Shown: positions 1-64,000 of the stretch, in pieces
Position numbering within the stretch: the first letter of the stretch is position 1
Layout: every line of letters starts with the position of its first letter
From: an uncultured virus (IMG/VR IMGVR_UViG_3300032320_000771)
Taxonomy: Duplodnaviria; Heunggongvirae; Uroviricota; Caudoviricetes
Length of the DNA stretch: 64,000 bases
Reading direction: 5' to 3' (one strand)
IMG/VR virus record: IMGVR_UViG_3300032320_000771
Notes under the pieces: generated by a model
What the model was told of the DNA's origin: nothing
Databases searched by the model: none
Seen by the model: the letters and a program-made list of their open reading frames with translations, nothing else
Position numbers and translations under genes: made by a program

Positions 1-2
1 AT

Positions 3-560
3 GTAACTATTGCATTACAGCATTCACATCCTAAGACTTGGATGGAAGATCAAAGAGTCTTGCATTATTTTATTTCTACTGTAAATAATTTTCAGCAGTG
101 CAGCGCACCTGCACAGGTAGTTCCTGTTGTTGCACCTCAAGAGGAAGAAGTTATTGAAGCTACAGAAGCTTTTGTTGACCCTAATCAGATAACAATCTTT
201 GATGTTATAGCTGAAGAAGAGGCAAAAGAAGCTGAGGTAACTCAAATAACTTATACTGACCCTGCTGGGAATACTTTTGAAGCAATAGATTTTCACAATG
301 CAGTTGTTAATAACTCCACTGTAGATCCAGAAGATGATGAAGATCTAAATGATTGGATAAATGTACCACTAGAGTCAGATAATGAAGATAATACACCTAC
401 TTATATTCCTGATGAGAATGAAGAATACACAAAACGTGAAAATGCTTCTTACATGAAAGGCTCAGACTTTGATATAGATAAAGAAGAAGCAAACTTTGAT
501 GACTTAATCTTTAATATATCAGATGAACAAGAAGATGATGACTCATCTGACTTTTTTTAA
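3..560 (+). CDS. 3' part of a phage protein (frame open from the window edge), possibly a DUF932-like C-terminus followed by a long acidic tail
   Basis: The frame is open from nt 3 (VTIALQHSHPKTWMEDQRVLHYF...), so the ATG at 42 is probably internal. D/E-rich low-complexity tail; followed by a terminator. DUF932 resemblance is from recall only. Confidence 0.6.
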   Translation, partial: VTIALQHSHPKTWMEDQRVLHYFISTVNNFQQCSAPAQVVPVVAPQEEEVIEATEAFVDPNQITIFDVIAEEEAKEAEVTQITYTDPAGNTFEAIDFHNAVVNNSTVDPEDDEDLNDWINVPLESDNEDNTPTYIPDENEEYTKRENASYMKGSDFDIDKEEANFDDLIFNISDEQEDDDSSDFF

Positions 561-564
561 TTTT

Positions 565-604
565 AAATGGGAGAATGGCTTAGGCTGTTCTCCCATTTTT
601 TTTT
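565..604 (+). terminator. Rho-independent terminator
   Basis: AAATGGGAGAA-TGGC-TTAG-GCTG-TTCTCCCATTT hairpin followed by a T run, just after the stop at 560. Confidence 0.85.
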
Positions 605-624
605 AATTTTAGAAAAAATAACAA

Positions 625-822
625 ATGAAAAAGAAGAAAATGAAAATTGAATACAACGGCCAAGAATTATACATCAACTTTGTATCAGAAGATACCAACT
701 ATGTTATTGTTAGTAAAGACAAAGAAGGTACACTTGGTAAGTTTAAACTTAATGCAACTGAACTTGAAGGAATTGATCTAAACAAACTTAAAAAGTTTAA
801 TAAAAAACCTAAAAAAGTTTAG
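625..822 (+). CDS. small basic hypothetical protein (65 aa)
   Basis: A-rich leader, plausible composition; converges on and overlaps the stop of the 2563 aa gene. Confidence 0.65.
   Translation: MKKKKMKIEYNGQELYINFVSEDTNYVIVSKDKEGTLGKFKLNATELEGIDLNKLKKFNKKPKKV
784..821. promoter_or_regulatory. AAACTT-N3-AAGTTT palindromic element, tandem with a degenerate second copy, at the end of the late operon
   Basis: AAACTT AAA AAGTTT at 784-798 and AAACCT AAAA AAGTTT at 805-820; the same element occurs at 30361-30394 and 37587-37603. Confidence 0.4.
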
Positions 823-3800
823 TTTCCTAATCTACTAGAACTTGCTTGTTGATTCTTAAGTACAGTCTCAACATCACCTGTTCCACCTGTAAATCCTATT
901 ATTGCAAATAGTCTCTTCCATATTTTAAGTGATCCTTTTTCTTGCCACCAGTATGGTCCTTGATCTTTTTCATATCTTTCAGGATCATCAAAAGTGATAA
1001 AGTTTAAGACATCACTCATAATTTGGGTATAAAGAACAACTGTATTGTACCACGATGTAGATGTAGATGTTAGCATTTTAACATAGTCATCTGCACCTAG
1101 ATTTACTCCCCATATTTTAGGTAGTGGTACAAATGCAGATGTTTCTGCTTGAACACCCATCACTAATAATAGGAAGTGGTTCACTAAGAAACCATAAGTA
1201 TTAAAGTTATCTTCATTGATAGCACCTGATCTCTCTCTAATTTTTTTCCATTTGTCATCATCATCTGGATCAAAACCTAATAGCATACTTGCAATTAATG
1301 CAGTTAGTATAATCATCATACCTTCTGCCATAGTTCTTCTTAAGTCTGCTTTTTCCTGATCTGTCATATAAGCCATCTCAGAACCTTTGGATTTTAAAGC
1401 TCTAACTAAAGTTTGAAAAGCACTAACATAATATCCTTTTGTATACCTGCCTAATGCCCAGTCATATCTTTCACCACCTTGACTAAAAGATGCTGTCTTA
1501 GTATTTATACCCCATCTATTTGTAAGCATAGGCGTAAACCATTTTCTCATGAAGAAGAACATTCTGTAGGCTATAAACTTATTTCCTTCAGATTGTCCAA
1601 ATCTATCATATGCACCAAATAGTCTTCTTGATGTTCCCTGAAGTTTATTTTTGAATGCTTTAAACTTTTCAGATTTAGCAATTATAATTTCTTGACCATC
1701 TTCAAACTGAATTTCAGATTCTACATTGTTTCTTTTCTTCAGTTCATCTACAGTAATGTTATATTTATCAGCTATCTGCTTTAGAGTTTCTCCTTTAGTA
1801 TATGTATGGAATACTGATTTAGTGTCCCATGCTACATCTACTCCATTTTTTAGTTTCATTAAGCCATCTTTATCTAGCTCAAATGCATCTACATATCTAA
1901 TATAGACTTGTTTTCCATTAACTACCTGGTTAACTTTTTGTCCGTGTAAGAATGCTCCAAATAATTTTACTGCAACATCCATCTCACCAAACTTTCTGTG
2001 AGCATACATCCATGAACCATTAGCTAAATCTTTAACAATGCTTTTAGATATTGAATTACCAAATTTATCTTCAGAAGTAAATGTAGGATCAAATCTTTGA
2101 ATCATTTGTCCTGAAAGTGAACCTGGCCCAACAGCATATGCATCTTTAGATGCCCATGTAATCATTGCTTGACTAGACCATGGAACTGCCAAAGCATAAT
2201 CTTTAGCTGTAACAAATTCCCCTCCTATGGATTCAATCATACTTTGAACATAACCAGAGAACTGGTTCTTTAAATCTGAAGGTATATTTACAGCAAGTGA
2301 TGCTCTAGTAGATAAACCTTGGATAATATCTAACCATTTAGCAAGTCTAGGATTTGAATCTTCAAATGACCCAGTTTGTTGTCCACGGTATTCTCTTTCT
2401 AATAGTGACCTTACTTGTCCAAGTCTATTATTTTGTGCTCCTGCTTTTGTAGGATTTTGGAATAGATTTCTAACATTAAAGATTCCTTTAGAATATGCTT
2501 CCATATTCTTTGGCTGATTGGCTGGATCTTCTAATGTATCTACTATACTTTCTACAATAGGTAAACTCTCAAGTAATTTACCTTGTGTTTTAACAGACAT
2601 ACCATATTTAAAAAGACCAGTGATTATATCAGCATCTGTATTTTCTAATTCTATATTGTATATACCTTCTACAGGAACATAAGTTATCTCATTACCTTTT
2701 AAGTCAGTATTTACTAAGTTGTTTTTAGCATCATAGTTGTAACCTCTTTCAAAGTCAGTAATTGATTTTCCAAGAAGTTGATTTTTCCATTCTCCAAAAG
2801 TCTTAAATCTTTCACCAATTTTACCTCTTTGCATAGCCTGAAAAATATCTCCGGCTTTTATAGCAAACCTTGGCATATCCAAGTAGAGTTTAGAATAATT
2901 ACTTTGTCCTTTTTGCACACTAAGATGGAACTTCTTCATTTCTTCTAGTAGCTTAAACTCAGCATTATTTGATCTTTTTAAATCAAAATACCTTTGATTT
3001 ATAAATCTATTATCCTTAGCACTATTTTTATTTCCCGGGACAAACAATCTTGGTAAATGGTTTCCTTTATTGTCAATGATAGTACCTATATAATTATCCC
3101 ATGACTCTCCTATTGGAATAGTTCTGAATTCATTCTTAACTCTGTATATAGAGTGTTTAGCATTTGGTACACCATTAAAAGTTACTGTTTCCCCAGTTTC
3201 ATTATCTAAAACTTTAGTAGTTAATATATACTTTTTATTTACAGGTACAGTAATTCTGTTAGCATAAGATGGTTGAAAGATAATTTCTACTTTATTTTTA
3301 TCCCGATATTTTTTAGAAATGTGATTGTCTTCAAACCATTGTGATAAAAGTTCATCTTCATCTAATAGATCCTGAAACTCTTCACTGTTTATATATTCAT
3401 CTACTTTATCTGAGGTAACCTCTGGCTTATTTAATCTGGATAAATTAAAGTTTAATGCATCCATGTAATAGTCAGTAGGTATTTTTTCTGAAATATCTCC
3501 TAATTCTGAAAGAATACTTTGAAATTCAGCTGCTTCTGTAACATTTAAACCAGTCTTACTTTGTTTTTCTAAAAGTCTAACCATTGCTTTTTTCTGATCA
3601 GAAGTTAGATTAACTCCCTTCTTAACCATTGCAGTAAGCGTATTTAAATATGATAACTCTTCTTGAGTTAAACCAGTGTTTCTGGCTAAGTTTTCTCTAA
3701 AATTAATTATGCTTTGTTCAAGGTCTTTAATTTTTTTAATCTTTTCCTCACCTAGCTCAGGAGTAATTGGCTGACCTAATTCATCTCTGTATGTAAATAC

Positions 3801-6800
3801 TAAGTCATTAATTTCTTGATAAGTCCCTGCAATGTCAAATGGTAAATTCATTTTTGTTTGCAGTTCTCCTAATCTTGTTGTTAAAGATTTTCTTTTTTCA
3901 GCATAAGCAGGATCATACTTCATTGTAATGTTCTGTCTTTGCCACTCTTTAATTTTTTTATCAAACTCTTTGGTATCTCTTTGAATACCTTCAACAGCTA
4001 AACCATTTACAAACTCATTGTATGCTGTTTCTAATGATTTTTCTGATGGAGCAAATTCATAAAACTTAGATTTTGCTTTACTTACTTTTACTAATAACTT
4101 AGCTTTTGATAAATCAAAGATTCCTTTCTTAGGATCATCTTGTTTTGGAGAACCATCTTCATAGTTCAGGGATCTTAATTGCTGGAATTTTCTAAATGCA
4201 GCTTGTATAGCAGAAAAGTTTTCAAACCTTGATAGCTCATCATTGTGCTCACTAAGTAAGTTATTGTAATCTTCTAGTGCAGCTTGTCTTTCTGAATAAG
4301 CTTCCATAGAAATCCTTTTACTTGTAGCAGCATCATAGCCCTCTATTAATTCATCATAGATTTTATCTGATTCATAATACTCAGGGACAAACTCTTGCCA
4401 CATGTAATCTTTTTTAAATTGTCTTAGCTCTTCTCTAGCTGCAACAATTTTATTTTGATCTTTTGAAATTCTGGCTTGAGCAAGATTATATTCTAAAAGA
4501 TCTTCAGCATATCTATAACCATTACCAAACTCATTTAAGAAAGTTCTTATTTTTCTTTCTGTTGGTTTACCAGTTTCTTTATCAAAATATAGTATGGTAT
4601 CTTCAAATGTTACCATGTCTTGTATCTGAGTAACACTTAATTTGTTAAAGTTTACTTGCGGTAATAGTTTCTCTAATGATTTTAAGAATGAACCTGATTC
4701 TTCCATGAAGTCATTAGTAATCTCAGTTCTTTGGTTTTGAATAAATATTGCTAAAGAACCTACTATAGGGTCATTACTAGATGTATAGCTTTCCATAAAT
4801 CTATTAAACCAGCTTACATCTCTAGCGTGGCCAGTAAGTGCACCTTGAATTTTTTCAGGTGTAGAAATCATTTCTTGATATAGATTTAAAAATCTTGCAA
4901 GAACATCTTTGGGTACCCCTTTATTGTACAGCTCTTCTAAATTATCAGTAATATCTTCTTGTGAAATTACTTTATTGTAAAAGTTTTCAATTGCTGCCTC
5001 TCTTTCTGACGGTGAATTGTATGCATTTTTAAATGCTAAACCTAAGTTCTTTTTAAACTCTTCTTCAACAAACATATTCATTGGGCCTGTAAGCTCAATA
5101 TAGAATTGAATGTTGTTCTTTTTGTAAATCTGAGAAACTATTACTTCAATCTCATCAAGGTTAGCATTGATCTTATTTAAGATCTTATAGAACAAATTAT
5201 CTTTATCTAATTTAATTCCCGCTTCCCTTACTATATTATTAAACTGATCAATAGTTTCTTTCCATGCATATGAATTTTGCTTGTAAAAGTTTACAAGAGA
5301 AAGTGTATTTCTAGCACTAATGTTTTTCTCTTTGTATATCTTACCTAGATCACTTAGCATGTTCTCAGCTATGATATCTATTTTATCTATACTATTTACT
5401 AATGCTCTAGCTTGTCTGTATAGTTTTTTAACTTCAGCTTCTTGTGCATCCACAACTAAAGTCATAAGTTCTTCCGAGCTATATCTGCTTGTATCAGTAA
5501 CTGTTTGGAAACCTCTCAATAATGATACTGCTTCAGGTAATAAATTTTTAGAGTCTCCTTCTTCTTTTGAACCAAAAATTGATTCAGAGACCATTTGGCG
5601 CATAGCTTTATCTGTCTTGAAGTTCTTAGCTCTATTTAAGATAGCCTGATTGCTTGCATACCATTCATTGATTATTTTTTCTAAAGCCTCTGCACTCAAT
5701 GAGTTAGTTAATTCATTTGCTCTTTCAGTAACAAACTTACCATACTGGATTAAGTCATCTTCTGTTACATCATACTCAGATAAATCTATCTCATCTTCTA
5801 ATAGCATTGTACCTAGCTGATTCAATGTAGTATTTTCATCTATTGAACTAATACCTTGTTTATTACCAAAAATTCCTCTGAAGAAATCTTTAATGGCAGC
5901 TAAAATTTTATTGATGACAGATTCAAAACCTTCTGTTTGAATTTTCTCAGTTAACTTATTTACAGAAGACATTTGTAAACCATAAGTAAGTATCTCTGAT
6001 TTTAACATATCTTCATTAGAAGCTAGTTCAGGATAGTTTCTTAAAACATTATCTCTAATTTGCTGACCCTCTACAGTTGTCATTAGTGCATCATAAAGAT
6101 TGTTAAATAACTTTCTATTTTTTATCCTGATACCATTGATTACAGGGTGTGCAAACTCATGTAGTACAGTATTTATGTTTACATTGTCACCTACTATATA
6201 AACAGTCCCGGCATAATAAAATGCAGGCTCACCATTGTACGGAGTTGGACTTACTCTAGTTAACTCAGCTGCTTTTTCTGGTGTAATATTTTGATATCCA
6301 AGTTTTAAACCAAGGCTTAATTTTTTAGCAAGCTCTTCTGCTACACGTTTAGATCTTGCATCCTGAAGTGTTTCAATGTTGATATCAATTAATGGAATAC
6401 CAAAAGCCTCAACAGCTTTATTTTTTTCTTCAAGATTTATATTAGGAATAAATCTATTGTAATCCCAAAGATCTTTATACCGAGCCCATTTTAGTTTAGC
6501 ACTAAATGTATCTTTCCAATTTGCTAATTGTAGTACATAACCTGCTTCTGTTGTATACGCAAATGGTGCATTCTTATTTGCTTTTTTATAGTTGGAGTAT
6601 GAAAAAAAGTCTATCACTTTAGCTTCTACGCCTGTAACAACTTCTGCTCCTTCTACATTTTCAAATGTACCTACAACTTCATTTTTTTTATTTACAACTT
6701 GATATGAAGAGATTATGGTTTTAACTTTTCCCTTATTATCAACATAGTCAACTGTTTTAAAATTTTTAACAGAATAACCTTCTGGTGCAATTATATAACT

Positions 6801-8510
6801 ATCAGTTCTATAATTAACATCTTCTGTTATTGTTCTTACAAAAATAGCTTCAGGATAAATTTCAAAAAATTTAGAAATAGTTTCTTCTGTACTAAAAGGA
6901 CTTACCCAATCTATATCGTGTAATGGATTCTCATCTGGTCTAAGGATAGTACCCTGTTCAGATAATGCTGTGCTTCCTGTAAGTATAAAACCTTGTTTAG
7001 CTAGTTTTTCTATTATAGATGCTCCAAATGCATCTTTCTTAAGTGCGCTTTCTATACTTACTTGTTGAACTGGTTTCCCATATGCTCCCGGTTTATATAA
7101 GGATGCTGCAATAAATTTTACATTTTGCTGTAAAATATTATTAGTAATGATACCAATGTTTTTATTTATTAATCCAACATTTACAGTTTTAACTTTATTA
7201 AAAAATCTATTTAATAGTTCTCTTATAAGATCAATTAATGACTTAGAATATTTTTTGTCAATTTTGTTTTGTAAATCATTGGCAATTAGTTCTCCAATAA
7301 TTTTAAAATATTTGCTTTTACTTAACTCCTTATAGTCTTTTGTTTTAGACAGCTCTGTAATTATATCTTTAACAAGTTCATTATGTTGCATCATATATGC
7401 AATAAATTCTCCTGCAATGGGTGGGAGACTTTCTTTATTTTTTACATAAGCAATTTTAGATAAGATGTCTGCAAATCCCATTTCATCTATACCTACCATT
7501 TTTTTCATCTCAGTGATATCTTTCACAAGTATTCCAAAACTTGATAAATAAGTTTCTAGAATTTTAGATGCATCATTACCTGCTTTTTCAATAAGATCAG
7601 CATTTACTTCTAATGGGTTATATCTTAGTTTAAAACCCTCATTATACTCTTTAATTTCTTCAGCTGTTAACTCTGACAGATCTTTATTAAATATTTTGTT
7701 TATGATTTCAGGATTAGATACAGCAATGTATTTTTGCATATCTTCTCCTTTAAAATTAGTATCATAACCTATTTTAGAAACAGAATAGCCACTTCTTTCA
7801 AATTTATCAGCAACATCTTTAGGTACAAATGATATAAAATCTAATCCTTTTGAAACTAGATTTGGTAAAGCTTCTGCAAGCAACTCTTTACTTGTAGGAG
7901 AACTATTAACTCTGGTAATGAATGCTGCATTTTCACGATCCCATTGACCAAAGATATATGTGTCTTTATAGTTATATACTTGGTATACAGTTAATAAACT
8001 TTTAAAAGATTCAAATGGTAGAGCTTTTCCTTCCCTTGCTCTATCCATAAGATTCTTATAGTTGTTATATATCTCTCTGATCTTATCTTCTGTTATATCA
8101 GGTATAAGTTCATATAAAGTACTAGCCAATCTTGTTGTAGGCCTTGAAGCCTCAGTTCTCATAAACTGTGTTGGTTCATCCGGTTTTTGTTGAGCTTTGT
8201 CAAACTCAACTTGTATTTTATCAAAAAGAGTTATATTAGGTACTGCCCAATATGTTTTGTATTTAGCATCTCTACGATAAGTAGATCTTAGCCAATCTTC
8301 ATTTTCAATAACATTAATACTAAATAAAAGTTCCCCATCTGGCACAACTAAATTAGGATACTTAGCTTTTGCAAACTCAGTATATTTTTCATTTAATTTA
8401 TCAAACTGCTCTCTATCTAATATTCTATTTAAACCATCTAAAGAAAAGTTATCAATTATATTTTTTCCTTTTAGCTGATTAATTGTATTAATTTGTACTT
8501 GACAAGACAT
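819..8510 (-). CDS. giant virion cargo/ejection protein (2563 aa) with nucleotidyltransferase-like, zincin (HEFAH), LysM and C-terminal hydrophobic segments
   Basis: GFILTGSTAL...HDIDW and K..ARYKD..D (~6455-7030); LHEFAH (6147-6161); LysM HTYTKGETLKQIADKYNITVDELKKRN...GQEIII (~1681-1809); hydrophobic helices near the C-terminus; next to the vRNAP gene. Confidence 0.8.
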   Translation of the reverse strand: MSCQVQINTINQLKGKNIIDNFSLDGLNRILDREQFDKLNEKYTEFAKAKYPNLVVPDGELLFSINVIENEDWLRSTYRRDAKYKTYWAVPNITLFDKIQVEFDKAQQKPDEPTQFMRTEASRPTTRLASTLYELIPDITEDKIREIYNNYKNLMDRAREGKALPFESFKSLLTVYQVYNYKDTYIFGQWDRENAAFITRVNSSPTSKELLAEALPNLVSKGLDFISFVPKDVADKFERSGYSVSKIGYDTNFKGEDMQKYIAVSNPEIINKIFNKDLSELTAEEIKEYNEGFKLRYNPLEVNADLIEKAGNDASKILETYLSSFGILVKDITEMKKMVGIDEMGFADILSKIAYVKNKESLPPIAGEFIAYMMQHNELVKDIITELSKTKDYKELSKSKYFKIIGELIANDLQNKIDKKYSKSLIDLIRELLNRFFNKVKTVNVGLINKNIGIITNNILQQNVKFIAASLYKPGAYGKPVQQVSIESALKKDAFGASIIEKLAKQGFILTGSTALSEQGTILRPDENPLHDIDWVSPFSTEETISKFFEIYPEAIFVRTITEDVNYRTDSYIIAPEGYSVKNFKTVDYVDNKGKVKTIISSYQVVNKKNEVVGTFENVEGAEVVTGVEAKVIDFFSYSNYKKANKNAPFAYTTEAGYVLQLANWKDTFSAKLKWARYKDLWDYNRFIPNINLEEKNKAVEAFGIPLIDINIETLQDARSKRVAEELAKKLSLGLKLGYQNITPEKAAELTRVSPTPYNGEPAFYYAGTVYIVGDNVNINTVLHEFAHPVINGIRIKNRKLFNNLYDALMTTVEGQQIRDNVLRNYPELASNEDMLKSEILTYGLQMSSVNKLTEKIQTEGFESVINKILAAIKDFFRGIFGNKQGISSIDENTTLNQLGTMLLEDEIDLSEYDVTEDDLIQYGKFVTERANELTNSLSAEALEKIINEWYASNQAILNRAKNFKTDKAMRQMVSESIFGSKEEGDSKNLLPEAVSLLRGFQTVTDTSRYSSEELMTLVVDAQEAEVKKLYRQARALVNSIDKIDIIAENMLSDLGKIYKEKNISARNTLSLVNFYKQNSYAWKETIDQFNNIVREAGIKLDKDNLFYKILNKINANLDEIEVIVSQIYKKNNIQFYIELTGPMNMFVEEEFKKNLGLAFKNAYNSPSEREAAIENFYNKVISQEDITDNLEELYNKGVPKDVLARFLNLYQEMISTPEKIQGALTGHARDVSWFNRFMESYTSSNDPIVGSLAIFIQNQRTEITNDFMEESGSFLKSLEKLLPQVNFNKLSVTQIQDMVTFEDTILYFDKETGKPTERKIRTFLNEFGNGYRYAEDLLEYNLAQARISKDQNKIVAAREELRQFKKDYMWQEFVPEYYESDKIYDELIEGYDAATSKRISMEAYSERQAALEDYNNLLSEHNDELSRFENFSAIQAAFRKFQQLRSLNYEDGSPKQDDPKKGIFDLSKAKLLVKVSKAKSKFYEFAPSEKSLETAYNEFVNGLAVEGIQRDTKEFDKKIKEWQRQNITMKYDPAYAEKRKSLTTRLGELQTKMNLPFDIAGTYQEINDLVFTYRDELGQPITPELGEEKIKKIKDLEQSIINFRENLARNTGLTQEELSYLNTLTAMVKKGVNLTSDQKKAMVRLLEKQSKTGLNVTEAAEFQSILSELGDISEKIPTDYYMDALNFNLSRLNKPEVTSDKVDEYINSEEFQDLLDEDELLSQWFEDNHISKKYRDKNKVEIIFQPSYANRITVPVNKKYILTTKVLDNETGETVTFNGVPNAKHSIYRVKNEFRTIPIGESWDNYIGTIIDNKGNHLPRLFVPGNKNSAKDNRFINQRYFDLKRSNNAEFKLLEEMKKFHLSVQKGQSNYSKLYLDMPRFAIKAGDIFQAMQRGKIGERFKTFGEWKNQLLGKSITDFERGYNYDAKNNLVNTDLKGNEITYVPVEGIYNIELENTDADIITGLFKYGMSVKTQGKLLESLPIVESIVDTLEDPANQPKNMEAYSKGIFNVRNLFQNPTKAGAQNNRLGQVRSLLEREYRGQQTGSFEDSNPRLAKWLDIIQGLSTRASLAVNIPSDLKNQFSGYVQSMIESIGGEFVTAKDYALAVPWSSQAMITWASKDAYAVGPGSLSGQMIQRFDPTFTSEDKFGNSISKSIVKDLANGSWMYAHRKFGEMDVAVKLFGAFLHGQKVNQVVNGKQVYIRYVDAFELDKDGLMKLKNGVDVAWDTKSVFHTYTKGETLKQIADKYNITVDELKKRNNVESEIQFEDGQEIIIAKSEKFKAFKNKLQGTSRRLFGAYDRFGQSEGNKFIAYRMFFFMRKWFTPMLTNRWGINTKTASFSQGGERYDWALGRYTKGYYVSAFQTLVRALKSKGSEMAYMTDQEKADLRRTMAEGMMIILTALIASMLLGFDPDDDDKWKKIRERSGAINEDNFNTYGFLVNHFLLLVMGVQAETSAFVPLPKIWGVNLGADDYVKMLTSTSTSWYNTVVLYTQIMSDVLNFITFDDPERYEKDQGPYWWQEKGSLKIWKRLFAIIGFTGGTGDVETVLKNQQASSSRLGN

Positions 8511-8512
8511 TT

Positions 8513-11500
8513 TTATTCACATTTAAATGGATCTTCTTCTAAACCTAATTGATCAAGTATTTCTTGATCTGTTAAACCTTCTGCAATCTCTGTTCTTTTC
8601 TGCATTTCATTATACATTGCTGAGCCTGGATTTATATATCCAAAAGCATCAAACAATCTAGTACTTAAATATACAAATAATTCTTGAGGCATCAATGCAG
8701 GATCTCCAAAACCTGTTTCTGGAAATGCAATTGGTGTAAATTTAGTCTGCCCATCATTGATACTTTGAATATGTGCAATTTCCTCTTCCCATAATCTCAT
8801 AACTTCAGCATATGCTTGTTTAGGAAGATTTTGGAAATTATCACCTAACTTAGTTAATGAAGTTGTAATATTCATTGTCATATTACCGGCAAACTTATCT
8901 AACTCTTGCTGACCACCAAAGTTCTTTTTCTTGTTGCTATAAGTTTCATTTACATTGTTTCTTACAAATACAACAGTTTGATTTGCGTCAACTAATTTTT
9001 CATAGAAATCTTTATCACCTAATTGATCTTGGTACTGAAATACATTTGTTCTATCAGTTTCTTTTAGCTCAAATGGTGTATCTTCAGTTTCAGTAGGTTG
9101 AGCAATACGTGTTTCAGTAGGTTGAGTTGTAACTTCAGGATTTTTACCCCAATAATTGTAACCTTTAGAAGTTTGTCCTGTGGGTACTCCAAGACCTTCT
9201 TGTACTAAAGCTTCTCCAGATTTATTCCAAGATCTATTTGCATCAGCTGTAGAATCCATTATAACAGTTCCGCCATTCTCAAGAACTTCTCTAGCATTTT
9301 CAATTGTTTCAAATATAGCTTTTTCTGTAGCTTTATTGTTACCATTAACACTTACAAAAGCTATTGTAAATTCATCTAGTATACCGTCATAATTTGTTAA
9401 TATTCCAGCTTTTTTAGCATCTTGTTCATATTGATATGTACTAGTACCTTTTGCACCATAACCAATAAAGTGATTTGCTAAACTAGCTTTACCTTGATCC
9501 TTACCTTTTTTATCTACAGATAATTTAAAACCAATAAAACCAAAATCATCTTCAGTAGGTTGAGTTGTAGGTAATAATTTTTGTTGAGCAAGTTTTAATC
9601 CTTCTAGAAAAGCTTTATCAATAACTTCATTTGTATTATGTGTAAACTTTTCATATTGCAAAAGTTTTTTAGTTGCTTCTGAATTTAGATTTTGAATAAA
9701 AGACTCTACAACTAAATCTTTCATAAGTTGAAGATTATCAAATCCTTTAGTAACAGCTTTCCCTCTTATTTTAGTTCCATATCCTCCTGCTTTTACATAT
9801 TTATCATATGTAATTTGATCAAAACTTCCAGATTTTAATGATTGGTAAGCATGTTCTACACTACCATACTCTTTACCTTGATAAGTAAATTTACGTGGTG
9901 CTAGATTAGATAAAATTTTGGTAGATGTTGCTGACTCAGCTTGTCCCCAATATACATTTATAGTTCCCTTTGGTTTAACACTAGTAGATGGTTGAGAAGC
10001 AGCTCCAGTAGGTTGAGTATCAGGAATAACATTTTTAAATGTTTCAAAATCTATATCCATAAGGTAATCTTTGAATCTACCTTTGTTGATATTTTTACGG
10101 CTGTTTACTGAAACAAATTTTTCAAAAAACTGGTCAAGTATATTATTACCGTCTAGTGCTAATGCTGTAGTAAAGGATTCAGACTCTGATTTCATAACAT
10201 CTAAGAAGTTAGTAAAGTCTACAACATTTGTATAGCTTAATTTACTCTTATTAAGACCCGTTTGTAGGAATGCAAAGTTAGACATTAATGCAAACATATC
10301 ACTAATTCTGTCATTCTCATCTTTATCAGCTACTTTCATAACTGATCTATCTGCTAGATTTCTTAGATTCTGAGTATAAACATTAGCTTTATCTGTATTC
10401 ATATCCTTATCAGCAAGATAAACATTAAATACAGTTTTTGTTTTATCAGAATCTAGCTTTAAAACATTAAGTATATCATAGCTGTTTAATAAATTGTCTT
10501 TATGATCTACTAAGAAGTTATTATATCTTGAAGCTAATGCGTTATCCTTGTCCATAAATAAATGGTAGAAGTTATATACATTGTCTAATGCTTTATTAGT
10601 AATGTATCTTTCATAGATAAATCTTCCGAGTGTTCCACCATCTACATCAGGGTTAGCTTCATATAAATCTAAACCTTCTTTTCTAAACCAAGATTTGTTT
10701 ACCATTTCCGTAATGGGATATTCTGATCTTAGAAACTCTCTTTCTACAACAAACCTTGTATATAATTCAAAATTAAGTTTACCATTCTCCATGAATGTAC
10801 GTGGATCTAATGAGTACATATTTCTATTCTCATAGCTATTGTCTTCTTCCGATCCTCTTACCCATGCTTCTGATTCAAATTCTTCTTTTAAAGTTTGTTC
10901 ATCAATGTACATGAACTTAGTACCATCTTTGTTTGCCTTAACAAAGGCACCTCTACTCTTTAATTCAGAAGCTAATGCTGTAGGTATTTCTTTCTTAATG
11001 GTATAAGACATGTAACTGTCTTTGATTTTATATTTTCTAATAGCATTCTGGAAGATCATACTTATTATGTCATTTCTGAACATAGTAATAAATGTATCTA
11101 TCTTTCTTTCCCCTAGTAATTTGTTTGAAGTTTTTCTAAATATTTGTGAATTCTCAATAATGTAGTCACTAATATATTTGTTATATCTTAATTTAAATAG
11201 AGGTCTGATTACAGCAAGAGACATTGGACCATTAAAGAATGAACTAATGATTGAATCATTAAGCATTTTAGTTAATAATTCTTTTGGTATCTTAGTTTCA
11301 TTTGATAATTCATCTATAGCAGCTTCACTTAATTCTATTTCAGAACCAGTAGTTTTTGTAGATGTATCAGGATTAGATGAAAGTTTTAAAGCTGTTAATC
11401 CTGTAATTTGTTGTTCTATTTCTAAAAAGTGTAAGAACATTGCTTTTGCAAGATCACCTTCTTCTGTTGTCAGTTTACCATTATTTTTTGAGAAATTTTC

Positions 11501-14500
11501 AATAAGTGATAACATCTCACGTTCTGTAAATGCTTGTTCCTTTCTATCAGATAGATACTCTTCTGCTAATTCTACACCAGTATCATATATTACTTTAGAC
11601 TTAGCCTTACTTGCTAATTCATTTCTATCAAAATATTTTGCAATAATTCTACTAGCTGCTTCTGATGAAACTGCAGATGGGTAGTCTGCTTTTTTACCTA
11701 ATACTTCTGCATATGTTGATTTTGCTAAAGTCTTCTCTTTAATGTATTCTACAACAAGTGGATTAGATACAAAGTAAATAGCTTCCTTAACTGGTACTCC
11801 AGTTTTTAGTAAGTACATTAATGTAGGTGCAGTTTCATAGTTTCCTTGTATAAAGAAAATCCAAGGATCTTTTTCAACATCCACCCAACCATTGATAAGC
11901 TGTGCTAAAATATCTGCTACTTTATGTTCATTATCAACATCTAAAATATTAGATAAAGAGATGTGGTCTTTACCATCAACTTTCATTTTATGATGTCTTA
12001 AAAATAAATGTGCACTTCTATCTTCTACAGTTTTACCTACTATATGTTTATACTCATTAGGCATATATGCACCCAATGTGTTAAAGATTACATTGAATGT
12101 ATTTTCAATAGCACCCAAACCTAAAGTTCTTTTACCTACAATATTAGACTCATGCTTATATACATTATACAATGTCTCAAGAACTCTTGTAGGGCTTATG
12201 ATTTTTTTATCTTTATTTTTTGGGTCTATATTTTTTTCCGTCATCTTATTAGCATACGGATTATACTTCATCACATACTGAGCAAGTTCAGCAGCAATTG
12301 GCTCTAAAATATAGTTACTGTTAGGCGTAATTAAAGATGAATAACTCTCAGGTAATTCAAGAATTGATACCATACTTTCTATGATTTCATTTTCTAATCC
12401 TGCTTTTTGTTCAGCAAAGAACATATCCATTTCACCTATTGATGCATTATCAGATTTTAGGCTGTTATATTGATCTTTAAACTCATTATAAGTTTTATAG
12501 TTTGCCTTTTTAACTTTACCATTTTCATCTAAGTTAGTCATGAACAAGGTAAGTTTATCAATATCAAAGTCAGCTCCTGACTTAGCAACAATCTCTGCTG
12601 GTGGTATAATAATATTTCCAGCCTGTGGTGGTAAGAAATGATATACTTCAGCAAATTCCATAGAGTTAAGTCCCTGAACCGGAATCCTAGGACCAACTAA
12701 TGTTATTGCTTTTCTGTTAGCTTCATTATCTGCATCTAACCAAGCATCATCTTTTATTTTTTCATTTAGTCTAGCTAATGAAGTATCCATGTCTAGTGTA
12801 CCATCTTGAAGGTATACACCAATAGTTTCTCCTTTTGAGTATTCTAGATTAAATAGTTTTACATAATCACCCTGCATAGAGATCATAATTTTCATTGCTG
12901 CAGTAAAGCCATTTGCTTTTTTGTGATATGTTGGTAAGAAATTAGTCCCTACATATTTTTTAATAGCAGCATCTATCTCTTTCTTTTTATAAGAAAATTC
13001 ACCTGGAGTTTTAGCATAATCTTTAAAGAAAGCAGAAGACATTTGTACTAATGCTTCTCCTTTTACTTTTTGCTTAATTACTTTTTTATTTATTATTGAT
13101 AAAAGTAATTTTTCAATTTTAGCAGACTCCGGGTGGAAAGATAAATCATTTACAAGTGAATTATCTTTTTCATATACATCTATGAAATCTATTAGATTAT
13201 CACTTAGTAAATCATCTTTCTCTAAGTTAGCTCTAATTACACTTGTTAGTTTTTCCATACTAGCACTACTAGTAGGAATATACTGACCGTCTACTTCTTC
13301 ATAACCTAGTTGATTTAATAATTCTAGTTTGTGAAGATTTGTTAAAAACTCAACTCTTCTAATATATTCATTTGCTCTTTCGGTAATTAGAGCTTTGTTC
13401 TTTGTATTTTTTATTTCTCCATTTTCATATAGACCTTCAAGAATCATCTTTCTAATCTGAGTAGAGAATATAGTAACACCTTTGTAAGATGAGTTTATTT
13501 CTGTTTGATTTTTAAGATACTCAGCATAAATTGTATTTGGAGTAAAAGTAACTTTATCATTAAATGAACCATCTTCATTAAAGACATTATCACCTTTACC
13601 AATATGAGCTACTTTAGATCCTGTTTCAAATGTTACATAGTCTATTTGTTGTTCTAACATTTTAACTTGTAAATCATAAAGTTGATCTCCTGGTTTAGCT
13701 AATCCTGGCACTAATGGTGCAAGTGAGAACTTATGGAAAGATGTTACTGGAAGACCTGTTGATTCTATATTTCCAAAGTACTGTAATTTATATGGAGGGA
13801 AGAATTGAATAGAGTCTTCTAAAGTAATGTTTTCTCCTCTAGAAACTTTTTTATAAAGATCTTCTTGTTGATCTGACCAATTACCTTCTAACCATTTGAA
13901 GTTTCTGTATGCTTCCAGAGTCACATAACCTTGACCATCAGCCACTTTCATATTTTTATATTCACCTAATACCTTTTCTGCAATTCTTTTAGCTTTAGCA
14001 GCATCTCCGTATCTTTCAGTATAAGTTTGAGTTAACTCTTTAAGATACTCATTATAGTATACGGATGTTAGTTTAAATTCTTTCATGATGGCAGTTTTAA
14101 ATGTACCATCATACTTTCTATATTTTATTTTATCCTTTTCTGATCTAGTTTGATTTAAGAAATCAATGTATACTTTTGGAAGCATGTTATTTACAAACTG
14201 CATTGCAAGAGCATCAGCTCTAAAACCTTTACCTCCAGAACCTAAACCAGCATTTCTTTTATGGAACTCTTCTTTTTTATGATTGTATTGTGCTAGATCC
14301 CCATATGCAAGAATAACAGTTTCATACTTATGAATAAATGAGTTGTATGTATATGCTTTAGTTAAAAGTTCATTTACATTTTCTCCTTTTTTAAAGTATT
14401 CAGCAGCTAGAGCCGCATCTACATATTCATTTTCCTCAAGTCTTTCAAAGTTTTCTCTGGTTAATAGATTAAAATATTCAATGATATCTCCTTCTACCTC

Positions 14501-17500
14501 ATCTCTTAACATGATGTCTTCATTTAGTATATCCATCATACTAAAATCTGTTTCATTATTATCTACTGCATCCTCAATAATTTTGTATAATTTTTCTTGA
14601 GTCTCTTTAGTAAGAATGTCATCAAATAAAGTAAAAGCTTCACCGGCCATTACCTCTCTATCTAATTTATCAGTAACCTCCTCATTGTAACCAGCATAGT
14701 TCTGGAACTTTTCTTTATCACTTTTAAATCTAAAAATTCTAAGAGCTTCTCCTGATAGGTAACCCATCATTATTTTTGCTCCTTCAATTTCTCCATCTCC
14801 TCCTTTTGAGAATGCATCAATATCTATATATAAATGTTTGCTTTTGTTTTTATTTTTTCCAGCATAAGTTTTAATTTCAGTTTCTTTACTTACAGTAAGA
14901 CCCATTGCCATATTTTTAGAGGCATGTCTCATGAATTCTTCAACGCCATTTAACAACATTGTGTGGAATTCTTGTAAGTATTTAGATACAGCATCCATAG
15001 AAGATGTATTACTTCCTGATGTATCATCTTGATCTTTACTTATAAACTGTGTACCTGTAATATTTTGAAGAAGTAGTTTAGCATTTTTCCTTTTTGTACC
15101 ATATTGTTCTGGTTTTCTAGGATTAAACTTCATATAAAAAACACTGTTTAGCAATTGTGAAAACATAACCTGTGTATTGTTGTCTTTTGCTAACCAATGC
15201 ATATGTTTAAACATTGGTGATGTTGTAAGTTCTTGGTATGTCTCAGCTTTATTAATTGATGTTACTACTCTTGTTATAGTGTTATCTACAAAGTGTTCCC
15301 ACACTCTATTTCTTTCAGCATTAAGAACACTGAAGTTAGAAAAGCCATCTGAAAATTCATTTTGAATTTCTGCTAAAACTCTTATCCTACCCTGTACATC
15401 AAAACTTTCATTTTTATCTGTACGTAATTTTACATCTAAACCTTCAGCTAAATACTTCAATGGGTTTCTTCTAAATTCATCTTTAGCAAGTTCATTAGTA
15501 GATTGGTTAACTACTTTTAATGCATCCAACATTATATCAAGACCAAACTCATTTGCAAAGTTTAGTTTCTTGTTATAAACAATATTATATATTGCCGGAC
15601 TTGACAAATCCATTTCTATACCCAATGCTTTTAAGAACTCAACTGAGTCTTTAGCTGTCATGTTTTTCCGCTTACTGAATCTTTGAACAACTTCATTAAG
15701 CTTTAACATGTTATTATCTGTACCAGGTTCCTTTTCAAGGTATTTATTTATACCCGGATCCCCTAAAATAAAGTTTGATTCCCAAGCACTAGTAACGGCA
15801 TAGACATCCATACTAGCTTTAGATAGTTTTGTTTGATATTTATCTTTATCAACCTTATCAATATTTAATTGAATGTATCTAATTCTTGGCTTCTTAAGAT
15901 CTTGCCAAAAGTTAGTTTCAACTCTATACTCAATTGGATTTTTATAACCTCCACCTTCAATGTCTATATGTGCCATTTGAGGTAGAAGATTCATTAACTG
16001 TTCAAGTTCTGGATAGTTCTCAATGTTATCTGAAATTCTTTGGTACATCTCATAGATATCATATGAACCTTCTAGAATTTTAGCAAGTCTGTTCCACATG
16101 TCATGGACACTTTCTAATTTAGGTAATCCAAAGAAGTCTTTTTCATATGCTACAGAGCCATCTTCATTTCTTACTACTTCACCTTTAACTTTTAAAGGCT
16201 TGAATATTCCAGATAAAAGCATTAATGTTTCTTCACTAGCTAACTCTTTTGATGAGAATGAATTACCACTTGCATCTTTAAATTGTTTTAAAGCCTCTAT
16301 TGAAGTTGTATCTTCTATTTCATTATAAGATTCTTTAAGGGTTGTGAATCTAGATTTTTTTAAGTGGTAGGCTACAATACCGCTTTTTTGTTTGCCTTCT
16401 ATGGATTGACTAATATCCCCATAATTAGTTATGATTTTGGATAAAAGGTCAACAATGTTTTTTAGTTTTATTTCTTGAGCTGCTAAATCAACATCAACTT
16501 TTTCTGTGTTTAAATTTTTTAAAGCTGTTGTTTTATATTCATCAAGATAATATTCTTGTAGCTCTAAAAATTTATCATAAATGTTTTCGTAAAGTGCAGT
16601 TCTATTTTTTAAACTTTTTGTAGTTTTTAAATACCCAATGGTAGTATCCGCCTGAATGTTATAGTTTTGAAATTCTCCAGCTGATAAAGCATCCATTGCA
16701 TTTGAAATTAACATGCTTTCATCTGCTGTAAATTCTACTACATTTTTGTTAGCTTTAATTGGTTGAATATTTCTATCTCCTCTATTTAATTTAGTGAACC
16801 TTACATTTTGAGTTGAAGCATTTAAGCTTTGGAATAGTCCTTTTTTAATAGCTTCCTCTGGTTTGTTTGTTCTAAGTACATCAAACATCTCTCTTACTCT
16901 AGGAATGTCTCTTGGACGAGTCATGTCCTTCCTTGTTATTCCTCCATAAGCCCATCTTAAAAAGTCACTAATTTTTTGAAAAATGTTAGCTAACCAAGTA
17001 GGGAGGGATTCTTTAAACTTCTCAGACTTCATAAAAGATCTAAAGTCTTCTGCAATGTCCTCTTCTATATCAAAGTATTCAGCATCTTTCCATTTATTTA
17101 CTTTCTTAACTTGCTCATATAAATTTTCTTGTTCTTCTTTAGTTAAGAATAACTGTGTAAAAGCGTGCCATGCTTCATGATATATATCAATATTGTTACC
17201 ACCTTTCCATAAAGTAATACTTGCATTCTCAAATGTAGCTACTGCATCAGAGTTAGCTACTTCAGTTAGTCTTTGTAATAAAGCTATCTTATCTTTATTA
17301 TCTATTTTTACTTGTGATAAAAAAGAGTTTTCCCACCAGTCTAATGCTTTATCTTTTGCTTTCTTAGTAGTAAAGATTTTATTAAGGAAGCTGTTTAATT
17401 TTGCACTTCTTTCCAAATAAGAACTTCTACCTGGTTTTTTTAAAATATCTGTAATAGAATTTTGTATACCTATTACATCTTGTTTTTTTGGTGGTTGTGG

Positions 17501-19882
17501 TTTTGTTTCAGGAACCACTTCATTTATTACAATGTCAGCATCTTGTACTTGATTTCTTCTATTAATTAAATCAACAAGAACATCTATATGAGATCTATAT
17601 TTTGAACCAGAAGGCTTGTAGTAAATAAAAGTTGCATTATCTAACCAACCTTTTGCAATGCTATCTAAAATCCATTGTCTTCTTTTTTGTTCAGTTTTTT
17701 TATGAGCCTTACCTGTTAACCAGTCTTCATAATTTTTTACTGCTGTTTCAACATCTGTAACAACAGTAACATTTTTATTTAAAGAATCTTTCTGTGTTGA
17801 CCAAGGATTACCAAAGTGTTCTGTAAAAGGAATTACCGGAGATAAGCCTCTTGCAGGCCTCATACCCCATGTACCTTTGCCTTCATTGAAGGCATCTTTT
17901 GCAGAATTATATTTTGTATAGTTTGTAACTTTTGCTTTAGGTTCTGAAGTAGTACTTTTCTTAGGTTTATTATCTTTATCAACTACTTTTGGCGGACCAA
18001 CTTCATATAATTTTTGACCTTCTTCAAGAATCTCTGGAATACTAAAAGTTAAGTAAGAATTTAAACCTGAAAAATATCTTGATGTTTCATCAGGATATTC
18101 TACAAGTAAATCACTTTTAACAAAATCAAAGTAGTCTTCTTCTACTTCTTCTATATTACCTTTTTCATTTATTACATAATCGGTAAAGTCTTTACCCATT
18201 AAAGCGTAATTAAAATTTAATGCGGCACTGTATATTTTTTTAGGACCTTTCTGTTTTGCATAAAGTTCCCAATTAGTTTTTGCTTCTAGAAGGTGTTTAT
18301 ATATTAACTCTCTTGTCTCTGGTGTATATAAAACATCTTGCTCTATTGGATCTTCTCCTTTTATTCTTATTTCCAATATTGCTTGACCGTTCTCATCTGT
18401 AGTTTCCTTAACAGTTATTCCATCTGGATTAGTATCTAATCCTTCACTTGGTTTATTATTAATAAAATTTTCAAAGAAAACTCTTCTTTGCTTTGGTGTT
18501 AACTCACGACCCTTAAGTTTGCCTGTTGTAGTTAGTATGTCTGCAATATGTCCTGCTAAACCAGCTGATATATTAGATCTTTGAAGAACCAACATTTGAT
18601 CAATAGTTGCACCAGGTCTAGTTACATTAATTTTAATTGAATATCTTCCACTTCTCAATGGTTGTAATTCAAAATCATTTATGTTTAATCCTGTTTCTGC
18701 AAATGGAACTGGTTTAACATCTTCATTTACTAATCCAAAAGAACCACCCTCAATATTTAATAAAACAGGTTTACCTGAAGATTCTACATCTTCTCTTAAT
18801 TTAAGAAGCTTATTAAATAAAGTTGTTTGCTTTAATAATATTTGCGCTGTTTCTACTGCAAGAAGTTCTGGCGTTATTCTTTTAATAATCCCAGCTTCTT
18901 TTTTCTGTTTAAGAGATGTTTCAGCAGCTTCTCCTGCAGGCACTAAAGATGTTTTTTTACCATAGGCACCTTGTAAATATAATTTACCACCTTCAACAAG
19001 TGGCTTTCTTATCCATTGATATACTCTTCTTCCACCAGTACCACTTTTATTTATGCTTCCATCTTCATTAAAGTATACTTCATTACCTTCAGTGTCTGTG
19101 ACAACTGCAATAATACCGGTAGTACCAGGATTCTTTTTTTGAAACTCTAGATCTGATTGAGTAAACATTGTAGGATCTGCATCTGAAACTCTCATTGCTT
19201 TAAGAGCTAAAGAAACAGGTTCATCTTCTCCATATAATACTTCTGTATTACTTTCTGAAGTTTGTCTTGCTATATATATTATATCTCTTATAACTTCACC
19301 AAACATCTTTTTTTCAGGGTCTCTTACATTTTTTGGCTGATTAGAGTTTGGATCTACTTTAATTGCTTCTTGTCCAGTAGTACCATTTGGATAAACTACT
19401 TTTGCACTGTATTCAGCAGCACTCCATCCTGAGTGGTCATAAGGTTTAGTATCATCTACTTCAGGAGCTGACGGAGAATCTAATTCTTTTTCTACTTCTT
19501 TTTTTGCAACCTTTTTTGTTTTAATTGTTGGTTTAACAAGTATCTCAACCTTTTTTATATCAGAATACTCATTGGCAAGTGTTGGAATATCAATGAATAA
19601 CTGTGTGTTTGTTTTAAGAATATAGTCTCTTGCTTTAGGTCTTGCCGCTACTAATCCAAATATTTGAGGCACTGCTTGAGCAAAGTATAATGCTTTCTCT
19701 TTTTTATCTTCTTCTGACTCAAATCCTTCATTAGGCATTTTATTTAACTCAGTGTAGAGTTTTTTCATAATACCTTTTATATCAATAGCAGTTTTATTTT
19801 TACCAGATATTCTATCTGATATTTCTCCATATATATAACCATATAAAAATTCTACTGCAGGTCCGTTTAATTCACAAGCCAT
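8513..19882 (-). CDS. virion-packaged DNA-dependent RNA polymerase (crAss/phi14:2 gp66-like), 3789 aa, polyvalent
   Basis: Catalytic loop KSGADFDIDKL (DFDID at 12557-12571), preceded by GPRIPVQGLNSM; also ADGQGY, FHKFS, FETGSKV and WVDVEKDP. Zincin YHEAWH (17165-17179) plus accessory DUF4326-like and NADAR domains. Confidence 0.92.
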   Translation of the reverse strand: MACELNGPAVEFLYGYIYGEISDRISGKNKTAIDIKGIMKKLYTELNKMPNEGFESEEDKKEKALYFAQAVPQIFGLVAARPKARDYILKTNTQLFIDIPTLANEYSDIKKVEILVKPTIKTKKVAKKEVEKELDSPSAPEVDDTKPYDHSGWSAAEYSAKVVYPNGTTGQEAIKVDPNSNQPKNVRDPEKKMFGEVIRDIIYIARQTSESNTEVLYGEDEPVSLALKAMRVSDADPTMFTQSDLEFQKKNPGTTGIIAVVTDTEGNEVYFNEDGSINKSGTGGRRVYQWIRKPLVEGGKLYLQGAYGKKTSLVPAGEAAETSLKQKKEAGIIKRITPELLAVETAQILLKQTTLFNKLLKLREDVESSGKPVLLNIEGGSFGLVNEDVKPVPFAETGLNINDFELQPLRSGRYSIKINVTRPGATIDQMLVLQRSNISAGLAGHIADILTTTGKLKGRELTPKQRRVFFENFINNKPSEGLDTNPDGITVKETTDENGQAILEIRIKGEDPIEQDVLYTPETRELIYKHLLEAKTNWELYAKQKGPKKIYSAALNFNYALMGKDFTDYVINEKGNIEEVEEDYFDFVKSDLLVEYPDETSRYFSGLNSYLTFSIPEILEEGQKLYEVGPPKVVDKDNKPKKSTTSEPKAKVTNYTKYNSAKDAFNEGKGTWGMRPARGLSPVIPFTEHFGNPWSTQKDSLNKNVTVVTDVETAVKNYEDWLTGKAHKKTEQKRRQWILDSIAKGWLDNATFIYYKPSGSKYRSHIDVLVDLINRRNQVQDADIVINEVVPETKPQPPKKQDVIGIQNSITDILKKPGRSSYLERSAKLNSFLNKIFTTKKAKDKALDWWENSFLSQVKIDNKDKIALLQRLTEVANSDAVATFENASITLWKGGNNIDIYHEAWHAFTQLFLTKEEQENLYEQVKKVNKWKDAEYFDIEEDIAEDFRSFMKSEKFKESLPTWLANIFQKISDFLRWAYGGITRKDMTRPRDIPRVREMFDVLRTNKPEEAIKKGLFQSLNASTQNVRFTKLNRGDRNIQPIKANKNVVEFTADESMLISNAMDALSAGEFQNYNIQADTTIGYLKTTKSLKNRTALYENIYDKFLELQEYYLDEYKTTALKNLNTEKVDVDLAAQEIKLKNIVDLLSKIITNYGDISQSIEGKQKSGIVAYHLKKSRFTTLKESYNEIEDTTSIEALKQFKDASGNSFSSKELASEETLMLLSGIFKPLKVKGEVVRNEDGSVAYEKDFFGLPKLESVHDMWNRLAKILEGSYDIYEMYQRISDNIENYPELEQLMNLLPQMAHIDIEGGGYKNPIEYRVETNFWQDLKKPRIRYIQLNIDKVDKDKYQTKLSKASMDVYAVTSAWESNFILGDPGINKYLEKEPGTDNNMLKLNEVVQRFSKRKNMTAKDSVEFLKALGIEMDLSSPAIYNIVYNKKLNFANEFGLDIMLDALKVVNQSTNELAKDEFRRNPLKYLAEGLDVKLRTDKNESFDVQGRIRVLAEIQNEFSDGFSNFSVLNAERNRVWEHFVDNTITRVVTSINKAETYQELTTSPMFKHMHWLAKDNNTQVMFSQLLNSVFYMKFNPRKPEQYGTKRKNAKLLLQNITGTQFISKDQDDTSGSNTSSMDAVSKYLQEFHTMLLNGVEEFMRHASKNMAMGLTVSKETEIKTYAGKNKNKSKHLYIDIDAFSKGGDGEIEGAKIMMGYLSGEALRIFRFKSDKEKFQNYAGYNEEVTDKLDREVMAGEAFTLFDDILTKETQEKLYKIIEDAVDNNETDFSMMDILNEDIMLRDEVEGDIIEYFNLLTRENFERLEENEYVDAALAAEYFKKGENVNELLTKAYTYNSFIHKYETVILAYGDLAQYNHKKEEFHKRNAGLGSGGKGFRADALAMQFVNNMLPKVYIDFLNQTRSEKDKIKYRKYDGTFKTAIMKEFKLTSVYYNEYLKELTQTYTERYGDAAKAKRIAEKVLGEYKNMKVADGQGYVTLEAYRNFKWLEGNWSDQQEDLYKKVSRGENITLEDSIQFFPPYKLQYFGNIESTGLPVTSFHKFSLAPLVPGLAKPGDQLYDLQVKMLEQQIDYVTFETGSKVAHIGKGDNVFNEDGSFNDKVTFTPNTIYAEYLKNQTEINSSYKGVTIFSTQIRKMILEGLYENGEIKNTKNKALITERANEYIRRVEFLTNLHKLELLNQLGYEEVDGQYIPTSSASMEKLTSVIRANLEKDDLLSDNLIDFIDVYEKDNSLVNDLSFHPESAKIEKLLLSIINKKVIKQKVKGEALVQMSSAFFKDYAKTPGEFSYKKKEIDAAIKKYVGTNFLPTYHKKANGFTAAMKIMISMQGDYVKLFNLEYSKGETIGVYLQDGTLDMDTSLARLNEKIKDDAWLDADNEANRKAITLVGPRIPVQGLNSMEFAEVYHFLPPQAGNIIIPPAEIVAKSGADFDIDKLTLFMTNLDENGKVKKANYKTYNEFKDQYNSLKSDNASIGEMDMFFAEQKAGLENEIIESMVSILELPESYSSLITPNSNYILEPIAAELAQYVMKYNPYANKMTEKNIDPKNKDKKIISPTRVLETLYNVYKHESNIVGKRTLGLGAIENTFNVIFNTLGAYMPNEYKHIVGKTVEDRSAHLFLRHHKMKVDGKDHISLSNILDVDNEHKVADILAQLINGWVDVEKDPWIFFIQGNYETAPTLMYLLKTGVPVKEAIYFVSNPLVVEYIKEKTLAKSTYAEVLGKKADYPSAVSSEAASRIIAKYFDRNELASKAKSKVIYDTGVELAEEYLSDRKEQAFTEREMLSLIENFSKNNGKLTTEEGDLAKAMFLHFLEIEQQITGLTALKLSSNPDTSTKTTGSEIELSEAAIDELSNETKIPKELLTKMLNDSIISSFFNGPMSLAVIRPLFKLRYNKYISDYIIENSQIFRKTSNKLLGERKIDTFITMFRNDIISMIFQNAIRKYKIKDSYMSYTIKKEIPTALASELKSRGAFVKANKDGTKFMYIDEQTLKEEFESEAWVRGSEEDNSYENRNMYSLDPRTFMENGKLNFELYTRFVVEREFLRSEYPITEMVNKSWFRKEGLDLYEANPDVDGGTLGRFIYERYITNKALDNVYNFYHLFMDKDNALASRYNNFLVDHKDNLLNSYDILNVLKLDSDKTKTVFNVYLADKDMNTDKANVYTQNLRNLADRSVMKVADKDENDRISDMFALMSNFAFLQTGLNKSKLSYTNVVDFTNFLDVMKSESESFTTALALDGNNILDQFFEKFVSVNSRKNINKGRFKDYLMDIDFETFKNVIPDTQPTGAASQPSTSVKPKGTINVYWGQAESATSTKILSNLAPRKFTYQGKEYGSVEHAYQSLKSGSFDQITYDKYVKAGGYGTKIRGKAVTKGFDNLQLMKDLVVESFIQNLNSEATKKLLQYEKFTHNTNEVIDKAFLEGLKLAQQKLLPTTQPTEDDFGFIGFKLSVDKKGKDQGKASLANHFIGYGAKGTSTYQYEQDAKKAGILTNYDGILDEFTIAFVSVNGNNKATEKAIFETIENAREVLENGGTVIMDSTADANRSWNKSGEALVQEGLGVPTGQTSKGYNYWGKNPEVTTQPTETRIAQPTETEDTPFELKETDRTNVFQYQDQLGDKDFYEKLVDANQTVVFVRNNVNETYSNKKKNFGGQQELDKFAGNMTMNITTSLTKLGDNFQNLPKQAYAEVMRLWEEEIAHIQSINDGQTKFTPIAFPETGFGDPALMPQELFVYLSTRLFDAFGYINPGSAMYNEMQKRTEIAEGLTDQEILDQLGLEEDPFKCE
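9087..10018. repeat. dispersed direct repeats encoding TQPT(E/G)/SQPSTS linkers in the vRNAP C-terminal region
   Basis: TTCAGTAGGTTGAGTTGTA is identical at 9113-9131 and 9551-9569; GTTTCAGTAGGTTGAG at 9087-9102 and 9111-9126; CAGTAGGTTGAGT at 10006-10018. Confidence 0.85.
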
Positions 19883-19883
19883 T

Positions 19884-22800
19884 TTAACACTTATTAAAAA
19901 TATTTTTTACTTGAGCTAGTCTTTCTTCAGATGAAAGATTTTCACTTTCTTGTTCAATTTTATCTAAAGCATCTGGATCTTTAGATAAATCCGATACATT
20001 TTTTTCTGTTGATTTTACATTCTCTTTTGTTTGTGGAGTAACTTGAATTTCATCCACAGGTTTTGCTTCATCAGTAGGTCTCATAAAATTATCATATATT
20101 TCTTGTTCAGTAAAGGTATAACTTTTCTTCCGTATAGGACTGAAAAGTTCAGCTGTTCTTGCTTCTAAATCTACACTTTTTAAAATAAATGTTTGATTTG
20201 TTTTTTTGAATACTCCAATAGGCTCAACGTTAAGGAATATATCACCTTCTGAAAACGTTTCTAGTTTTTCATCTGCCTCTGTAAACTCTGATACAATTTG
20301 GGATACAACTTCTAAAAATGGATCTTGATCTTCTACATTAGTTTCAACATCTGTATCTTCTAAAGCAGCTAGTTCTGCATCATACTTAGCATTGATTTTT
20401 TTTGACATATTATCATCTCCTTTATATGCCTCTTCTTTAGACATAAGTGCAGTAAGATTTTCATAATTTTTATTAAGTTCTTCTTGTCTTCTCCTTTCTA
20501 TGTCAGCTTTAGCATCTGTAGAAACAGGAGTTGTAGAAGGTACACTTATACCTTGCGTCCTTTGTCTTGACTCTTGGATTCTCTTCTCAAGATCTTCTCT
20601 TGATATTGTTTGTCCAGAAACTCCCTCTGTTGTTGCTCCGGCAGACTTCTGAATAAGAGGTACATTTGTGCTCTGCTGTACTTTTGCTCGGGCTTCAAAT
20701 TCTTTTCTTGAGGTTTTTGTGATTTTTCCATTTTTGAAAAATTTAATTGCTGTTAAATTATTAAGTGTTTCATTTACTGCAGCTATTACATTGTCTACAG
20801 GAACTGTGGATCTTTGTTCATTAGCTAATCTACTTTGATATTCTTCTAGTTTAATGATTAATTCAATGCCCCAATCTTCAATTTCTTTTTGTTTAGCTGG
20901 AGTAAGATTATCAAGTTTTCCATCAAATACATCTTCAACATCTTTTGTTGTACCATGTTCAAATAGAATTCTATCTATTTCTTTTGTAACTGATTCAGAT
21001 TCAGACAGTTGAGCAATCAAGTTAACTTGATCTTCTCTATCTGTAGGTTCGGTTGATGATACTTGTTTTTGGAATTTATTTGGTAATCTATTTAATGCAA
21101 AGATAAGATCATCTGCATTTCCACCTCTTCTGGTGCGCTTTTTATTTTTATTAATTAAGTCAGTTTTTAAACTGTTTAGTCTGTTTAATTCAAAAGATTT
21201 TTTGCGGATCTCACGTTCAATGTTTTTATTTTTACCTTCTTTCTTTTGTTTTTGTAAATCAGATATCTCTGTATTTAGTTTATTGATCTGCTCCTGTGTT
21301 TTAGTTATTTCATTATCATTAGTGTAATAAGTTAATGAAACTATAGCACCTGCGGTATCTCTATTTACAGTATACTTAATACCATTGATCTCTGCAGTCT
21401 TTTCACTCTTGTCTAAGAACCTAGCATTAATTGTAGTTCCTGCAATCTGACTAACTTGTCCAATACTTTCTACTTGAGCAATAGGAGATAGTCCAACAGA
21501 AACAATATTTATATTACCATCCTTAACATTTTTACCTGAAAGATTGATATCTATAATAGACTTTGTTCCATCTTCATCTATTTCTATAGAGAAGCCTCCA
21601 TCTAAATTGTTTATTAATGTACCAATTTTACCTTGATACATAATAGTTTGATTTAGAAACTGATTAAGAGTTTGTTTTGCAGGATCACTAATAACAATAG
21701 CATCTTCTGGTACTTGTTCTTCTTCAGATTCTATTTCTGGAAGTGTTTCAATTTCTGCAGGTCCAGTTCTTTCAAAGCCAAATCTTTGCATTGTTGCATC
21801 ATCAAGAGGCTCTAGAATAATAAACATACCATTTTGACTAAGTTTATTATATTTAGATAGGTCAGATGTTGGTTTTGAAAGTTTTTCAATATAACCATCC
21901 ATTGTAACTACCATCTCAATTGGAAATAAAAGGATTGAAGTATCTAAACCACTCATGTTGTATATATTATTTCTGTATATACTTTGTTGAGCAGTAAAGT
22001 ATGTCTTTTTATTTCCTTTATTTTTTACCTTATTTCCATTCTCATCTGTAATTTCTTGACCATTCTTCTTTAGTGCATAAGGCGCACCTAAGTTTCTCCA
22101 TGTGTTTTCTTGAGCCGCTTTTATATCTACAACAGCTAAGTTTCCATTTGTATCAATTAAAAGCAAATCTAGTTCACCAGTTACTCCTTTACCCCCTCTT
22201 GCATTTCTATCAAAAACTTTAACATTACCAGAAAATAATTGATAGCCACCATCTATCATGTTTCTTCTAAGTCTAGTTACAGAACCAGTAATAGGATGAA
22301 ACAAGAAGTTATATGCGTCTTTTGACATTATATCAGAAACCTTAACATTTTTATCTCTGATACTAACAGTTGAATCATATGGTACCCCCATAAATCCACC
22401 ATTAGGATTAAGAGTTAAGAACTGTCTAATTACAGCATCAATATTAATTCCAGCATCACTTGTTTCTTTAAAAGCAAATCTTGAAACAACCTTCTCTAAA
22501 TTTTCTATGCTTTGATCTTGCATCAAACTTTCTTTGATACCAGCTAATTTTTTATCAGACTTAAATTGTTTATATGTACTAAGGTTAACTAAGAAAGCAT
22601 CAATCCTTTCTTCTAATGTACCAATTGGATTATCAAGTACTACTTCTCTAAATACATTTTGAATGCTGTTGTCATCAAGTCTATTATATGAAAAAGGATC
22701 TTTTTCTTCCAGCTCCATTTCTATTTGAGTAGCAACTTCTGTAGCTCTTTCAGGTCTTGGATCTTCAGGTCTTGCATCTCTAAAAGTTCTAAACTCAAAT

Positions 22801-25800
22801 CCATCTTCATCAGTAGATACAACTAACTCATTTTGTTTATTAAAGATTGTTTGTTCTACTCTTTCAATTACTTCTTGAGCAATTGGTTTTAGTTTATAAG
22901 CTTTCTCTTTACTGTCTATATAAGCAGCAATGGCTTTCATATCTTCTCTCATGGATTTTATATCCTCGGGAGTAAGTTGTATTTTATCACCATTATCTGT
23001 TTCCCACTCTTTATTTGCAATAGATGTCTCATATTTTAAATACAAGTCTGTTACATTTTCTAGAGGTGTGCCAGGTTCAATTACAGCATTTCCAAAACTT
23101 AAAGTTGGCGGAGTTATACCTGTAGAAGAATTTTTGATTGCTTCTTCTTTAAGTTTAGTGTTATAGTTATTTATTATTTCCGAAGCCTCAGCTTGATCCT
23201 CCTGCCATCTTGTTCTTAAAGTATTATACTTATCAAAGTCATCTTGTTTTAGAGATATATTTTCTTTTAATCTATCAACTAGAAAAACATCAAATGCCAT
23301 AGTCAATTGTTCTTGAAGCTCTTGTGGAAAGTCCTCATATGAATCATCAACAGAATATGTACGGACATCTGTTGGATTACCACCAGCCTCCATAAAATCT
23401 AACTTGGCTTCTTTAACTAATTCTTCAAACTCAGCATTAATATCTTTTAACTCTTGTTGATACTGTGCCCACTCTTCTGTCTGCTCAACATCTATAGAAT
23501 CTGAAGAAACAAAATTATCAATAGCAGTTTGTTGTTCTTGAATTAAATCTCCTATTAATGGTTTCAATGCTAAATAGAATCCAGCATTTTCTACTGCAAT
23601 ATTTGGATCTGAAGCTTCAGGATCTTGCGCCATTATCTGATCTCTAAGAGAGATTATGTCTGCTTCATTAGCTGGGTCATTAAGGATGATATTAGTAGCT
23701 TCACTTAATTGTTCATCTGTTATTACTTCCTTAAGAATTAAGTCAGCTGCTATATTACGTATTTTAGATAGTGTCTCAAGGCTTTCTAAGATTTCTTTGT
23801 ACTCTGCAAGCTTTGCTTCATATACATTTAAATCTTCACCAGATGCTTGAGCTGCTTCTTTTGCTGCTTGTCTTAATTCAACCTCTGTTGCATTATATTT
23901 ATTCTTAAGAGCTTCATCAAACTTCTGTCTTGCCTTATCTATTTTTTGATCTCTATCTTGTGTAATATCATCTATGATACCTTTTAGTTTTTCAGAATCT
24001 GTCTCTTGGTCTCCAGCTGGTGGAACAGCTTCTAATTCTGCAGCTTTTTCAAATAATTCATAATACTCATTGTACAATAAGCTTCCTTTAGGTATAATAG
24101 AATTATTCTTTACATCAATAAAATATTCTGGCTCATACATTGGATCCTCTGTCCATTTAGCAAACTCTTCTAAGTCAACAAAAATACCCTTGTCTGCAAG
24201 CTCATTTATTAATGCATTTCTCTCAATGTTTGTAATTTCAGAATTTACAATATCCTTAATGATATTCTTTCTGTTGTAATACAAATTTCTCATCCACTGA
24301 AAGTTTCTAAGTAGATGGTCATAGAAATCATTTGGATTAGAAAGAATGTTAATTAAGGGAATAAGATTATTTTTTTCATTCTTTAAGATGTGGGTATCTA
24401 AAAGGTCATCAAATAAACCATCAAACCCTTTATCCATACCATCTATCTGCCGTTGAATGTCTAATTTTTGATCTTCATTTTCAGCAAGATTAAAGATTAA
24501 GTTTTTAAATGCGTCTTTGTATTCTAAAAACTCATTAGATTTCCCTTGATCAAATTGCTCTATTAACTTATCAAAAGCTTTTAGACTTAATTGTTCTTTA
24601 CTAAGTCCAGGATTTGCTTTAAGAATAGCTTCAGAAAGTGCAGTTAGCTTATTCTTATTTATATATGCTTCTAAAAGAGCTTCTTGTTTTTCTTTAAAAT
24701 TAGAATATGTTTCAAGTAAAAGTTTTTTTCTACCAATTTCAGCTGCAGCATTAGGCACATTAGTTTGTTCTAATGTTTCTACTTCTGTTTTCATCATCTC
24801 TATTTCTTTCTGCAATCTTACTGGATCCGTAAGCCCAGCAAATTCAGCAAAGTTGGAATTCTTTATAGAAGAAATAGAAGCAAGCTTTGTATAAAGTTTA
24901 TCTAATCTTGTTGAAGCATCATCATAAGCTCCCTGTAGAAAGACAAAATTAAATAGTGACTGCATATAAGCACTATTATAAATCTTAGCCATCTTGTACT
25001 TATAACTATCTTTTTCATAGTCATCAAGATTAGCTAAGAACTTCATTTTATCTTTAGCCTGATTATATCTATATGAAATCTTCTTAGCACTTTCTAAAGA
25101 TTCATTAAAGTTTTCTATTGCTTGTGCACCTTGACCAGGTTGTAAATCCCAAGCTTCTTCAATATCTTGTGGAGTTGCTTGTTTATATTTTTCATAGTGC
25201 TTTATAAACATGTCAAAAGTACCTCTTTGAAGAGAGCTAATTACAGCAGTTTGAAATGCAGCAAATCTATCATCTTTAATTTCTTTGGTAGTTTTTTCAT
25301 CTGGATTAGATACTGTATTGTATAACAAAGACTGTGTGGCATAATTGGTCATTCTTGGATCAAAGAACAAGTCACTATTTTTCCACATTGTATTCATGTG
25401 TTCTACAACAGATTCTGCTTCAGCCTCCCTTTCTTCAATATAAGTTTTATACTTTTCACTTTTATTAAAGTAATCATTATACCCCATGGTCATAAAGCTT
25501 TTAACTTTACTTGGAGCTTGAAGAATACTTCCCATTAAGAAACCAGAAAGAAATGTTTCTGCTCCTTGACCGGTAAACTGTTTGTTTATTGCATCACTTA
25601 TTAATCCTGTAGCATACATAAAGTTTTTTGCAGCAGGGTTTTTGTAAGTATCTACATAATAGTTTTGTGTTGCTTCTTGTAATACATCTTGTAATGATTC
25701 TTGAACACCTTCTACTACGTTAGCTTTAAAATAATTAAGTCCAACCTTACCATATGATGATGGTCTACCTAAAGACTTTATAGCATTTACTATACCTATT

Positions 25801-27182
25801 TTTTCTTTTGAAAATGTAGACTTAGCAATATTCTTTCCTGGTTGAAATACTAATTGGTATTCTTTGTTTAAGTCTCCGAGAACAGTTCCAAATCCAAACT
25901 TAGGAGCTCCTTTTATAAAGCTTGCATTTGTTAATGACGGGAATACAAGTTTGTTACTATAGAAAATTAATGCTGTGTTGTTTAATGTATTCCAAAAAGA
26001 ACCTTTTGCAGCTTCTTTCATCATGTTTTCTTGTTCATTCAATGATGGTGCTCTTCCCTCATTTTCAGGATCTTCCATGAACTTATTATACAACTTATCA
26101 TATGTCTGATACTTTGTAAAACCTCCTTCTAACTTTCCTTCTGATAATGCTAAGTTCATTACCATCATGTCATGCCATAAAGCTCCTGCACTTTTTGAAG
26201 CTCTTGCAAGGTCATTAATGTTATTTACATTAATATCTAATAATGCAGCTTTAGTGTTAGCTAGTGGATTAGCAAAATTTAAAAAGTTTTTTCCCGCTGA
26301 AGCAAACAGTTCTTTGGCTTTATAAATTTGACTATAGTCTTGCATTGTTTGTGCAAGCTTAGTAACACCCTTAGCTGATTGATAAATAGACTTTGGTAAA
26401 GACGCTAGTCTATTAAAGAATTTACCAACTCCAAATGCAGCTCCACCAGCTACAGCACCAGGTGAAGCTCCTCCAACAACACCTTCAATGAGCACAGATT
26501 CTAGAACACCTTCTAGTAAAATACCCATGGAATAAGATGCAGATGTCAACAAGTTGACTGCAAAACCACCCAAGCCACCTTTACTTGACTGCCCAATTGC
26601 ATTGTAGTATTCGTAGTCTTTTGCACTTTGTTTATCTGCATAAAATAAACCATCCCCATCTATTACACTTTTGTAAGAGTTAATAGGGTCCATAAAACCT
26701 TTAGATAGCATTGGCCATGCTGCATGGTTCCAAAATCTAGATAGGTCATCACCAAATGTTGTGTTTTGATTAAACCAAGCCTCATTATTAATAAGTGGAT
26801 TAAATCCTATCTTATTAAATGTTTCTTGCCCATAGCCTTTGTATCTATCTCTAAATGTATTCTTAGGTGAACTATCATAACCGTAAGCATAACCATAAGT
26901 ATTTCTATCTTGATAGTTATTTATCTTACTCATTGTGTTATCAAATAATGCCTTGCCAGCAGCAACAGGATTATTTAACACATCTTGTTTAACTTGTGAT
27001 GGATAATAATTAGGAGATACACCAGTTACATTATCCTTAATTTGATAAATAGGATTTATTACCGGATTAGGTGCATTAAAATTAAATACAGTTGGTGCCG
27101 GCTGCTCAATTTTTGCAGGATCTAAAAAATCACTTTTTGCTGCAAGATCATCTATAGGATTGTTTGGTGTATTCTCTGCCAT
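19884..27182 (-). CDS. giant virion cargo/ejection protein (~2432 aa) with N-terminal Gly/Ala-rich membrane-like segment and PD-(D/E)XK nuclease-like domain
   Basis: Start probably MAENT at 27182, since the ATG at 27209 lies inside the upstream gene. GELDLLLIDTNGNLAVVDIK...YFTAQQSIY (~21978-22178); long helical regions. Confidence 0.8.
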   Translation of the reverse strand: MAENTPNNPIDDLAAKSDFLDPAKIEQPAPTVFNFNAPNPVINPIYQIKDNVTGVSPNYYPSQVKQDVLNNPVAAGKALFDNTMSKINNYQDRNTYGYAYGYDSSPKNTFRDRYKGYGQETFNKIGFNPLINNEAWFNQNTTFGDDLSRFWNHAAWPMLSKGFMDPINSYKSVIDGDGLFYADKQSAKDYEYYNAIGQSSKGGLGGFAVNLLTSASYSMGILLEGVLESVLIEGVVGGASPGAVAGGAAFGVGKFFNRLASLPKSIYQSAKGVTKLAQTMQDYSQIYKAKELFASAGKNFLNFANPLANTKAALLDINVNNINDLARASKSAGALWHDMMVMNLALSEGKLEGGFTKYQTYDKLYNKFMEDPENEGRAPSLNEQENMMKEAAKGSFWNTLNNTALIFYSNKLVFPSLTNASFIKGAPKFGFGTVLGDLNKEYQLVFQPGKNIAKSTFSKEKIGIVNAIKSLGRPSSYGKVGLNYFKANVVEGVQESLQDVLQEATQNYYVDTYKNPAAKNFMYATGLISDAINKQFTGQGAETFLSGFLMGSILQAPSKVKSFMTMGYNDYFNKSEKYKTYIEEREAEAESVVEHMNTMWKNSDLFFDPRMTNYATQSLLYNTVSNPDEKTTKEIKDDRFAAFQTAVISSLQRGTFDMFIKHYEKYKQATPQDIEEAWDLQPGQGAQAIENFNESLESAKKISYRYNQAKDKMKFLANLDDYEKDSYKYKMAKIYNSAYMQSLFNFVFLQGAYDDASTRLDKLYTKLASISSIKNSNFAEFAGLTDPVRLQKEIEMMKTEVETLEQTNVPNAAAEIGRKKLLLETYSNFKEKQEALLEAYINKNKLTALSEAILKANPGLSKEQLSLKAFDKLIEQFDQGKSNEFLEYKDAFKNLIFNLAENEDQKLDIQRQIDGMDKGFDGLFDDLLDTHILKNEKNNLIPLINILSNPNDFYDHLLRNFQWMRNLYYNRKNIIKDIVNSEITNIERNALINELADKGIFVDLEEFAKWTEDPMYEPEYFIDVKNNSIIPKGSLLYNEYYELFEKAAELEAVPPAGDQETDSEKLKGIIDDITQDRDQKIDKARQKFDEALKNKYNATEVELRQAAKEAAQASGEDLNVYEAKLAEYKEILESLETLSKIRNIAADLILKEVITDEQLSEATNIILNDPANEADIISLRDQIMAQDPEASDPNIAVENAGFYLALKPLIGDLIQEQQTAIDNFVSSDSIDVEQTEEWAQYQQELKDINAEFEELVKEAKLDFMEAGGNPTDVRTYSVDDSYEDFPQELQEQLTMAFDVFLVDRLKENISLKQDDFDKYNTLRTRWQEDQAEASEIINNYNTKLKEEAIKNSSTGITPPTLSFGNAVIEPGTPLENVTDLYLKYETSIANKEWETDNGDKIQLTPEDIKSMREDMKAIAAYIDSKEKAYKLKPIAQEVIERVEQTIFNKQNELVVSTDEDGFEFRTFRDARPEDPRPERATEVATQIEMELEEKDPFSYNRLDDNSIQNVFREVVLDNPIGTLEERIDAFLVNLSTYKQFKSDKKLAGIKESLMQDQSIENLEKVVSRFAFKETSDAGINIDAVIRQFLTLNPNGGFMGVPYDSTVSIRDKNVKVSDIMSKDAYNFLFHPITGSVTRLRRNMIDGGYQLFSGNVKVFDRNARGGKGVTGELDLLLIDTNGNLAVVDIKAAQENTWRNLGAPYALKKNGQEITDENGNKVKNKGNKKTYFTAQQSIYRNNIYNMSGLDTSILLFPIEMVVTMDGYIEKLSKPTSDLSKYNKLSQNGMFIILEPLDDATMQRFGFERTGPAEIETLPEIESEEEQVPEDAIVISDPAKQTLNQFLNQTIMYQGKIGTLINNLDGGFSIEIDEDGTKSIIDINLSGKNVKDGNINIVSVGLSPIAQVESIGQVSQIAGTTINARFLDKSEKTAEINGIKYTVNRDTAGAIVSLTYYTNDNEITKTQEQINKLNTEISDLQKQKKEGKNKNIEREIRKKSFELNRLNSLKTDLINKNKKRTRRGGNADDLIFALNRLPNKFQKQVSSTEPTDREDQVNLIAQLSESESVTKEIDRILFEHGTTKDVEDVFDGKLDNLTPAKQKEIEDWGIELIIKLEEYQSRLANEQRSTVPVDNVIAAVNETLNNLTAIKFFKNGKITKTSRKEFEARAKVQQSTNVPLIQKSAGATTEGVSGQTISREDLEKRIQESRQRTQGISVPSTTPVSTDAKADIERRRQEELNKNYENLTALMSKEEAYKGDDNMSKKINAKYDAELAALEDTDVETNVEDQDPFLEVVSQIVSEFTEADEKLETFSEGDIFLNVEPIGVFKKTNQTFILKSVDLEARTAELFSPIRKKSYTFTEQEIYDNFMRPTDEAKPVDEIQVTPQTKENVKSTEKNVSDLSKDPDALDKIEQESENLSSEERLAQVKNIFNKC

Positions 27183-27186
27183 AATA

Positions 27187-30100
27187 TTAATATTTCCAAA
27201 GTGGATCATTAGGATTTATACCAAAATTCTTAATTGCGTTTTCAATAGCTTCTGTATTATTAGTTTGATAGAAGTACTTAAACATTTGTTGATTATACTC
27301 ATTTTGTTTAGTAAGTAATGCCCAAGCATCTCTTTCTATGTCATCTATTTTTTGACCACTTTTTTTGTTCATGTCCATAAATTGCTCATACTCTACTGCA
27401 TTTCCATTCTGGTCCATAATTTTGGTAACTATTTTAGCACCATAATCAACCCCAGGAACTCCATTTATTTTTGATAAAGTATATCTACCAGCATTTTGAG
27501 GATGTGAATATTTAATATCTTGATTGCTTAATACAATTTCAGTTGCTGTTGGAGTAGATGTATTCCAAAGTTTGTGTGTCCAATAGCTATGTGGTGCAAT
27601 AACAGTAATACCATTTTGAACAATTTTATCTTGAGCTCTTGCTAAATCAGCTGCCTCATAATCTCCTTCTAAAGATTTCATTACTTTTTCTACAACAGAT
27701 CTTGGAACATTAAATGTAGTAGAACCTAATTTATTACTTTCTCTTGCTACTCTTGAAGTTGATAAAAAGAAATCTGGTAAATCTGATTTTCCCATTTGAG
27801 AGTACAAAGTACTTAAGAATGATCTTGCTAGATCATCTTGTAAACCATCTCCTTCTCCTTCAGCTGGTAAATTATTTGAGAAAGCAAAATTAAAATCTGC
27901 CCCTTGTGGTAGATTTAATGCATCTCTAATAGCTTGAAGTGCAGCTTGATGACCAAAGTCTCCACCAAAATCTGAGTCAACTTTTACAGTTTGATTCTGA
28001 GAAGCTATAGATACCATGTCACCACCTCTAGAAACTGTTTGTACAAATGAATGCAAACCTTTATCTGGATTATTATTAGATGCTAGTTCTACATATGACT
28101 TATCCAAAATGTCAGTAACCCAGTTTGCTGGTACATTAACTCTATTACCTGTAACTGCATCATAAATAGCTTCAGCACCATATACTCCAGGTATATATTC
28201 CCACCAACTTCTATCTCTTTTATTTTCAGTATTTTTTATAAAAGAAGCTCCAAGATCCCCACTTATCATTCTATTTAACTCATCTGAATTTTTTCTAACA
28301 GCATCCCAGTCATACCCACTAGCAACATACTCATTCATGATTCTATCTACTGCGGTATTTATCTGTTCATTTGTTACATTAATACCACTACCTTTTAATT
28401 TATCAGCACTGAATTTTAGATTTTCTGTAAAGGCATCTTTGATTTTTTTAGCATTATTTGCTCTAGTAATTTCCATTGCTTCAGCTTTTCTGCCTAACTG
28501 TTCTAACTCAAATATTGTAGGATCATTAACTAATTGTTGAGCAATTTGGTTACCATTGTGTCTAGTAGCAAATTGTTTCATGAGCCAATTTAAATGGAAT
28601 ATGTCCCCATACTTAGTTACTTTTTTTACAAATGCATCTTTATCACCTTTACTATATTCACTATATATCTCATTCCAAATTTGTTTAGCTTTATTTTGAT
28701 TTGGATATTTTTTACCTTGATCTATAATTTTATCAATAGTAGGATCACCAGATCTAAAGTGATTTAATACCTGACCTAATTGTTGATTTGTAAATTGATT
28801 TCCATTCTCACTATTAACTAAAGCATTAATATAAGTCATCATTGAGTTTACACCTGGTCCAACTTTTTCATTAATTACTTCATCAAATACTTGTTGATTT
28901 AATTTATCAAACTGAATTCCCTCTGATGTTTGACCAGACTCATCTTTTTTACCATGGAAAATTAAGTCAAACCCTGAATTTTGTGGATTCATCTCAAATG
29001 AACCATCTGCTTTATAGTAGGCTCTACCTTTAGCTACCATAGCTTCTTGGTATTTTGTTTGACGTTTTAGTCTTTCAGCCTCTTGTTGCTCTAATAGTTT
29101 ATACTCATGTGATTTAGATAGTCTTGCATTAGCAGAAGCCTCTCTAAATTTAGCTATAGAAACAGCATCTGGTTTATATTCTATTTCATAGTTACTATAT
29201 GCATATGATCCAGCAGCACTGTTTATATCTGATCCTGCGGAATAAGATGCCATAGCTGCATCAACTTTTAATCTAGCTAATTCCATATTAGCTAATATAT
29301 CTTTTTCTTGAGCTGGTACAGTTGAAGTTCCAACTCCTGGATTTAACTGAGTATTTAAATCAGATGTATAATTCTCAACATCTTGAGATACATTTAACAT
29401 CTCATTTAATCTTTCTAAATAACTTTTCTGCATTGGATTTACATTGCCTGTAGCAACATCTCTCTGCACATTAGCTTGTAAGTTCTTAGAAGTGTTTAAA
29501 TTATCTTTAGCTTTTTGATCTTGTTGAGCTGATAAATTTTTAAGCCAATCATATTTTTCTTTTATGTATTGTTTTTCAGCTTCAAGTTTATTACCTCCAA
29601 ATTTTTCTGCATTTTGATTTGCATAATCCATTCTTTCAACAAATGCTTTCTCTTTATAGAACTTTTGCATGTCAGGTCTATTTGCATACTGTGCCCAAAA
29701 GATTTGTTGAAGTCCAGGCATTAACTGCTCTCCGTTCTTTTTTCTTACTAAATACATACCATCAGGAGTTTGTGTTACCATCCCAATGTCATACTTCTTA
29801 GCAAAATCCATATACTCTTTAACAACATCCACTTTAGGTGTGTACTGTGCATCAGCTATACTTAATGTTTCATCTAGAGTAGCATCTTTAAACATTTGTC
29901 TTCTATACTCAAGACCTCTAATACCTTCATCCCAGTACTTTGCGGCTTGTTTTTCATCTGGAGAATTTAATAATGCTGTTGCATTAGCATAAGTATTCTT
30001 CCAGTTTTTTGTATATGCCATGTCCTTAATCAAATACTTATCCTCATAGAAAGGTCTAAATACTTGCATAGCTTGATTAACATTCTGTTCTAAAGACAGA

Positions 30101-30345
30101 TCAAGTCCAGAAACTCTTTTAAGATTAAAGTCTATTTGTTTTAATAACTCATCTTTCTTTTTAATATTTTGATCATGAGTTAAATCTGCACCATATAGTT
30201 GACCATATAAATTATTTAATGCATTCCAGTTTGTATCATACTGGGTTTGTTTTGTTTGCAACAAGTTTGCATAAAAATTTAAATCAGGCTGAAAAGGCTG
30301 ATAATCTGGTATATAGTCTGTGACTCCTTGTAAGTACGTTGCCAT
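27187..30345 (-). CDS. putative virion cargo/internal protein (1052 aa)
   Basis: Long ORF in the cargo cluster, helical/coiled-coil, no Cys seen; N-terminus YIPDYQPFQPD resembles crAss-like cargo proteins (recall). Confidence 0.7.
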   Translation of the reverse strand: MATYLQGVTDYIPDYQPFQPDLNFYANLLQTKQTQYDTNWNALNNLYGQLYGADLTHDQNIKKKDELLKQIDFNLKRVSGLDLSLEQNVNQAMQVFRPFYEDKYLIKDMAYTKNWKNTYANATALLNSPDEKQAAKYWDEGIRGLEYRRQMFKDATLDETLSIADAQYTPKVDVVKEYMDFAKKYDIGMVTQTPDGMYLVRKKNGEQLMPGLQQIFWAQYANRPDMQKFYKEKAFVERMDYANQNAEKFGGNKLEAEKQYIKEKYDWLKNLSAQQDQKAKDNLNTSKNLQANVQRDVATGNVNPMQKSYLERLNEMLNVSQDVENYTSDLNTQLNPGVGTSTVPAQEKDILANMELARLKVDAAMASYSAGSDINSAAGSYAYSNYEIEYKPDAVSIAKFREASANARLSKSHEYKLLEQQEAERLKRQTKYQEAMVAKGRAYYKADGSFEMNPQNSGFDLIFHGKKDESGQTSEGIQFDKLNQQVFDEVINEKVGPGVNSMMTYINALVNSENGNQFTNQQLGQVLNHFRSGDPTIDKIIDQGKKYPNQNKAKQIWNEIYSEYSKGDKDAFVKKVTKYGDIFHLNWLMKQFATRHNGNQIAQQLVNDPTIFELEQLGRKAEAMEITRANNAKKIKDAFTENLKFSADKLKGSGINVTNEQINTAVDRIMNEYVASGYDWDAVRKNSDELNRMISGDLGASFIKNTENKRDRSWWEYIPGVYGAEAIYDAVTGNRVNVPANWVTDILDKSYVELASNNNPDKGLHSFVQTVSRGGDMVSIASQNQTVKVDSDFGGDFGHQAALQAIRDALNLPQGADFNFAFSNNLPAEGEGDGLQDDLARSFLSTLYSQMGKSDLPDFFLSTSRVARESNKLGSTTFNVPRSVVEKVMKSLEGDYEAADLARAQDKIVQNGITVIAPHSYWTHKLWNTSTPTATEIVLSNQDIKYSHPQNAGRYTLSKINGVPGVDYGAKIVTKIMDQNGNAVEYEQFMDMNKKSGQKIDDIERDAWALLTKQNEYNQQMFKYFYQTNNTEAIENAIKNFGINPNDPLWKY

Positions 30346-30360
30346 AGTGTAAAACTATTA

Positions 30361-30394
30361 AAATTTTTTAAGTTTATTAAACATATAAAGTTTA
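30361..30394. promoter_or_regulatory. tandem imperfect palindrome AAATTT-TTT-AAGTTT / TAAACAT-ATA-AAGTTTA
   Basis: Overlaps the stop of the 1121 aa gene; near-identical to 37587-37603. Confidence 0.5.
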
Positions 30395-33300
30395 GTCCAT
30401 AAATGGAAACCATGAATTAACATAAACATATCCAGGATGATTTGCTTCCCCACCTTTTTTCCTTTTAGAATACATTCCCATACCAATTTGTGAATTTGCA
30501 CCTGTACTAGAAGCTGTACTGGTTCCTGCAGATGCTTTAGCACAATCTCTTAATAATGCTTCACTCATGCCAGGATTATTTTTCTTACACTCATCATATG
30601 CTTTTTGCCATGAATTAGCACTAGAACCAGCATTAGGATTAGTTGTTTTTTCAGTAGGGTTATACTCCATTCTACCACCTACTCCTGGAGATACTTTATA
30701 GTTAGGATACATTTGATTTAATGCATCTGTTTGCCATCTATTAGTAATTGCGTTAGTATAGTAGTTTCTCAAGTTATTTCTCATTGCCAATTTAGCATTA
30801 TCAAACTGTTGATTAGCAACTGTATTTTGATCATACAATCTTTGAGCATTAGCTTGTTTTAACATGCTTTCTTGATTAGCAATGTCAGTTCCTTTTAACT
30901 CAAATTGATTTGCTATATTAACATTAGCATTGTTATACTTAGAAAGTATGTCCGCAGCATTTTTAGCAGCTTGTCCCTGTACACTTGCAGACCTTGCAGA
31001 CAATGCTTGTGGTCCTGCAAACTGAGCCATACCTTGTGTTTGTATATTGGCTTGTTCAGCATTAGCAGCAAGTTCTCTTGTGGGATCTAAAAAGGCTGGT
31101 CTTGGTTTTTGTAATTCTCCAGCAGGAGCCCAAGGCATATACTTTTTAACTCCCATTAAGTCTCCAAATGCACCAGTAGTTTTAATTGTATCTTGTAACC
31201 ACCATTCAGCTGGAGGTCCAGGAATATCTAAATCTTCTTCTTTTTCACATGGAGGACAAGTACCATCTGCATTTCTAGGTTGTGTTATTTCAGTTTGATT
31301 ACCTTGCTCATCTGTTACAACACAAGGACAAGGATTTTCTTGAGGTGGATTTTTACATAAATCTGGATTACATTGTTTTGTATTTGGATCAAATCTACCA
31401 TAATTTGGTTTAGTAGAATCATCACATTGACAACCAGGATCTTCAATATCTTTATATACAAACTTTTGTTCTCCAACAACAATTTTTTCACCAGAAGTTG
31501 TATCACCACGAGTTGTAAACTGACCCCGCATTAAGTTACCAGCTCCTGTTTTTGTATACCAATTATTATTTTTATAATCATATGTATCATCAAGTGGAGA
31601 AATTTTATTTCCCATTACTCCATATAAAGCCCCCATTGATGATTCATCAGCTGCACCTACATTAGCCATGTTTACATTTCCTAAGAAATTATACATAGCA
31701 TATTTAGTGTCAGGGTCTGTATAAACTCCTTTTTGGTAATTGTCATAAGTTTTTGCATAACCATGCATAGTTGCTTGTTGCAAAACTCTATTTCTTCCTT
31801 TTTGATCTAATGGTACATTAAGTCCTTGTGCTAGAGATGCAATATTTGTCCAACCTTTATTAGTTAAAAATTTAATGGCATCAGTAGCTTCTTGCAAAGT
31901 ATACGCAGCTCCTGTTTTTGGATTTATATATCCTTCAGAAACAACTTTTGCTGGAGTATCTAATTTATCCCCAACATCTGAATATAATTGTGGATCAATT
32001 TCATTTGCTTCAAATATTAAATTTGTTCTATTTAAGTTTAATGCTGCATTAATAATTTCTTCTTCATCTGGATCTGCACCATATAAGTTGCTCCATTTTC
32101 TATTTGGATCTAAAGCACCAGTTTTTCCTTTCCAAGCAGCAGGATCATTAATAGCATATTTAGTATTTTTAATAATTTCAGCCCTTACCTTTGGATCTTT
32201 TAAGTTTTTTTCAATTAAATAATATTGAGCAGCTGCAAGTCTACCAGCGTCAGTAGATGGAAAACCTTTTAAATCAGTAATGTCTTTACCTGAAGGAACT
32301 TGAAATCCTTGTGATTCTACAGTTTGTGTAATAACTTTTCCTGTATTTGGATCTTTTCTAGTTACTGTTATTTCAGCATTAGGATTATTATTTTTTGCCA
32401 TCCAAATTTCTTTTTGAATTTGGTCTTCTGTTTTACCAGTTGAATCAATAACAATTCCATTACCAGCTTTTATTAAAGGTTTAGTTCTACCTTGATAATT
32501 TTGTGACATACCAGTTCCCATAGGCATACCATAGTCTGCTTCTGGAAGTTCTTCTTCATACTCTGGTTCATCATAAAATGGCATATCATAACCACCCATT
32601 GACATACCATACATAGCCATTGGTGGTCCTTGTTCTTGTGGTTGTTGAGCCATCATTTGCTCTTGACCACCTTGCATCTGTTGCATTACTTGTTGAACAA
32701 TGCCAACAGCCTCTTCTTCAGGAACACCTAGTTCAATAAATATTTCTACTATAGTTTCTGGAGGAAGTTGATTCTGCATTAAACTCATCACAACTTCTTC
32801 TGGATCAGCTCCCTGTTGTAACGCAGCTCCTACCTCTTGAACTATTTCCATCATGCCACCATCACCTTGTTCTTGTTCCATCATTTCTGGTGGAACTTGT
32901 GCCATGCCTTCTTGTGCTCTTCTTAAGTTTCTATAGCCACCATACATCATCATCTCTTCAGGAGATGGTTGTTGCATTTGTTCTTGTGGTTGTGCAACTG
33001 GTTGACCCTGATTTATTTGTTGAGCTTCAGCAGCTTGTTCATCAGAATATTCATCCTGCATAGTTTCATCAGCATTTTCTTTTTGCTTATACTTTGCTTC
33101 TATCTGATCTTTAAGAGCTACTATTTCTTGTTTAGGTGCAATTTGTTCTTCAGTAATTCCTTTAGCTTCCATACAAGGTCTAGCTACTGCTGGGATGCCT
33201 TGTGGAAATCCTTTTTTAGCTTCTTGTGCAAGAGCAAGACATCCAAGTTTTACTACAAACTTTTTAATCATTAACTCAGCTGTCTCTCTGTCTAATTTAT

Positions 33301-33757
33301 CTGACTCAGGATCTTCTAGAATTTTTCTATATTTCTGGATGTCATATTGTTTAGCTAACTGAGCTGGAGTATAAGCTTTATTTGTTCCTGCCTTACCAAA
33401 CATATCTAGTATTTCAGGATCTTTTATCTTCATACCTCTAGTATCACTAAAGATAAAAGTGTCATCAGGAAGGTTTAATGGTACTCCGCCAGAATGGTGT
33501 CTTGGTCCTTTGATTATTTGATGCTCTGGCATCCCATCACCATTGATATCTCCATATACTGTTTCTCCTCCTTCTGCTTCTAAGTTAGCTTCATCTCTTG
33601 GAACAGCTGTGATATACTTACTTTCTCTAAGTTTAGGTTTACCAATGTATGCATTATAGTCTGCACCACCCATTGCTGGTACATCATTAACTAATGCTCC
33701 TTGAACTTGGTATCCAGTTCTAGCTTTAGGTATTTTTTTAATTTTAACTTTTATCAT
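30392..33757 (-). CDS. putative virion cargo protein (1121 aa) with EAEGGE...GPRHHSGG...FIFSD N-terminal domain and Q/M/E-rich linker
   Basis: Conserved-looking N-terminal motif and a DxNxDG loop (GDINGDG); xxGG/LPxAxxG motifs; small Cys cluster; Q/N/A-rich helical C-terminus. Confidence 0.7.
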   Translation of the reverse strand: MIKVKIKKIPKARTGYQVQGALVNDVPAMGGADYNAYIGKPKLRESKYITAVPRDEANLEAEGGETVYGDINGDGMPEHQIIKGPRHHSGGVPLNLPDDTFIFSDTRGMKIKDPEILDMFGKAGTNKAYTPAQLAKQYDIQKYRKILEDPESDKLDRETAELMIKKFVVKLGCLALAQEAKKGFPQGIPAVARPCMEAKGITEEQIAPKQEIVALKDQIEAKYKQKENADETMQDEYSDEQAAEAQQINQGQPVAQPQEQMQQPSPEEMMMYGGYRNLRRAQEGMAQVPPEMMEQEQGDGGMMEIVQEVGAALQQGADPEEVVMSLMQNQLPPETIVEIFIELGVPEEEAVGIVQQVMQQMQGGQEQMMAQQPQEQGPPMAMYGMSMGGYDMPFYDEPEYEEELPEADYGMPMGTGMSQNYQGRTKPLIKAGNGIVIDSTGKTEDQIQKEIWMAKNNNPNAEITVTRKDPNTGKVITQTVESQGFQVPSGKDITDLKGFPSTDAGRLAAAQYYLIEKNLKDPKVRAEIIKNTKYAINDPAAWKGKTGALDPNRKWSNLYGADPDEEEIINAALNLNRTNLIFEANEIDPQLYSDVGDKLDTPAKVVSEGYINPKTGAAYTLQEATDAIKFLTNKGWTNIASLAQGLNVPLDQKGRNRVLQQATMHGYAKTYDNYQKGVYTDPDTKYAMYNFLGNVNMANVGAADESSMGALYGVMGNKISPLDDTYDYKNNNWYTKTGAGNLMRGQFTTRGDTTSGEKIVVGEQKFVYKDIEDPGCQCDDSTKPNYGRFDPNTKQCNPDLCKNPPQENPCPCVVTDEQGNQTEITQPRNADGTCPPCEKEEDLDIPGPPAEWWLQDTIKTTGAFGDLMGVKKYMPWAPAGELQKPRPAFLDPTRELAANAEQANIQTQGMAQFAGPQALSARSASVQGQAAKNAADILSKYNNANVNIANQFELKGTDIANQESMLKQANAQRLYDQNTVANQQFDNAKLAMRNNLRNYYTNAITNRWQTDALNQMYPNYKVSPGVGGRMEYNPTEKTTNPNAGSSANSWQKAYDECKKNNPGMSEALLRDCAKASAGTSTASSTGANSQIGMGMYSKRKKGGEANHPGYVYVNSWFPFMD

Positions 33758-33765
33758 TTGTAATA

Positions 33766-36700
33766 TTATAAATATTCAACTTGTCCGCCAGCTTTTAAAA
33801 ATTGTTGTAGTTCTTCAGGAGTCATGTAAACTTCTTCTTCTTCCATATATGGATCTGTATACCCGCCATCTTCTAAAAATCCACCGTATGCTAAGAACCC
33901 GCCAGTTGCTGCTCCAGGATAATTTCCAAAAGTAGAGAAACTATTATTTTCACTTCCTTGTTCAGGACCTCTGAATCCAATGTTTTGACCAATATCTTGT
34001 TGGTCTCCCTTATGAGTTTGATTACTAATAGGTACTTGTCTTAGTAAGTTAGTTGCTTGATATGTGGTAGCTAAGCTTCTAGGATTGTTTTGTAATCTAT
34101 TAATGTATCCAGAAGTAGCATTTAGTCCAGCATTAAACACATTATTAAAAGCTTCTCCGTCCATTGTAGTTACTTTTCTATACTGTGTTGGATCATAATA
34201 ATTTGTATCATGTTTTTGATCTTGATTAGGATTTGCAAACATGTTACTATTTAATGTTGTTTGATCTCTAAAATCCGTCACAGGTATAAATGAATTATCT
34301 ACCATATTATTTTGAGGAACATTAGGATTATATTCATATGGTGAAACATTTGAACTAGCTAAATTTATATCTCCTTGAGAAGGATCAGATATACCACCAA
34401 TGTCATATTTTGGTTGAAGCAGTGCACCAAAAGGTAAACTTCTTGTTAAGAACTTCCGCATGTTGCTAGGTTCACCTCTACCAGAATCTCTTGCCATTAA
34501 CATTGGTAAAACTCTGTATCTATCTTCTGTACCAAAGTCTTTACTAAATTGTCTTAAATTTTTTCTACTATAAGGGTTATCTCTTCTACTCATTTTTGGA
34601 GCGGTAGTAAGATAACTTCTAAATATAGGATTCCATGGTAAAAGAGTATTTGCCATACTAGGTCTTCCTTGTACTACTCTTGGTTTATATACCGTTTTCA
34701 TAAGAGGAACACACTGTTGATACTTTTCACTCCACACAGATCCTGGAGGACATGATTTTCCCCAATGCTCTTTAATTAAATTAGGATCATCTAAATCAAG
34801 CCACTGTTTATCTTCACCTCCTTGAGGAGTTTGACCTATAATATATTGTCCACCTGATCCTCCTGGTACTATGTGACCATTACCTGCTTCTGGTAAACTA
34901 TATGGTTCATAAAAGTCTGCCTCATCACCACCACTAATAAATTTAGTAAGAGGATTTTTAGAATCCATATCTATAAAACCACCATGTTCTGCAAATTGTT
35001 GTTGCATTTGTTGTGCTGGATCTTGATCTTGACCCATAAAGATATTCATGAGTTGTGGATCACCAGATTTTTGAACAGCATTATATAACTCTTCAGTTGC
35101 AACTTTGTCAGCTTGTGCTTTTAATTTAGGAAAAAAACCTTTCTTTTTAGTTACATCATTTTTAAGATTGTCCATTCTATTGCCCTTACCAAATTCTCCA
35201 CCCGGTGCAAACTTAGACATTACATTTTTAACAAACTGTTTTTTCTGAGCCCCTCCTTTTTTATAATCAGGTGCTAGTGTACCCCAACCTTTATCATTAA
35301 TGGTATCTCCATTCTCAATAAGCATACTATCTTTATCATATCCAGATCTAGTAACTCCAAAGTTTCTATCATTACCAACTCTAGTTCTACCTTCAAGATT
35401 TATATTTTCTTTAAGAATTGATTCTTTTTGCCCTTTGTCGGTTATATCGTCTTTATCTGGTTGACTTAAGAATTGATTATAACCTAAATATCCTAGACCA
35501 CCAAGTATACCTGCATACTTTAAAAAGTTTGCACCTGTTTGAAAATTACGATTTTTTAATAAATTATAATCTGCATACTGAGCACCAAAAGGTTGATCTC
35601 CAAAAGTCATTCCTCCAGGAGCTTGTGGTCCTATTTCTCTTTGAGCACCTAAGAACTGTGTTTTAATATTACTTGCATTTGGATAAAATTTACTTCTTGC
35701 TACAAATCCTGGGTATGTAAAAGGTAAACTCATTGGTGAAAACACAATTGGCTTACCAATCATATTCCAAGCTGTATTCCAACCAGATACTGGTTCTTTT
35801 TTTAATGGGTTTTCAGAAATAATTTGCGGATATGTAGAAAGATCTAATCCGGGATACTTAGCTGTAAAAGGAAATCTATATGGAGAGTTATACCAATTTA
35901 ACTGATTACCCATATAATAGTTTTTATCAACTGTCTCTAAAGGTAATTTTGTTTTAGGATCAATTATTTCTTTTGTCTTAGGATCTATAATAAGTTCATC
36001 TTTTATTGTTAAAGCTTTCTTATTATATCCTTTTAATCTAGTTGGAACTTCTGAAACAATTTCTACTTTAAACAACCCATTCTCATCTTTTGTAAATTTA
36101 AGTTTACCATTGTTTTGTCTATGGATACTTAAAAAATCTAACTCAGGAGAAATTGATTCTGGAATTCCAGTATTACGTAATTCTGATAATTTATTAAGAT
36201 CTAACTCTGCAGATTTCTTTTTACCCTTAGCTAATAAAGCATCTAACTGTTCTGTATTCTTTAGTAAAAAATCTGCAAGAGATGGGTCAAGATTAAAACC
36301 TAATCCTGTATTAAATGATCCGTCTGCATTTTTTTGTAAAACAGATGGTTCATATTTATCATTTTCAATAAGCGCATTAATATCAGTAATAATCTTTGTG
36401 GTTGTTGTAGAAGGTGCAACTTCAGCTCTCCACTTCTCTCTCCAGTTTTGTGGTCTTACTGTATTTATTAATGTTCCTAAATTTTCTACTTGTCTACCAA
36501 CAACTCCTCTATCTGATATAGGATTTTTTCTAGCATAAAAGTTTTGATATTTTTGCCATGTGGATGGTGCAGTAACAGTTTCTTGTGGTGTTACAATTCT
36601 TTGAGGCCCAGTGTTTTCTACAACAGGAATTTCAGTACTTGTTGTTCCAGCTGTTGGAGCTTCAGTTTCTGTAGGTGTTTTTTCTTTTCTTGGTCTACCA

Positions 36701-37542
36701 CGTTTTCCTTTACCTTTACCAGGACCACCTCCAGCAAATTTATGTAAACCACCATGTTTGTTAGCAGGTAATAAATCTGTAGGTATACTACTTTCATCAG
36801 CTACTCCTCTATAGTTACCTAGATAATAATTTAGATCTGGTGTTTGTGGAAAGTTTTGTGCCCCTGGAGTAAATTTAATAAGTCTACTTAAGTCAAATGG
36901 AATTTGATCTTCAGTAGATAATTGTCCCGGATTACTGTACTGATCTAATATATCTTGTTCTGCTGAATCAGCATTATCAAAATAGTTTGGATAATCATAA
37001 TCTAATTCTCCACCCTCATCATAGTATCCACCATACTGCTGAAAAGTACCTTCTTGCGCATACTCTTCAGTACCAGGGTCAACACCACTTGCCATATCTG
37101 ATTCTGATAATGCAAGTTCTTCATCTTCATTTGGAGTACCTACATTAGGAGTTGCTGTTTTTGCGGGCTCTGGTGTTTGTGGATTATTATTGTTTGCATA
37201 GTCATCCTCTTCTTCATCTTGATTTAAGTATGCTGGATCTTTATGTCCTTGCTCAGCAAGTTTAGTCATTACAGTATTAATGATCTTAAATGCCATTTCT
37301 TGATCAACACCATACTTAGTAACTAAATTTTCAAAGACCATGTTTGGTTCCATACCATCTCTTAAGTTAGCATATGTATCCAACATAATAACTTTCATTC
37401 TTTCTTGCATGTTATTATTTGAATTCATTTGCATACCCATTTTTGCTTTTGGAAGAGCTTTATTTAAAAAGTTAGCTGTCTTATTATAGTAACCAGGTTT
37501 TTCTCCCGGACCAGCTTTTCTTATTCTAACAGATTTTTTCAT
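33766..37542 (-). CDS. modular putative cargo protein (1258 aa) with AT-hook, a hydrophobic segment and many [FY]xxGG motifs
   Basis: KRGRPRK AT-hook (36685-36705); FLKYAGILGGLGYLGY hydrophobic stretch; CPPG..W...QQC minidomain; C-terminal MTPEELQQFLKAGGQVEYL. Confidence 0.75.
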   Translation of the reverse strand: MKKSVRIRKAGPGEKPGYYNKTANFLNKALPKAKMGMQMNSNNNMQERMKVIMLDTYANLRDGMEPNMVFENLVTKYGVDQEMAFKIINTVMTKLAEQGHKDPAYLNQDEEEDDYANNNNPQTPEPAKTATPNVGTPNEDEELALSESDMASGVDPGTEEYAQEGTFQQYGGYYDEGGELDYDYPNYFDNADSAEQDILDQYSNPGQLSTEDQIPFDLSRLIKFTPGAQNFPQTPDLNYYLGNYRGVADESSIPTDLLPANKHGGLHKFAGGGPGKGKGKRGRPRKEKTPTETEAPTAGTTSTEIPVVENTGPQRIVTPQETVTAPSTWQKYQNFYARKNPISDRGVVGRQVENLGTLINTVRPQNWREKWRAEVAPSTTTTKIITDINALIENDKYEPSVLQKNADGSFNTGLGFNLDPSLADFLLKNTEQLDALLAKGKKKSAELDLNKLSELRNTGIPESISPELDFLSIHRQNNGKLKFTKDENGLFKVEIVSEVPTRLKGYNKKALTIKDELIIDPKTKEIIDPKTKLPLETVDKNYYMGNQLNWYNSPYRFPFTAKYPGLDLSTYPQIISENPLKKEPVSGWNTAWNMIGKPIVFSPMSLPFTYPGFVARSKFYPNASNIKTQFLGAQREIGPQAPGGMTFGDQPFGAQYADYNLLKNRNFQTGANFLKYAGILGGLGYLGYNQFLSQPDKDDITDKGQKESILKENINLEGRTRVGNDRNFGVTRSGYDKDSMLIENGDTINDKGWGTLAPDYKKGGAQKKQFVKNVMSKFAPGGEFGKGNRMDNLKNDVTKKKGFFPKLKAQADKVATEELYNAVQKSGDPQLMNIFMGQDQDPAQQMQQQFAEHGGFIDMDSKNPLTKFISGGDEADFYEPYSLPEAGNGHIVPGGSGGQYIIGQTPQGGEDKQWLDLDDPNLIKEHWGKSCPPGSVWSEKYQQCVPLMKTVYKPRVVQGRPSMANTLLPWNPIFRSYLTTAPKMSRRDNPYSRKNLRQFSKDFGTEDRYRVLPMLMARDSGRGEPSNMRKFLTRSLPFGALLQPKYDIGGISDPSQGDINLASSNVSPYEYNPNVPQNNMVDNSFIPVTDFRDQTTLNSNMFANPNQDQKHDTNYYDPTQYRKVTTMDGEAFNNVFNAGLNATSGYINRLQNNPRSLATTYQATNLLRQVPISNQTHKGDQQDIGQNIGFRGPEQGSENNSFSTFGNYPGAATGGFLAYGGFLEDGGYTDPYMEEEEVYMTPEELQQFLKAGGQVEYL

Positions 37543-37560
37543 TTGCTATTATATATATTA

Positions 37561-37570
37561 AATATACTAA
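37561..37570 (-). promoter_or_regulatory. putative phage late promoter motif TTAGTATATT
   Basis: Identical 10-mer upstream of the genes starting at 37542, 55238 and 57326; one mismatch upstream of 62053. Confidence 0.6.
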
Positions 37571-37586
37571 ATTTTAATTTATTCAT

Positions 37587-37603
37587 TAAACTTATAAAGT
37601 TTA
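37587..37603. promoter_or_regulatory. perfect palindrome TAAACTT-ATA-AAGTTTA
   Basis: 7-bp inverted repeat with 3-nt spacer, overlapping the stop of the 1454 aa gene and 17 nt upstream (on the minus strand) of the TTAGTATATT motif. Confidence 0.55.
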
Positions 37604-40600
37604 CTCATCTTCTATAATGTATCCACCTTTGATATATTGATCTATTTCTTTTTTTGTAAGTTTTGCAGAAACATATCCCCCATCTTTGTATGCTTCAATT
37701 ATACCTTCTCCTTTACTATAAGATTCTGGTATATTTAATTTTAACCAATCATTCCCAAATTGATCTGTGTGAGACATAACATTAGATTTACCAAATAATT
37801 TAATGTAATGTTTTTTATAATCATTATAAACACTAGATGCTTTGTCATTACCTTGAATTTTTGTAGATAACTCAGGAGTAGGAATATAAAGATATTTCTT
37901 TCCTTGTTCTGCTGCATATTGCAACATCTCTTGAATTAGTCTTTTTTCAGTAGACTTTTTATTAGTCATTAAGACTCTCTTTTGAGGTAAGTTTCTTTTA
38001 ATGACATCAGCTGCTTCACCAGTAATTGGTTCTCTTTCTACTGCAAAATCAACATCTGGAGAAAAATAAGTACCAGTTGATCGTTCTTCAAATTCTGGCA
38101 AGAATGCTTCTAAATCAAATTCCCCACTATCATTCTTTCTATATCTTTTTTTCATTTTAGAAACCTGCTCAGCAGCATCTGATTGTATTTGTGATGCATA
38201 AAGAGCATCAGGCTCATATGCATTTTCATAAACATGAGCATGTGCTAATGTTTCATATGTATTACCATGCTCTCTTGACCCATAACCAAATTCATTTAAA
38301 TTACTAAATTGAATAGTTCTTGGATTTGAAAGTTGAAAATCTGCAAAAGAATCTTTATTAGCTAAATAAGATTCATTTTTTTTATTAAGAACAGCCATGT
38401 CATTTTCAAGACTTTGTTCAAGTCCTTTAAGATATTCTGGACTTATAATTTGTTTGCCACCAGAATCATTTATAATAGTAGATTCTCCTTTTTCAAGAGC
38501 AGATTTTACTTTTTCAATTTTTGCATTTTTACGTTCAAGTATAAGATTTTTTGTAATACCTAAGTCGGTACCATATTTATCAATTGCATGTACTACATTA
38601 GCATTTAATCTATTATCTCCTGGCTTGTAATTTCTATATAATTTTCTAAAAGGATCTGGGTATATATCTTGTAAACCATAAGTAGAAGCGGGAACTTCTC
38701 TATAGTCACCAAGTTCTGGATCAAATAAATCTTGATTATGTAAACTACCTTCTATAAAATCAAATGGAACTTCTGTTCTTTCCAATGCTGGAATTGCATC
38801 TTGTACATTCTTCAGTAATTCTTTAGCATCCATGTGTGTAATATCTGATCCCATACCCTGCCATAACTCAGGATTGTTAAATAATGATTCTACAACTTCA
38901 TCACCACCTGCTGTCTTACGTAATATATTAAGTGCTTGATCAAAGTTTATCTTACCTGTCCTAGGATTAATTGCTTTGTATAAAGGACTGTTAGGATTAG
39001 CAGTTACATTTAAATTTAAACCAGTTGGTGGAACTGTTGTTTCATAAACATATGCATCTAAGTTTGGTACAGCCTCAGCATTTTTTTCTGAAAAGTCAAA
39101 AGATAATTGATTAGCTTTTGGTTGCTCTGGTAAAACATTTATTCTTTGAGCACTTGGAAAAACTGATCCCGGAGTTACAGATGGTTGAGATTCAACTACC
39201 TGAACAGGACTTGATTCATAAACAAAAGGTAATTCTGGAGTTGTTATAACTTCTCTTTCTCTTTCACGTTCCTTAGAAATTTTTTCTTTTGCACGTGCAC
39301 GTCTTCCCCTACCTGGTCCTGGTCCACCATATTTTTGTTGTGGTAGCATAGGATCTTGAATGAATGGATCTAAGTATCTTGCATCTCTAAGATTTTTATA
39401 ACCATGTCTACCTATCATTAATCCCATTCCTAATGGTAATAAATTTTCATTTATTTTTTTCTGATCTCCTTGTTGCAACCCTTGGTAAATATTTTTTCCT
39501 GCTTCAATTGCAAAGCCTGGATTATCAGGATCTAAGTTAAATGCATCCATACCAAATTTTGTAAGTAATGCATTACCTGGGGTTACTAAATTTCTAGCAA
39601 CTTCATAGGTTGGAAACTTTGATAAAATAGGTGCAGCTTTAGATAACTTTGGTAAAAGTCTAGCTCCCGACAATGCTTGTAAACTTTTTGAAAAAGGTAC
39701 AGAAAAGAATGCATTTAAAGCAACATCTCCAGTATTAATTTCTGGATTATCATTTACATAATTTTGATAAGCAGTAGAGCCTGTTTGGGCAGCCCAATGA
39801 AAAGGAGAAAATAAGTTTGTTACTTCTGAAATAGGATTTTGCAATTCTTGAGCTTTATCATAAAACAATTGTCTTCCACCTGGACCATAAGCTTGAGCCC
39901 ATGCATCTGCTTCCATAGGAGTAGCTTGATCTGTCATAGTACTTACCATTGGATCTTGCCATTCTCCAGATGTCCATTTCTGTAATGTATTTAAAGGTTG
40001 ATTAACAAATGCCATTGCTTGATCTACACCAAATAAAAATGGATTCATATTTTTCTGAGATCTATTTTGAAGAAACTTAGCTTGTTCTAATTCCTTTTTA
40101 GATTTATCCTTATATAGATTTATAGCTTTATTCTTAAATGTTTCTCCAAGTAAAGTCTGACCATAGGATGGTTGCTCACGATAAGTTTTTAAGAAATTTT
40201 TTGCTTCAGGAGATCCTAAAAAGTTTTGGAAATTACCATACTGATCAGATAAACTTTTACCTTCTCCTCTATACTCATCAGTGTTCTGTACATTTGCTTC
40301 CGTTGGTAAAATATTATTTAAGAAAGCATAATTTAAATATGACTGTGCTTCTTGATCTATTGTTTTATTTTTTTGATACTTAAAAGTATCAGGACTTTTG
40401 TATGCTGTAATGTTTCTATCACCACTTAGTTTTCCATATGATATATCTGTATCACCCATTTTAAATTTTAGGTTCTTTACTTTATTGTTGAACTCTTCTA
40501 AAATTTTAGCTTTTTCTTTTTGAAACTTATCTGGATTACTTGAAATATCTTTGTATGCTTTTATGTTAGCAGGATTTACATCAATACCCATATCTATTTC

Positions 40601-41965
40601 TGTAAGGGCATTCATTTTATTAACTGCATCATTATAAGCTTCAGAATATGCTGGAGTTACATTATCTGTTAAAGGATTAATAGGAGATAAACTGCCGGAC
40701 CAGGTTGACCCGTAAACATTATCAAACAATCTATTATTTAATGAGGTATAGTTATCTTGCGGATTAGCTGGAGCATCTAATTCTTTATGTATAGTATTTA
40801 TATCTTTCTCATATGTTTTAAGTATTTTTTCTTCAGGGTCACCGTCTTTTCTATTTGGAAATCTATTGGCAAAAATGCTTACATCATTATTGTTAATTGT
40901 GGTATTTCCATTTTCATCAGTTTTAAATAAACTTTTATCTATTGGTTTCCAATCAAAGTTCCAAGTGAATTTATTTTTATAATCATTTTTAAAATTTGAT
41001 TTATCATTAAACACTGAAAAATTATCATTGTTCCATTGGTTTCTGCTAGTATACTGAAAGACATTTCCTTTTGTATCTTGTTTATACATTACCCCCTGAT
41101 CATCTGTAAAATAGATGTCAGCATTTTGCATTACATCCAGAGAATCACTTATGTCTTTAAATTTAGTGTCTATTCCTTTTTTAGTACCCCAACCTTCTTT
41201 TTCTAATTCTTTTCTGGCATCTTCAGCAGACATACCAGAACTTATTTTTTTCTGGAGTTCTTTTGTTACATTAGCATTATAATCTTGATCTGCATAAGCT
41301 ATTATGTCTGAAAATTCACTTTGAATCTGTTTATCATCTAGTCCATGATATTTTTTAAATTCATATGGTCTAACACCTTGATTGTATATTAAACTTGTTA
41401 TTACACCTTTGGGATATGCATTAACTTTTCCATCTGAACCTGGTTCAAAATAATAAACAGAAGAAAGCTCATTTAAACGAGGCTTTAAATATTTATCAAA
41501 TTGCTCTTGTGTATATGTTTGAAAGGGCTCAAGCTTCTTATGTTTATTTCCTTTTTTTAATGCATTACCTACATATCTACTAAACTTATCCTCAAATATT
41601 TGTTGCCTTTCTCCACTCTTTTCTTCAGAAGTTAATTCTGCTATTTGTTTCTCCTGTGCTAATTCTTTTTCATAATTATAATCTTCTTCTTTCCATTGTA
41701 ATTGTCTAAAGGTTTTTGAATCTACACATTCTCCTTTATACGGTTGAAATCCTGGAGGGCAATCTTCTGGTTGTAATGTTTCATATAAACCATCTTGTGA
41801 TTCAAGTTGAGGTGCATATATTTTACTGAATAGTCTATCTATATTTTCATCTTGCGTAGGTTCAGTTTGATACATAGGATCTACTGTATACTCAGTAGGT
41901 TGAGTGGGTTTATTTATGCCACCATTACTAAATTGTGGAATACTTGTAATTCTATACTTTGCCAT
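37601..41965 (-). CDS. modular putative cargo protein (1454 aa) with C-terminal 'H...QIQSD...AAEQG' polyvalent-protein-like module
   Basis: Long ORF coupled by TAATG; modules separated by FSNGG, KYGG and YKDGG; C-terminal LTKKEIDQYIKGGYIIE. Confidence 0.75.
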   Translation of the reverse strand: MAKYRITSIPQFSNGGINKPTQPTEYTVDPMYQTEPTQDENIDRLFSKIYAPQLESQDGLYETLQPEDCPPGFQPYKGECVDSKTFRQLQWKEEDYNYEKELAQEKQIAELTSEEKSGERQQIFEDKFSRYVGNALKKGNKHKKLEPFQTYTQEQFDKYLKPRLNELSSVYYFEPGSDGKVNAYPKGVITSLIYNQGVRPYEFKKYHGLDDKQIQSEFSDIIAYADQDYNANVTKELQKKISSGMSAEDARKELEKEGWGTKKGIDTKFKDISDSLDVMQNADIYFTDDQGVMYKQDTKGNVFQYTSRNQWNNDNFSVFNDKSNFKNDYKNKFTWNFDWKPIDKSLFKTDENGNTTINNNDVSIFANRFPNRKDGDPEEKILKTYEKDINTIHKELDAPANPQDNYTSLNNRLFDNVYGSTWSGSLSPINPLTDNVTPAYSEAYNDAVNKMNALTEIDMGIDVNPANIKAYKDISSNPDKFQKEKAKILEEFNNKVKNLKFKMGDTDISYGKLSGDRNITAYKSPDTFKYQKNKTIDQEAQSYLNYAFLNNILPTEANVQNTDEYRGEGKSLSDQYGNFQNFLGSPEAKNFLKTYREQPSYGQTLLGETFKNKAINLYKDKSKKELEQAKFLQNRSQKNMNPFLFGVDQAMAFVNQPLNTLQKWTSGEWQDPMVSTMTDQATPMEADAWAQAYGPGGRQLFYDKAQELQNPISEVTNLFSPFHWAAQTGSTAYQNYVNDNPEINTGDVALNAFFSVPFSKSLQALSGARLLPKLSKAAPILSKFPTYEVARNLVTPGNALLTKFGMDAFNLDPDNPGFAIEAGKNIYQGLQQGDQKKINENLLPLGMGLMIGRHGYKNLRDARYLDPFIQDPMLPQQKYGGPGPGRGRRARAKEKISKEREREREVITTPELPFVYESSPVQVVESQPSVTPGSVFPSAQRINVLPEQPKANQLSFDFSEKNAEAVPNLDAYVYETTVPPTGLNLNVTANPNSPLYKAINPRTGKINFDQALNILRKTAGGDEVVESLFNNPELWQGMGSDITHMDAKELLKNVQDAIPALERTEVPFDFIEGSLHNQDLFDPELGDYREVPASTYGLQDIYPDPFRKLYRNYKPGDNRLNANVVHAIDKYGTDLGITKNLILERKNAKIEKVKSALEKGESTIINDSGGKQIISPEYLKGLEQSLENDMAVLNKKNESYLANKDSFADFQLSNPRTIQFSNLNEFGYGSREHGNTYETLAHAHVYENAYEPDALYASQIQSDAAEQVSKMKKRYRKNDSGEFDLEAFLPEFEERSTGTYFSPDVDFAVEREPITGEAADVIKRNLPQKRVLMTNKKSTEKRLIQEMLQYAAEQGKKYLYIPTPELSTKIQGNDKASSVYNDYKKHYIKLFGKSNVMSHTDQFGNDWLKLNIPESYSKGEGIIEAYKDGGYVSAKLTKKEIDQYIKGGYIIEDE

Positions 41966-44900
41966 TATTTTACTATTTCAAATGTATAACCGTTTTCTTT
42001 TAATTTTTGCATAGTAGCTTCATCTACTTCATCACCTAACTGATATTCTCCACCATCTTCAAATTTAAATCTAAATGGTGAATAAGGTATTTTTATAACA
42101 TCAGATGTATTTTTCCCAACCATTGGTTCTTTAATCTGTTCTAAATAACCCAAATAACTTTGTGCAGCATATCGAGCCGCAGTTTCTTTATCCAGGTTTT
42201 TATTTACAAGTCCAGTTTTAGGATCAACCCAGTAGTTTATATAAACACTTGGACGGTAATCATCTGATGATTTAATTTGTGCAAATTCAGGATCTTCTTT
42301 GAATAAATTAATATTAGTTTGAGGATCACTAAATTCACCTTTTTTTATTTTGTCATTTACATAATCAATTATTTCTTCATTAGTATTATTTTCTAATAAG
42401 TTATAAACATTTTCTTTTTCAGCTTCAAGTTCTAAATGTCCTGGTTTATAATATGTAGCTACAGGATCAAATACTTTTTGTCCGGGATTGCCAATGACTG
42501 CAGTTTCAGGACCTTGCAATGAATAAAAAGTACCTCTAGAATTTTTATCAATTAAACTATCAGTAATAATATCACCTGATTTAGCACCTTCTTTACCAGA
42601 TGTTTTATCTACAGTTTTACTATTATCAGATGTGTAGTTTTCTAAATCAACAAATCTTTGCAGCATATCAGAAGCTGAACCTGAATAATCAAATGGATAT
42701 CTAACTATTGATTTATATGGTCCATAAAGATCACCAAAATTACCTTTCTTAATAGCTTTAACATATGGTGTATTTCTATTGGCAAAAGTATACAAAGCGT
42801 CTAAACTATCTGGTGTTCCTTGTTTTAAATAATCTTGTTTTAAATAAGATGGATATTTTCCAGTTTTTAACTTAACTCTTTCTGCTGCTGTCATTTGATC
42901 ATTTGCTACAACATAATCAGTAGGTCCTTCTCCATATCTAAAAACATTAACATATTCAGTTTCGTAAGGAAGACTACTTAAACCAGATCTTTGACCATAT
43001 CTAATATTAGGAACATGTGTTGCTGCATATAAAGCTTGTCCAACTTTATCATTTTCTAAATCATATTTTACAATGGCATCTAAATCTCTTGGAGCAAGAT
43101 CTGTTTTTGTTCCTGAAGTAGAGATACCATAATCTTTAGCTTCAGTAGACCTCATAAATGTTAATGCATCTTGTATACCTCTACGTGTTGCTAAATCTAA
43201 AAGATTAGGATATGTCATCAAAGTCATTGGATTTAATGTTTGTGAAATTATCTCTTTATCTTTTAAAGTATTAATAACATCATAATTTTCTTTATCCATT
43301 AATTGACCAAGATTTTCACCACTTATCTTAGTGATCATATCTTGTACTGGATCAACTTTTACAGGTTCTTTAGGTACTTTTTTTTCTTTTGTTATCCGAC
43401 CAAAGCGTGCTTTAGGAATATCTGTTTTATTACTTAATGAAGGTACAGAAATATCTTCTACTATATAACCACCCTTAACATACTTGTCTATTTCTTTTTG
43501 AGTTAGTTTAAGTTGTATATCTCCACCGTCTTCTTTAAAATACATATTTTTACCTCTAGGATTAGATACCCCATCTGGAAGTAAATTGTTATCAGATTCA
43601 AAACCTATTATTGATTTTGCCCAAGACTCTGGTAAAAAACTAAGCGATGCCCCTTCATTATTATTATATATATCTTCAGCAGATTCTCTTAATTTATTAT
43701 ACCAAGGTCTTGTATCTCTAGGATCAGAAAGTGTTGATATCTCATGTAAAATGCCTAATGCATTTGCTCCTAAAGGACCTATTTTTTGTGCAGTATAATA
43801 ACCTGCCATGGGATGTCTGAAGTTATCTACCGGATCTTCTTTTCCTCCACGTTGTGCTGCTTCTCTTGCAGCTCTGTCCATAGGATTTCCTAACCATTCA
43901 TTTACTGTATCTTCTGTGCGTCTTAAGAATGTAGGTTGCTTTCTTGGTCGTAATGCTACTTCAGGCATGTTCAACATGTATGGTTGAAAGTCTGGATATT
44001 CTTCTAAGTATTCAGAATCAATTGGAGTTCTAGTTGTTTGGGGAAAACTTTCATCAGTAACATTTTTCCAACGTGTTTTTCTTTTTTTTCTTTCACCACC
44101 ATCTTTAAAATTACCGTAAACAGATGTATATTCTTCTGGGGTAATACCATATTCTTGTAAGTAAGCTTCATTTTGTTGTCTTACTTCATCTTTTTGTTTT
44201 TGATATTCTGACCATTGTCTCTCATATTCTTTTTGATTTTTTAAATCTCTAAGTGAAGAGGCACCTTTAAAATTAATTTTTCTTCCTTCTTGTTCTGCTC
44301 TTTCAATTTCTCCAGGGATATATTCACCATCTTCATTCTCATAACCTTCCATATAATCAGGATTATATCCTGTTAATCTTTGCACTAAAGCTGGTACAGG
44401 TCTATTAACATCTTTATCACCAAATTTAATATGACCTTTGCGATCTATTACACCCTTATCTCCAGTAATAAATCTTTTAATTTTTTGTATTGGTTTCTTA
44501 CCCTCAATAGTTGGAACTGACATTTGGTACTCAGGTTGCAAATAAAGAGGTGCATCTTCTGATGGTGTTGCTAAATCTAATTTAGGTATCATGTATTCAT
44601 CTGGAAGATCTATGTAATCATATTCCCTTTCAAATCTTGTTTCATGATCCGGCATATCATAAAAACCTTTATAGACACTTCCAAGGTTTTTTTCAATAAG
44701 ATTATAATCATCTTGTCTAGAAATTTTTTCACCGTGTCCATATGTACAATCTGGACATTCCTCTTCCTCTTCTCTTTTTGCATTTTTATATTCATCAAAA
44801 GTTGGGAGAACTGCATTATTATTTATGTCAGAATAATAGTTATATTCAGGATTTAAATATTCATCATTCCAGTTACCATCAAGTTCCTCTTCTATTTTTA

Positions 44901-47448
44901 AATCAGGATACTTAGCAAATGTTGCTAAGTTTTCTTTTTCAATTTCTTTTAGTTTTTTATATTGTTTAAATTTTTCAAACTCAAAATTGTTTTCATCAGG
45001 AACATAGTATATAGACTTATCTGCATTAAATCCTTTTGGTTTATTAGGATCTGCAACAACTTCATAATTTAAATCCGGATATATATCAAAACCACTTAGA
45101 GGCCAATTATTATCTGGACTAAGTATGCGTAATGTTTTTTGTTTTGAAATTAACAACGGCTCTCTATTTGCCTTATCTATTTCTTTTAGCGTAAGATCAT
45201 TTGGCCACCAAGGATATTCTTCTTGTTCTTCAGTTGGTACTGTTTTATTACCCTTCACATAAAATTCTGCTTTTTCTCTATAAGCTTTTGATTTACATCT
45301 TCCTTCTTGTGCATCATAAAAATAACCCTCTGGACAAGTTGTATTTTTTCTTATACATCTTTTTGTTTTTTCATCATATGTAAATCCTTCTGGGCATTGT
45401 GGACCACCATCAACAAATTTAGACAACCCACCATTTCTAAATCTAATAGGCTCATTACCAAATAACTGTGTACCTCTCTTGTCTGTGTACATTTGAGGCA
45501 TTTTTATTTTTTGACATCTACATTTTTCACATGGTCTCTCATAACCTTCTGGACAATCTCCTCTTCCTATTACTGTACCATTAGGATTCAATTGAATCTG
45601 TGGTGGATTAATTTGATTGTCAGTTTCTGTAGGAGTATCTTCATATGACATATCTCCTGTATACTCTTCATCATACTCTTGATCATTTGCATAATCTTCA
45701 TATGTCTTTTTTCTTTTAATGCTAGGTAGATTTAGATCTTTTAATTTATCTATAGCACCTTCAATTGGAACAGCATATCTTATATTACCATATGGTTTTG
45801 GTGTTATTGGTATACTATTATTAGCACCTTCTTTTCTACCACCATAAATATTTTTTATACCAGCGGTAACTGAAGCAACACCAGAAAGAGGACCAGATGT
45901 AGCTTTAAATGGTTTTAGTTGAAATGTTGCTTCAGGACTTAAAAGAGAAATATTATACATGTCAGCTCGGTCAGATTTATTTCCTAAAAACTCATCAGCT
46001 GTTGTTGTACCTTGTTGTATATCTTGAGCATATAGATCTAATATTTTTTGTGTTTGTTCATCATTATATTCAGGGCGTTGCCTTATTATAGCATTAAGGA
46101 TATTTAATTTAGGTATAAAAGCCATATCCCCTTGTCTTGTTAAGCCCTTATCAAAATATCTATTAGGTCTTATTGTTGCATTGTTTTTTCTTTTACCAAA
46201 AACACCCATTATACTTGTATCAAATGAACCATATAAACCTGGCTCTGGTGCGTATCCTGCATTAAAACCTAATGATCCTGTAAATGGACCACTACTGCTA
46301 TCCCCAAAAGCATTACCATAGATATCATAGCCAACATTTGCAGTAAGAGGAATACCCTTCTTATAAATTTGTTTAGCTCCTTCTAAATTTTTTGCCGCAT
46401 TATATTGATTAACTTGCGTTGTAGATAATTGTGACAGAGGTGTATTTGTATAATCAGATACATCCTGCAGGAATGCATCATATTGTGGATTAGGGCCAGC
46501 CATTGCTGGATCATTATAAGGTAAGCTATACTCCCCCATAAAACTTCTAGTTGGATTTGTCAGACTTTGAGCATCTGTTTTATATGGTCGTCCTATTGTA
46601 AAAGTTAATGGGTTACCAGAAACATCCATTTTCTTAAATAGATCTGGTGTTGTATAAGATAAACTATAATTTGGATTTACATTAAAATCAGCAACTTGTC
46701 CATATGCCGTTCTAAAATCAAATGGTGTAAATGTTAAAGCTCTATCTTTTCCTAATCCTGTTAAACCATATGAAGCTTTTGGTAAATCTTTTGTCTTTGC
46801 TCCACCATCCGCATAATACTTTGCATTAGGATCAAAGATTTTATTCTTTCTTGATTTAGACTTTTTAAATAATGGATTTTGAGCAAAGAATTTATTAGTT
46901 GCTTCAAAACTTCTAGAATATGCTTTTGAATTTTTTTTACTAGGAATCTCTGGTCTTTTAGAAGAGCCTCCTTTTTTAAATTTATCTGGAGTTTCTAGAT
47001 CATCAATATTATGATTGTAATAGTTAGAAGTTAATTCTTCTCCAGGGTTTATATTTCTTTTGGCTAATAAAAGTATATGATCATTATTATCTACTTCTTG
47101 TATGTTTGGACTTTCACTATGATTGTAATAACCTCCTAATTGTGTAGACGGGAATGGTGCTTGATACTGTTGCCCGTTTTTTGTAAAATTTTTTCTAATG
47201 TGGGAAACACCGATAACATCTCCTTTAGCAATTGGCTCTTGACTAAACACACCTTTACCATGTATTTTAGATGGACCAATTTGTATAGACTTATAAACAG
47301 GAGCATTTACTCCATTCTCACCAGTTATAACATTATCTTTTTTCTTTTGCGTAGATGAGTTGTTTGTATAATCTTTATTATACTTAGGTTGCTTCTTAGA
47401 CTTATTTAAATTCCTAATTGCGTCAATTATTACTTTTTTATTGTACAT
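41965..47448 (-). CDS. modular putative cargo protein (1827 aa) with N-terminal SET methyltransferase domain, CPxG Cys minidomains and a DUF6973/SAA-like module
   Basis: SET motifs SKIHGKGVF, YYNHSESPN and INPGEELTSNY (~47017-47289); DNFRH...HE...EDIYNNNEG module (~43650-43840). Confidence 0.8.
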   Translation of the reverse strand: MYNKKVIIDAIRNLNKSKKQPKYNKDYTNNSSTQKKKDNVITGENGVNAPVYKSIQIGPSKIHGKGVFSQEPIAKGDVIGVSHIRKNFTKNGQQYQAPFPSTQLGGYYNHSESPNIQEVDNNDHILLLAKRNINPGEELTSNYYNHNIDDLETPDKFKKGGSSKRPEIPSKKNSKAYSRSFEATNKFFAQNPLFKKSKSRKNKIFDPNAKYYADGGAKTKDLPKASYGLTGLGKDRALTFTPFDFRTAYGQVADFNVNPNYSLSYTTPDLFKKMDVSGNPLTFTIGRPYKTDAQSLTNPTRSFMGEYSLPYNDPAMAGPNPQYDAFLQDVSDYTNTPLSQLSTTQVNQYNAAKNLEGAKQIYKKGIPLTANVGYDIYGNAFGDSSSGPFTGSLGFNAGYAPEPGLYGSFDTSIMGVFGKRKNNATIRPNRYFDKGLTRQGDMAFIPKLNILNAIIRQRPEYNDEQTQKILDLYAQDIQQGTTTADEFLGNKSDRADMYNISLLSPEATFQLKPFKATSGPLSGVASVTAGIKNIYGGRKEGANNSIPITPKPYGNIRYAVPIEGAIDKLKDLNLPSIKRKKTYEDYANDQEYDEEYTGDMSYEDTPTETDNQINPPQIQLNPNGTVIGRGDCPEGYERPCEKCRCQKIKMPQMYTDKRGTQLFGNEPIRFRNGGLSKFVDGGPQCPEGFTYDEKTKRCIRKNTTCPEGYFYDAQEGRCKSKAYREKAEFYVKGNKTVPTEEQEEYPWWPNDLTLKEIDKANREPLLISKQKTLRILSPDNNWPLSGFDIYPDLNYEVVADPNKPKGFNADKSIYYVPDENNFEFEKFKQYKKLKEIEKENLATFAKYPDLKIEEELDGNWNDEYLNPEYNYYSDINNNAVLPTFDEYKNAKREEEEECPDCTYGHGEKISRQDDYNLIEKNLGSVYKGFYDMPDHETRFEREYDYIDLPDEYMIPKLDLATPSEDAPLYLQPEYQMSVPTIEGKKPIQKIKRFITGDKGVIDRKGHIKFGDKDVNRPVPALVQRLTGYNPDYMEGYENEDGEYIPGEIERAEQEGRKINFKGASSLRDLKNQKEYERQWSEYQKQKDEVRQQNEAYLQEYGITPEEYTSVYGNFKDGGERKKRKTRWKNVTDESFPQTTRTPIDSEYLEEYPDFQPYMLNMPEVALRPRKQPTFLRRTEDTVNEWLGNPMDRAAREAAQRGGKEDPVDNFRHPMAGYYTAQKIGPLGANALGILHEISTLSDPRDTRPWYNKLRESAEDIYNNNEGASLSFLPESWAKSIIGFESDNNLLPDGVSNPRGKNMYFKEDGGDIQLKLTQKEIDKYVKGGYIVEDISVPSLSNKTDIPKARFGRITKEKKVPKEPVKVDPVQDMITKISGENLGQLMDKENYDVINTLKDKEIISQTLNPMTLMTYPNLLDLATRRGIQDALTFMRSTEAKDYGISTSGTKTDLAPRDLDAIVKYDLENDKVGQALYAATHVPNIRYGQRSGLSSLPYETEYVNVFRYGEGPTDYVVANDQMTAAERVKLKTGKYPSYLKQDYLKQGTPDSLDALYTFANRNTPYVKAIKKGNFGDLYGPYKSIVRYPFDYSGSASDMLQRFVDLENYTSDNSKTVDKTSGKEGAKSGDIITDSLIDKNSRGTFYSLQGPETAVIGNPGQKVFDPVATYYKPGHLELEAEKENVYNLLENNTNEEIIDYVNDKIKKGEFSDPQTNINLFKEDPEFAQIKSSDDYRPSVYINYWVDPKTGLVNKNLDKETAARYAAQSYLGYLEQIKEPMVGKNTSDVIKIPYSPFRFKFEDGGEYQLGDEVDEATMQKLKENGYTFEIVK

Positions 47449-50400
47449 TACCTAAATGAATTTAAAGTTTTGTAGTTGCTGAATTTTAATATCATGTTTA
47501 TGTCATTACATTGATTTCTCTTTAAATTTAGGAAATTTAAGTAATGTCTGAATTTTTTTCTTTGTAATTCAGATTTATTATAATCCATATTGTTTGGATT
47601 AAGTACTCTTGTATAACCATCAGGTCCGGTAATCCAAGTGTTTTCGGATGCATAGTTACCTTGAAGAATAGTTGTTCCTGGAATTAATGGACCAGTAGGT
47701 GGATAGTCAGAATTAATTGGGAACTCATCTCTATCTCTTGTTATATCCCAGAACTGATTGAATCTATACTTCTGCTCTTCTTTAGCAAATAAGATATCGT
47801 AAGAAGCTAGATTAGCTCCTAGCTTAGGATACTGTAAAGACAATACAACATCATTCTTAGGATACAAGTTTAAATTTAAATATCCAGAAACTTGTTCTGT
47901 ATTATATACAACAGCTGTATCAAAATTGTAATCTAATACATGATGTTGATCTATACAACTTCCTGAGTTTCTTCTATAACATTCTAATGCATATTCTACA
48001 GATCTAGTAGTCATTACTGCTTGACCAGTTACAATTGGAAATTCAATCTCCCAACCAAACTGCTGTCCATAAAAGTTACAGAAGTTATCACAGATATAAT
48101 TGTGTTTCCAAAAACCATTATCCTTAGTACTTAAGAATATATCTTTTGTAGGAATTAATAAATCTGGATGCCAGTCATGGAAGCTAATCCAAAATTTAGA
48201 TTTAGGATCAAAGCTTAATGTCCATGATGCATCATCAAATAAGAATGGGTCTCCTAATAAGAAATTTAAATTTTGATTATTATCTAAAATAAAACTATCA
48301 CCAGTACCGTCAGGATTTAATGGAATATATTCTACTCTTCCTTTATATAACTCTTTTAACTTATAATCTTTTTTGGCAAAGTATAAAATGTTACTTGAGC
48401 TGTCATATGTTGATTGACATCCAATTCCTGCTACAGGATTATCTTGCCAAGGATAACTAGGAAAATCATCTGTTAATTGATATGGCATGTATAAAATAAA
48501 CCACCACTTTAATCCTGCTTGAGATATTTCTTCTAGCCCTTGACCAAATGTAAATACCCGCCCTTGGTTTTGAGACATGTAGTATATCCCTACTGGTGTA
48601 GATATTACTGATAATCTATTTTGTGAAGAACCATACTCATAAGCTTTATCTGCATTTGATACAGATTGTTGAGGCTGTGAAAATAATCCACCATCTCCAA
48701 TAGTAATCTTAGTATTTAAATCTGTCTCAAGTGTATCTACACCTTGATACATTAATGGACTATCATTTTTAAATGTAATAAATATACCACTCTTATTAAC
48801 TGATTTAACTCCAGAGATTTGACCTTTAAATTCTTTATAATTATTTACAAGGTATATTACCCAACTATCTTTTATTGCTTCATCTTGTTGAGGAAGAGAA
48901 TAAATTATCCTATCCGGATAATATGTGTAGCATAACTTAGATACATTAGGATCATAGTATCTTGACTGAATACTACCTGCTGAAAAATATTGATTGTAAA
49001 GTTTTGATACACTTAATGAATAGTCATATATGTACTCACTTAACTTACCCATTATTGCTGGGTTCATGTCAAACATAGCAATGTAATCTGTGTACCTATA
49101 TGGGTCATAGTGTTTACCACCTTCTGCTATACTTTGTTTTCTAAAATCTACAAGAACATCAGACTCCACAAAGAAGTCTCTTATACCAGAATTAGCTAAA
49201 TAGAAATATGCATTTCTTACAGAGAACAATCCTTCATATTTATCACCTAAGACATTACCTTCTTCAACATCTGTTGCATAGTTATAAAATCTATTACTAC
49301 TAACATAATAGTCCATATTATAAAATGCATTTGGCACAGGTCCTGTACCAGGAACAGAAGGTCCTGAAAAGTTAATTAGTTCTGATAAATAACCAACGTC
49401 ATAATTTATACTATTTACTTTGAACCTTGCATTAGGAATCATTGAATATAAATAGTAGTTATACTCAAAACCATCTGGCTGATCATATAACCAATTATAA
49501 AAGAACATCATGTTGTTCTTCTCTGTGTATCTGTTTATATATGTGTCTCCTCCAAAAATAACTGGTGTACGGATTATAGTTTTAAACTCATATGTTTTTT
49601 GATCTAATGGACAAGTCCAAGGAACTGGAGGAAGATTATAATCAGATAATCTTTGTTCACATGAAGTTATTGCAATTTGATATTCACTCCCTAATTGACC
49701 ATATTGATTTCTAATTCTATATTTCATTGCACCATAATGACTTGCAATAGGTAAACTAAAAGAAGTATCAAAATTGTCAAAGGTTGGTAAGTTTGAACTT
49801 ATAAAAGCTGGGTTTGAACTATTTTGTACAACAGTCCCCAGTGTTACCAAAGATTTATCAGTAAGACCTGTTGTAATTAAATTAGGTCCAATACTTACTC
49901 CATCTGGATATGCTAAATTATAATATGGACCGGATTTAGTACGTACTGTTATGGTATCAGATCTTTTTAAATTATTAATTACATAACTAAAATACTGACC
50001 AAGTTGGTTTTGGTATTTAGGTACATTCTGTACATTATCTCTTATATAAAAATTATCCTCAATAGAAAACCTTTTTAAATTAGCTTGATTAATTTGTACC
50101 ATGTTGCCATAGTAACCATGAGCTACTGATTGAAGTGCATATTGTCTATATGGTGTTATAGCATAGAAGATTCTTAATGTAGCTTCTGCACCTTCAGAAA
50201 AATAATATGCAATTTGATTAAGTCCACCAAGTGCTCTTGTAGCAGGATCTAAATATGCATAGCTTGGTAGTTCTACCAAACCTTGTTGAACTATGGGTAG
50301 TATACCAGTAGCACCACTTGTAGAATTAATAGCTGACATAAATACATCTTGTGCTTGTGCATAAGAGGTATTAGAATAACCACCAGATAAAGGACCAGAA

Positions 50401-52958
50401 CCTGGAATTGGATTAATCATAATTAATGCATCAAGAAGAGCATTACCACTTGTATAGTAATTATCTAAAAAGGATTGATATACAGCTACTGGTGATGTAT
50501 TTGGAATTGGTGGAATAGATGTTGTTAATGCAGAAAGAGCTGTAAGCTGTAATGGATCAGTATTTCCTGCTGCTAGTCTTTGCAAAATTGCATTTAGATC
50601 TGGTTGATATATTGTTCTCTTACCAACTAATGAAACAATTGCTTCAGCTATTCCAACAATAACCATAGCAGCTACTACAACATCACTTAACAATTTCCAT
50701 TTTGGATGATCACTTGGATTTTGAAAGTTTAAATCTGCATATCCATTTAATGTACCATAGAGTTTAAATTCTGATGTAGATAGATACGGAGTTCTAAACA
50801 TAGTATCTGGTGAATGAAAAGTAAACACATCAGTAGGTATATTCTGATTATAAAGAACACTTACTGGTGGAATTACTTCTTCATTTTTAATATAAGGATC
50901 ATTATATAAATAATTATGATCAGTTATATTTGGAGATGATCCAATTGGTATTATAGTATTAAATGGATAGTTAGGATATAGTCCAGTTTTATTCTGTGCA
51001 AGTGCTGTTTTATTTTCGTAACTTCTAAAGTTATTGACCATCCCTTTGGCAATAATTGTTTTGTTACCTTCTCTAGATCCTCTTAAAATTTCATAACCAA
51101 CAATACCAGGAATATCATTACCATCTTGATCTTTTGGTAGTATAATATTTTCAAAGAACACACCCATGATTCTTATGTAGTACTCATCTCCTGAGTTAGT
51201 GTTATTTGTATTTGGTCTAAAGTGTAATGCATTTGTTGATGCATTATTATTAATAAAGTTCTCTGGAAATTTATGATGTCTAATATATTTACCACAAAGA
51301 TCAAAAGCACCTTCTATTTGTCCTGGTTGGATTTGTGCAGCAGGACCAGTCCAACAGTATTCACTTGAATTCCATATGTCAGGTCTATTATTTGGATATG
51401 TTTCTTCTGATTCCCAATAACCCATTTCTCCAGAACCAAGCAAAACACCACCATCAGATAATACCCATTGGCCTGATGAATTTAAAGTTGCATCAGGAAG
51501 TGCTGCTGGATTTAATAATTGAGTTGCTGTATTATATACTTCAAATACTTTATCATCTGTTGCTAATGCATTTTGATCATGTGTAACAAGAAAGTTACCA
51601 TTCTCTGGCATTATTGTACCACCAGGTACTTGAAAGTTTTTAGGAGCTCTTCCAGGAATATGATAGGAAGCAGATTTGTCTCCGGTATTATATACCCATC
51701 TAATATAAAATGTATATACTTCATCTCTAAGATAATTTGTTTTGCTTCCGCCTTTTACATAATAATCTGCAGGATATTCTACACTTGCCCATCTTGCTCT
51801 AATCATATTAGCAAGTGGTTGATAGTTAAAATCAAATTTAGATCTAGGACCAACTCTTAATAAATAATTATTTACATCTGTCATTTGATCAGATGTTTCA
51901 TATACTGGAGTTGTAATAGGTAATTGCTCTAATGGAATTTTTACAAGACTAGGATTAATTAAGTCTATTTCTATTGTTGAAGTCTTAGTGGAATAAAAGC
52001 CCATTTGGTAAGCTACTGTTTGTTGGTTAACAGTTGCTACAATCACTAAAACAAATTCATCAAAATTTTGTGAGTCAGCATCAACACTAAGAGTTAAAGA
52101 TCCTTCTATATCTCTTACGTTAAAAATAAATTGATTATTACTTTGAGAAAAGAAATCAGTTACCCTTTGTCCTTTTATTGTATAAGCTATTAATGCAAAG
52201 TAAGTTCCATTAGATAATGTCCCGCCAGATTGACCTAGTGTTAAATTAAGACACGGTGTTTCCATTAGTCTTGCCAGTCTTGTTTGAGGGCAGTCTAATC
52301 TATTTATTTGATTACAAAATACACAAGGTACAGCTGGAGTACACTTCTCTTCCCACTGAACTCCTGGCCAAAGAAATGTTGTATCAACACCATTAGAATA
52401 GTAATTCATTGTTGATGCTGGACCACCTAACCATGTATAGTCAGGAGTTGGCCAAGTCTTAGGATCTCCTATATTTAAAAATCTATCTGGATTAAATCCA
52501 TCTGCCCAATATACTTGCCATGAACAATCTTCTTTCTCTCTAGAAGCTCCTGATATAAGATATCTTTTATCAAAGTTTAAACAAGAGTCTTGAACAATCT
52601 CTCTATATCTACAAGTGTCTTCTTCTAATAATCCGATTTCTGATGTTATTCTTTTACCAAGGTTATCATGGCCTGCAGTAAAGACTACCCACTTATCAGA
52701 ATATAAATATATAGCACCAATAATATATTTTTTAGTGACAGTTATAGGCATTGATGCGCCTGTCACAGAACATAAAAAATTAGATGTCTCATTTGATAAT
52801 GTTCCTATGTCACCTTCAATTGTATTGTTTACAGCATTTACTGCATGCGTCCACATACCTTCTGACACAAATGAAGGGTCAGAGTCTTTATTTAAACCTT
52901 TAATAAAAGAGCTTGTAGTAACCTTACCAGTTTCTTGTAAACCTTGCTTCTTTGCCAT
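47448..52958 (-). CDS. tail muzzle / tail stabilisation protein (crAss-like, P22 gp10-related), 1836 aa
   Basis: N-terminal KGLNKD..PS...W..A.N; YLRDEVY.FYI, IRHHKFP, FGGDTYI and W.SFHDWHP motifs typical of crAss-like muzzle proteins (recall); position after the ring/tubular genes. Confidence 0.75.
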   Translation of the reverse strand: MAKKQGLQETGKVTTSSFIKGLNKDSDPSFVSEGMWTHAVNAVNNTIEGDIGTLSNETSNFLCSVTGASMPITVTKKYIIGAIYLYSDKWVVFTAGHDNLGKRITSEIGLLEEDTCRYREIVQDSCLNFDKRYLISGASREKEDCSWQVYWADGFNPDRFLNIGDPKTWPTPDYTWLGGPASTMNYYSNGVDTTFLWPGVQWEEKCTPAVPCVFCNQINRLDCPQTRLARLMETPCLNLTLGQSGGTLSNGTYFALIAYTIKGQRVTDFFSQSNNQFIFNVRDIEGSLTLSVDADSQNFDEFVLVIVATVNQQTVAYQMGFYSTKTSTIEIDLINPSLVKIPLEQLPITTPVYETSDQMTDVNNYLLRVGPRSKFDFNYQPLANMIRARWASVEYPADYYVKGGSKTNYLRDEVYTFYIRWVYNTGDKSASYHIPGRAPKNFQVPGGTIMPENGNFLVTHDQNALATDDKVFEVYNTATQLLNPAALPDATLNSSGQWVLSDGGVLLGSGEMGYWESEETYPNNRPDIWNSSEYCWTGPAAQIQPGQIEGAFDLCGKYIRHHKFPENFINNNASTNALHFRPNTNNTNSGDEYYIRIMGVFFENIILPKDQDGNDIPGIVGYEILRGSREGNKTIIAKGMVNNFRSYENKTALAQNKTGLYPNYPFNTIIPIGSSPNITDHNYLYNDPYIKNEEVIPPVSVLYNQNIPTDVFTFHSPDTMFRTPYLSTSEFKLYGTLNGYADLNFQNPSDHPKWKLLSDVVVAAMVIVGIAEAIVSLVGKRTIYQPDLNAILQRLAAGNTDPLQLTALSALTTSIPPIPNTSPVAVYQSFLDNYYTSGNALLDALIMINPIPGSGPLSGGYSNTSYAQAQDVFMSAINSTSGATGILPIVQQGLVELPSYAYLDPATRALGGLNQIAYYFSEGAEATLRIFYAITPYRQYALQSVAHGYYGNMVQINQANLKRFSIEDNFYIRDNVQNVPKYQNQLGQYFSYVINNLKRSDTITVRTKSGPYYNLAYPDGVSIGPNLITTGLTDKSLVTLGTVVQNSSNPAFISSNLPTFDNFDTSFSLPIASHYGAMKYRIRNQYGQLGSEYQIAITSCEQRLSDYNLPPVPWTCPLDQKTYEFKTIIRTPVIFGGDTYINRYTEKNNMMFFYNWLYDQPDGFEYNYYLYSMIPNARFKVNSINYDVGYLSELINFSGPSVPGTGPVPNAFYNMDYYVSSNRFYNYATDVEEGNVLGDKYEGLFSVRNAYFYLANSGIRDFFVESDVLVDFRKQSIAEGGKHYDPYRYTDYIAMFDMNPAIMGKLSEYIYDYSLSVSKLYNQYFSAGSIQSRYYDPNVSKLCYTYYPDRIIYSLPQQDEAIKDSWVIYLVNNYKEFKGQISGVKSVNKSGIFITFKNDSPLMYQGVDTLETDLNTKITIGDGGLFSQPQQSVSNADKAYEYGSSQNRLSVISTPVGIYYMSQNQGRVFTFGQGLEEISQAGLKWWFILYMPYQLTDDFPSYPWQDNPVAGIGCQSTYDSSSNILYFAKKDYKLKELYKGRVEYIPLNPDGTGDSFILDNNQNLNFLLGDPFLFDDASWTLSFDPKSKFWISFHDWHPDLLIPTKDIFLSTKDNGFWKHNYICDNFCNFYGQQFGWEIEFPIVTGQAVMTTRSVEYALECYRRNSGSCIDQHHVLDYNFDTAVVYNTEQVSGYLNLNLYPKNDVVLSLQYPKLGANLASYDILFAKEEQKYRFNQFWDITRDRDEFPINSDYPPTGPLIPGTTILQGNYASENTWITGPDGYTRVLNPNNMDYNKSELQRKKFRHYLNFLNLKRNQCNDINMILKFSNYKTLNSFR

Positions 52959-52960
52959 AA

Positions 52961-54007
52961 CTATACAACTTGAATGCTTCTTGCGTTTCTGTAATAAGGA
53001 TTGTTAGGTGAATAACTTTGGAACATTGTATAATATTTACCATACATTGCTTTTCTATTTGTCCACCACATTTTTTCCATCTCTCTAAAGTTTGGTGTAT
53101 TAACTAAACTAAGTGCTTGATTTCTAGCTGCTTTAAGTCTTTGTTCTATTAATTGCATTCTTTGTGCTACATCTTCTCCGTTTAAATATAAGTTTTCAAA
53201 GATTCTTGACTTTAATGCATACTCATAGTATTCATTTAAAAGATCATGATCAGGTACCATTAAGTTTCCTTGATCATCTTCCATTTGACCTTGATAGTTT
53301 AAATATACTTTTCCAGTCTCAAATGTTGTAAATAAAAATCCTCCTTTAATCCATCCTTCATTGCGAGTATTGTAATAAAGATTTGGGCAGTCACATTCTA
53401 TTTCCTGACTAGCTTTCATTCTTAGTGGAATTAAGTCATTGTAGACTCTTGTAGTTCCTGTATTATTTATTACTTGAACTAACTCCCATTTCTCACCTTT
53501 ACAGTTCATGAATACTCTTGGTGCAATACAAGTATTGCCATAAGGGTTTAATGGATCATACTGTGTAGGTATAGGATCTACTATAGGGTGATTAAGATCA
53601 CATGCCGCTGTTTGATTACAAGGATGAGAATTACATGTTCTGCAGTTAACAGTTGGTGGAGCACATACATCTACAGTAGATGGTACTTCTTGATATGGTA
53701 CTTCTACTATTGTTGTTCCTCCTACAATTCCATCATACCCTACATGCTCAAGATAATGTCCACAAATAAATGCAAAATTAAATGTGTAAAAATCATCAGG
53801 CAGTTTTACTTTATTATGACATACTTCTAGTATAACTTCTTTTTGCTGATTGATTCTTAAACCTAAATCATAATTTATCTTTTTAGTAAGCTTGATAAGT
53901 TGTTGTGGTTCTATCAAGTTTTCTAAAGCAAAAGTATTTAAGTCTACGGTTACATCCTCTAAGAGTTGATCAAAGGTTCTGTATCTAAGTGTATAATTAA
54001 AATCCAT
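52961..54007 (-). CDS. tail ring/tubular (connector) protein with Cys-rich insertion (348 aa)
   Basis: V.LP.DF motif and G.VYLNY.G...D.G..MVPD C-terminal region typical of crAss tail tubular proteins; directly upstream of the muzzle gene. Confidence 0.6.
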   Translation of the reverse strand: MDFNYTLRYRTFDQLLEDVTVDLNTFALENLIEPQQLIKLTKKINYDLGLRINQQKEVILEVCHNKVKLPDDFYTFNFAFICGHYLEHVGYDGIVGGTTIVEVPYQEVPSTVDVCAPPTVNCRTCNSHPCNQTAACDLNHPIVDPIPTQYDPLNPYGNTCIAPRVFMNCKGEKWELVQVINNTGTTRVYNDLIPLRMKASQEIECDCPNLYYNTRNEGWIKGGFLFTTFETGKVYLNYQGQMEDDQGNLMVPDHDLLNEYYEYALKSRIFENLYLNGEDVAQRMQLIEQRLKAARNQALSLVNTPNFREMEKMWWTNRKAMYGKYYTMFQSYSPNNPYYRNARSIQVV

Positions 54008-54672
54008 TATCTAAGAGTGTTTTGACTATCATCAGCCCCATCAGATGGTACTTGCATAGTCATGGTTAATTCTTTAATTACAAATTGTTCTACTTCAGAA
54101 AACAAATATTCTGGAATATTTAATTGTTTATCCTGAGCTATTTCACACTGTTCATTCTCATTACAAGGATTTGTAACTTGATCAAATACTGCTTCTACTT
54201 TGATAGCCTCCCAATCAATGTTAGGCGAGTATAAGTATCCATTAAGATACCAGAAGTATCTTCTTGTGTTATATTTAAAAGTAGTTGTTTTAGTCATAGA
54301 AACCCAAGTACCTGGATCTGTTCTAAACATTTCTATAGTACCATCTATTGAAGACACTGTACGTATAATAGGTCCCATTGCACCATTAAGAATAGTTGGG
54401 AGTTTTTCTTTAGATCTTTTAAAATAACATCCAGAGAAAACTCCGTAACAACCAGCTTCTACTTTATCTACATCTATAAGTTCTACATACGGAAGAACTT
54501 GAAATATGGAACTAATCTTCATTAGCCTAAACTGATTATCTTCCCTCTTCATAAGAGTTTGACCATACTTTAGCAATGAGCTATAAATAACTCTATCAGT
54601 TAAAAACGGATCTTCCTTAACTGCTTTTAGAGTATTTCTAACTCTTGATATTGCTTCTCCAATAGTTGTCAT
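54007..54672 (-). CDS. putative tail ring protein (221 aa)
   Basis: Size, position and YFWYLNGYLY...KVEAVF motifs resemble crAss ring proteins; ATGA/TAATG coupling. Confidence 0.55.
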   Translation of the reverse strand: MTTIGEAISRVRNTLKAVKEDPFLTDRVIYSSLLKYGQTLMKREDNQFRLMKISSIFQVLPYVELIDVDKVEAGCYGVFSGCYFKRSKEKLPTILNGAMGPIIRTVSSIDGTIEMFRTDPGTWVSMTKTTTFKYNTRRYFWYLNGYLYSPNIDWEAIKVEAVFDQVTNPCNENEQCEIAQDKQLNIPEYLFSEVEQFVIKELTMTMQVPSDGADDSQNTLR

Positions 54673-55238
54673 AGTTCAAATTCATTATAGTTTTCTAATT
54701 GTTTTTTGTTAAGATAATCTACATAAAGTTTTCCTGTATATAATTTATCTATTCTTGCTTTTGGTAAAACTTGCAAATAAATATTCCAATTTTCTGTATA
54801 TGCTTTTGCTACCGCTCTTTTAAATTCTCTGCATGCTGTAAAACCCCAAAACTCTCTATTCTTCATTTTGTGTTTAGGTGCATAGTTTGAAAAAAATATT
54901 TTAGCAAGTTTACCATCTGTTTCCCAGTTTTTATTTGTTACCTCAACTCCATACTTATTAGATTTATAATAATCAATATTATTCTTACTGTATTGACATG
55001 TTCCAATAAATATCCAACCTACCTGCTCTGGTAATAATACTCCATCTCTTGTATCAATAACTGTCTGATATAAAATTTGATTAAACCTTTTAATAATTTT
55101 TCTCAAATCTTTATCATCCATATGTTTATACTTTGGATGTTTCTTTTTAAAACTTTCAAAGAACTCTTTGTTCATTGTTGTATGCACGTCAGGTCTATAC
55201 CTGGGAGCAGTAAGGTCTGGCTTTTTAAATTCCTTCAT
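54669..55238 (-). CDS. HU/IHF-like DNA-binding protein (189 aa)
   Basis: Basic; helix followed by DGVLLPEQVGWIFI and a C-terminal F.ACREFKR, as in crAss IHF-like proteins found beside the tail tubular genes. Confidence 0.55.
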   Translation of the reverse strand: MKEFKKPDLTAPRYRPDVHTTMNKEFFESFKKKHPKYKHMDDKDLRKIIKRFNQILYQTVIDTRDGVLLPEQVGWIFIGTCQYSKNNIDYYKSNKYGVEVTNKNWETDGKLAKIFFSNYAPKHKMKNREFWGFTACREFKRAVAKAYTENWNIYLQVLPKARIDKLYTGKLYVDYLNKKQLENYNEFEL

Positions 55239-55250
55239 ACTATACTAATT

Positions 55251-55260
55251 AATATACTAA
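55251..55260 (-). promoter_or_regulatory. putative phage late promoter motif TTAGTATATT
   Basis: 12 nt upstream of the ATG at 55238, just downstream of a terminator; partial second copy at 55240-55248. Confidence 0.6.
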
Positions 55261-55289
55261 AAATAAATGACTTTAACAAATATAGGAAT

Positions 55290-55320
55290 AAAAGCAAAAC
55301 CCCCGCAAGTGCAGGGGTTC
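55290..55320 (-). terminator. Rho-independent terminator
   Basis: Minus strand AACCCCTGC-ACTT-GCGGGGGTT followed by TTGCTTTT, downstream of the 81 aa gene. Confidence 0.75.
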
Positions 55321-55362
55321 TACCAGTTGTTACAGAAACCAACAAACTGCAACTTTATATTG

Positions 55363-55608
55363 TTAGCAGAAATAAGCAACAATTAATTGTAATGCTTCTG
55401 CCATATTTGTATTAGTAGGAACAACAACAGTTTGCCCACAAAGAATTGGATCTCCTGTATATACCACACACTCTGCATCAAATACTTCTGAGCAAGTTAA
55501 AGGTGATGGGCATCCAGCTGGAGTTGGACATGGTGCAGGTGATACCAAAGCATTGTCTGAACATCCACATTTTCTACATCCGCAAGTTGTACAAGTATTA
55601 TGAGCCAT
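55363..55608 (-). CDS. small Cys-rich virion protein (81 aa)
   Basis: CTTCGCRKCGC N-terminus; CVVYTG..ILC...MAEALQLIVAYFC resembles the N-terminus of the 568 aa neighbour. Confidence 0.7.
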   Translation of the reverse strand: MAHNTCTTCGCRKCGCSDNALVSPAPCPTPAGCPSPLTCSEVFDAECVVYTGDPILCGQTVVVPTNTNMAEALQLIVAYFC

Positions 55609-55619
55609 AGTTTAATTTA

Positions 55620-57326
55620 TTAAGGACAAACAATTGGTGTTGGTATATTAGTAGTACAAGGATCAATATATGCAACTAGTCCGTCAAGTTGAATTCTAAA
55701 CCCACCAACTTGTTGTTCATTATTTGCATTACATGTAAAAGGATATGTTAATGTTGCATCATATTCTAAATCAAGACCAATTGTACCGGCTCCAGTATTA
55801 CTGTTTACATTAGTATTAGCATTATCAAATTTAGGTACATTGTCTCCTGAAATTACATGAGAAACAATATAATTTAAATGAGATGTGTTAAATGCACCAG
55901 TTCCAGAAAAAGCATTTTGCTCAGCATTTTTTGGAAGAGATATTGTTAACAATTTACTTTGACTAATTGAAATATTAAATAATCCAGAAAGTATTGTACT
56001 TGTTGCCGGAGAAGCATCAATTTGAACTGGTCTAGTACCAACTAAAAAGTTAGTGGAATATGCATTATCAAACTGTTCACCAACTGCCATTATAGAAGTT
56101 GGTATAACTGAGTTACCTTGATTAAATGTAATAGATCCTGCAGTTGACATAACTACTGATCCTGCTCCAACAGATGCTGGCGTAGCAGTAGTTGAAAGAT
56201 AATATGTATCAACAGCTGGAGCAAAGCCGTAGTTCCAACCTAAAGCATTACCACCTCCATCATCAATAGGAATAACAAGAAGACCTCTAAAGTGTACAAC
56301 ATTACCAATTCTTCTTGCTTGTGGTACAACTGTTGATCCTGTAGTTCCTGAGTAATATCCAAAACCATCTAAGTCTACCCAACCAGTATCTAAAAGTTTT
56401 GCAGAGAAAGTATGTGCTGGACCACTAGATACAGTTAATTGTATTGTTGATGTGGTATCTCCAGTAAAGGTTAATAATGTAAGGTATTGATAAATATCAC
56501 AAACAGTAATCCATAAATTGTTAATTGCATCTGCTACAGTAGTTGGGGTATTCACCCAACTTCCTAAATACTCAGTTGCAAAAGGTACAGGAGGATTAGT
56601 TAGTGTTGATGATGTATTTGCTATACATTGACTTAATACAGCACTTGCAATAGCTGATGGTAAACCCGTTGATGTTAATAATGCACAATAACCATATGTG
56701 TTATCATTTACTAATGCATTGAGTACAATATCAATTGTATATGTGTTTCCTGCAATCACTGTTGGATTAGACAACGTACAATCAACAACAATTGATGGGG
56801 TAGTAAATGATGGAGCTGGTGCACTTTCTAATGCTGTAACTCTAATATTTAAACTATTAAGCTGGTTATTTATAAGAGTTATTTGATCAACAATAGAACA
56901 AATTCTAGACCCCATTGCTTGTGCATACTCAGCAATAGTCATTACTGTAGTTGTACCTATAATAAAGCAAGGTGCTACTGTAACAAGAGTATCTGCAGTA
57001 GTTGATCTTGTTGTTCCATTTGTAGTTGGTGTTGCTACTTCTGCTGCATTCACTGCTTCAAGATCACAGATTCTTCCAATTAAAAATTGAATTAACTCCT
57101 GAATATTTTGAGGCTTACAACTTGCTAAGTCAAAACAAGATAAGTCATAACCATTAACATCTAAAAGATCCATAATATTGCAAAGCTCTGTTGCAAGTTT
57201 ATAGATTACATCAGATACTGTATCCCCTGTACATAGTTTAATACATGGAATATCCGGTCCCTGCCAAATAACACAATTACTTGATATTGGGCTACATGGG
57301 CTATTATCTAAATTTAATGGTTTCAT
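55620..57326 (-). CDS. putative tail fibre/spike-like protein (568 aa)
   Basis: Cys-rich N-terminal repeats, short coiled coil (INNQLNSLNIRVTALE), and a DTGWV...RRIGNVVHFRG fibre-tip-type C-terminal domain. Confidence 0.6.
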   Translation of the reverse strand: MKPLNLDNSPCSPISSNCVIWQGPDIPCIKLCTGDTVSDVIYKLATELCNIMDLLDVNGYDLSCFDLASCKPQNIQELIQFLIGRICDLEAVNAAEVATPTTNGTTRSTTADTLVTVAPCFIIGTTTVMTIAEYAQAMGSRICSIVDQITLINNQLNSLNIRVTALESAPAPSFTTPSIVVDCTLSNPTVIAGNTYTIDIVLNALVNDNTYGYCALLTSTGLPSAIASAVLSQCIANTSSTLTNPPVPFATEYLGSWVNTPTTVADAINNLWITVCDIYQYLTLLTFTGDTTSTIQLTVSSGPAHTFSAKLLDTGWVDLDGFGYYSGTTGSTVVPQARRIGNVVHFRGLLVIPIDDGGGNALGWNYGFAPAVDTYYLSTTATPASVGAGSVVMSTAGSITFNQGNSVIPTSIMAVGEQFDNAYSTNFLVGTRPVQIDASPATSTILSGLFNISISQSKLLTISLPKNAEQNAFSGTGAFNTSHLNYIVSHVISGDNVPKFDNANTNVNSNTGAGTIGLDLEYDATLTYPFTCNANNEQQVGGFRIQLDGLVAYIDPCTTNIPTPIVCP

Positions 57327-57333
57327 ATATTAT

Positions 57334-57343
57334 AATATACTAA
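57334..57343 (-). promoter_or_regulatory. putative phage late promoter motif TTAGTATATT
   Basis: 7 nt upstream of the ATG at 57326, followed by ATAATAT. Confidence 0.55.
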
Positions 57344-57346
57344 TTA

Positions 57347-59563
57347 TTATTGAGAATTACAAGGAATAAGTGGAGTGCATCCACAAGATGCATTGCCACA
57401 TGATGGTGTGTTTGGACAACATGGGTTTACTACTGTACATTCATAGTCTGGATCTCTTAGTGCATCTAAGTCTATTAGTTCCTTTTTGATTAACCACTTA
57501 TCATTTTCATCTGGGCAGCAATCTGATATACCATATCTTAAATAGAGTACTTGCTTATAATATACATCTGCAGATCTACAAGATATTTTTTCATACTTTG
57601 CTATAGTACATGCCGGTGTATTATATCCTGGTTGAACACTTCTTCTTGGATAAATAACCGGTGGACAATCCCAAATATTAGGTGTAGTTTCTGTACAATT
57701 ACCAAATGTTTCTATATAATCTGTTTCAGGATAATACTGTGCCCATGTACGTATACAAAATCTTTCTGATGTTTCTCCTGATGTAAGTATAAATGTTTGT
57801 ACTACAAGTTCACAATCATAGTATTCATATTCTTTACTTGTAGTGCTATCATTTCTGACTGTTGTACAAATACAAGGGAATGTTAATAAACATTCTTCAC
57901 AATCCTCATATTCTACATCTGGAATTACTATTCCTGCATTTGTAGCTAATGGTGTTGTAGTTACGGTCCAACAAGTTTCAGGACAATATTTAATTTTAAT
58001 TGTAGAACCTACATATTGACTAAGATCAGTATAGGTAATAATTGGATCTTTATATCCTGTACAATCTGTAAGTAAGTAATAATCTCTAGCGCACTCTATA
58101 CAATTTACATATGCTACATCTACAGTTATAGGTACATCAGATGGTATATCTTCTATTTCTTCTATATACCAGCAACCTGGACAATCTAATCTAGTAATTA
58201 CTTGACCAACATATGCACTTAAATCTGTACTAGTATAAACTATTAATGTTTCATTATCACAATTAATTAATTTATATTTTGGTGCATTTAGGCATGTAGG
58301 GCAATCTTCATATGATTGTAATACAACAACATCTATTGCACAATCACATTCTGCAGTATCTGTAATTTCCCAACAAGTACCAGGATAATTTTCTAATACT
58401 ACAACTTGACCTAAAATTGCAAATGGACTTAATGAAGGTTTAGTAGCATATATTGGATCTAAGATTCCAGCACAGTCAGTTAAAACAAAACACTCTGGCG
58501 GACAGTCCCATTCTCCAGTAGTTAAATCATTTTCACATGGACCACTACTAGTTATTACAGGAATAGTTCCTGGAATAGGTCCTGAAATTACTGGATATAC
58601 TTGTGAACATATTTGTATTTGCGGAAGATTTAGCGGTGTATTATCAATCTCTCCTGTTTCACAATTAAGATAAAATACAGCTTTAGCTTCTCCTATAATG
58701 GTATAACAAGTACATTCACAATTACAGTCTTGACTAATTACTTCTACTTCTACAGCATCTGCACAAGATCCTGTTGTAGTTAATTGAACATAAAAACAAC
58801 CTAATGAAGGTTCTCCAATTAAACTTACTTCTACAAACTCACCAACATAAGTACTAAGATCAGTGTATGTATTGAATGGTGGAATAGTTCCATCACAAGA
58901 ATATAATCTATAACATGGAACCTCACAACCTGGGCATATTGCAGTGTCATTGCAATCTACTGCTTCTGTGTAATTAGCAGTGCTATTTGCAGGAACATCT
59001 GGAAGATTACCAAAGAATGTTGGATCTTGAGTGGTTCCATTAGATACTGTATAACAAGTATTTGTTTCTAATCCTTGATAGTTTGGTCCTGTATATAAGT
59101 ATGTACCTGGAGCTATGCTAACAAATGCAGTTTTTCCAGGACCAAATGAAAGAACTTCTTGTGTACAGCAATTAGTAAACTCATAATATCTAAAGTCTAT
59201 TAGACATGGTTCAGCTGCATTAAATTCTATTTCTGCACTAGTACAAAGAAATACATTTGAAGGATCTGTATCATCATAAAATGAAGCACTTACTATACAA
59301 CCATTAACACCATTTGATATCAAACCTGTTATTGTGTAAGGTATAGTAACAACTGCTACATCTGGAAATGGTCCAGTTGCTACATATGGACTTGATCCAC
59401 CACCACTACATGTAGTTCCAAATACAACATAGCCATCTGTTCCAGAATTAGTTTGTCCTGGCGGATCTACAATTGATATTTGACCAGTAATAGAATATAA
59501 TCCAGTAAGTGGATCACATTCTGATACTACTGCCGTAAATGAACCTGGAACAACTACACACAT
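57347..59563 (-). CDS. very Cys-rich acidic beta-repeat structural protein (738 aa)
   Basis: About 58 Cys by manual count; four ~70 aa repeats of the form Y.L..C.....T.TDLS.YVG......CW. Confidence 0.75.
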   Translation of the reverse strand: MCVVVPGSFTAVVSECDPLTGLYSITGQISIVDPPGQTNSGTDGYVVFGTTCSGGGSSPYVATGPFPDVAVVTIPYTITGLISNGVNGCIVSASFYDDTDPSNVFLCTSAEIEFNAAEPCLIDFRYYEFTNCCTQEVLSFGPGKTAFVSIAPGTYLYTGPNYQGLETNTCYTVSNGTTQDPTFFGNLPDVPANSTANYTEAVDCNDTAICPGCEVPCYRLYSCDGTIPPFNTYTDLSTYVGEFVEVSLIGEPSLGCFYVQLTTTGSCADAVEVEVISQDCNCECTCYTIIGEAKAVFYLNCETGEIDNTPLNLPQIQICSQVYPVISGPIPGTIPVITSSGPCENDLTTGEWDCPPECFVLTDCAGILDPIYATKPSLSPFAILGQVVVLENYPGTCWEITDTAECDCAIDVVVLQSYEDCPTCLNAPKYKLINCDNETLIVYTSTDLSAYVGQVITRLDCPGCWYIEEIEDIPSDVPITVDVAYVNCIECARDYYLLTDCTGYKDPIITYTDLSQYVGSTIKIKYCPETCWTVTTTPLATNAGIVIPDVEYEDCEECLLTFPCICTTVRNDSTTSKEYEYYDCELVVQTFILTSGETSERFCIRTWAQYYPETDYIETFGNCTETTPNIWDCPPVIYPRRSVQPGYNTPACTIAKYEKISCRSADVYYKQVLYLRYGISDCCPDENDKWLIKKELIDLDALRDPDYECTVVNPCCPNTPSCGNASCGCTPLIPCNSQ

Positions 59564-59712
59564 TATTTATTTGTATTTTCTTTATTCTTATTAGTTTTTA
59601 ATTGTGCTTCATACTTTTTTAAACAGTTAGAACAAACTTGTTGTCCATTAGATGCTGTTCTTTTCTGACATCCACAAGATAGTTTTGCTTTACAATTTCC
59701 ACATGCTGACAT
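59563..59712 (-). CDS. 49 aa Cys-rich (CxxC-CxC-CxxC) putative zinc-binding protein, absent from the ORF track
   Basis: MSACGNCKAKLSCGCQKRTASNGQQVCSNCLKKYEAQLKTNKNKENTNK*. Fills the gap and its TAA overlaps the next ATG (TAATG). Confidence 0.8.
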   Translation of the reverse strand: MSACGNCKAKLSCGCQKRTASNGQQVCSNCLKKYEAQLKTNKNKENTNK

Positions 59713-59733
59713 AATTATTGGTTTTTATTTGGT

Positions 59734-60303
59734 TTAACAATTTCTACATTCCATTTTATTCAAAAGTTTAACGGCATAGTTGTATAAGCTCATACCTTTC
59801 TGTGGCTCAAGACAAAACTCTACCTTAGACTTTGCTGCTTGAAGATACATAAAAATTAATCTAAGTTCTTCCAATCTTTGTTGGATTTTAAATGGAGGCT
59901 CACATGCTGCAACATCTATATCACAAAGAATTTTATAATATTTATTTAGAGCACTTGTTACTCTTAAATGATTATACTCTACATATACTGTCTCATTAGG
60001 AGACACACTGTATTTTATAATATATATACCGTCTGGTAAATTAAAATAAGTTGTTCCGCAATTTGAAGTTTGCAATTGCAAATCACATGCAGTTAAAGTT
60101 ATGTGACCTGTATTAACAAAATTTGTCATAGCAGTTCCTTCAATCTGATTAGAATAACCAAATCCAGGTACTGTAACATTTAGTGTAGGGCATACTATTG
60201 GAATAGCAGGATCTGCTGTCTGGTATACGCTTGTGTCAAGTATCTTAAGAATACATTCATTCATTACTTGAGGCACCTCTAAACTTAATACATGATTTGC
60301 CAT
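59734..60303 (-). CDS. putative tail hub/structural protein (189 aa)
   Basis: D.SVY and LPDGIY.IKYSV motifs typical of crAss-like structural proteins (recall). Confidence 0.55.
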   Translation of the reverse strand: MANHVLSLEVPQVMNECILKILDTSVYQTADPAIPIVCPTLNVTVPGFGYSNQIEGTAMTNFVNTGHITLTACDLQLQTSNCGTTYFNLPDGIYIIKYSVSPNETVYVEYNHLRVTSALNKYYKILCDIDVAACEPPFKIQQRLEELRLIFMYLQAAKSKVEFCLEPQKGMSLYNYAVKLLNKMECRNC

Positions 60304-60318
60304 ATAACTTTCTTTTAT

Positions 60319-60356
60319 AAAAAAGGGAGAGGAGTATAAACTCTCTCTCCCCCTTT
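60319..60356 (-). terminator. Rho-independent terminator
   Basis: Minus strand GGGAGAG(A)GAG-TTTATA-CTC-CTCTCCC followed by TTTTTT, after the 557 aa gene. Confidence 0.8.
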
Positions 60357-60379
60357 ATTTATTTATTAACCCTTAATTC

Positions 60380-62053
60380 TTAGATTCCGCACTGAGCTGG
60401 GATAGCTGGGAATGCAACTGCTGTACAAGTAGATAAACAGTTAAATCCATTTGCACCAACTTCAATTTCACAAACTCCACAATTATTTAACCAATCTTCT
60501 GTAGCATTAACAAATGCAGTACCACTAACTGTACTAGTAAATACTACTTGCAATAAGTACTGATCATTATCAAATGTACCAGAAGGATTATTGAATCTTG
60601 GAACACTGTGTTGTAAGAAAACATTATAGTAAAGTGCTTGTCTGTTAATAGCATTTACAATTTGGTTACCTTGAGTAATTTCCCGGATTCTGAAGTCAGA
60701 AGAGAAGAAGTTTTGTCTGTAAGACTCAGAAAGAACAACATCTCTTAGAATAGTTTCTCCTAGACCCATTGCTTGAGATCCTAAACACTCATTAACAACA
60801 CAAAGACCTGTAAACTCACATGGATCACCATTTAAATCTACTTCACTTGGATATAAATTAACTGGTTGTTTCTCATAGAAGTCAGAAAGTTGGAAAGTAC
60901 AATCTCCAAATCTAGTATCTACATAAGCACCATTCAAAATTAAACCAGCACAAGCACCAGTTGTGTGACCTGGAGATACATAGTTATTCCAAGTATCAGC
61001 ACCTTCAGTAGCTAAGAAAGTAGGATTTGTTCCTGGAGCATACCAGATAACACCTGCTTCATCTTGAATAGCAATTTGGAAGAATGGAGATACAATTGGA
61101 GAATTTAATAAATCATTAGCCCAAAGGATCATAACTTCAGTAGAATCTACTGGAGTTGGAGCAATAGCTCCTGCTGGACAACATCCTGTATAAGCAGTAG
61201 CAGTATAGTATGCATTGTGATTTAAGAATCTTAGAGCAGGAGAACCTTTAACATCCAAACGAAGATTATAAGTCTCACCACATAAAAATTCTTTACAGCA
61301 GTTTGTTCCAGGGATAACTGGATCAATTGCAGGGGTTACAGTTGCAATAGTATATACTGCAAGAGTTCCTGGTACACCTGTACTCCAATCATTGATTGTT
61401 ACAGTATCACCAACTTCATAACCTTTTCCTAAAGATGCAATTCCTGTTACAGTAGGTACACCTAGAGCAACAGTAATAAACAATGTAAGACCTGTACCAG
61501 TACCAGTTACTGTTGTTGTTTCAGCAACTTGTGCTGTAGCAGTATTAGAATATCCAACACCTGGAGTTGTAATAGATCCGGTTAATACACCACCACCTAA
61601 ACTTGCATATGTAGAACCAACGTGTACTACATTATTACTAGGAGTACATGGATCTACATCATAAAATCTAGATACATATCTAGGATTAACAACTTTAGAT
61701 TTGTTAGTCTCTTGATAACCACCTAAGAAAGGACTAATTTTATCTCTACAATAGATAGCAGAACCTGCAAGATAAAGAGGACAACACTCAGTTGCTGTAC
61801 TAGGTACAACAGATAAATTAGTTCTAGGATCAAACCAACCAACATAGTTGTTTTCAAGATTACCATGTAATGTTGTTGCCGCAACTGCTAATTGATTTAA
61901 AGCATAAGTTGGACGACCAGCAGTTACTAAAAATCCACCAGTTGCACTAGCATTACCTAGAGCTCCACCTTGAGGATCTGTGATTGCAACGGGACCAATA
62001 GTGTCACCACTTGCTAAAAACGTTTTTCTAAACGCGTGATTAAAATAAGCCAT
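60380..62053 (-). CDS. abundant structural protein, probable auxiliary capsid/decoration protein (557 aa)
   Basis: Has its own promoter motif and terminator; beta-rich T/G/A/C composition; internal GxGY-type insert; position after the ring gene as in crAss-like phages. Confidence 0.55.
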   Translation of the reverse strand: MAYFNHAFRKTFLASGDTIGPVAITDPQGGALGNASATGGFLVTAGRPTYALNQLAVAATTLHGNLENNYVGWFDPRTNLSVVPSTATECCPLYLAGSAIYCRDKISPFLGGYQETNKSKVVNPRYVSRFYDVDPCTPSNNVVHVGSTYASLGGGVLTGSITTPGVGYSNTATAQVAETTTVTGTGTGLTLFITVALGVPTVTGIASLGKGYEVGDTVTINDWSTGVPGTLAVYTIATVTPAIDPVIPGTNCCKEFLCGETYNLRLDVKGSPALRFLNHNAYYTATAYTGCCPAGAIAPTPVDSTEVMILWANDLLNSPIVSPFFQIAIQDEAGVIWYAPGTNPTFLATEGADTWNNYVSPGHTTGACAGLILNGAYVDTRFGDCTFQLSDFYEKQPVNLYPSEVDLNGDPCEFTGLCVVNECLGSQAMGLGETILRDVVLSESYRQNFFSSDFRIREITQGNQIVNAINRQALYYNVFLQHSVPRFNNPSGTFDNDQYLLQVVFTSTVSGTAFVNATEDWLNNCGVCEIEVGANGFNCLSTCTAVAFPAIPAQCGI

Positions 62054-62085
62054 TTTTTTAAATTTTAGTTAAACATATATATTAT

Positions 62086-62095
62086 AATATAGTAA
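62086..62095 (-). promoter_or_regulatory. putative phage late promoter motif TTACTATATT (variant)
   Basis: One mismatch to TTAGTATATT, followed by ATAATATAT as at 57334. Confidence 0.55.
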
Positions 62096-62115
62096 AAATA
62101 TCTGTAACTCCAAAA

Positions 62116-62574
62116 TTATTTTAGGAAAAGTAATTTATACTTTCCGGAGTTAATTGTATCTTTTACAGTATCTAATGAATTTACAATTTCAGAGTAAGGC
62201 ATTTTAGCTTGTAGGCTATTAATCATTTGATACATATCTCTAAGGTATGCAATACCTTCTTCTACTGTATTCAATGTTCTTGGAGCTGACTCTTTGTAGT
62301 CTAGTAATTTTTCTGATGCTCCTTGATATCCTTCAGCAAGATCATCTGCATGTCCAGGTAGTGCATCATATAATTCATTAAGTGCTTTATGAGCAGCATA
62401 TGATCCAGCTCCTTTAACTTTTAAGTGAAGTTTATGAATACTAGTTGCAGCATTCATAAGTTCTGATACACAAGCTGCAGTCATTGTATCACAATTAGCT
62501 GATCCAGCAGCAGGTGCGCTTGAATAAGATGCTGATGTCATTGCATCTCTTTTTAACATTCTAGCTTTTTCCAT
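62116..62574 (-). CDS. ferritin/Dps-like protein (DUF5856-type), 152 aa
   Basis: HKLHL...SYAAHKALNELYD....ADDLAEGYQG four-helix-bundle metal-ligand pattern; C-terminal YKL.FLK. Confidence 0.8.
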   Translation of the reverse strand: MEKARMLKRDAMTSASYSSAPAAGSANCDTMTAACVSELMNAATSIHKLHLKVKGAGSYAAHKALNELYDALPGHADDLAEGYQGASEKLLDYKESAPRTLNTVEEGIAYLRDMYQMINSLQAKMPYSEIVNSLDTVKDTINSGKYKLLFLK

Positions 62575-62579
62575 TTTTA

Positions 62580-63281
62580 TTAGTTGTTACGTTCTGCAGT
62601 TTCTTGTTCTCTAGAGTATTGATTTCCAGACTCTATATCTCCAGCTAAAATACTCACTGCTTCATCTATTAGTACTTCTATTATATCATCTTTAAATTCA
62701 CATTCTACATTTACTGTAGATTGAACTCCGGTGTAAGGGTCTGTACAACCTTGAATTTGAATCTTTCTAGGTTGTCTGTAATATGTAAGCTCTACTTCCG
62801 GAACATTAAACTCACCATTTGTATAAATGTTAATCTCATTGTTTATTAAAGTAGCAAATGTTTCAGCCCATTCAAAGCTTGGTTGTTTAAGTTTATCTCT
62901 AAGTAGTATAGATACATTCCCTTCTTCTGCAAGATAGATTACCATTCTTCTTTTATCACAACAATCTCTTTGAGCAAATACATCTACTCTCTTCCATTGA
63001 AGATAATTTCCAGGGATGCTTAAAAATGAATAGTCTCCTTTATCTGTTAAATTAGTTATAGTAGTTTTATTAAGAAGAACTTGTAAGTCATCCTTCCTTC
63101 TGGTAGATTGCTCATCACCTTCCTTAACTACATTAATACCATGAAGTTGTCGTCTGGCCCATTCAACCTGAGCTTTATTAAAAGACTCAACAACTTGCCA
63201 GCAGGTTATGTTATCATAATCCTGACTATCAAGCTTATTAAGCCTTTGCTTCATCTTTATGGTAATAGTGCTATTTAACAT
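62580..63281 (-). CDS. head-tail ring/connector protein (233 aa)
   Basis: NKLDS...FNKAQ N-terminus and LTYYRQP...CEF...EVLIDEAV C-terminus typical of crAss ring proteins (recall). Confidence 0.65.
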   Translation of the reverse strand: MLNSTITIKMKQRLNKLDSQDYDNITCWQVVESFNKAQVEWARRQLHGINVVKEGDEQSTRRKDDLQVLLNKTTITNLTDKGDYSFLSIPGNYLQWKRVDVFAQRDCCDKRRMVIYLAEEGNVSILLRDKLKQPSFEWAETFATLINNEINIYTNGEFNVPEVELTYYRQPRKIQIQGCTDPYTGVQSTVNVECEFKDDIIEVLIDEAVSILAGDIESGNQYSREQETAERNN

Positions 63282-63283
63282 AG

Positions 63284-63634
63284 TTATCTATTTTTAGCCA
63301 TTTTTTTAAATGTTCTAGCAAGAGCTTTTCTTTTAGGAGTACAAGTAGGTTTACTCATTGGAGTACAGTATCCTTTATGTTTAGGGTTAACTGCTTTTTG
63401 AATCCACTTTTTATCAGTAGCCCCACCCTTTTTAGCTTTAAAAAGTGGTTCTTCCTTTAAAGGAGCTTCAATAATTGATGGTTTATTAACACCTCTAAAG
63501 ACACCTTTTATTGTTCTAGTCTCCTTAACTCTTGGAGCTTCATCATATCTTTTTTTAACCACTGTTTTGTAGTTACCATCTGGCGAGTAAAATTTTTGTT
63601 TAGCCTCTTTTGGATTTTTAGGTTTTCCTGCCAT
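63284..63634 (-). CDS. small Lys-rich protein (116 aa) with KKGG and KWIQKA...C-x6-C...ALARTFKKM motifs
   Basis: Highly basic; tightly packed in the operon. Confidence 0.75.
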   Translation of the reverse strand: MAGKPKNPKEAKQKFYSPDGNYKTVVKKRYDEAPRVKETRTIKGVFRGVNKPSIIEAPLKEEPLFKAKKGGATDKKWIQKAVNPKHKGYCTPMSKPTCTPKRKALARTFKKMAKNR

Positions 63635-63637
63635 GAC

Positions 63638-63682
63638 TTATTTTTTTACTACAACTTTTCCTTTATTTCTACAACTACACAT
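63638..63682 (-). CDS. possible 14 aa microprotein MCSCRNKGKVVVKK
   Basis: Fills the 54-nt gap; same AGTCATG start context as the downstream gene. Confidence 0.4.
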   Translation of the reverse strand: MCSCRNKGKVVVKK

Positions 63683-63688
63683 GACTAA

Positions 63689-64000
63689 TTATTTTTTACC
63701 TTTTTTACGTGCATTTTTCTTAGCTCCAGCAATTCTGTCTGCTGCAGTTGCTTTATCATATGGAGGTGCTAAAGCAGCAAATTTCTTAACTGATCCACCT
63801 GATTTATATTTGTCTCTATTACCACAACTTCCATCAGGCATTCTTACTAAACCACCTTTACAAACAGGAAGTGAAGATGCACCACCAACTTTCATAGAAT
63901 ATGGTCCAGTAGTACCACTATTTGCAAGACCATTTCTAGTAATAATGTCATTTAACATTTTACTTGTATTAGTCATACCACCAACACTCATCTTTTTTAC
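63689..64000 (-). CDS. basic protein with repeated [MY]xxGG motifs, 5'-truncated by the window edge
   Basis: Frame open to 64000 (VKKMSVGG...); MSVGG, MKVGG, CKGG, YKSGG; C-terminal FAALAPPYDKATAADRIAGA. Confidence 0.7.
   Translation of the reverse strand, partial: VKKMSVGGMTNTSKMLNDIITRNGLANSGTTGPYSMKVGGASSLPVCKGGLVRMPDGSCGNRDKYKSGGSVKKFAALAPPYDKATAADRIAGAKKNARKKGKK

Follow-up and report, generated by a model that had tools for sequence, protein, structure and literature searches.

Terminal cysteines at the facing ends of giant cargo proteins follow protein boundaries in crAss-like phages

Three consecutive giant proteins of an uncultured virus, designated here A, B and C, contain four cysteines in 8793 amino acids (aa), none of them internal, according to a count over the translated open reading frames (ORFs). 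All four lie at ends that face the neighbouring protein of the block. This terminal-cysteine rule is conserved across Crassvirales and is tied strictly to protein boundaries. The pattern supports a reading of the four cysteines as two pairs across facing ends, in gene order. The explanation favoured here, with somewhat more confidence than doubt, is that A, B and C are reversibly linked end to end, most likely by disulfides, into one threadable chain. The window referred to throughout is the whole analysed stretch of 64,000 nucleotides (IMG/VR record IMGVR_UViG_3300032320_000771).

Identity of the Cargo Block

Judged by their sequence matches, A, B and C make up the RNA-polymerase cargo block of this crAss-like phage, and are the counterparts of crAss001 gp47, gp50 and gp49, respectively. 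The features of the block are the following:

19884..27182, minus strand: protein A, gp47-like cargo protein, 2432 aa if begun at the invariant Met (BLASTP to crAss001 gp47, E 3e-11)
19884-27209, minus strand: ORF of A from the first ATG, 2441 aa (ORF translation)
19887..19889, minus strand: TGT codon, C-terminal Cys of A (sequence; kept in homologues)
8513..19882, minus strand: protein B, gp50-like virion RNA polymerase (vRNAP), 3789 aa (BLASTP to crAss001 gp50, E 2e-20)
19874..19876, minus strand: TGT codon, Cys3 of B (MACEL...) (sequence; kept in homologues)
8519..8521, minus strand: TGT codon, Cys3788 of B (...EDPFKCE*) (sequence; kept in homologues)
12557..12571, minus strand: DFDID catalytic motif of the two-barrel vRNAP, B residues 2438-2442 (invariant in 40 sequences)
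17165..17179, minus strand: HEAWH zincin-like motif, B residues 902-906 (motif positions)
9098..10012, minus strand: variable Cys-free insert in B, 305 aa, residues 3291-3595 (comparison with relatives)
819..8510, minus strand: protein C, gp49-like cargo protein, 2563 aa, with HEFAH and LysM (BLASTP to crAss001 gp49, E 3e-8)
8502..8504, minus strand: TGT codon, Cys3 of C (MSCQV...) (sequence; kept in homologues)
6147..6161, minus strand: HEFAH zincin-type motif, C residues 784-788 (H784, E785 and H788 invariant in 40 sequences)
1716..1799, minus strand: LysM domain, C residues 2238-2265 (Pfam PF01476, E 7.8e-6, above the cut-off)
27187..30345, minus strand: Cys-free 1052-aa protein just upstream of A (ORF translation)

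The two lengths of A reflect the choice of start, either the first ATG at 27209 or the invariant Met at 27180-27182. B also matches crAss genes annotated as 'putative RNA polymerase' (tblastn), and the GGDFDIDK block is invariant in its homologues; DFDxD is the motif named for the crAss-like polymerase in bioRxiv 10.1101/2020.03.07.982082. Residues 843-951 of B match residues 2099-2204 of crAss001 gp47 (BLASTP, E 1.4e-8), and the HExxH equivalent to the HEAWH of B sits in protein A of crAss001, cr85_1, p-crAssphage and crAss002. A profile of the N-terminal 105 aa of C matches residues 1-96 of phi14:2 gp076 (E 1e-25). When segment profiles of A, B and C were compared with 24 annotated crAss proteins, only the polymerase core, the N-terminal module of C and the C-terminal part of C gave matches, and PDB sequence searches returned marginal matches only, to a PNGase-like stretch (E 0.002) and to LysM. 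A docking module shared by the N-terminal ~100 aa of B and C was considered and rejected (hhalign probability <1%), and the C-terminal 100 aa of A and B revealed no similarity to each other.

The block sits in a virion module, downstream of ring and muzzle genes: CrAss_Ring_1, CrAss_Ring_2 and crAss_MUZ score above their Pfam cut-offs at 47451-54672, on the same strand as A, B and C. In crAss001, the cargo-block proteins were identified in virions by mass spectrometry (PMC10172136), and the phi14:2 preprint places those of that phage in the virion as well (bioRxiv 10.1101/2020.03.07.982082). Homology points to a virion location for A, B and C of the window as well, and the phage probably packs and injects them.

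The insert in B occupies a variable site, which holds 305 aa in the window versus 146 aa in a 99%-identical relative, and a Bacillus phage protein shares 48.6% identity with part of the insert. The initial annotation described this insert as DUF4326-like and devoid of Cys. The absence of Cys is confirmed; the label is not supported, as the best Pfam matches, Phage_30_3 (E 0.015) and NADAR (E 0.11), fall far below the cut-offs.

The 1052-aa protein next to A, with zero Cys, is likely a further cargo protein without a Cys link. Its tail (...NDPLWKY) resembles that of B (...EDPFKCE), and its counterpart in two relatives is also Cys-free, with the same tail.

Cysteine Pattern in the Window

The sole cysteine of A is its last residue (...IFNKC*), B has only Cys3 (MACEL) and the penultimate Cys3788 (...PFKCE*), and C has only Cys3 (MSCQV). 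The outer ends of the block, namely the N-end of A and the C-end of C, carry none. The initial annotation had located these four residues by eye; the computational count reproduces every coordinate, reveals no internal Cys that had been missed, and bears out the bare outer ends. Its remark that tail proteins are Cys-rich was equally correct. The window's 14 other ORFs with a length of 150 aa or more contain 173 Cys in 10,691 aa (1.6%), with the highest share, 7.9%, in a 738-aa protein. At the rate of these 14 ORFs, ~142 Cys would be expected in A, B and C together.

Chance does not account for this pattern. The Poisson probability of four or fewer Cys, P(<=4), is 1e-27 at the proteome Cys frequency of 0.865% given in PMC11445570, while the chance that four given Cys would land one per 3-residue facing end is ~3e-13. 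TGY (the Cys triplets TGT and TGC) is found 4 times in frame, but 104 times in one off-frame and 504 times in the other, which argues against chance as well as base composition; 1575 of the 8793 codons are one substitution away from Cys.

Conservation in Relatives

The terminal cysteines are retained in homologue sets that represent one large clade and not independent events. Among 120 homologues of B, 117 start with MAC, 119 carry a Cys among their last 3 residues and 113 lack internal Cys. In A, a Cys is found within the last 5 residues in 115/120 homologues, and in C within the first 5 residues in 108/120. Both end Cys are present in 120 of the 150 representatives of 50%-identity clusters, which contain 42 internal Cys in 523,134 aa; the N-end Cys is missing in 24 representatives, and in the one that was traced (P0402), the contig ends within the sequence.

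An unconditional tally at the DNA level, covering 68 non-redundant viral loci from IMG/VR, gave a similar picture. A Cys is present at the C-end of A in 55/55 loci, at the N-end of B in 54/55 and at the N-end of the protein after B in 68/68, while the N-end of A (0/10) and the C-end of the last block protein (0/61 unsplit loci) have none. Internal Cys amount to 18 in 441,917 aa. The persistence of junction cysteines across crAss-like phages, proposed as a check in the initial annotation, is what was found, as at the C-end of B, with 68/68 loci.

The exact position of the terminal Cys varies, from 3 to 6 at the N-end and from 0 to 9 residues from the C-end, and its codon is TGC in 3/28 cases. 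In addition, some annotated genomes tolerate internal Cys: five in the AB protein of cr109_1, seven in the BC protein of p-crAssphage, four in C of cr108_1 and three in B of DAC17. This looser depletion in gut crassviruses weakens the argument that the proteins are Cys-free inside so that they can be threaded.

The terminal cysteines could also simply reflect DNA or RNA signals where genes are tightly coupled. Only 1-2 nt indeed separate the genes at both junctions of the window, and the DNA there is well preserved among close relatives. This reading is already refuted by crAss001, where gp47 keeps its C-terminal Cys although its gene and those of gp50 and gp49 are on opposite strands, an arrangement that excludes DNA-level causes. 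The use of TGC and the varying distance from Cys to stop or start codon speak against it as well, and together with chance it retains practically no probability. The opposite strands in crAss001, along with the TGC codons, indicate that selection acts on the protein.

Cysteine Pairs at Fusions, Shifts and Splits

The architecture of the block was compared in 11 annotated crAss-like genomes from several families. Where A, B and C are separate genes, as in crAss001, cr85_1, DAC17 and phi14:2, both Cys pairs are present. Where A and B are fused (cr1_1, cr109_1, cr118_1 and Fpv1), only the B-C pair is found, and where B and C are fused (p-crAssphage and crAss002), only the A-B pair.

The pair also follows a boundary that has moved. 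The spacing from HEAxH to DFDxD stays at ~1450-1850 aa across genomes, while the A-B break lies after HEAxH in crAss001, cr85_1, p-crAssphage and crAss002. In the window it precedes HEAxH by 900 aa. The break is shifted by ~1000 residues, and the Cys pair is found at either position. This shift is placed by one BLASTP match and the motif positions, since the other segments are too diverged.

New boundaries, in turn, come with new cysteines. In five loci C is split into two proteins, x and y. The x protein (242-655 aa) contains only Cys3 and a last-residue Cys; y has an N-terminal Cys in 5/5 cases and a C-end Cys in 0/4. At the break in cr108_1 (22606/22607) there is no Cys pair; it has a 290-nt gap and a non-ATG start, and may be an interrupted gene.

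Pairing of facing ends in gene order, as the initial annotation had suggested from the window, thus proves to be conserved, lost at fusions, shifted with the break and gained at splits. On these sequences, it appears to be the only reading that fits all the architectures seen. If every terminal Cys instead had its own role, such as portal, DNA or lipid attachment or a processing signal, pairing would be incidental. The lone near-C-end Cys of p-crAssphage gp47 and crAss002 gp30, with no obvious partner, would suit such separate roles. However, the outer ends never carry a Cys, pairs are lost at fusions and gained at splits as a whole, and the two Cys left in AB-fused or BC-fused genomes always face each other, making independent roles very unlikely.

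Comparison with Known Systems

Cultured crassviruses provide the closest comparison. The proteins gp47/gp50/gp49 of crAss001 and gp078/gp077/gp076 of phi14:2 (GenBank numbering) are homologous to A/B/C, and the phi14:2 vRNAP corresponds to gp66 in the numbering of bioRxiv 10.1101/2020.03.07.982082. In these phages the block follows the muzzle and ring genes in the same neighbourhood as in the window, with which they also share the DFDxD polymerase, the zincin-like motifs and the terminal-Cys rule. They differ in that the window proteins are much larger (B has 3789 aa versus 2180-2412 aa) and the A-B break lies ~1000 residues earlier in the window.

In the fused crassvirus forms, the same domains occur in the same order within one polypeptide, AB in Suoliviridae and Fpv1, and BC in p-crAssphage and crAss002. 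According to the phi14:2 preprint, all three are fused in some phages (bioRxiv 10.1101/2020.03.07.982082). There, a peptide bond gives the continuity, and no Cys pair is found at the fused boundary. The same preprint proposes that a polyprotein is cleaved into its components, whereas the window would join separate products instead.

Strong Cys suppression was reported for the ejected proteins of the Schitoviridae operon (N4 gp50-52, DEV gp71-73) and explained by their passage past periplasmic disulfide-forming enzymes (PMC11445570). The window block resembles this operon in its giant ejected virion RNA polymerase and its near-total absence of Cys. The N4 polymerase, which is T7-like, differs in being one polypeptide and in belonging to a different polymerase family. 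Furthermore, as far as the available part of PMC11445570 describes them, the Schitoviridae proteins have essentially no Cys even at their ends, whereas the window block keeps one per facing end.

A precedent for the pairing itself is found in cyanopodophage A4 (Anabaena phage A-4L), in which a disulfide between gp27 Cys1715 and gp26 Cys5 was observed by cryo-EM (PNAS 2025, PMC12002296). A-4L gp27 (1717 aa) has a single Cys two residues from its C-end, and gp26 (1114 aa) has Cys5 as its only one. As in the window and its relatives, these are consecutive ejection proteins that are otherwise Cys-free, with lone Cys at the facing ends. Unlike the crassvirus block, A4 has one pair only and is a T7-like phage without a virion RNA polymerase. 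The part of PMC12002296 available here treats the bond as something that stabilises a pentameric ring locally; it presents neither a chain nor a general rule, and draws no tie to gene fusion or splitting. Profiles of the four terminal 400-aa regions matched no A4 protein at E <= 10; by this comparison, the resemblance to A4 is one of mechanism, not of family. The initial annotation knew of no description of such an arrangement. This holds for crassviruses, for which a literature search found no account of the terminal-Cys pattern, and the word 'cysteine' does not occur in the texts of PMC10172136 and bioRxiv 10.1101/2020.03.07.982082; with respect to phages more generally, the A4 disulfide is a precedent.

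The A4 structure also suggests a more local role. The link could be real and yet act as a staple that holds a folded pre-ejectosome or cargo body together in the capsid, fixing stoichiometry and architecture without forming a thread through the tail. The gp27-gp26 disulfide stabilises a helix-in-cleft contact in a pentameric ring above the portal (PMC12002296), and a folded, alpha-helical state is predicted for the crAss001 cargo (PMC10172136). On the other hand, the crassvirus Cys lie 0-9 residues from the chain ends, in tails of variable sequence, the A4 and crAss proteins have no detectable homology, and in fused versions a plain peptide bond replaces the link, which fits chain continuity better than a specific folded interface. 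A purely structural staple is considered unlikely.

Rather less probable is a non-disulfide contact, in which the facing Cys would bridge a metal (Zn, Fe, Ni or Cu) or merely aid non-covalent docking of the tails. The initial annotation, too, had allowed for a shared metal. Neither a reducing cytoplasm nor the anoxic gut would stand in the way of such a contact, and an NH2-x-Cys N-end, formed after Met removal, can chelate metals together with its free amine. Each end, however, offers a single Cys at a variable position, with no conserved His or second Cys nearby, and in the sole solved case with the same motif, A4, the bond is a disulfide (PMC12002296).

Proposed End-to-End Link

In the preferred reading, that of a reversible link between facing ends, A, B and C would pass through the tail into the host at least partly unfolded. 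Internal Cys would be selected against, as in other ejected phage proteins, and one Cys would be retained within a few residues of every end that faces the next protein. The C-terminal Cys of A would bond to Cys3 of B, and the penultimate Cys of B to Cys3 of C, most likely by disulfides formed in the assembled or released particle. Because the links would lie at the extreme ends, the chain would stay linear and could be threaded. The product would be a single unbranched thread of ~8800 residues, equivalent to the fused polyproteins of other crassviruses. Such a thread would ensure 1:1:1 delivery in a fixed order, and thiol reductants of the host cytoplasm would then free the subunits.

The redox setting counts against a disulfide, since the cytoplasm in which phages are assembled is reducing and the surroundings of gut phages are anoxic. 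A search of the contigs of two relatives turned up neither a thioredoxin nor an Erv-type oxidase, a negative of little weight, as the contigs are 87% and 57% complete and the Erv control matched nowhere. Inter-protein disulfides do occur in crAss001 virions, described for the tail and portal vertex only, and the cargo is not resolved in that map (PMC10172136).

Implications

The crAss001 structure paper left the order and mechanism of cargo ejection open (PMC10172136). The present finding bears on how podophages get megadaltons of protein, a complete RNA polymerase among them, across a narrow tail ahead of the DNA. A conserved tether would also explain the free fusing and splitting of cargo-block genes. 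The finding further connects two published facts that had stood apart, namely the Cys suppression in N4-like phages (PMC11445570) and the single disulfide of A4 (PMC12002296).

A broader generalisation can be offered tentatively, as an idea judged somewhat less likely than not. Crassviruses, and perhaps podophages widely, with A4 as the first solved case, may mend every gene break in the ejected block post-translationally, by terminal disulfides that create one redox-cleavable pseudo-polyprotein. This would be drawn through the tail in one piece, with its members in fixed order and a 1:1:1 ratio, and split into active RNA polymerase and its partners only in the reducing cytoplasm, so that the link would act as both tow-rope and arrival sensor. 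Fusion, fission and disulfide stitching would then be interchangeable answers of evolution to one need.

Crassviruses are the most abundant phages of the human gut. For metagenomic crAss-like genomes, the terminal-Cys pattern provides a sequence rule for spotting ejected cargo and true gene boundaries. In cultured crassviruses, a conserved tether would make the question of cargo ejection testable by simple experiments.

Identity of the Three Giant Proteins

Every gene of the window lies on the minus strand. At 47451-54672, Pfam recognizes the muzzle protein and tail ring proteins 1 and 2 of crassviruses, which makes the window the virion module of a crAss-like phage. The ring and muzzle genes are followed downstream by five large proteins and then by the three giants A, B and C:

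19884-27209, minus strand, A (2432 aa, counted from the invariant Met at 27180-27182)
8513-19882, minus strand, B (3789 aa)
819-8510, minus strand, C (2563 aa)

In BLASTP comparisons, A, B and C match crAss001 gp47 (E 3e-11), gp50 (E 2e-20) and gp49 (E 3e-8), which are described as cargo detected in virions that must partially unfold for tail passage (PMC10172136). B also resembles genes annotated as crAss RNA polymerases and carries an invariant GGDFDIDK block (DFDID being residues 2438-2442); DFDxD is named as the catalytic motif of the virion RNA polymerase in the phi14:2 preprint (bioRxiv 10.1101/2020.03.07.982082). Together, the block and both kinds of match identify B as the DFDxD virion RNA polymerase (vRNAP). 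C bears an HExxH motif and a LysM domain. Two HExxH zincin-type motifs, HEAWH in B (17165-17179, minus strand) and HEFAH in C (6147-6161, minus strand), are invariant in alignments. Additionally, residues 1423-1493 of B (about 15404-15616, minus strand) showed a marginal match to yeast peptide:N-glycanase in a PDB sequence search (E 0.002).

Cysteine Depletion in the Cargo Block

The initial annotation had placed all four cysteines of these proteins at the A/B and B/C junctions, and this is exact to the base. Among 8793 residues, the only cysteines are the last residue of A, Cys3 and the penultimate residue of B, and Cys3 of C, while both outer ends (the N-end of A and the C-end of C) have none. 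For comparison, cysteine makes up on average 1.6% of the window's other 14 ORFs of at least 150 aa, with a maximum of 7.9%. TGT/TGC triplets number 104 in one off-frame of A, B and C and 504 in the other, versus 4 in frame, and a single substitution would turn 1575 codons into cysteine codons; therefore, composition is not the cause, and cysteine has been removed from these proteins by selection.

A 738-aa protein without a family match (57347-59563, minus strand) lies at the other end of the scale from the cargo block, with 58 cysteines (7.9%). The adjoining tail proteins contain 3-5%, in agreement with their earlier description as cysteine-rich. An insert in B (residues 3291-3595) is cysteine-free, as had been noted, but its DUF4326-like family label found no support in Pfam. 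This 305-aa insert (9098-10012, minus strand) is replaced by 146 aa in P0001, a 99%-identical relative; roughly 100 aa of the insert share 48.6% identity with a 'toprim domain' protein of Bacillus phage AgentSmith. As Pfam detects other inserted domains of various kinds at the same place in B homologues, the position looks like a cargo-domain swapping site.

A DNA or RNA signal was considered as the cause of the pattern and rejected, as crAss001 encodes gp47 on one strand and gp50 and gp49 on the other. Across 12 genomes, 3 of 28 terminal cysteine codons are TGC, and the cysteine lies at varying distances from the start or stop codon. Judged by these genomes, the pattern is not a nucleic-acid effect.

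Conservation of the Terminal Cysteines

The junction cysteines, whose conservation in relatives had been proposed as a check, are retained in large homologue sets, in loci scored end by end and in annotated crAss-like genomes. Database searches provided 120 homologues each for A, B and C (39-99% identity). B homologues start with MAC in 117/120 cases, have a cysteine within the last three residues in 119/120 and lack internal cysteines in 113/120. A cysteine occurs within the last five residues in 115/120 A homologues and within the first five in 108/120 C homologues. Homologues missing it have odd starts or ends and are apparently truncated, mis-started or frameshifted; two of the C exceptions carry the cysteine at position 7, behind a second Met.

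With the polymerase core as query, an index-free search yielded 150 representatives of 50%-identity clusters, with 42 internal cysteines in 523,134 aa. Both end cysteines are present in 120, only the C-end one in 24, only the N-end one in 4 and neither in 2. Of the 24, the one traced, P0402, starts 79 nt from its contig end.

Moreover, 157 viral loci were reduced to 68, independently of gene calls, by dropping those with >20% of sampled 25-mers in common. B was found by homology to the window's core, and every end was scored independently. The 68 loci contain 18 internal cysteines in 441,917 aa, and they form one broad clade rather than independent events.

Terminal cysteines among visible ends in the 68-locus tally
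A, N-end: 0/10
A, C-end: 55/55
B, N-end: 54/55
B, C-end: 68/68
Next protein after B, N-end: 68/68
Next protein after B, C-end: 5/66

In locus L064, the sole B N-end exception, the reading frame starts with MVNC and breaks shortly afterwards at a run of ten A (about 5070-5270), where the sequence is either misassembled or slippery. In an earlier tally, partly conditional on the cysteine rule itself and used for positions only, the cysteine occupied residues 3-6 at N-ends and lay 0-9 residues from C-ends.

Cysteines at Fused, Split and Moved Protein Breaks

Across 11 annotated crAss-like genomes, the cysteines track protein breaks. A, B and C are separate in crAss001, cr85_1, DAC17 and phi14:2. 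In crAss001, gp47 has one cysteine, 2 residues from its end, gp50 has Cys5, one 8 residues from the end and one internal, and gp49 has Cys5 only. phi14:2 reproduces the pattern of the window exactly: gp078 ends in its only cysteine, the two in the vRNAP gp077 are Cys3 and the penultimate residue, and gp076 carries a single one, Cys3. Where A and B are fused (cr1_1, cr109_1, cr118_1, Fpv1), the N-end cysteine is absent, and both the C-end cysteine and the N-end cysteine of the next protein are kept. Where B and C are fused (p-crAssphage, crAss002), A keeps its C-end cysteine, and the fused protein starts with MSC (in crAss002 at the second Met, residue 33 as annotated) and lacks a C-end cysteine. 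Five loci have the third protein in two pieces: x (242-655 aa), similar to the N-part of C, has only Cys3 and a last-residue cysteine, and y (about 1100 aa), similar to the C-part, has an N-end cysteine and none at the C-end.

The A/B break has also moved. The distance from HEAxH to DFDxD, derived from motif positions, is about 1450-1850 residues in every genome with both. The break falls after HEAxH in crAss001, cr85_1, p-crAssphage and crAss002; in the window it precedes HEAxH by 900 residues, and B 843-951 matches crAss001 gp47 2099-2204 (BLASTP E 1.4e-8). Each time, the cysteine pair is at the break, and the position of the other lineage's break has none.

Pairing of B's two ends with each other was rejected, since fusions would then leave orphan cysteines. 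As far as these sequences tell, the only pairing that fits all architectures is the C-end of A with the N-end of B and the C-end of B with the N-end of C.

A break without a cysteine pair occurs in the AB-type protein of cr108_1 (22606|22607; 12903-24493 in locus L007). Its 290-nt gap and the non-ATG start of the second piece suggest that the gene may be interrupted; an intron, a frameshift and a true exception to the rule are all conceivable. In Intestiviridae, a smaller cargo protein (p-crAssphage gp47, L011 5588-8161; crAss002 gp30, L014 6393-8066) has a lone cysteine 1-7 residues from its C-end, and the next protein has no N-terminal cysteine. Under table 11, cr109_1 gp52 (L008 23463-27608) contains an in-frame stop 7 codons from the annotated CDS end, which may reflect recoding of the stop or a slip in annotation.

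Other Virion-Module Proteins

The 1052-aa protein upstream of A (27187-30345, minus strand) has no cysteine. Its tail, ...NDPLWKY, resembles that of B (...EDPFKCE) and those of B homologues (...N[DN]PL[KNS]C). Its counterparts in two relatives (L017 1395-4559, L018 1164-4313) also lack cysteine and keep the tail (...NDPLWKY, ...NNPFWK), which may be a cysteine-less version of the docking tail of B. The 1454-aa (37601-41965, minus strand) and 1258-aa (33766-37542, minus strand) proteins have two cysteines each, 69/80 and 931/944, 11-13 residues apart. Similar doublets occur in crAss001 gp45 (390/398), DAC17 gp54 and phi14:2 gp080 (369/378), and may represent a metal site or a short local loop in C1-type cargo. 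An 1827-aa protein encoded beside the muzzle gene (41968-47448, minus strand) carries an N-end SET (lysine methyltransferase) domain at residues 64-143 (Pfam E 3.3e-9, above cut-off), unusual for a phage structural protein.

A Putative Disulfide-Linked Thread

We favour two terminal disulfides joining A, B and C into one linear thread, and we infer the bond, its timing and its purpose alike. Published structures speak for this reading. In cyanopodophage A4, cryo-EM revealed a disulfide between gp27 Cys1715 and gp26 Cys5 (PMC12002296), and in the A-4L genome these are the only cysteines of gp27 (1717 aa) and gp26 (1114 aa). This facing-end motif, the same as in crassvirus cargo, has been solved structurally once, in A4. 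Sequence comparison found no homology between the A4 proteins and the crAss ends; thus, as far as visible, this is a shared solution rather than shared ancestry. Furthermore, inter-protein disulfides are described in crAss001 particles for the gp57 dimer, the tail hub-ring proteins and R1-R2 (PMC10172136).

The C-end cysteine of A would bond the N-end cysteine of B, and the C-end cysteine of B that of C at its N-end. Bonds at the extreme ends would give the linear topology that a narrow channel requires, and cytoplasmic reduction would release the subunits. Assembly in the reducing cytoplasm and the oxygen-free habitat of gut phages are a weak point for the disulfide reading. Another, for the chain, is that several internal cysteines are tolerated in gut crassviruses. 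A thiol oxidase was not found in two relatives, a weak test on contigs 87% and 57% complete. All three cargo proteins are reported to be fused in some phages (phi14:2 preprint), and the linked thread would be the equivalent of such polyproteins.

Relation to Known Systems

Cysteine is described as absent from N4 gp50 and DEV gp71-73, and the authors' explanation is that these proteins pass disulfide-forming enzymes in the periplasm (PMC11445570). Crassvirus cargo adds to such suppression one retained cysteine per facing end. The word 'cysteine' does not occur in the crAss001 structure paper (PMC10172136) or the phi14:2 preprint, and searches of the open literature, without supplements, turned up no report of cysteines at the ends of crassvirus cargo proteins or of a covalent link between them. 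The initial annotation knew of no earlier description, and for crassviruses these searches agree; however, the A4 gp27-gp26 bond is already published (PMC12002296). Already known are the disulfide-linked consecutive ejection proteins of A4 and the cysteine-suppressed background of N4-like phages. What appears to be new is an order-wide rule that tracks protein boundaries and would chain three or four giant proteins, the virion RNA polymerase among them.

Follow-up and report, generated by a model that had tools for sequence, protein, structure and literature searches.

Introduction

Crassviruses are among the most abundant phages known. According to the sections of Bayfield et al. 2023 (PMC10172136) that deal with the cargo, they carry megadaltons of protein whose loading and ejection mechanism is not understood, and in crAss001 the cargo proteins C1 (gp45) and C2 (gp46) are carried in the capsid and tail and are thought to be ejected partly unfolded. 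Neither a junction motif nor module exchange is mentioned in the part of that description used here. Giant virion-delivered chains of unrelated effector domains are also the subject of the polyvalent protein concept (Iyer et al. 2017, PMC5512222); the words 'linker', 'Gly-Gly' and 'crAss' do not occur in the text of that paper.

The DNA analysed here, a stretch of 64,000 nucleotides referred to as the window, originates from a distant crAss-like phage. Its four cargo proteins are chains of swappable modules joined by a short conserved peptide. Several unrelated domains per polypeptide, the criterion of polyvalent proteins, were found also in this locus, where the product of cargo gene 1 combines a SET domain with unrelated cassettes, whereas a universal junction peptide and putative terminal address tags lie outside that concept. 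In polymorphic toxins, variable cassettes are exchanged between strains at a border marked by a short conserved peptide (VENN of CdiA, PxxxxDPxGL of Rhs); there is one such border per protein, before the single C-terminal toxin, and the proteins are secreted by bacteria. The present chains share with them a short conserved peptide at the cassette-exchange border, but have many borders per chain, belong to a phage particle and are unrelated in sequence.

Genomic context of the cargo genes

The four cargo ORFs lie on the same strand directly after the muzzle protein gene, as do the genes of C1 and C2 in crAss001, and the order matches gp44-gp46 of that phage. The place after the muzzle and ring genes is that of the cargo genes gp45-50 in crAss001. 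This placement supports the cargo label of the first-pass annotation, since the four ORFs stand where crassviruses encode virion cargo. The four large proteins are probably packed in the particle and injected.

47448..52958, minus strand: muzzle protein gene (1836 aa); Pfam crAss_MUZ, E 7e-31
52961-54007: ring protein 1 (Pfam scan)
54007-54672: ring protein 2 (Pfam scan)
41965..47448, minus strand: cargo gene 1 (1827 aa); conserved N-terminus, SET domain, string of cassettes, one internal and one terminal tag
37601..41965, minus strand: cargo gene 2 (1454 aa); colinear with R1506 of L001, 68% identity
33766..37542, minus strand: cargo gene 3 (1258 aa); conserved ends, mosaic middle
30392..33757, minus strand: cargo gene 4 (1121 aa); conserved, colinear; candidate counterpart of crAss001 C1

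In contrast to the two cargo proteins of 842 and 534 aa in crAss001, four of 1121-1827 aa are encoded here. No match to Pfam crAss_CARG1 (PF25725) or crAss_CARGO2 (PF25712) was obtained with the four proteins at E<=2 or with the gene 4 N-terminus at E<=10; the controls, crAss001 gp45 and gp46, scored 2e-66 and 6e-219 against those families. Among the 48,161 chains compared with the modelled N-terminal domain of the gene 4 product by VIA-align, 7qog_M (PDB 7QOG chain M), a chain of crAss001 C1, ranked first (Z 5.2, rmsd 4.0, 87 aligned residues, 25% identity; next row Z 4.5), and Foldseek found nothing for this domain. By predicted fold, the gene 4 product weakly resembles C1. It has 2028 homologues. 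The leader of gene 4 was modelled as disordered (pLDDT <50) despite its high conservation, as would be expected for a binding motif.

33665..33757, minus strand: N-terminal leader of gene 4 with IPKARTG (aa 9-15) and PAMGG (aa 27-31); most columns at least 90% conserved in 121 sequences
33158..33610, minus strand: C1-like domain (aa ~50-200); block-mean pLDDT 70-91
32528..32950, minus strand: MMYGG, MSMGG and LPEADYG (aa 270-410); conserved across homologues
30449..30463, minus strand: RKKGG (aa 1099-1103); motif list and homologue alignment

The junction motif

All 29 motif copies listed in the first-pass annotation were present in the four minus-strand ORFs, each where it had been reported. 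The enrichment was determined with 2000 within-protein residue shuffles of the four cargo proteins. The pattern [FYM]xxGG was observed 19 times versus 3.93 +/- 1.90 expected, [FY]xxGG 17 times versus 3.03 +/- 1.73, and [LI]P[KE]AxxG 6 times versus 0.03; in each case the count was reached in 0/2000 shuffles, and the motif thus exceeds the shuffled background. GG alone was barely enriched (46 observed, 33.7 +/- 5.4 expected, 34/2000 shuffles reaching 46), so that the signal lies in the aromatic residue at -3, a position occupied by F or Y in 17/46 GG of the four proteins compared with a background of 9%. In the remaining 15 ORFs (14,992 aa) of the window, 5 [FYM]xxGG and 0 LPKAxxG were counted. 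In 120 homologues of cargo gene 1, 586 copies of [FY]xxGG were counted versus 112 expected.

The motif core over 673 unique contexts was K/Y/Q, Y/F/M, x, x, G, G. The 93 unique LPKAxxG contexts were preceded by GG and exactly 1 residue in 48 cases and by GG and 5 residues in 24. Each cassette ends with [K/Q/Y]-aromatic-x-x-G-G, and [L/I]-P-K-A-x-x-G opens the following one; the two motifs of the first-pass annotation are therefore halves of one joint, and the single junction is aromatic-x-x-G-G-(x)-[LI]PKAxxG, called the seam below. LPKAxxG was found also at the native N-termini of cargo genes 3 and 4, with no GG ahead of it. A literature search retrieved no description of the seam pattern, which is real and apparently undescribed.

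The Gly codons of the seams (GGT 23, GGA 9, GGC 3, GGG 3) mirror the overall usage of these genes, and the codons flanking the seams differ from copy to copy. Judged by this codon pattern, the constraint on the seams acts on the protein level, and, since the codons vary, recombination would proceed without guidance by DNA identity at the motif. The repeat could otherwise be a DNA-level feature, such as the site of a recombinase or of a shufflon-like system, or could have arisen by chance from the composition of Gly-rich proteins. Relatives differ in the arrangement of their modules and the four cargo proteins are somewhat Gly-rich, both of which would suit such an origin, but it was already disfavoured by the codons described above and by the residue shuffles, which never reached the observed motif counts, and is considered highly improbable.

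In crAss001 gp45, 6 aromatic-GG motifs were counted versus 2.6 expected (67/2000 shuffles reaching 6), one where the portal-bound domain starts and another immediately ahead of the tail-barrel helix. Compared with crAss001, the seams are far denser in the present proteins and include the LPKAxxG half.

Exchange of modules at the seams

Cargo gene 1 has 130 mosaic homologues, 120 of which were examined. In this set, 175/495 internal alignment ends fell within 3 aa of one of the 8 seams versus 3.1% expected; with gene 3, the corresponding values were 13/71 and 4.4%. In relatives with 90-98% identity, whole modules were deleted, replaced or inserted exactly at the GG, and a relative with 67% identity contains the same modules in a different order. 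The claim of the first-pass annotation that the motif delimits unrelated modules is borne out by these breakpoints, swaps and reordering, and both the homology breakpoints and the AlphaFold domain borders coincide with the motifs. The effector domains detected in homologues were VanY, SLT, YkuD, histidine phosphatase (His_Phos_1) and CBM_14, next to SET in gene 1, and HExxH-bearing cassettes occur in relatives.

47020..47259, minus strand: SET domain of gene 1 (aa 64-143); Pfam PF00856, E 3e-9
46966..46980, minus strand: seam FKKGG (aa 157-161); alignment ends cluster at 156-163
46765..46815, minus strand: composite seam YADGG + 5 aa + LPKASYG (aa 212-228); 25 long-alignment ends at residue 216
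45403..45441, minus strand: double seam FRNGG / FVDGG (aa 670-682); alignment ends cluster at 670-682
44095..44109, minus strand: seam FKDGG (aa 1114-1118); P0005 has a different module from this GG on
43399..43539, minus strand: seam FKEDGG, internal tag (aa 1306-1333) and IPKARFG (aa 1344-1350); tag HMM i-E 1e-8
42082..43305, minus strand: folded cassette (aa 1382-1789); AlphaFold2 block-mean pLDDT mostly 70-92, with dips of 53-69
41971..42063, minus strand: seam FEDGG (aa 1796-1800) and C-terminal tag (aa 1797-1826); tag HMM i-E 1e-16

The SET domain ends before FKKGG, in agreement with the first-pass annotation. Relatives diverge immediately after the GG in the YADGG seam, and in relative P0006 YADGG is fused directly onto the FRNGG / FVDGG seam. 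The 'DUF6973-like' label proposed for aa 1119-1309 could not be upheld, as no Pfam match was obtained even at E<=2. In the AlphaFold2 model, pLDDT is <50 over aa 1290-1381, spanning FKEDGG, the tag and IPKARFG, and the folded cassette at aa 1382-1789, for which Foldseek gave no match against PDB at E<=0.001, is bounded by seam stretches of such low confidence (pLDDT <50).

41918..41932, minus strand: N-terminal FSNGG of gene 2 (aa 12-16); motif list
39323..39337, minus strand: seam QKYGG of gene 2 (aa 877-881); a relative has SGG-E-LPKASLG at the equivalent place
37607..37690, minus strand: seam YKDGG and C-terminal tag of gene 2 (aa 1426-1453); tag HMM i-E 2e-9
37435..37455, minus strand: N-terminal LPKAKMG of gene 3 (aa 30-36), within the conserved leader
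36724..37041, minus strand: seams QQYGG, YDEGG and FAGGG of gene 3 (aa 168-273); alignment ends at 264-274
34870..35265, minus strand: seams YKKGG, FAPGG, AEHGG and FISGG with LPEAGNG of gene 3 (aa 760-891); alignment ends at 755-761 and 851-875
34393..34407, minus strand: seam YDIGG of gene 3 (aa 1046-1050); motif list
33769..33894, minus strand: LAYGG, LEDGG and divergent acidic C-terminal tag of gene 3 (aa 1217-1258); kept in 27/27 listed homologues

In relative P0245, an insert of ~260 aa follows immediately after FISGG of gene 3.

The breakpoints at seams and the location of seams in low-confidence linkers between folded parts would suit also structurally safe module caps without any trans-acting reader. 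Such caps, consisting of an aromatic anchor, a Gly-Gly hinge and a start strand, would be a by-product of cassette shuffling, kept since recombinants joined there fold correctly. That neither a binding partner nor a protease has been identified agrees with this explanation. However, a 12-residue consensus over hundreds of unrelated cassettes (the 586 versus 112 [FY]xxGG given above) exceeds the needs of a hinge, the leaders and tags are far more conserved than the modules between them, and the variable codons leave no DNA identity that would guide recombination at the motif. Seams as mere caps are therefore considered unlikely.

Terminal tags, leaders and gene fusion

The products of genes 1-3 have a conserved C-terminal tag of ~28 residues located after a GG. 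The tag was found in 116/124 proteins, with 109 terminal copies. When the C-terminal tag of gene 1 was used as a query against 1.84 billion representatives, 41/45 significant matches, in proteins of 31-1956 aa, ended within 2 residues of the C-terminus. There is one tag per chain, the GG always stands before it, and in P0005 the inserted cassette is placed before the tag, never after. The acidic tag of gene 3 scores under the threshold of the tag HMM. With the same HMM no tag was found in crAss001 gp45, which sets the present proteins apart.

P0234, in which genes 3 and 4 are naturally fused, lacks both the tag and the Met-leader and retains 'GG-S-IKARTG', a plain junction. At a gene boundary, this same joint is interrupted by a tag, a stop codon and a short Met-leader, and conversion between the fused and the split form takes place in nature. 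Docking domains, which occur in polyketide and non-ribosomal peptide synthetases split into separate chains, are short terminal elements that are lost upon fusion. The P0234 fusion without the tag shows the same present-if-split pattern, but the sequences are unrelated, the comparison is an analogy only and tag-leader binding is putative.

As another possibility, the first-pass annotation had regarded the motif as a capsid-loading signal. A role in loading or addressing is plausible, in particular for the C-terminal tags; the seams are not a general loading signal, because the giant RNA-polymerase proteins, which are poor in seams, are presumably also packed.

Proposed reading of seams, leaders and tags

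The reading to which we give about an even chance is that the seams are uncut joints recognised in trans and that the leaders and tags are address labels. Each of the four chains consists of a conserved N-terminal leader and a string of exchangeable cassettes, followed in genes 1-3 by a conserved C-terminal tag. The seams would stay uncut in the virion and serve as flexible joints read in trans, which would allow the modules to unfold, pass through the portal and tail in threaded form and refold one after the other. Through the leaders and tags, each chain would be docked in assembly to the portal, to the tail barrel or to a neighbouring cargo chain. Any cassette between two seams would be carried along, because the machinery would read nothing but joints and ends, and the rampant swapping of modules would thus be explained. 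Against uncut seams counts the short motif at every border, which is the classic look of polyprotein cleavage sites.

Less probably, seam, leader and tag could together form the address code of a protein train, in which the tag docks on the next leader or on sites of the portal or tail barrel. In loading and ejection, the separate chains would behave as a single string, ordered like their genes and with the portal-bound C1-like protein last, and the covalent seam (GG-x-LPKAxxG) would be the equivalent of the split joint (GG-tag, stop, leader-LPKAxxG). If this were true, any module between two seams would be delivered into the host, amounting to a plug-and-play injection system.

The junction peptide and end tags, kept while the modules swap, are concrete mutable handles for addressing the cutting of the chains, the readers of seams and tags, and the delivery of foreign modules placed between two seams. 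They also provide a simple rule by which cargo and effector cassettes can be located and parsed from the sequence alone in genomes of uncultured phages.

Protease search and the possibility of cleavage

The main rival to uncut joints is that the seams are cleavage sites, which we regard as possible but clearly less probable. The cargo proteins would be polyproteins cut after GG or before the L/I of LPKA, either within the head once they are packed or in the host once they are ejected, by a phage-borne protease, most plausibly the HExxH (zincin-like) domains of neighbouring giant cargo proteins; the C-terminal tag would be a targeting peptide taken off at the last GG. The presence of one motif at each border, conserved mainly on the P side, the interchangeable fused and split forms (P0234) and the single tag per chain with GG always ahead are in accordance with cleavage. 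LPKAxxG at native N-termini without GG ahead is not.

T4 internal proteins contain capsid-targeting sequences, with the label N-terminal, and prohead-protease sites, and the proteases of adenovirus and ASFV (pS273R) are GG-specific. The adenain site consensus is [MLI]-x-G-G, with the hydrophobic residue at P4. The present proteins resemble these in the short label on packed internal proteins and in GG at the putative P2-P1, but the label is C-terminal and the conserved aromatic residue or Met, located three residues before the first G, corresponds to P5. An adenain-type site was rejected on the latter ground. Double-glycine leaders are N-terminal, ~15-25 aa long and end with GG; their positions -4, -7 and -12 are hydrophobic, and their partner is a C39 peptidase. 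This candidate was rejected as well, the present motifs being internal or C-terminal with the aromatic residue at -3 from the first G, and no C39 peptidase family being found among the scanned ORFs of the window and of a relative.

The GG-specific prohead protease proposed in the first-pass annotation was not recovered. By Pfam, the 19 ORFs of the window gave no peptidase family at all, and neither an adenain-type nor a prohead protease was detected there or among 56 further ORFs of an 87%-complete relative, where the tail-fibre S74 chaperone was the only peptidase family, and PF00770 was absent from two related, incomplete records by direct search. Nor was a cysteine protease found in these sequences, which weakens the cleavage explanation. 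As protease candidates there remain solely the HExxH motifs of two giant cargo proteins encoded nearby.

17165..17179, minus strand: HEAWH motif, candidate zincin peptidase, in a 3789-aa cargo protein; weak Tox-MPTase4 match, E 0.009, below cut-off
12557-12571: RNA polymerase motif DFDID in the same 3789-aa protein (motif search)
6147..6161, minus strand: HEFAH motif, candidate zincin peptidase, in a 2563-aa cargo protein; weak DUF4932 match, E 0.0065, below cut-off

These weak metallopeptidase matches, the polyvalent-domain neighbours in the ESM Atlas and the HExxH cassettes of relatives favour cleavage, although both matches are under the Pfam cut-offs. The ESM Atlas neighbours, which are to be taken as a lead, carried LPD23 on 18-20% and LPD1 on 96% of members, with scores of 0.91-0.93 for one region, in the HEAWH protein, and 0.78-0.80 for the other. 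These LPD-type neighbours parallel the zincin-like peptidases of polyvalent proteins, which were proposed to process those proteins in the part of Iyer et al. 2017 (PMC5512222) used here; in the same part, the N4 virion RNA polymerase is stated to have such a peptidase domain and yet to be packed unprocessed. In the preprint by Drobysheva et al., the fused virion proteins of some crAss-like phages are regarded as 'likely cleaved', and a zincin-like protease domain is assigned to gp65 of phi14:2.

The structure of crAss001 speaks against cleavage. A homologous-looking seam of gp45, AFGG at 425-428 with an atypical aromatic residue at -1, lies within residues 425-552, described as one folded, portal-bound domain, and proteolysis or processing is not mentioned in the text of the paper (Bayfield et al. 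2023, PMC10172136). This argument rests on one seam and the residue range of the paper, chain 7qog_M having 126 residues, not 128. That the fusion or splitting of genes at seams is neutral agrees just as well with cleavage.

Gene setting of the predicted cargo proteins

Every long ORF of the window is carried by the minus strand. The four genes of predicted virion cargo follow a muzzle gene, with tail ring proteins 1 and 2 encoded immediately upstream of it (Pfam):

47448-52958, minus strand: crassvirus muzzle protein (Pfam, E 7e-31)
41965-47448, minus strand: gene 1, cargo protein of 1827 aa
37601-41965, minus strand: gene 2, cargo protein of 1454 aa
33766-37542, minus strand: gene 3, cargo protein of 1258 aa
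30392-33757, minus strand: gene 4, cargo protein of 1121 aa

The muzzle protein has its closest named relatives in Cellulophaga, Flavobacterium and Leptolyngbya phages, with identities of at most 29%. Due to this distance and the muzzle and ring protein families, the window was assigned to a distant, uncultured crAss-like phage. The 8 ORFs downstream of the muzzle gene encode proteins of 1827, 1454, 1258, 1121, 1052, 2441, 3789 and 2563 aa. According to the accessible part of the crAss001 structure paper (Bayfield et al. 2023, PMC10172136), the post-muzzle genes of crAss001 encode virion cargo: gp45 (C1), gp46 (C2) and the RNA-polymerase-associated gp47, gp49 and gp50. The polymerase motif DFDID was found in the 3789-aa protein of the window, and the identical motif is borne by phi14:2 gp66 (Drobysheva et al., preprint, text available in part).

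Stop-start overlaps were observed at the muzzle/gene 1 (47448) and gene 1/gene 2 (41965) boundaries, and genes 3 and 4 are separated by 8 bases; such close packing would suit a cargo chain whose genes are expressed in a coupled manner. The tblastn search with gene 2 gave no match among 50,697 phage records, and the pattern search with gene 1 in IMG/VR gave no locus. Gene 2 was found in IMG/VR at two loci, L001 and L002, which are identical to each other.

Enrichment and anatomy of the joint motif

The first-pass annotation had reported that [FYM]xxGG and LPKAxxG motifs delimit modules in the four cargo proteins, and all 29 copies listed there were present in the translations. The motifs were also enriched above the background of 2000 within-protein shuffles of genes 1-4. 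The determined counts of [FYM]xxGG, [FY]xxGG and [LI]P[KE]AxxG were 19 (3.9 +/- 1.9 expected), 17 (3.0 +/- 1.7) and 6 (0.03), respectively, and were reached in 0/2000 shuffles in each case. Bare GG was scarcely enriched (46 vs 33.7 expected), therefore the signal lies in the aromatic residue three places ahead of the first glycine. The remaining 15 ORFs of the window (14,992 aa) contain 5 [FYM]xxGG and no LPKAxxG. Among the 120 listed homologues of gene 1, 586 [FY]xxGG were counted vs 112 expected, and 106 of these proteins were at 3-fold expectation or higher. Cellulophaga phage phi17:2 has a single post-muzzle protein (895 aa) with 4 [FYM]xxGG, and LPKAxxG was found in none of its post-muzzle proteins.

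Judged by their sequence contexts, the two motifs are the halves of one joint, the seam, with the pattern aromatic-x-x-G-G-(x)-[LI]PKAxxG. The survey covered 124 proteins, i.e. genes 1-4 and the 120 homologues of gene 1. In the 93 distinct LPKAxxG contexts, GG preceded the motif by exactly one residue in 48, by 5 in 24 and directly in 4. The joint core over 673 distinct contexts consisted of K/Y/Q followed by Y/F/M, x, x, G, G, and positions farther out were poorly informative.

The glycine codons of the seams were as variable as the other glycine codons of genes 1-4, and the codons beside the seam differed among copies, indicating that the constraint acts on the protein and not on the DNA. 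Together with counts exceeding all shuffles, the same variability disfavours an origin of the joint at the DNA level or by chance.

Exchange of modules at the seams

The position of the seams at module borders was supported by homology breakpoints, near-identical relatives and AlphaFold2 models; the label 'DUF6973-like', earlier given to one module, found no support in Pfam. The homologues of gene 1 numbered 130, with lengths of 1019-2790 aa, and 120 of them were listed. Internal BLAST alignment ends of gene 1 fell within 3 residues of one of 8 GG seams in 175 of 495 cases (3.1% expected) and within 10 residues in 262 (8.4% expected), a ratio that is descriptive and not a probability, because the matches are mutually related and shared seams favour alignment stops. 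The corresponding value for gene 3 was 13 of 71 ends within 3 residues (4.4% expected).

At L001, genes 2-4 are colinear with the window at 66-69% identity, and gene 1 has the modules of the window in changed order, diverging right behind YYADGG. In the homologue P0006 (91-99% identical), the module of 460 residues that separates YADGG from FVDGG is absent and the two seams are joined directly, and P0008 carries a different module behind YADGG. In P0005, the module behind FKDGG is swapped for another and a 400-residue cassette with HExxH is inserted between FEDGG and the C-terminal tag, which still closes the chain. In P0245, 260 residues are inserted directly behind FISGG of gene 3.

The AlphaFold2 model of gene 1 aa 1290-1827 comprised a folded cassette at 1382-1789 with block-mean pLDDT mostly 70-92, flanked by regions with pLDDT below 50 at 1290-1381 (seam, internal tag and IPKARFG) and 1790-1810 (seam). 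In gene 4, pLDDT was below 50 over residues 1-45, and residues 50-200 formed a domain. Foldseek searches of the PDB with both models gave nothing at E<=0.001.

A 'safe joint' without any reader would account for the breakpoints but leaves the strength of the conservation unexplained, and is regarded as improbable.

Terminal tags, leaders and gene boundaries

Genes 1-3 close with a short element after GG, the tag of about 28 residues, which consists of a strand-like stretch, a helix [LM]-T-x-x-E-[IL]-x-x-aromatic and G-[GY]-x-hydrophobic-E. The HMM of the tag, built on 80 distinct C-termini, matched the window at:

gene 1, aa 1306-1333, minus strand: tag
gene 1, aa 1797-1826, minus strand: tag
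gene 2, aa 1426-1453, minus strand: tag

The C-terminus of gene 3 is a divergent, acidic version of the tag which falls below the HMM threshold and is kept in 27/27 listed homologues. The tag was detected in 116 of the 124 proteins, with 125 internal and 109 terminal copies, the terminal count being partly circular because the HMM was derived from those same termini. Independently of the HMM, the final 45 residues of gene 1 were used as the only query in a search of 1.84 billion representatives; 45 proteins were retrieved at E<=0.001, and in 41 of them (lengths 31-1956 aa) the match stopped no more than 2 residues from the C-terminus. No significant family was obtained for the tag in Pfam and PHROGs; sub-threshold matches to DUF7210 (PF23843) were seen on 4 of 37 proteins, with the best E of 0.003 vs the 27-bit cut-off. 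A likeness by eye to segments 214-245 and 562-595 of crAss001 gp45 was rejected, as the tag HMM gave it no support. P0301, a protein of 223 aa, has a polyprenyl synthetase domain (E 5e-27) followed by the cargo tag; it could be either a true tagged enzyme cassette or a chimeric gene call.

The N-terminus of gene 4 is a basic leader with IPKARTG, and most columns of the first ~120 residues were at least 90% conserved (121 sequences). The leader pattern was present in 112 of 120 homologues, the others being 6 with variant residues, 1 fusion and 1 truncated protein. The first 30-40 residues are kept in genes 3 and 1 too.

The internal order of gene 1, i.e. GG, tag, about 10 residues and IPKARFG, recurs at the gene 2/3 and 3/4 boundaries, interrupted there by a stop codon and a Met-leader. 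In P0234 (1805 aa), a gene 3-like and a gene 4-like protein are naturally fused, and the joint, ...YGQSGG-S-IKARTG..., is a plain seam from which the tag and the leader's first residues are missing. The tag is therefore considered a property of the chain end, and the split and fused gene states interchangeable. A cassette architecture is evident, with conserved chain ends, exchangeable modules, one conserved peptide per joint, and fusion or fission at the joints.

Search for a protease

The first-pass annotation had proposed strings of effector modules released by a GG-specific prohead protease. The module strings were borne out by the exchange at the seams; no such protease family was found among the ORFs scanned in the window or in related records. 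Pfam gave no peptidase family in the 19 ORFs of the window, and adenain (PF00770) was absent from two related, incomplete records. In 56 further ORFs of the related, 87%-complete record G001, the sole peptidase family was the tail-fibre S74 chaperone. The HExxH search gave two candidate zincin motifs, in regions spanning aa ~650-950 of the 2563-aa protein and aa ~780-1050 of the 3789-aa protein. These features are:

10776-11717 of locus L008 (record G001): tail-fibre-like protein with Peptidase_S74 intramolecular chaperone domain, unrelated to GG seams
2563-aa cargo protein, aa 784: HEFAH, candidate zincin motif
3789-aa cargo protein, aa 902: HEAWH, candidate zincin motif

Both HExxH-bearing proteins had sub-threshold metallopeptidase matches, and ESM Atlas neighbours of the HExxH regions bear polyvalent-protein domains (0.91-0.93 for one region), which is a lead only. 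The preprint of Drobysheva et al., in its available portion, assigns a zincin-like protease domain to a protein next to the virion polymerase and regards fused forms as 'likely cleaved'. Processing of polyvalent proteins by zincin-like peptidases has been proposed, and the N4 virion polymerase is packed unprocessed (Iyer et al. 2017, PMC5512222, accessible part). Cleavage of the joints by a cargo-borne zincin, the main rival explanation, is compatible with every architectural fact and is considered possible, if rather unlikely.

The 3789-aa protein (8513-19882, minus strand) has the two-barrel RNA polymerase motif DFDID at aa 2438, with HEAWH 1500 residues upstream, and since both motifs share one protein, a virion RNA polymerase seems to be joined in one chain to a region of zincin-like or polyvalent-protein type. 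In the 2563-aa protein (819-8510, minus strand), HEFAH is accompanied by LysM (aa 2238-2265, E 8e-6) and by a weak match to the adhesin-like HiaBD2, and the protein may be a cell-wall-directed cargo protein. HExxH cassettes (HEISH, HELSH) stand between two seams in relatives, at L001 6071-11296 (aa ~740) and in P0005 (aa ~1960), at places occupied by different modules in the window; the exchangeable set therefore includes peptidase-like payloads.

Comparison with crAss001 and proposed function of the joints

The best of 48,161 chains for the domain model of gene 4 was 7qog_M, the C1 chain of PDB 7QOG (Z 5.2, rmsd 4.0, 87 aligned residues, 25% identity; next row Z 4.5). The match to the portal-bound domain of crAss001 C1 is weak, yet this is the expected partner. 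With BLAST, the best E of gene 4 vs gp45 was 0.36, the C1 link being missed by sequence methods. In gp45, 6 aromatic-GG motifs were counted vs 2.6 expected, a number reached in 67/2000 shuffles; seams of gp45 stand at residues 206-210, 260-264, 329-333, 424-428 and 559-563. [quoted passage not shown] If the model starts at 425, the NAFGG seam would be uncut in mature crAss001 virions; the listed chain has 126 residues, not 128. The crAss001 gel was reported with 12 approximate band sizes from 15 to >300 kDa, thirteen bands being stated in the text (Shkoporov et al. 2018, consulted in part).

The favoured reading, given an even chance, is that the joints stay uncut and would be recognised in trans, with the chain ends acting as address labels. 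It is preferred because the ORFs scanned gave no suitable protease, one seam of crAss001 appears continuous, LPKAxxG stands at native N-termini too, and the most conserved pieces were modelled as disordered, a frequent trait of binding motifs. No description of the seam motif was found in the literature, and the available portions of the crAss001 structure paper (PMC10172136) and the polyvalent-protein paper (PMC5512222) contain no mention of it.

Other ORFs of the window

The window also encodes the following proteins:

55620-57326, 57347-59563, 59734-60303 and 60380-62053, minus strand: four consecutive virion-module ORFs with no family match and with Cys-rich tails, CxC or CC pairs occurring in several
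62116-62574, minus strand: Dps/ferritin-like protein inside the structural module (DUF5856, E 7e-15; PHROG 'starvation-inducible regulator')
63284-63634, minus strand: very basic protein of 116 aa with a KKGG motif

The Cys-rich tails may point to fibre or head-decoration proteins that are stabilised by disulfides or metal, and the basic protein is possibly an internal DNA-binding head protein. The Dps/ferritin-like protein is also kept in G001.
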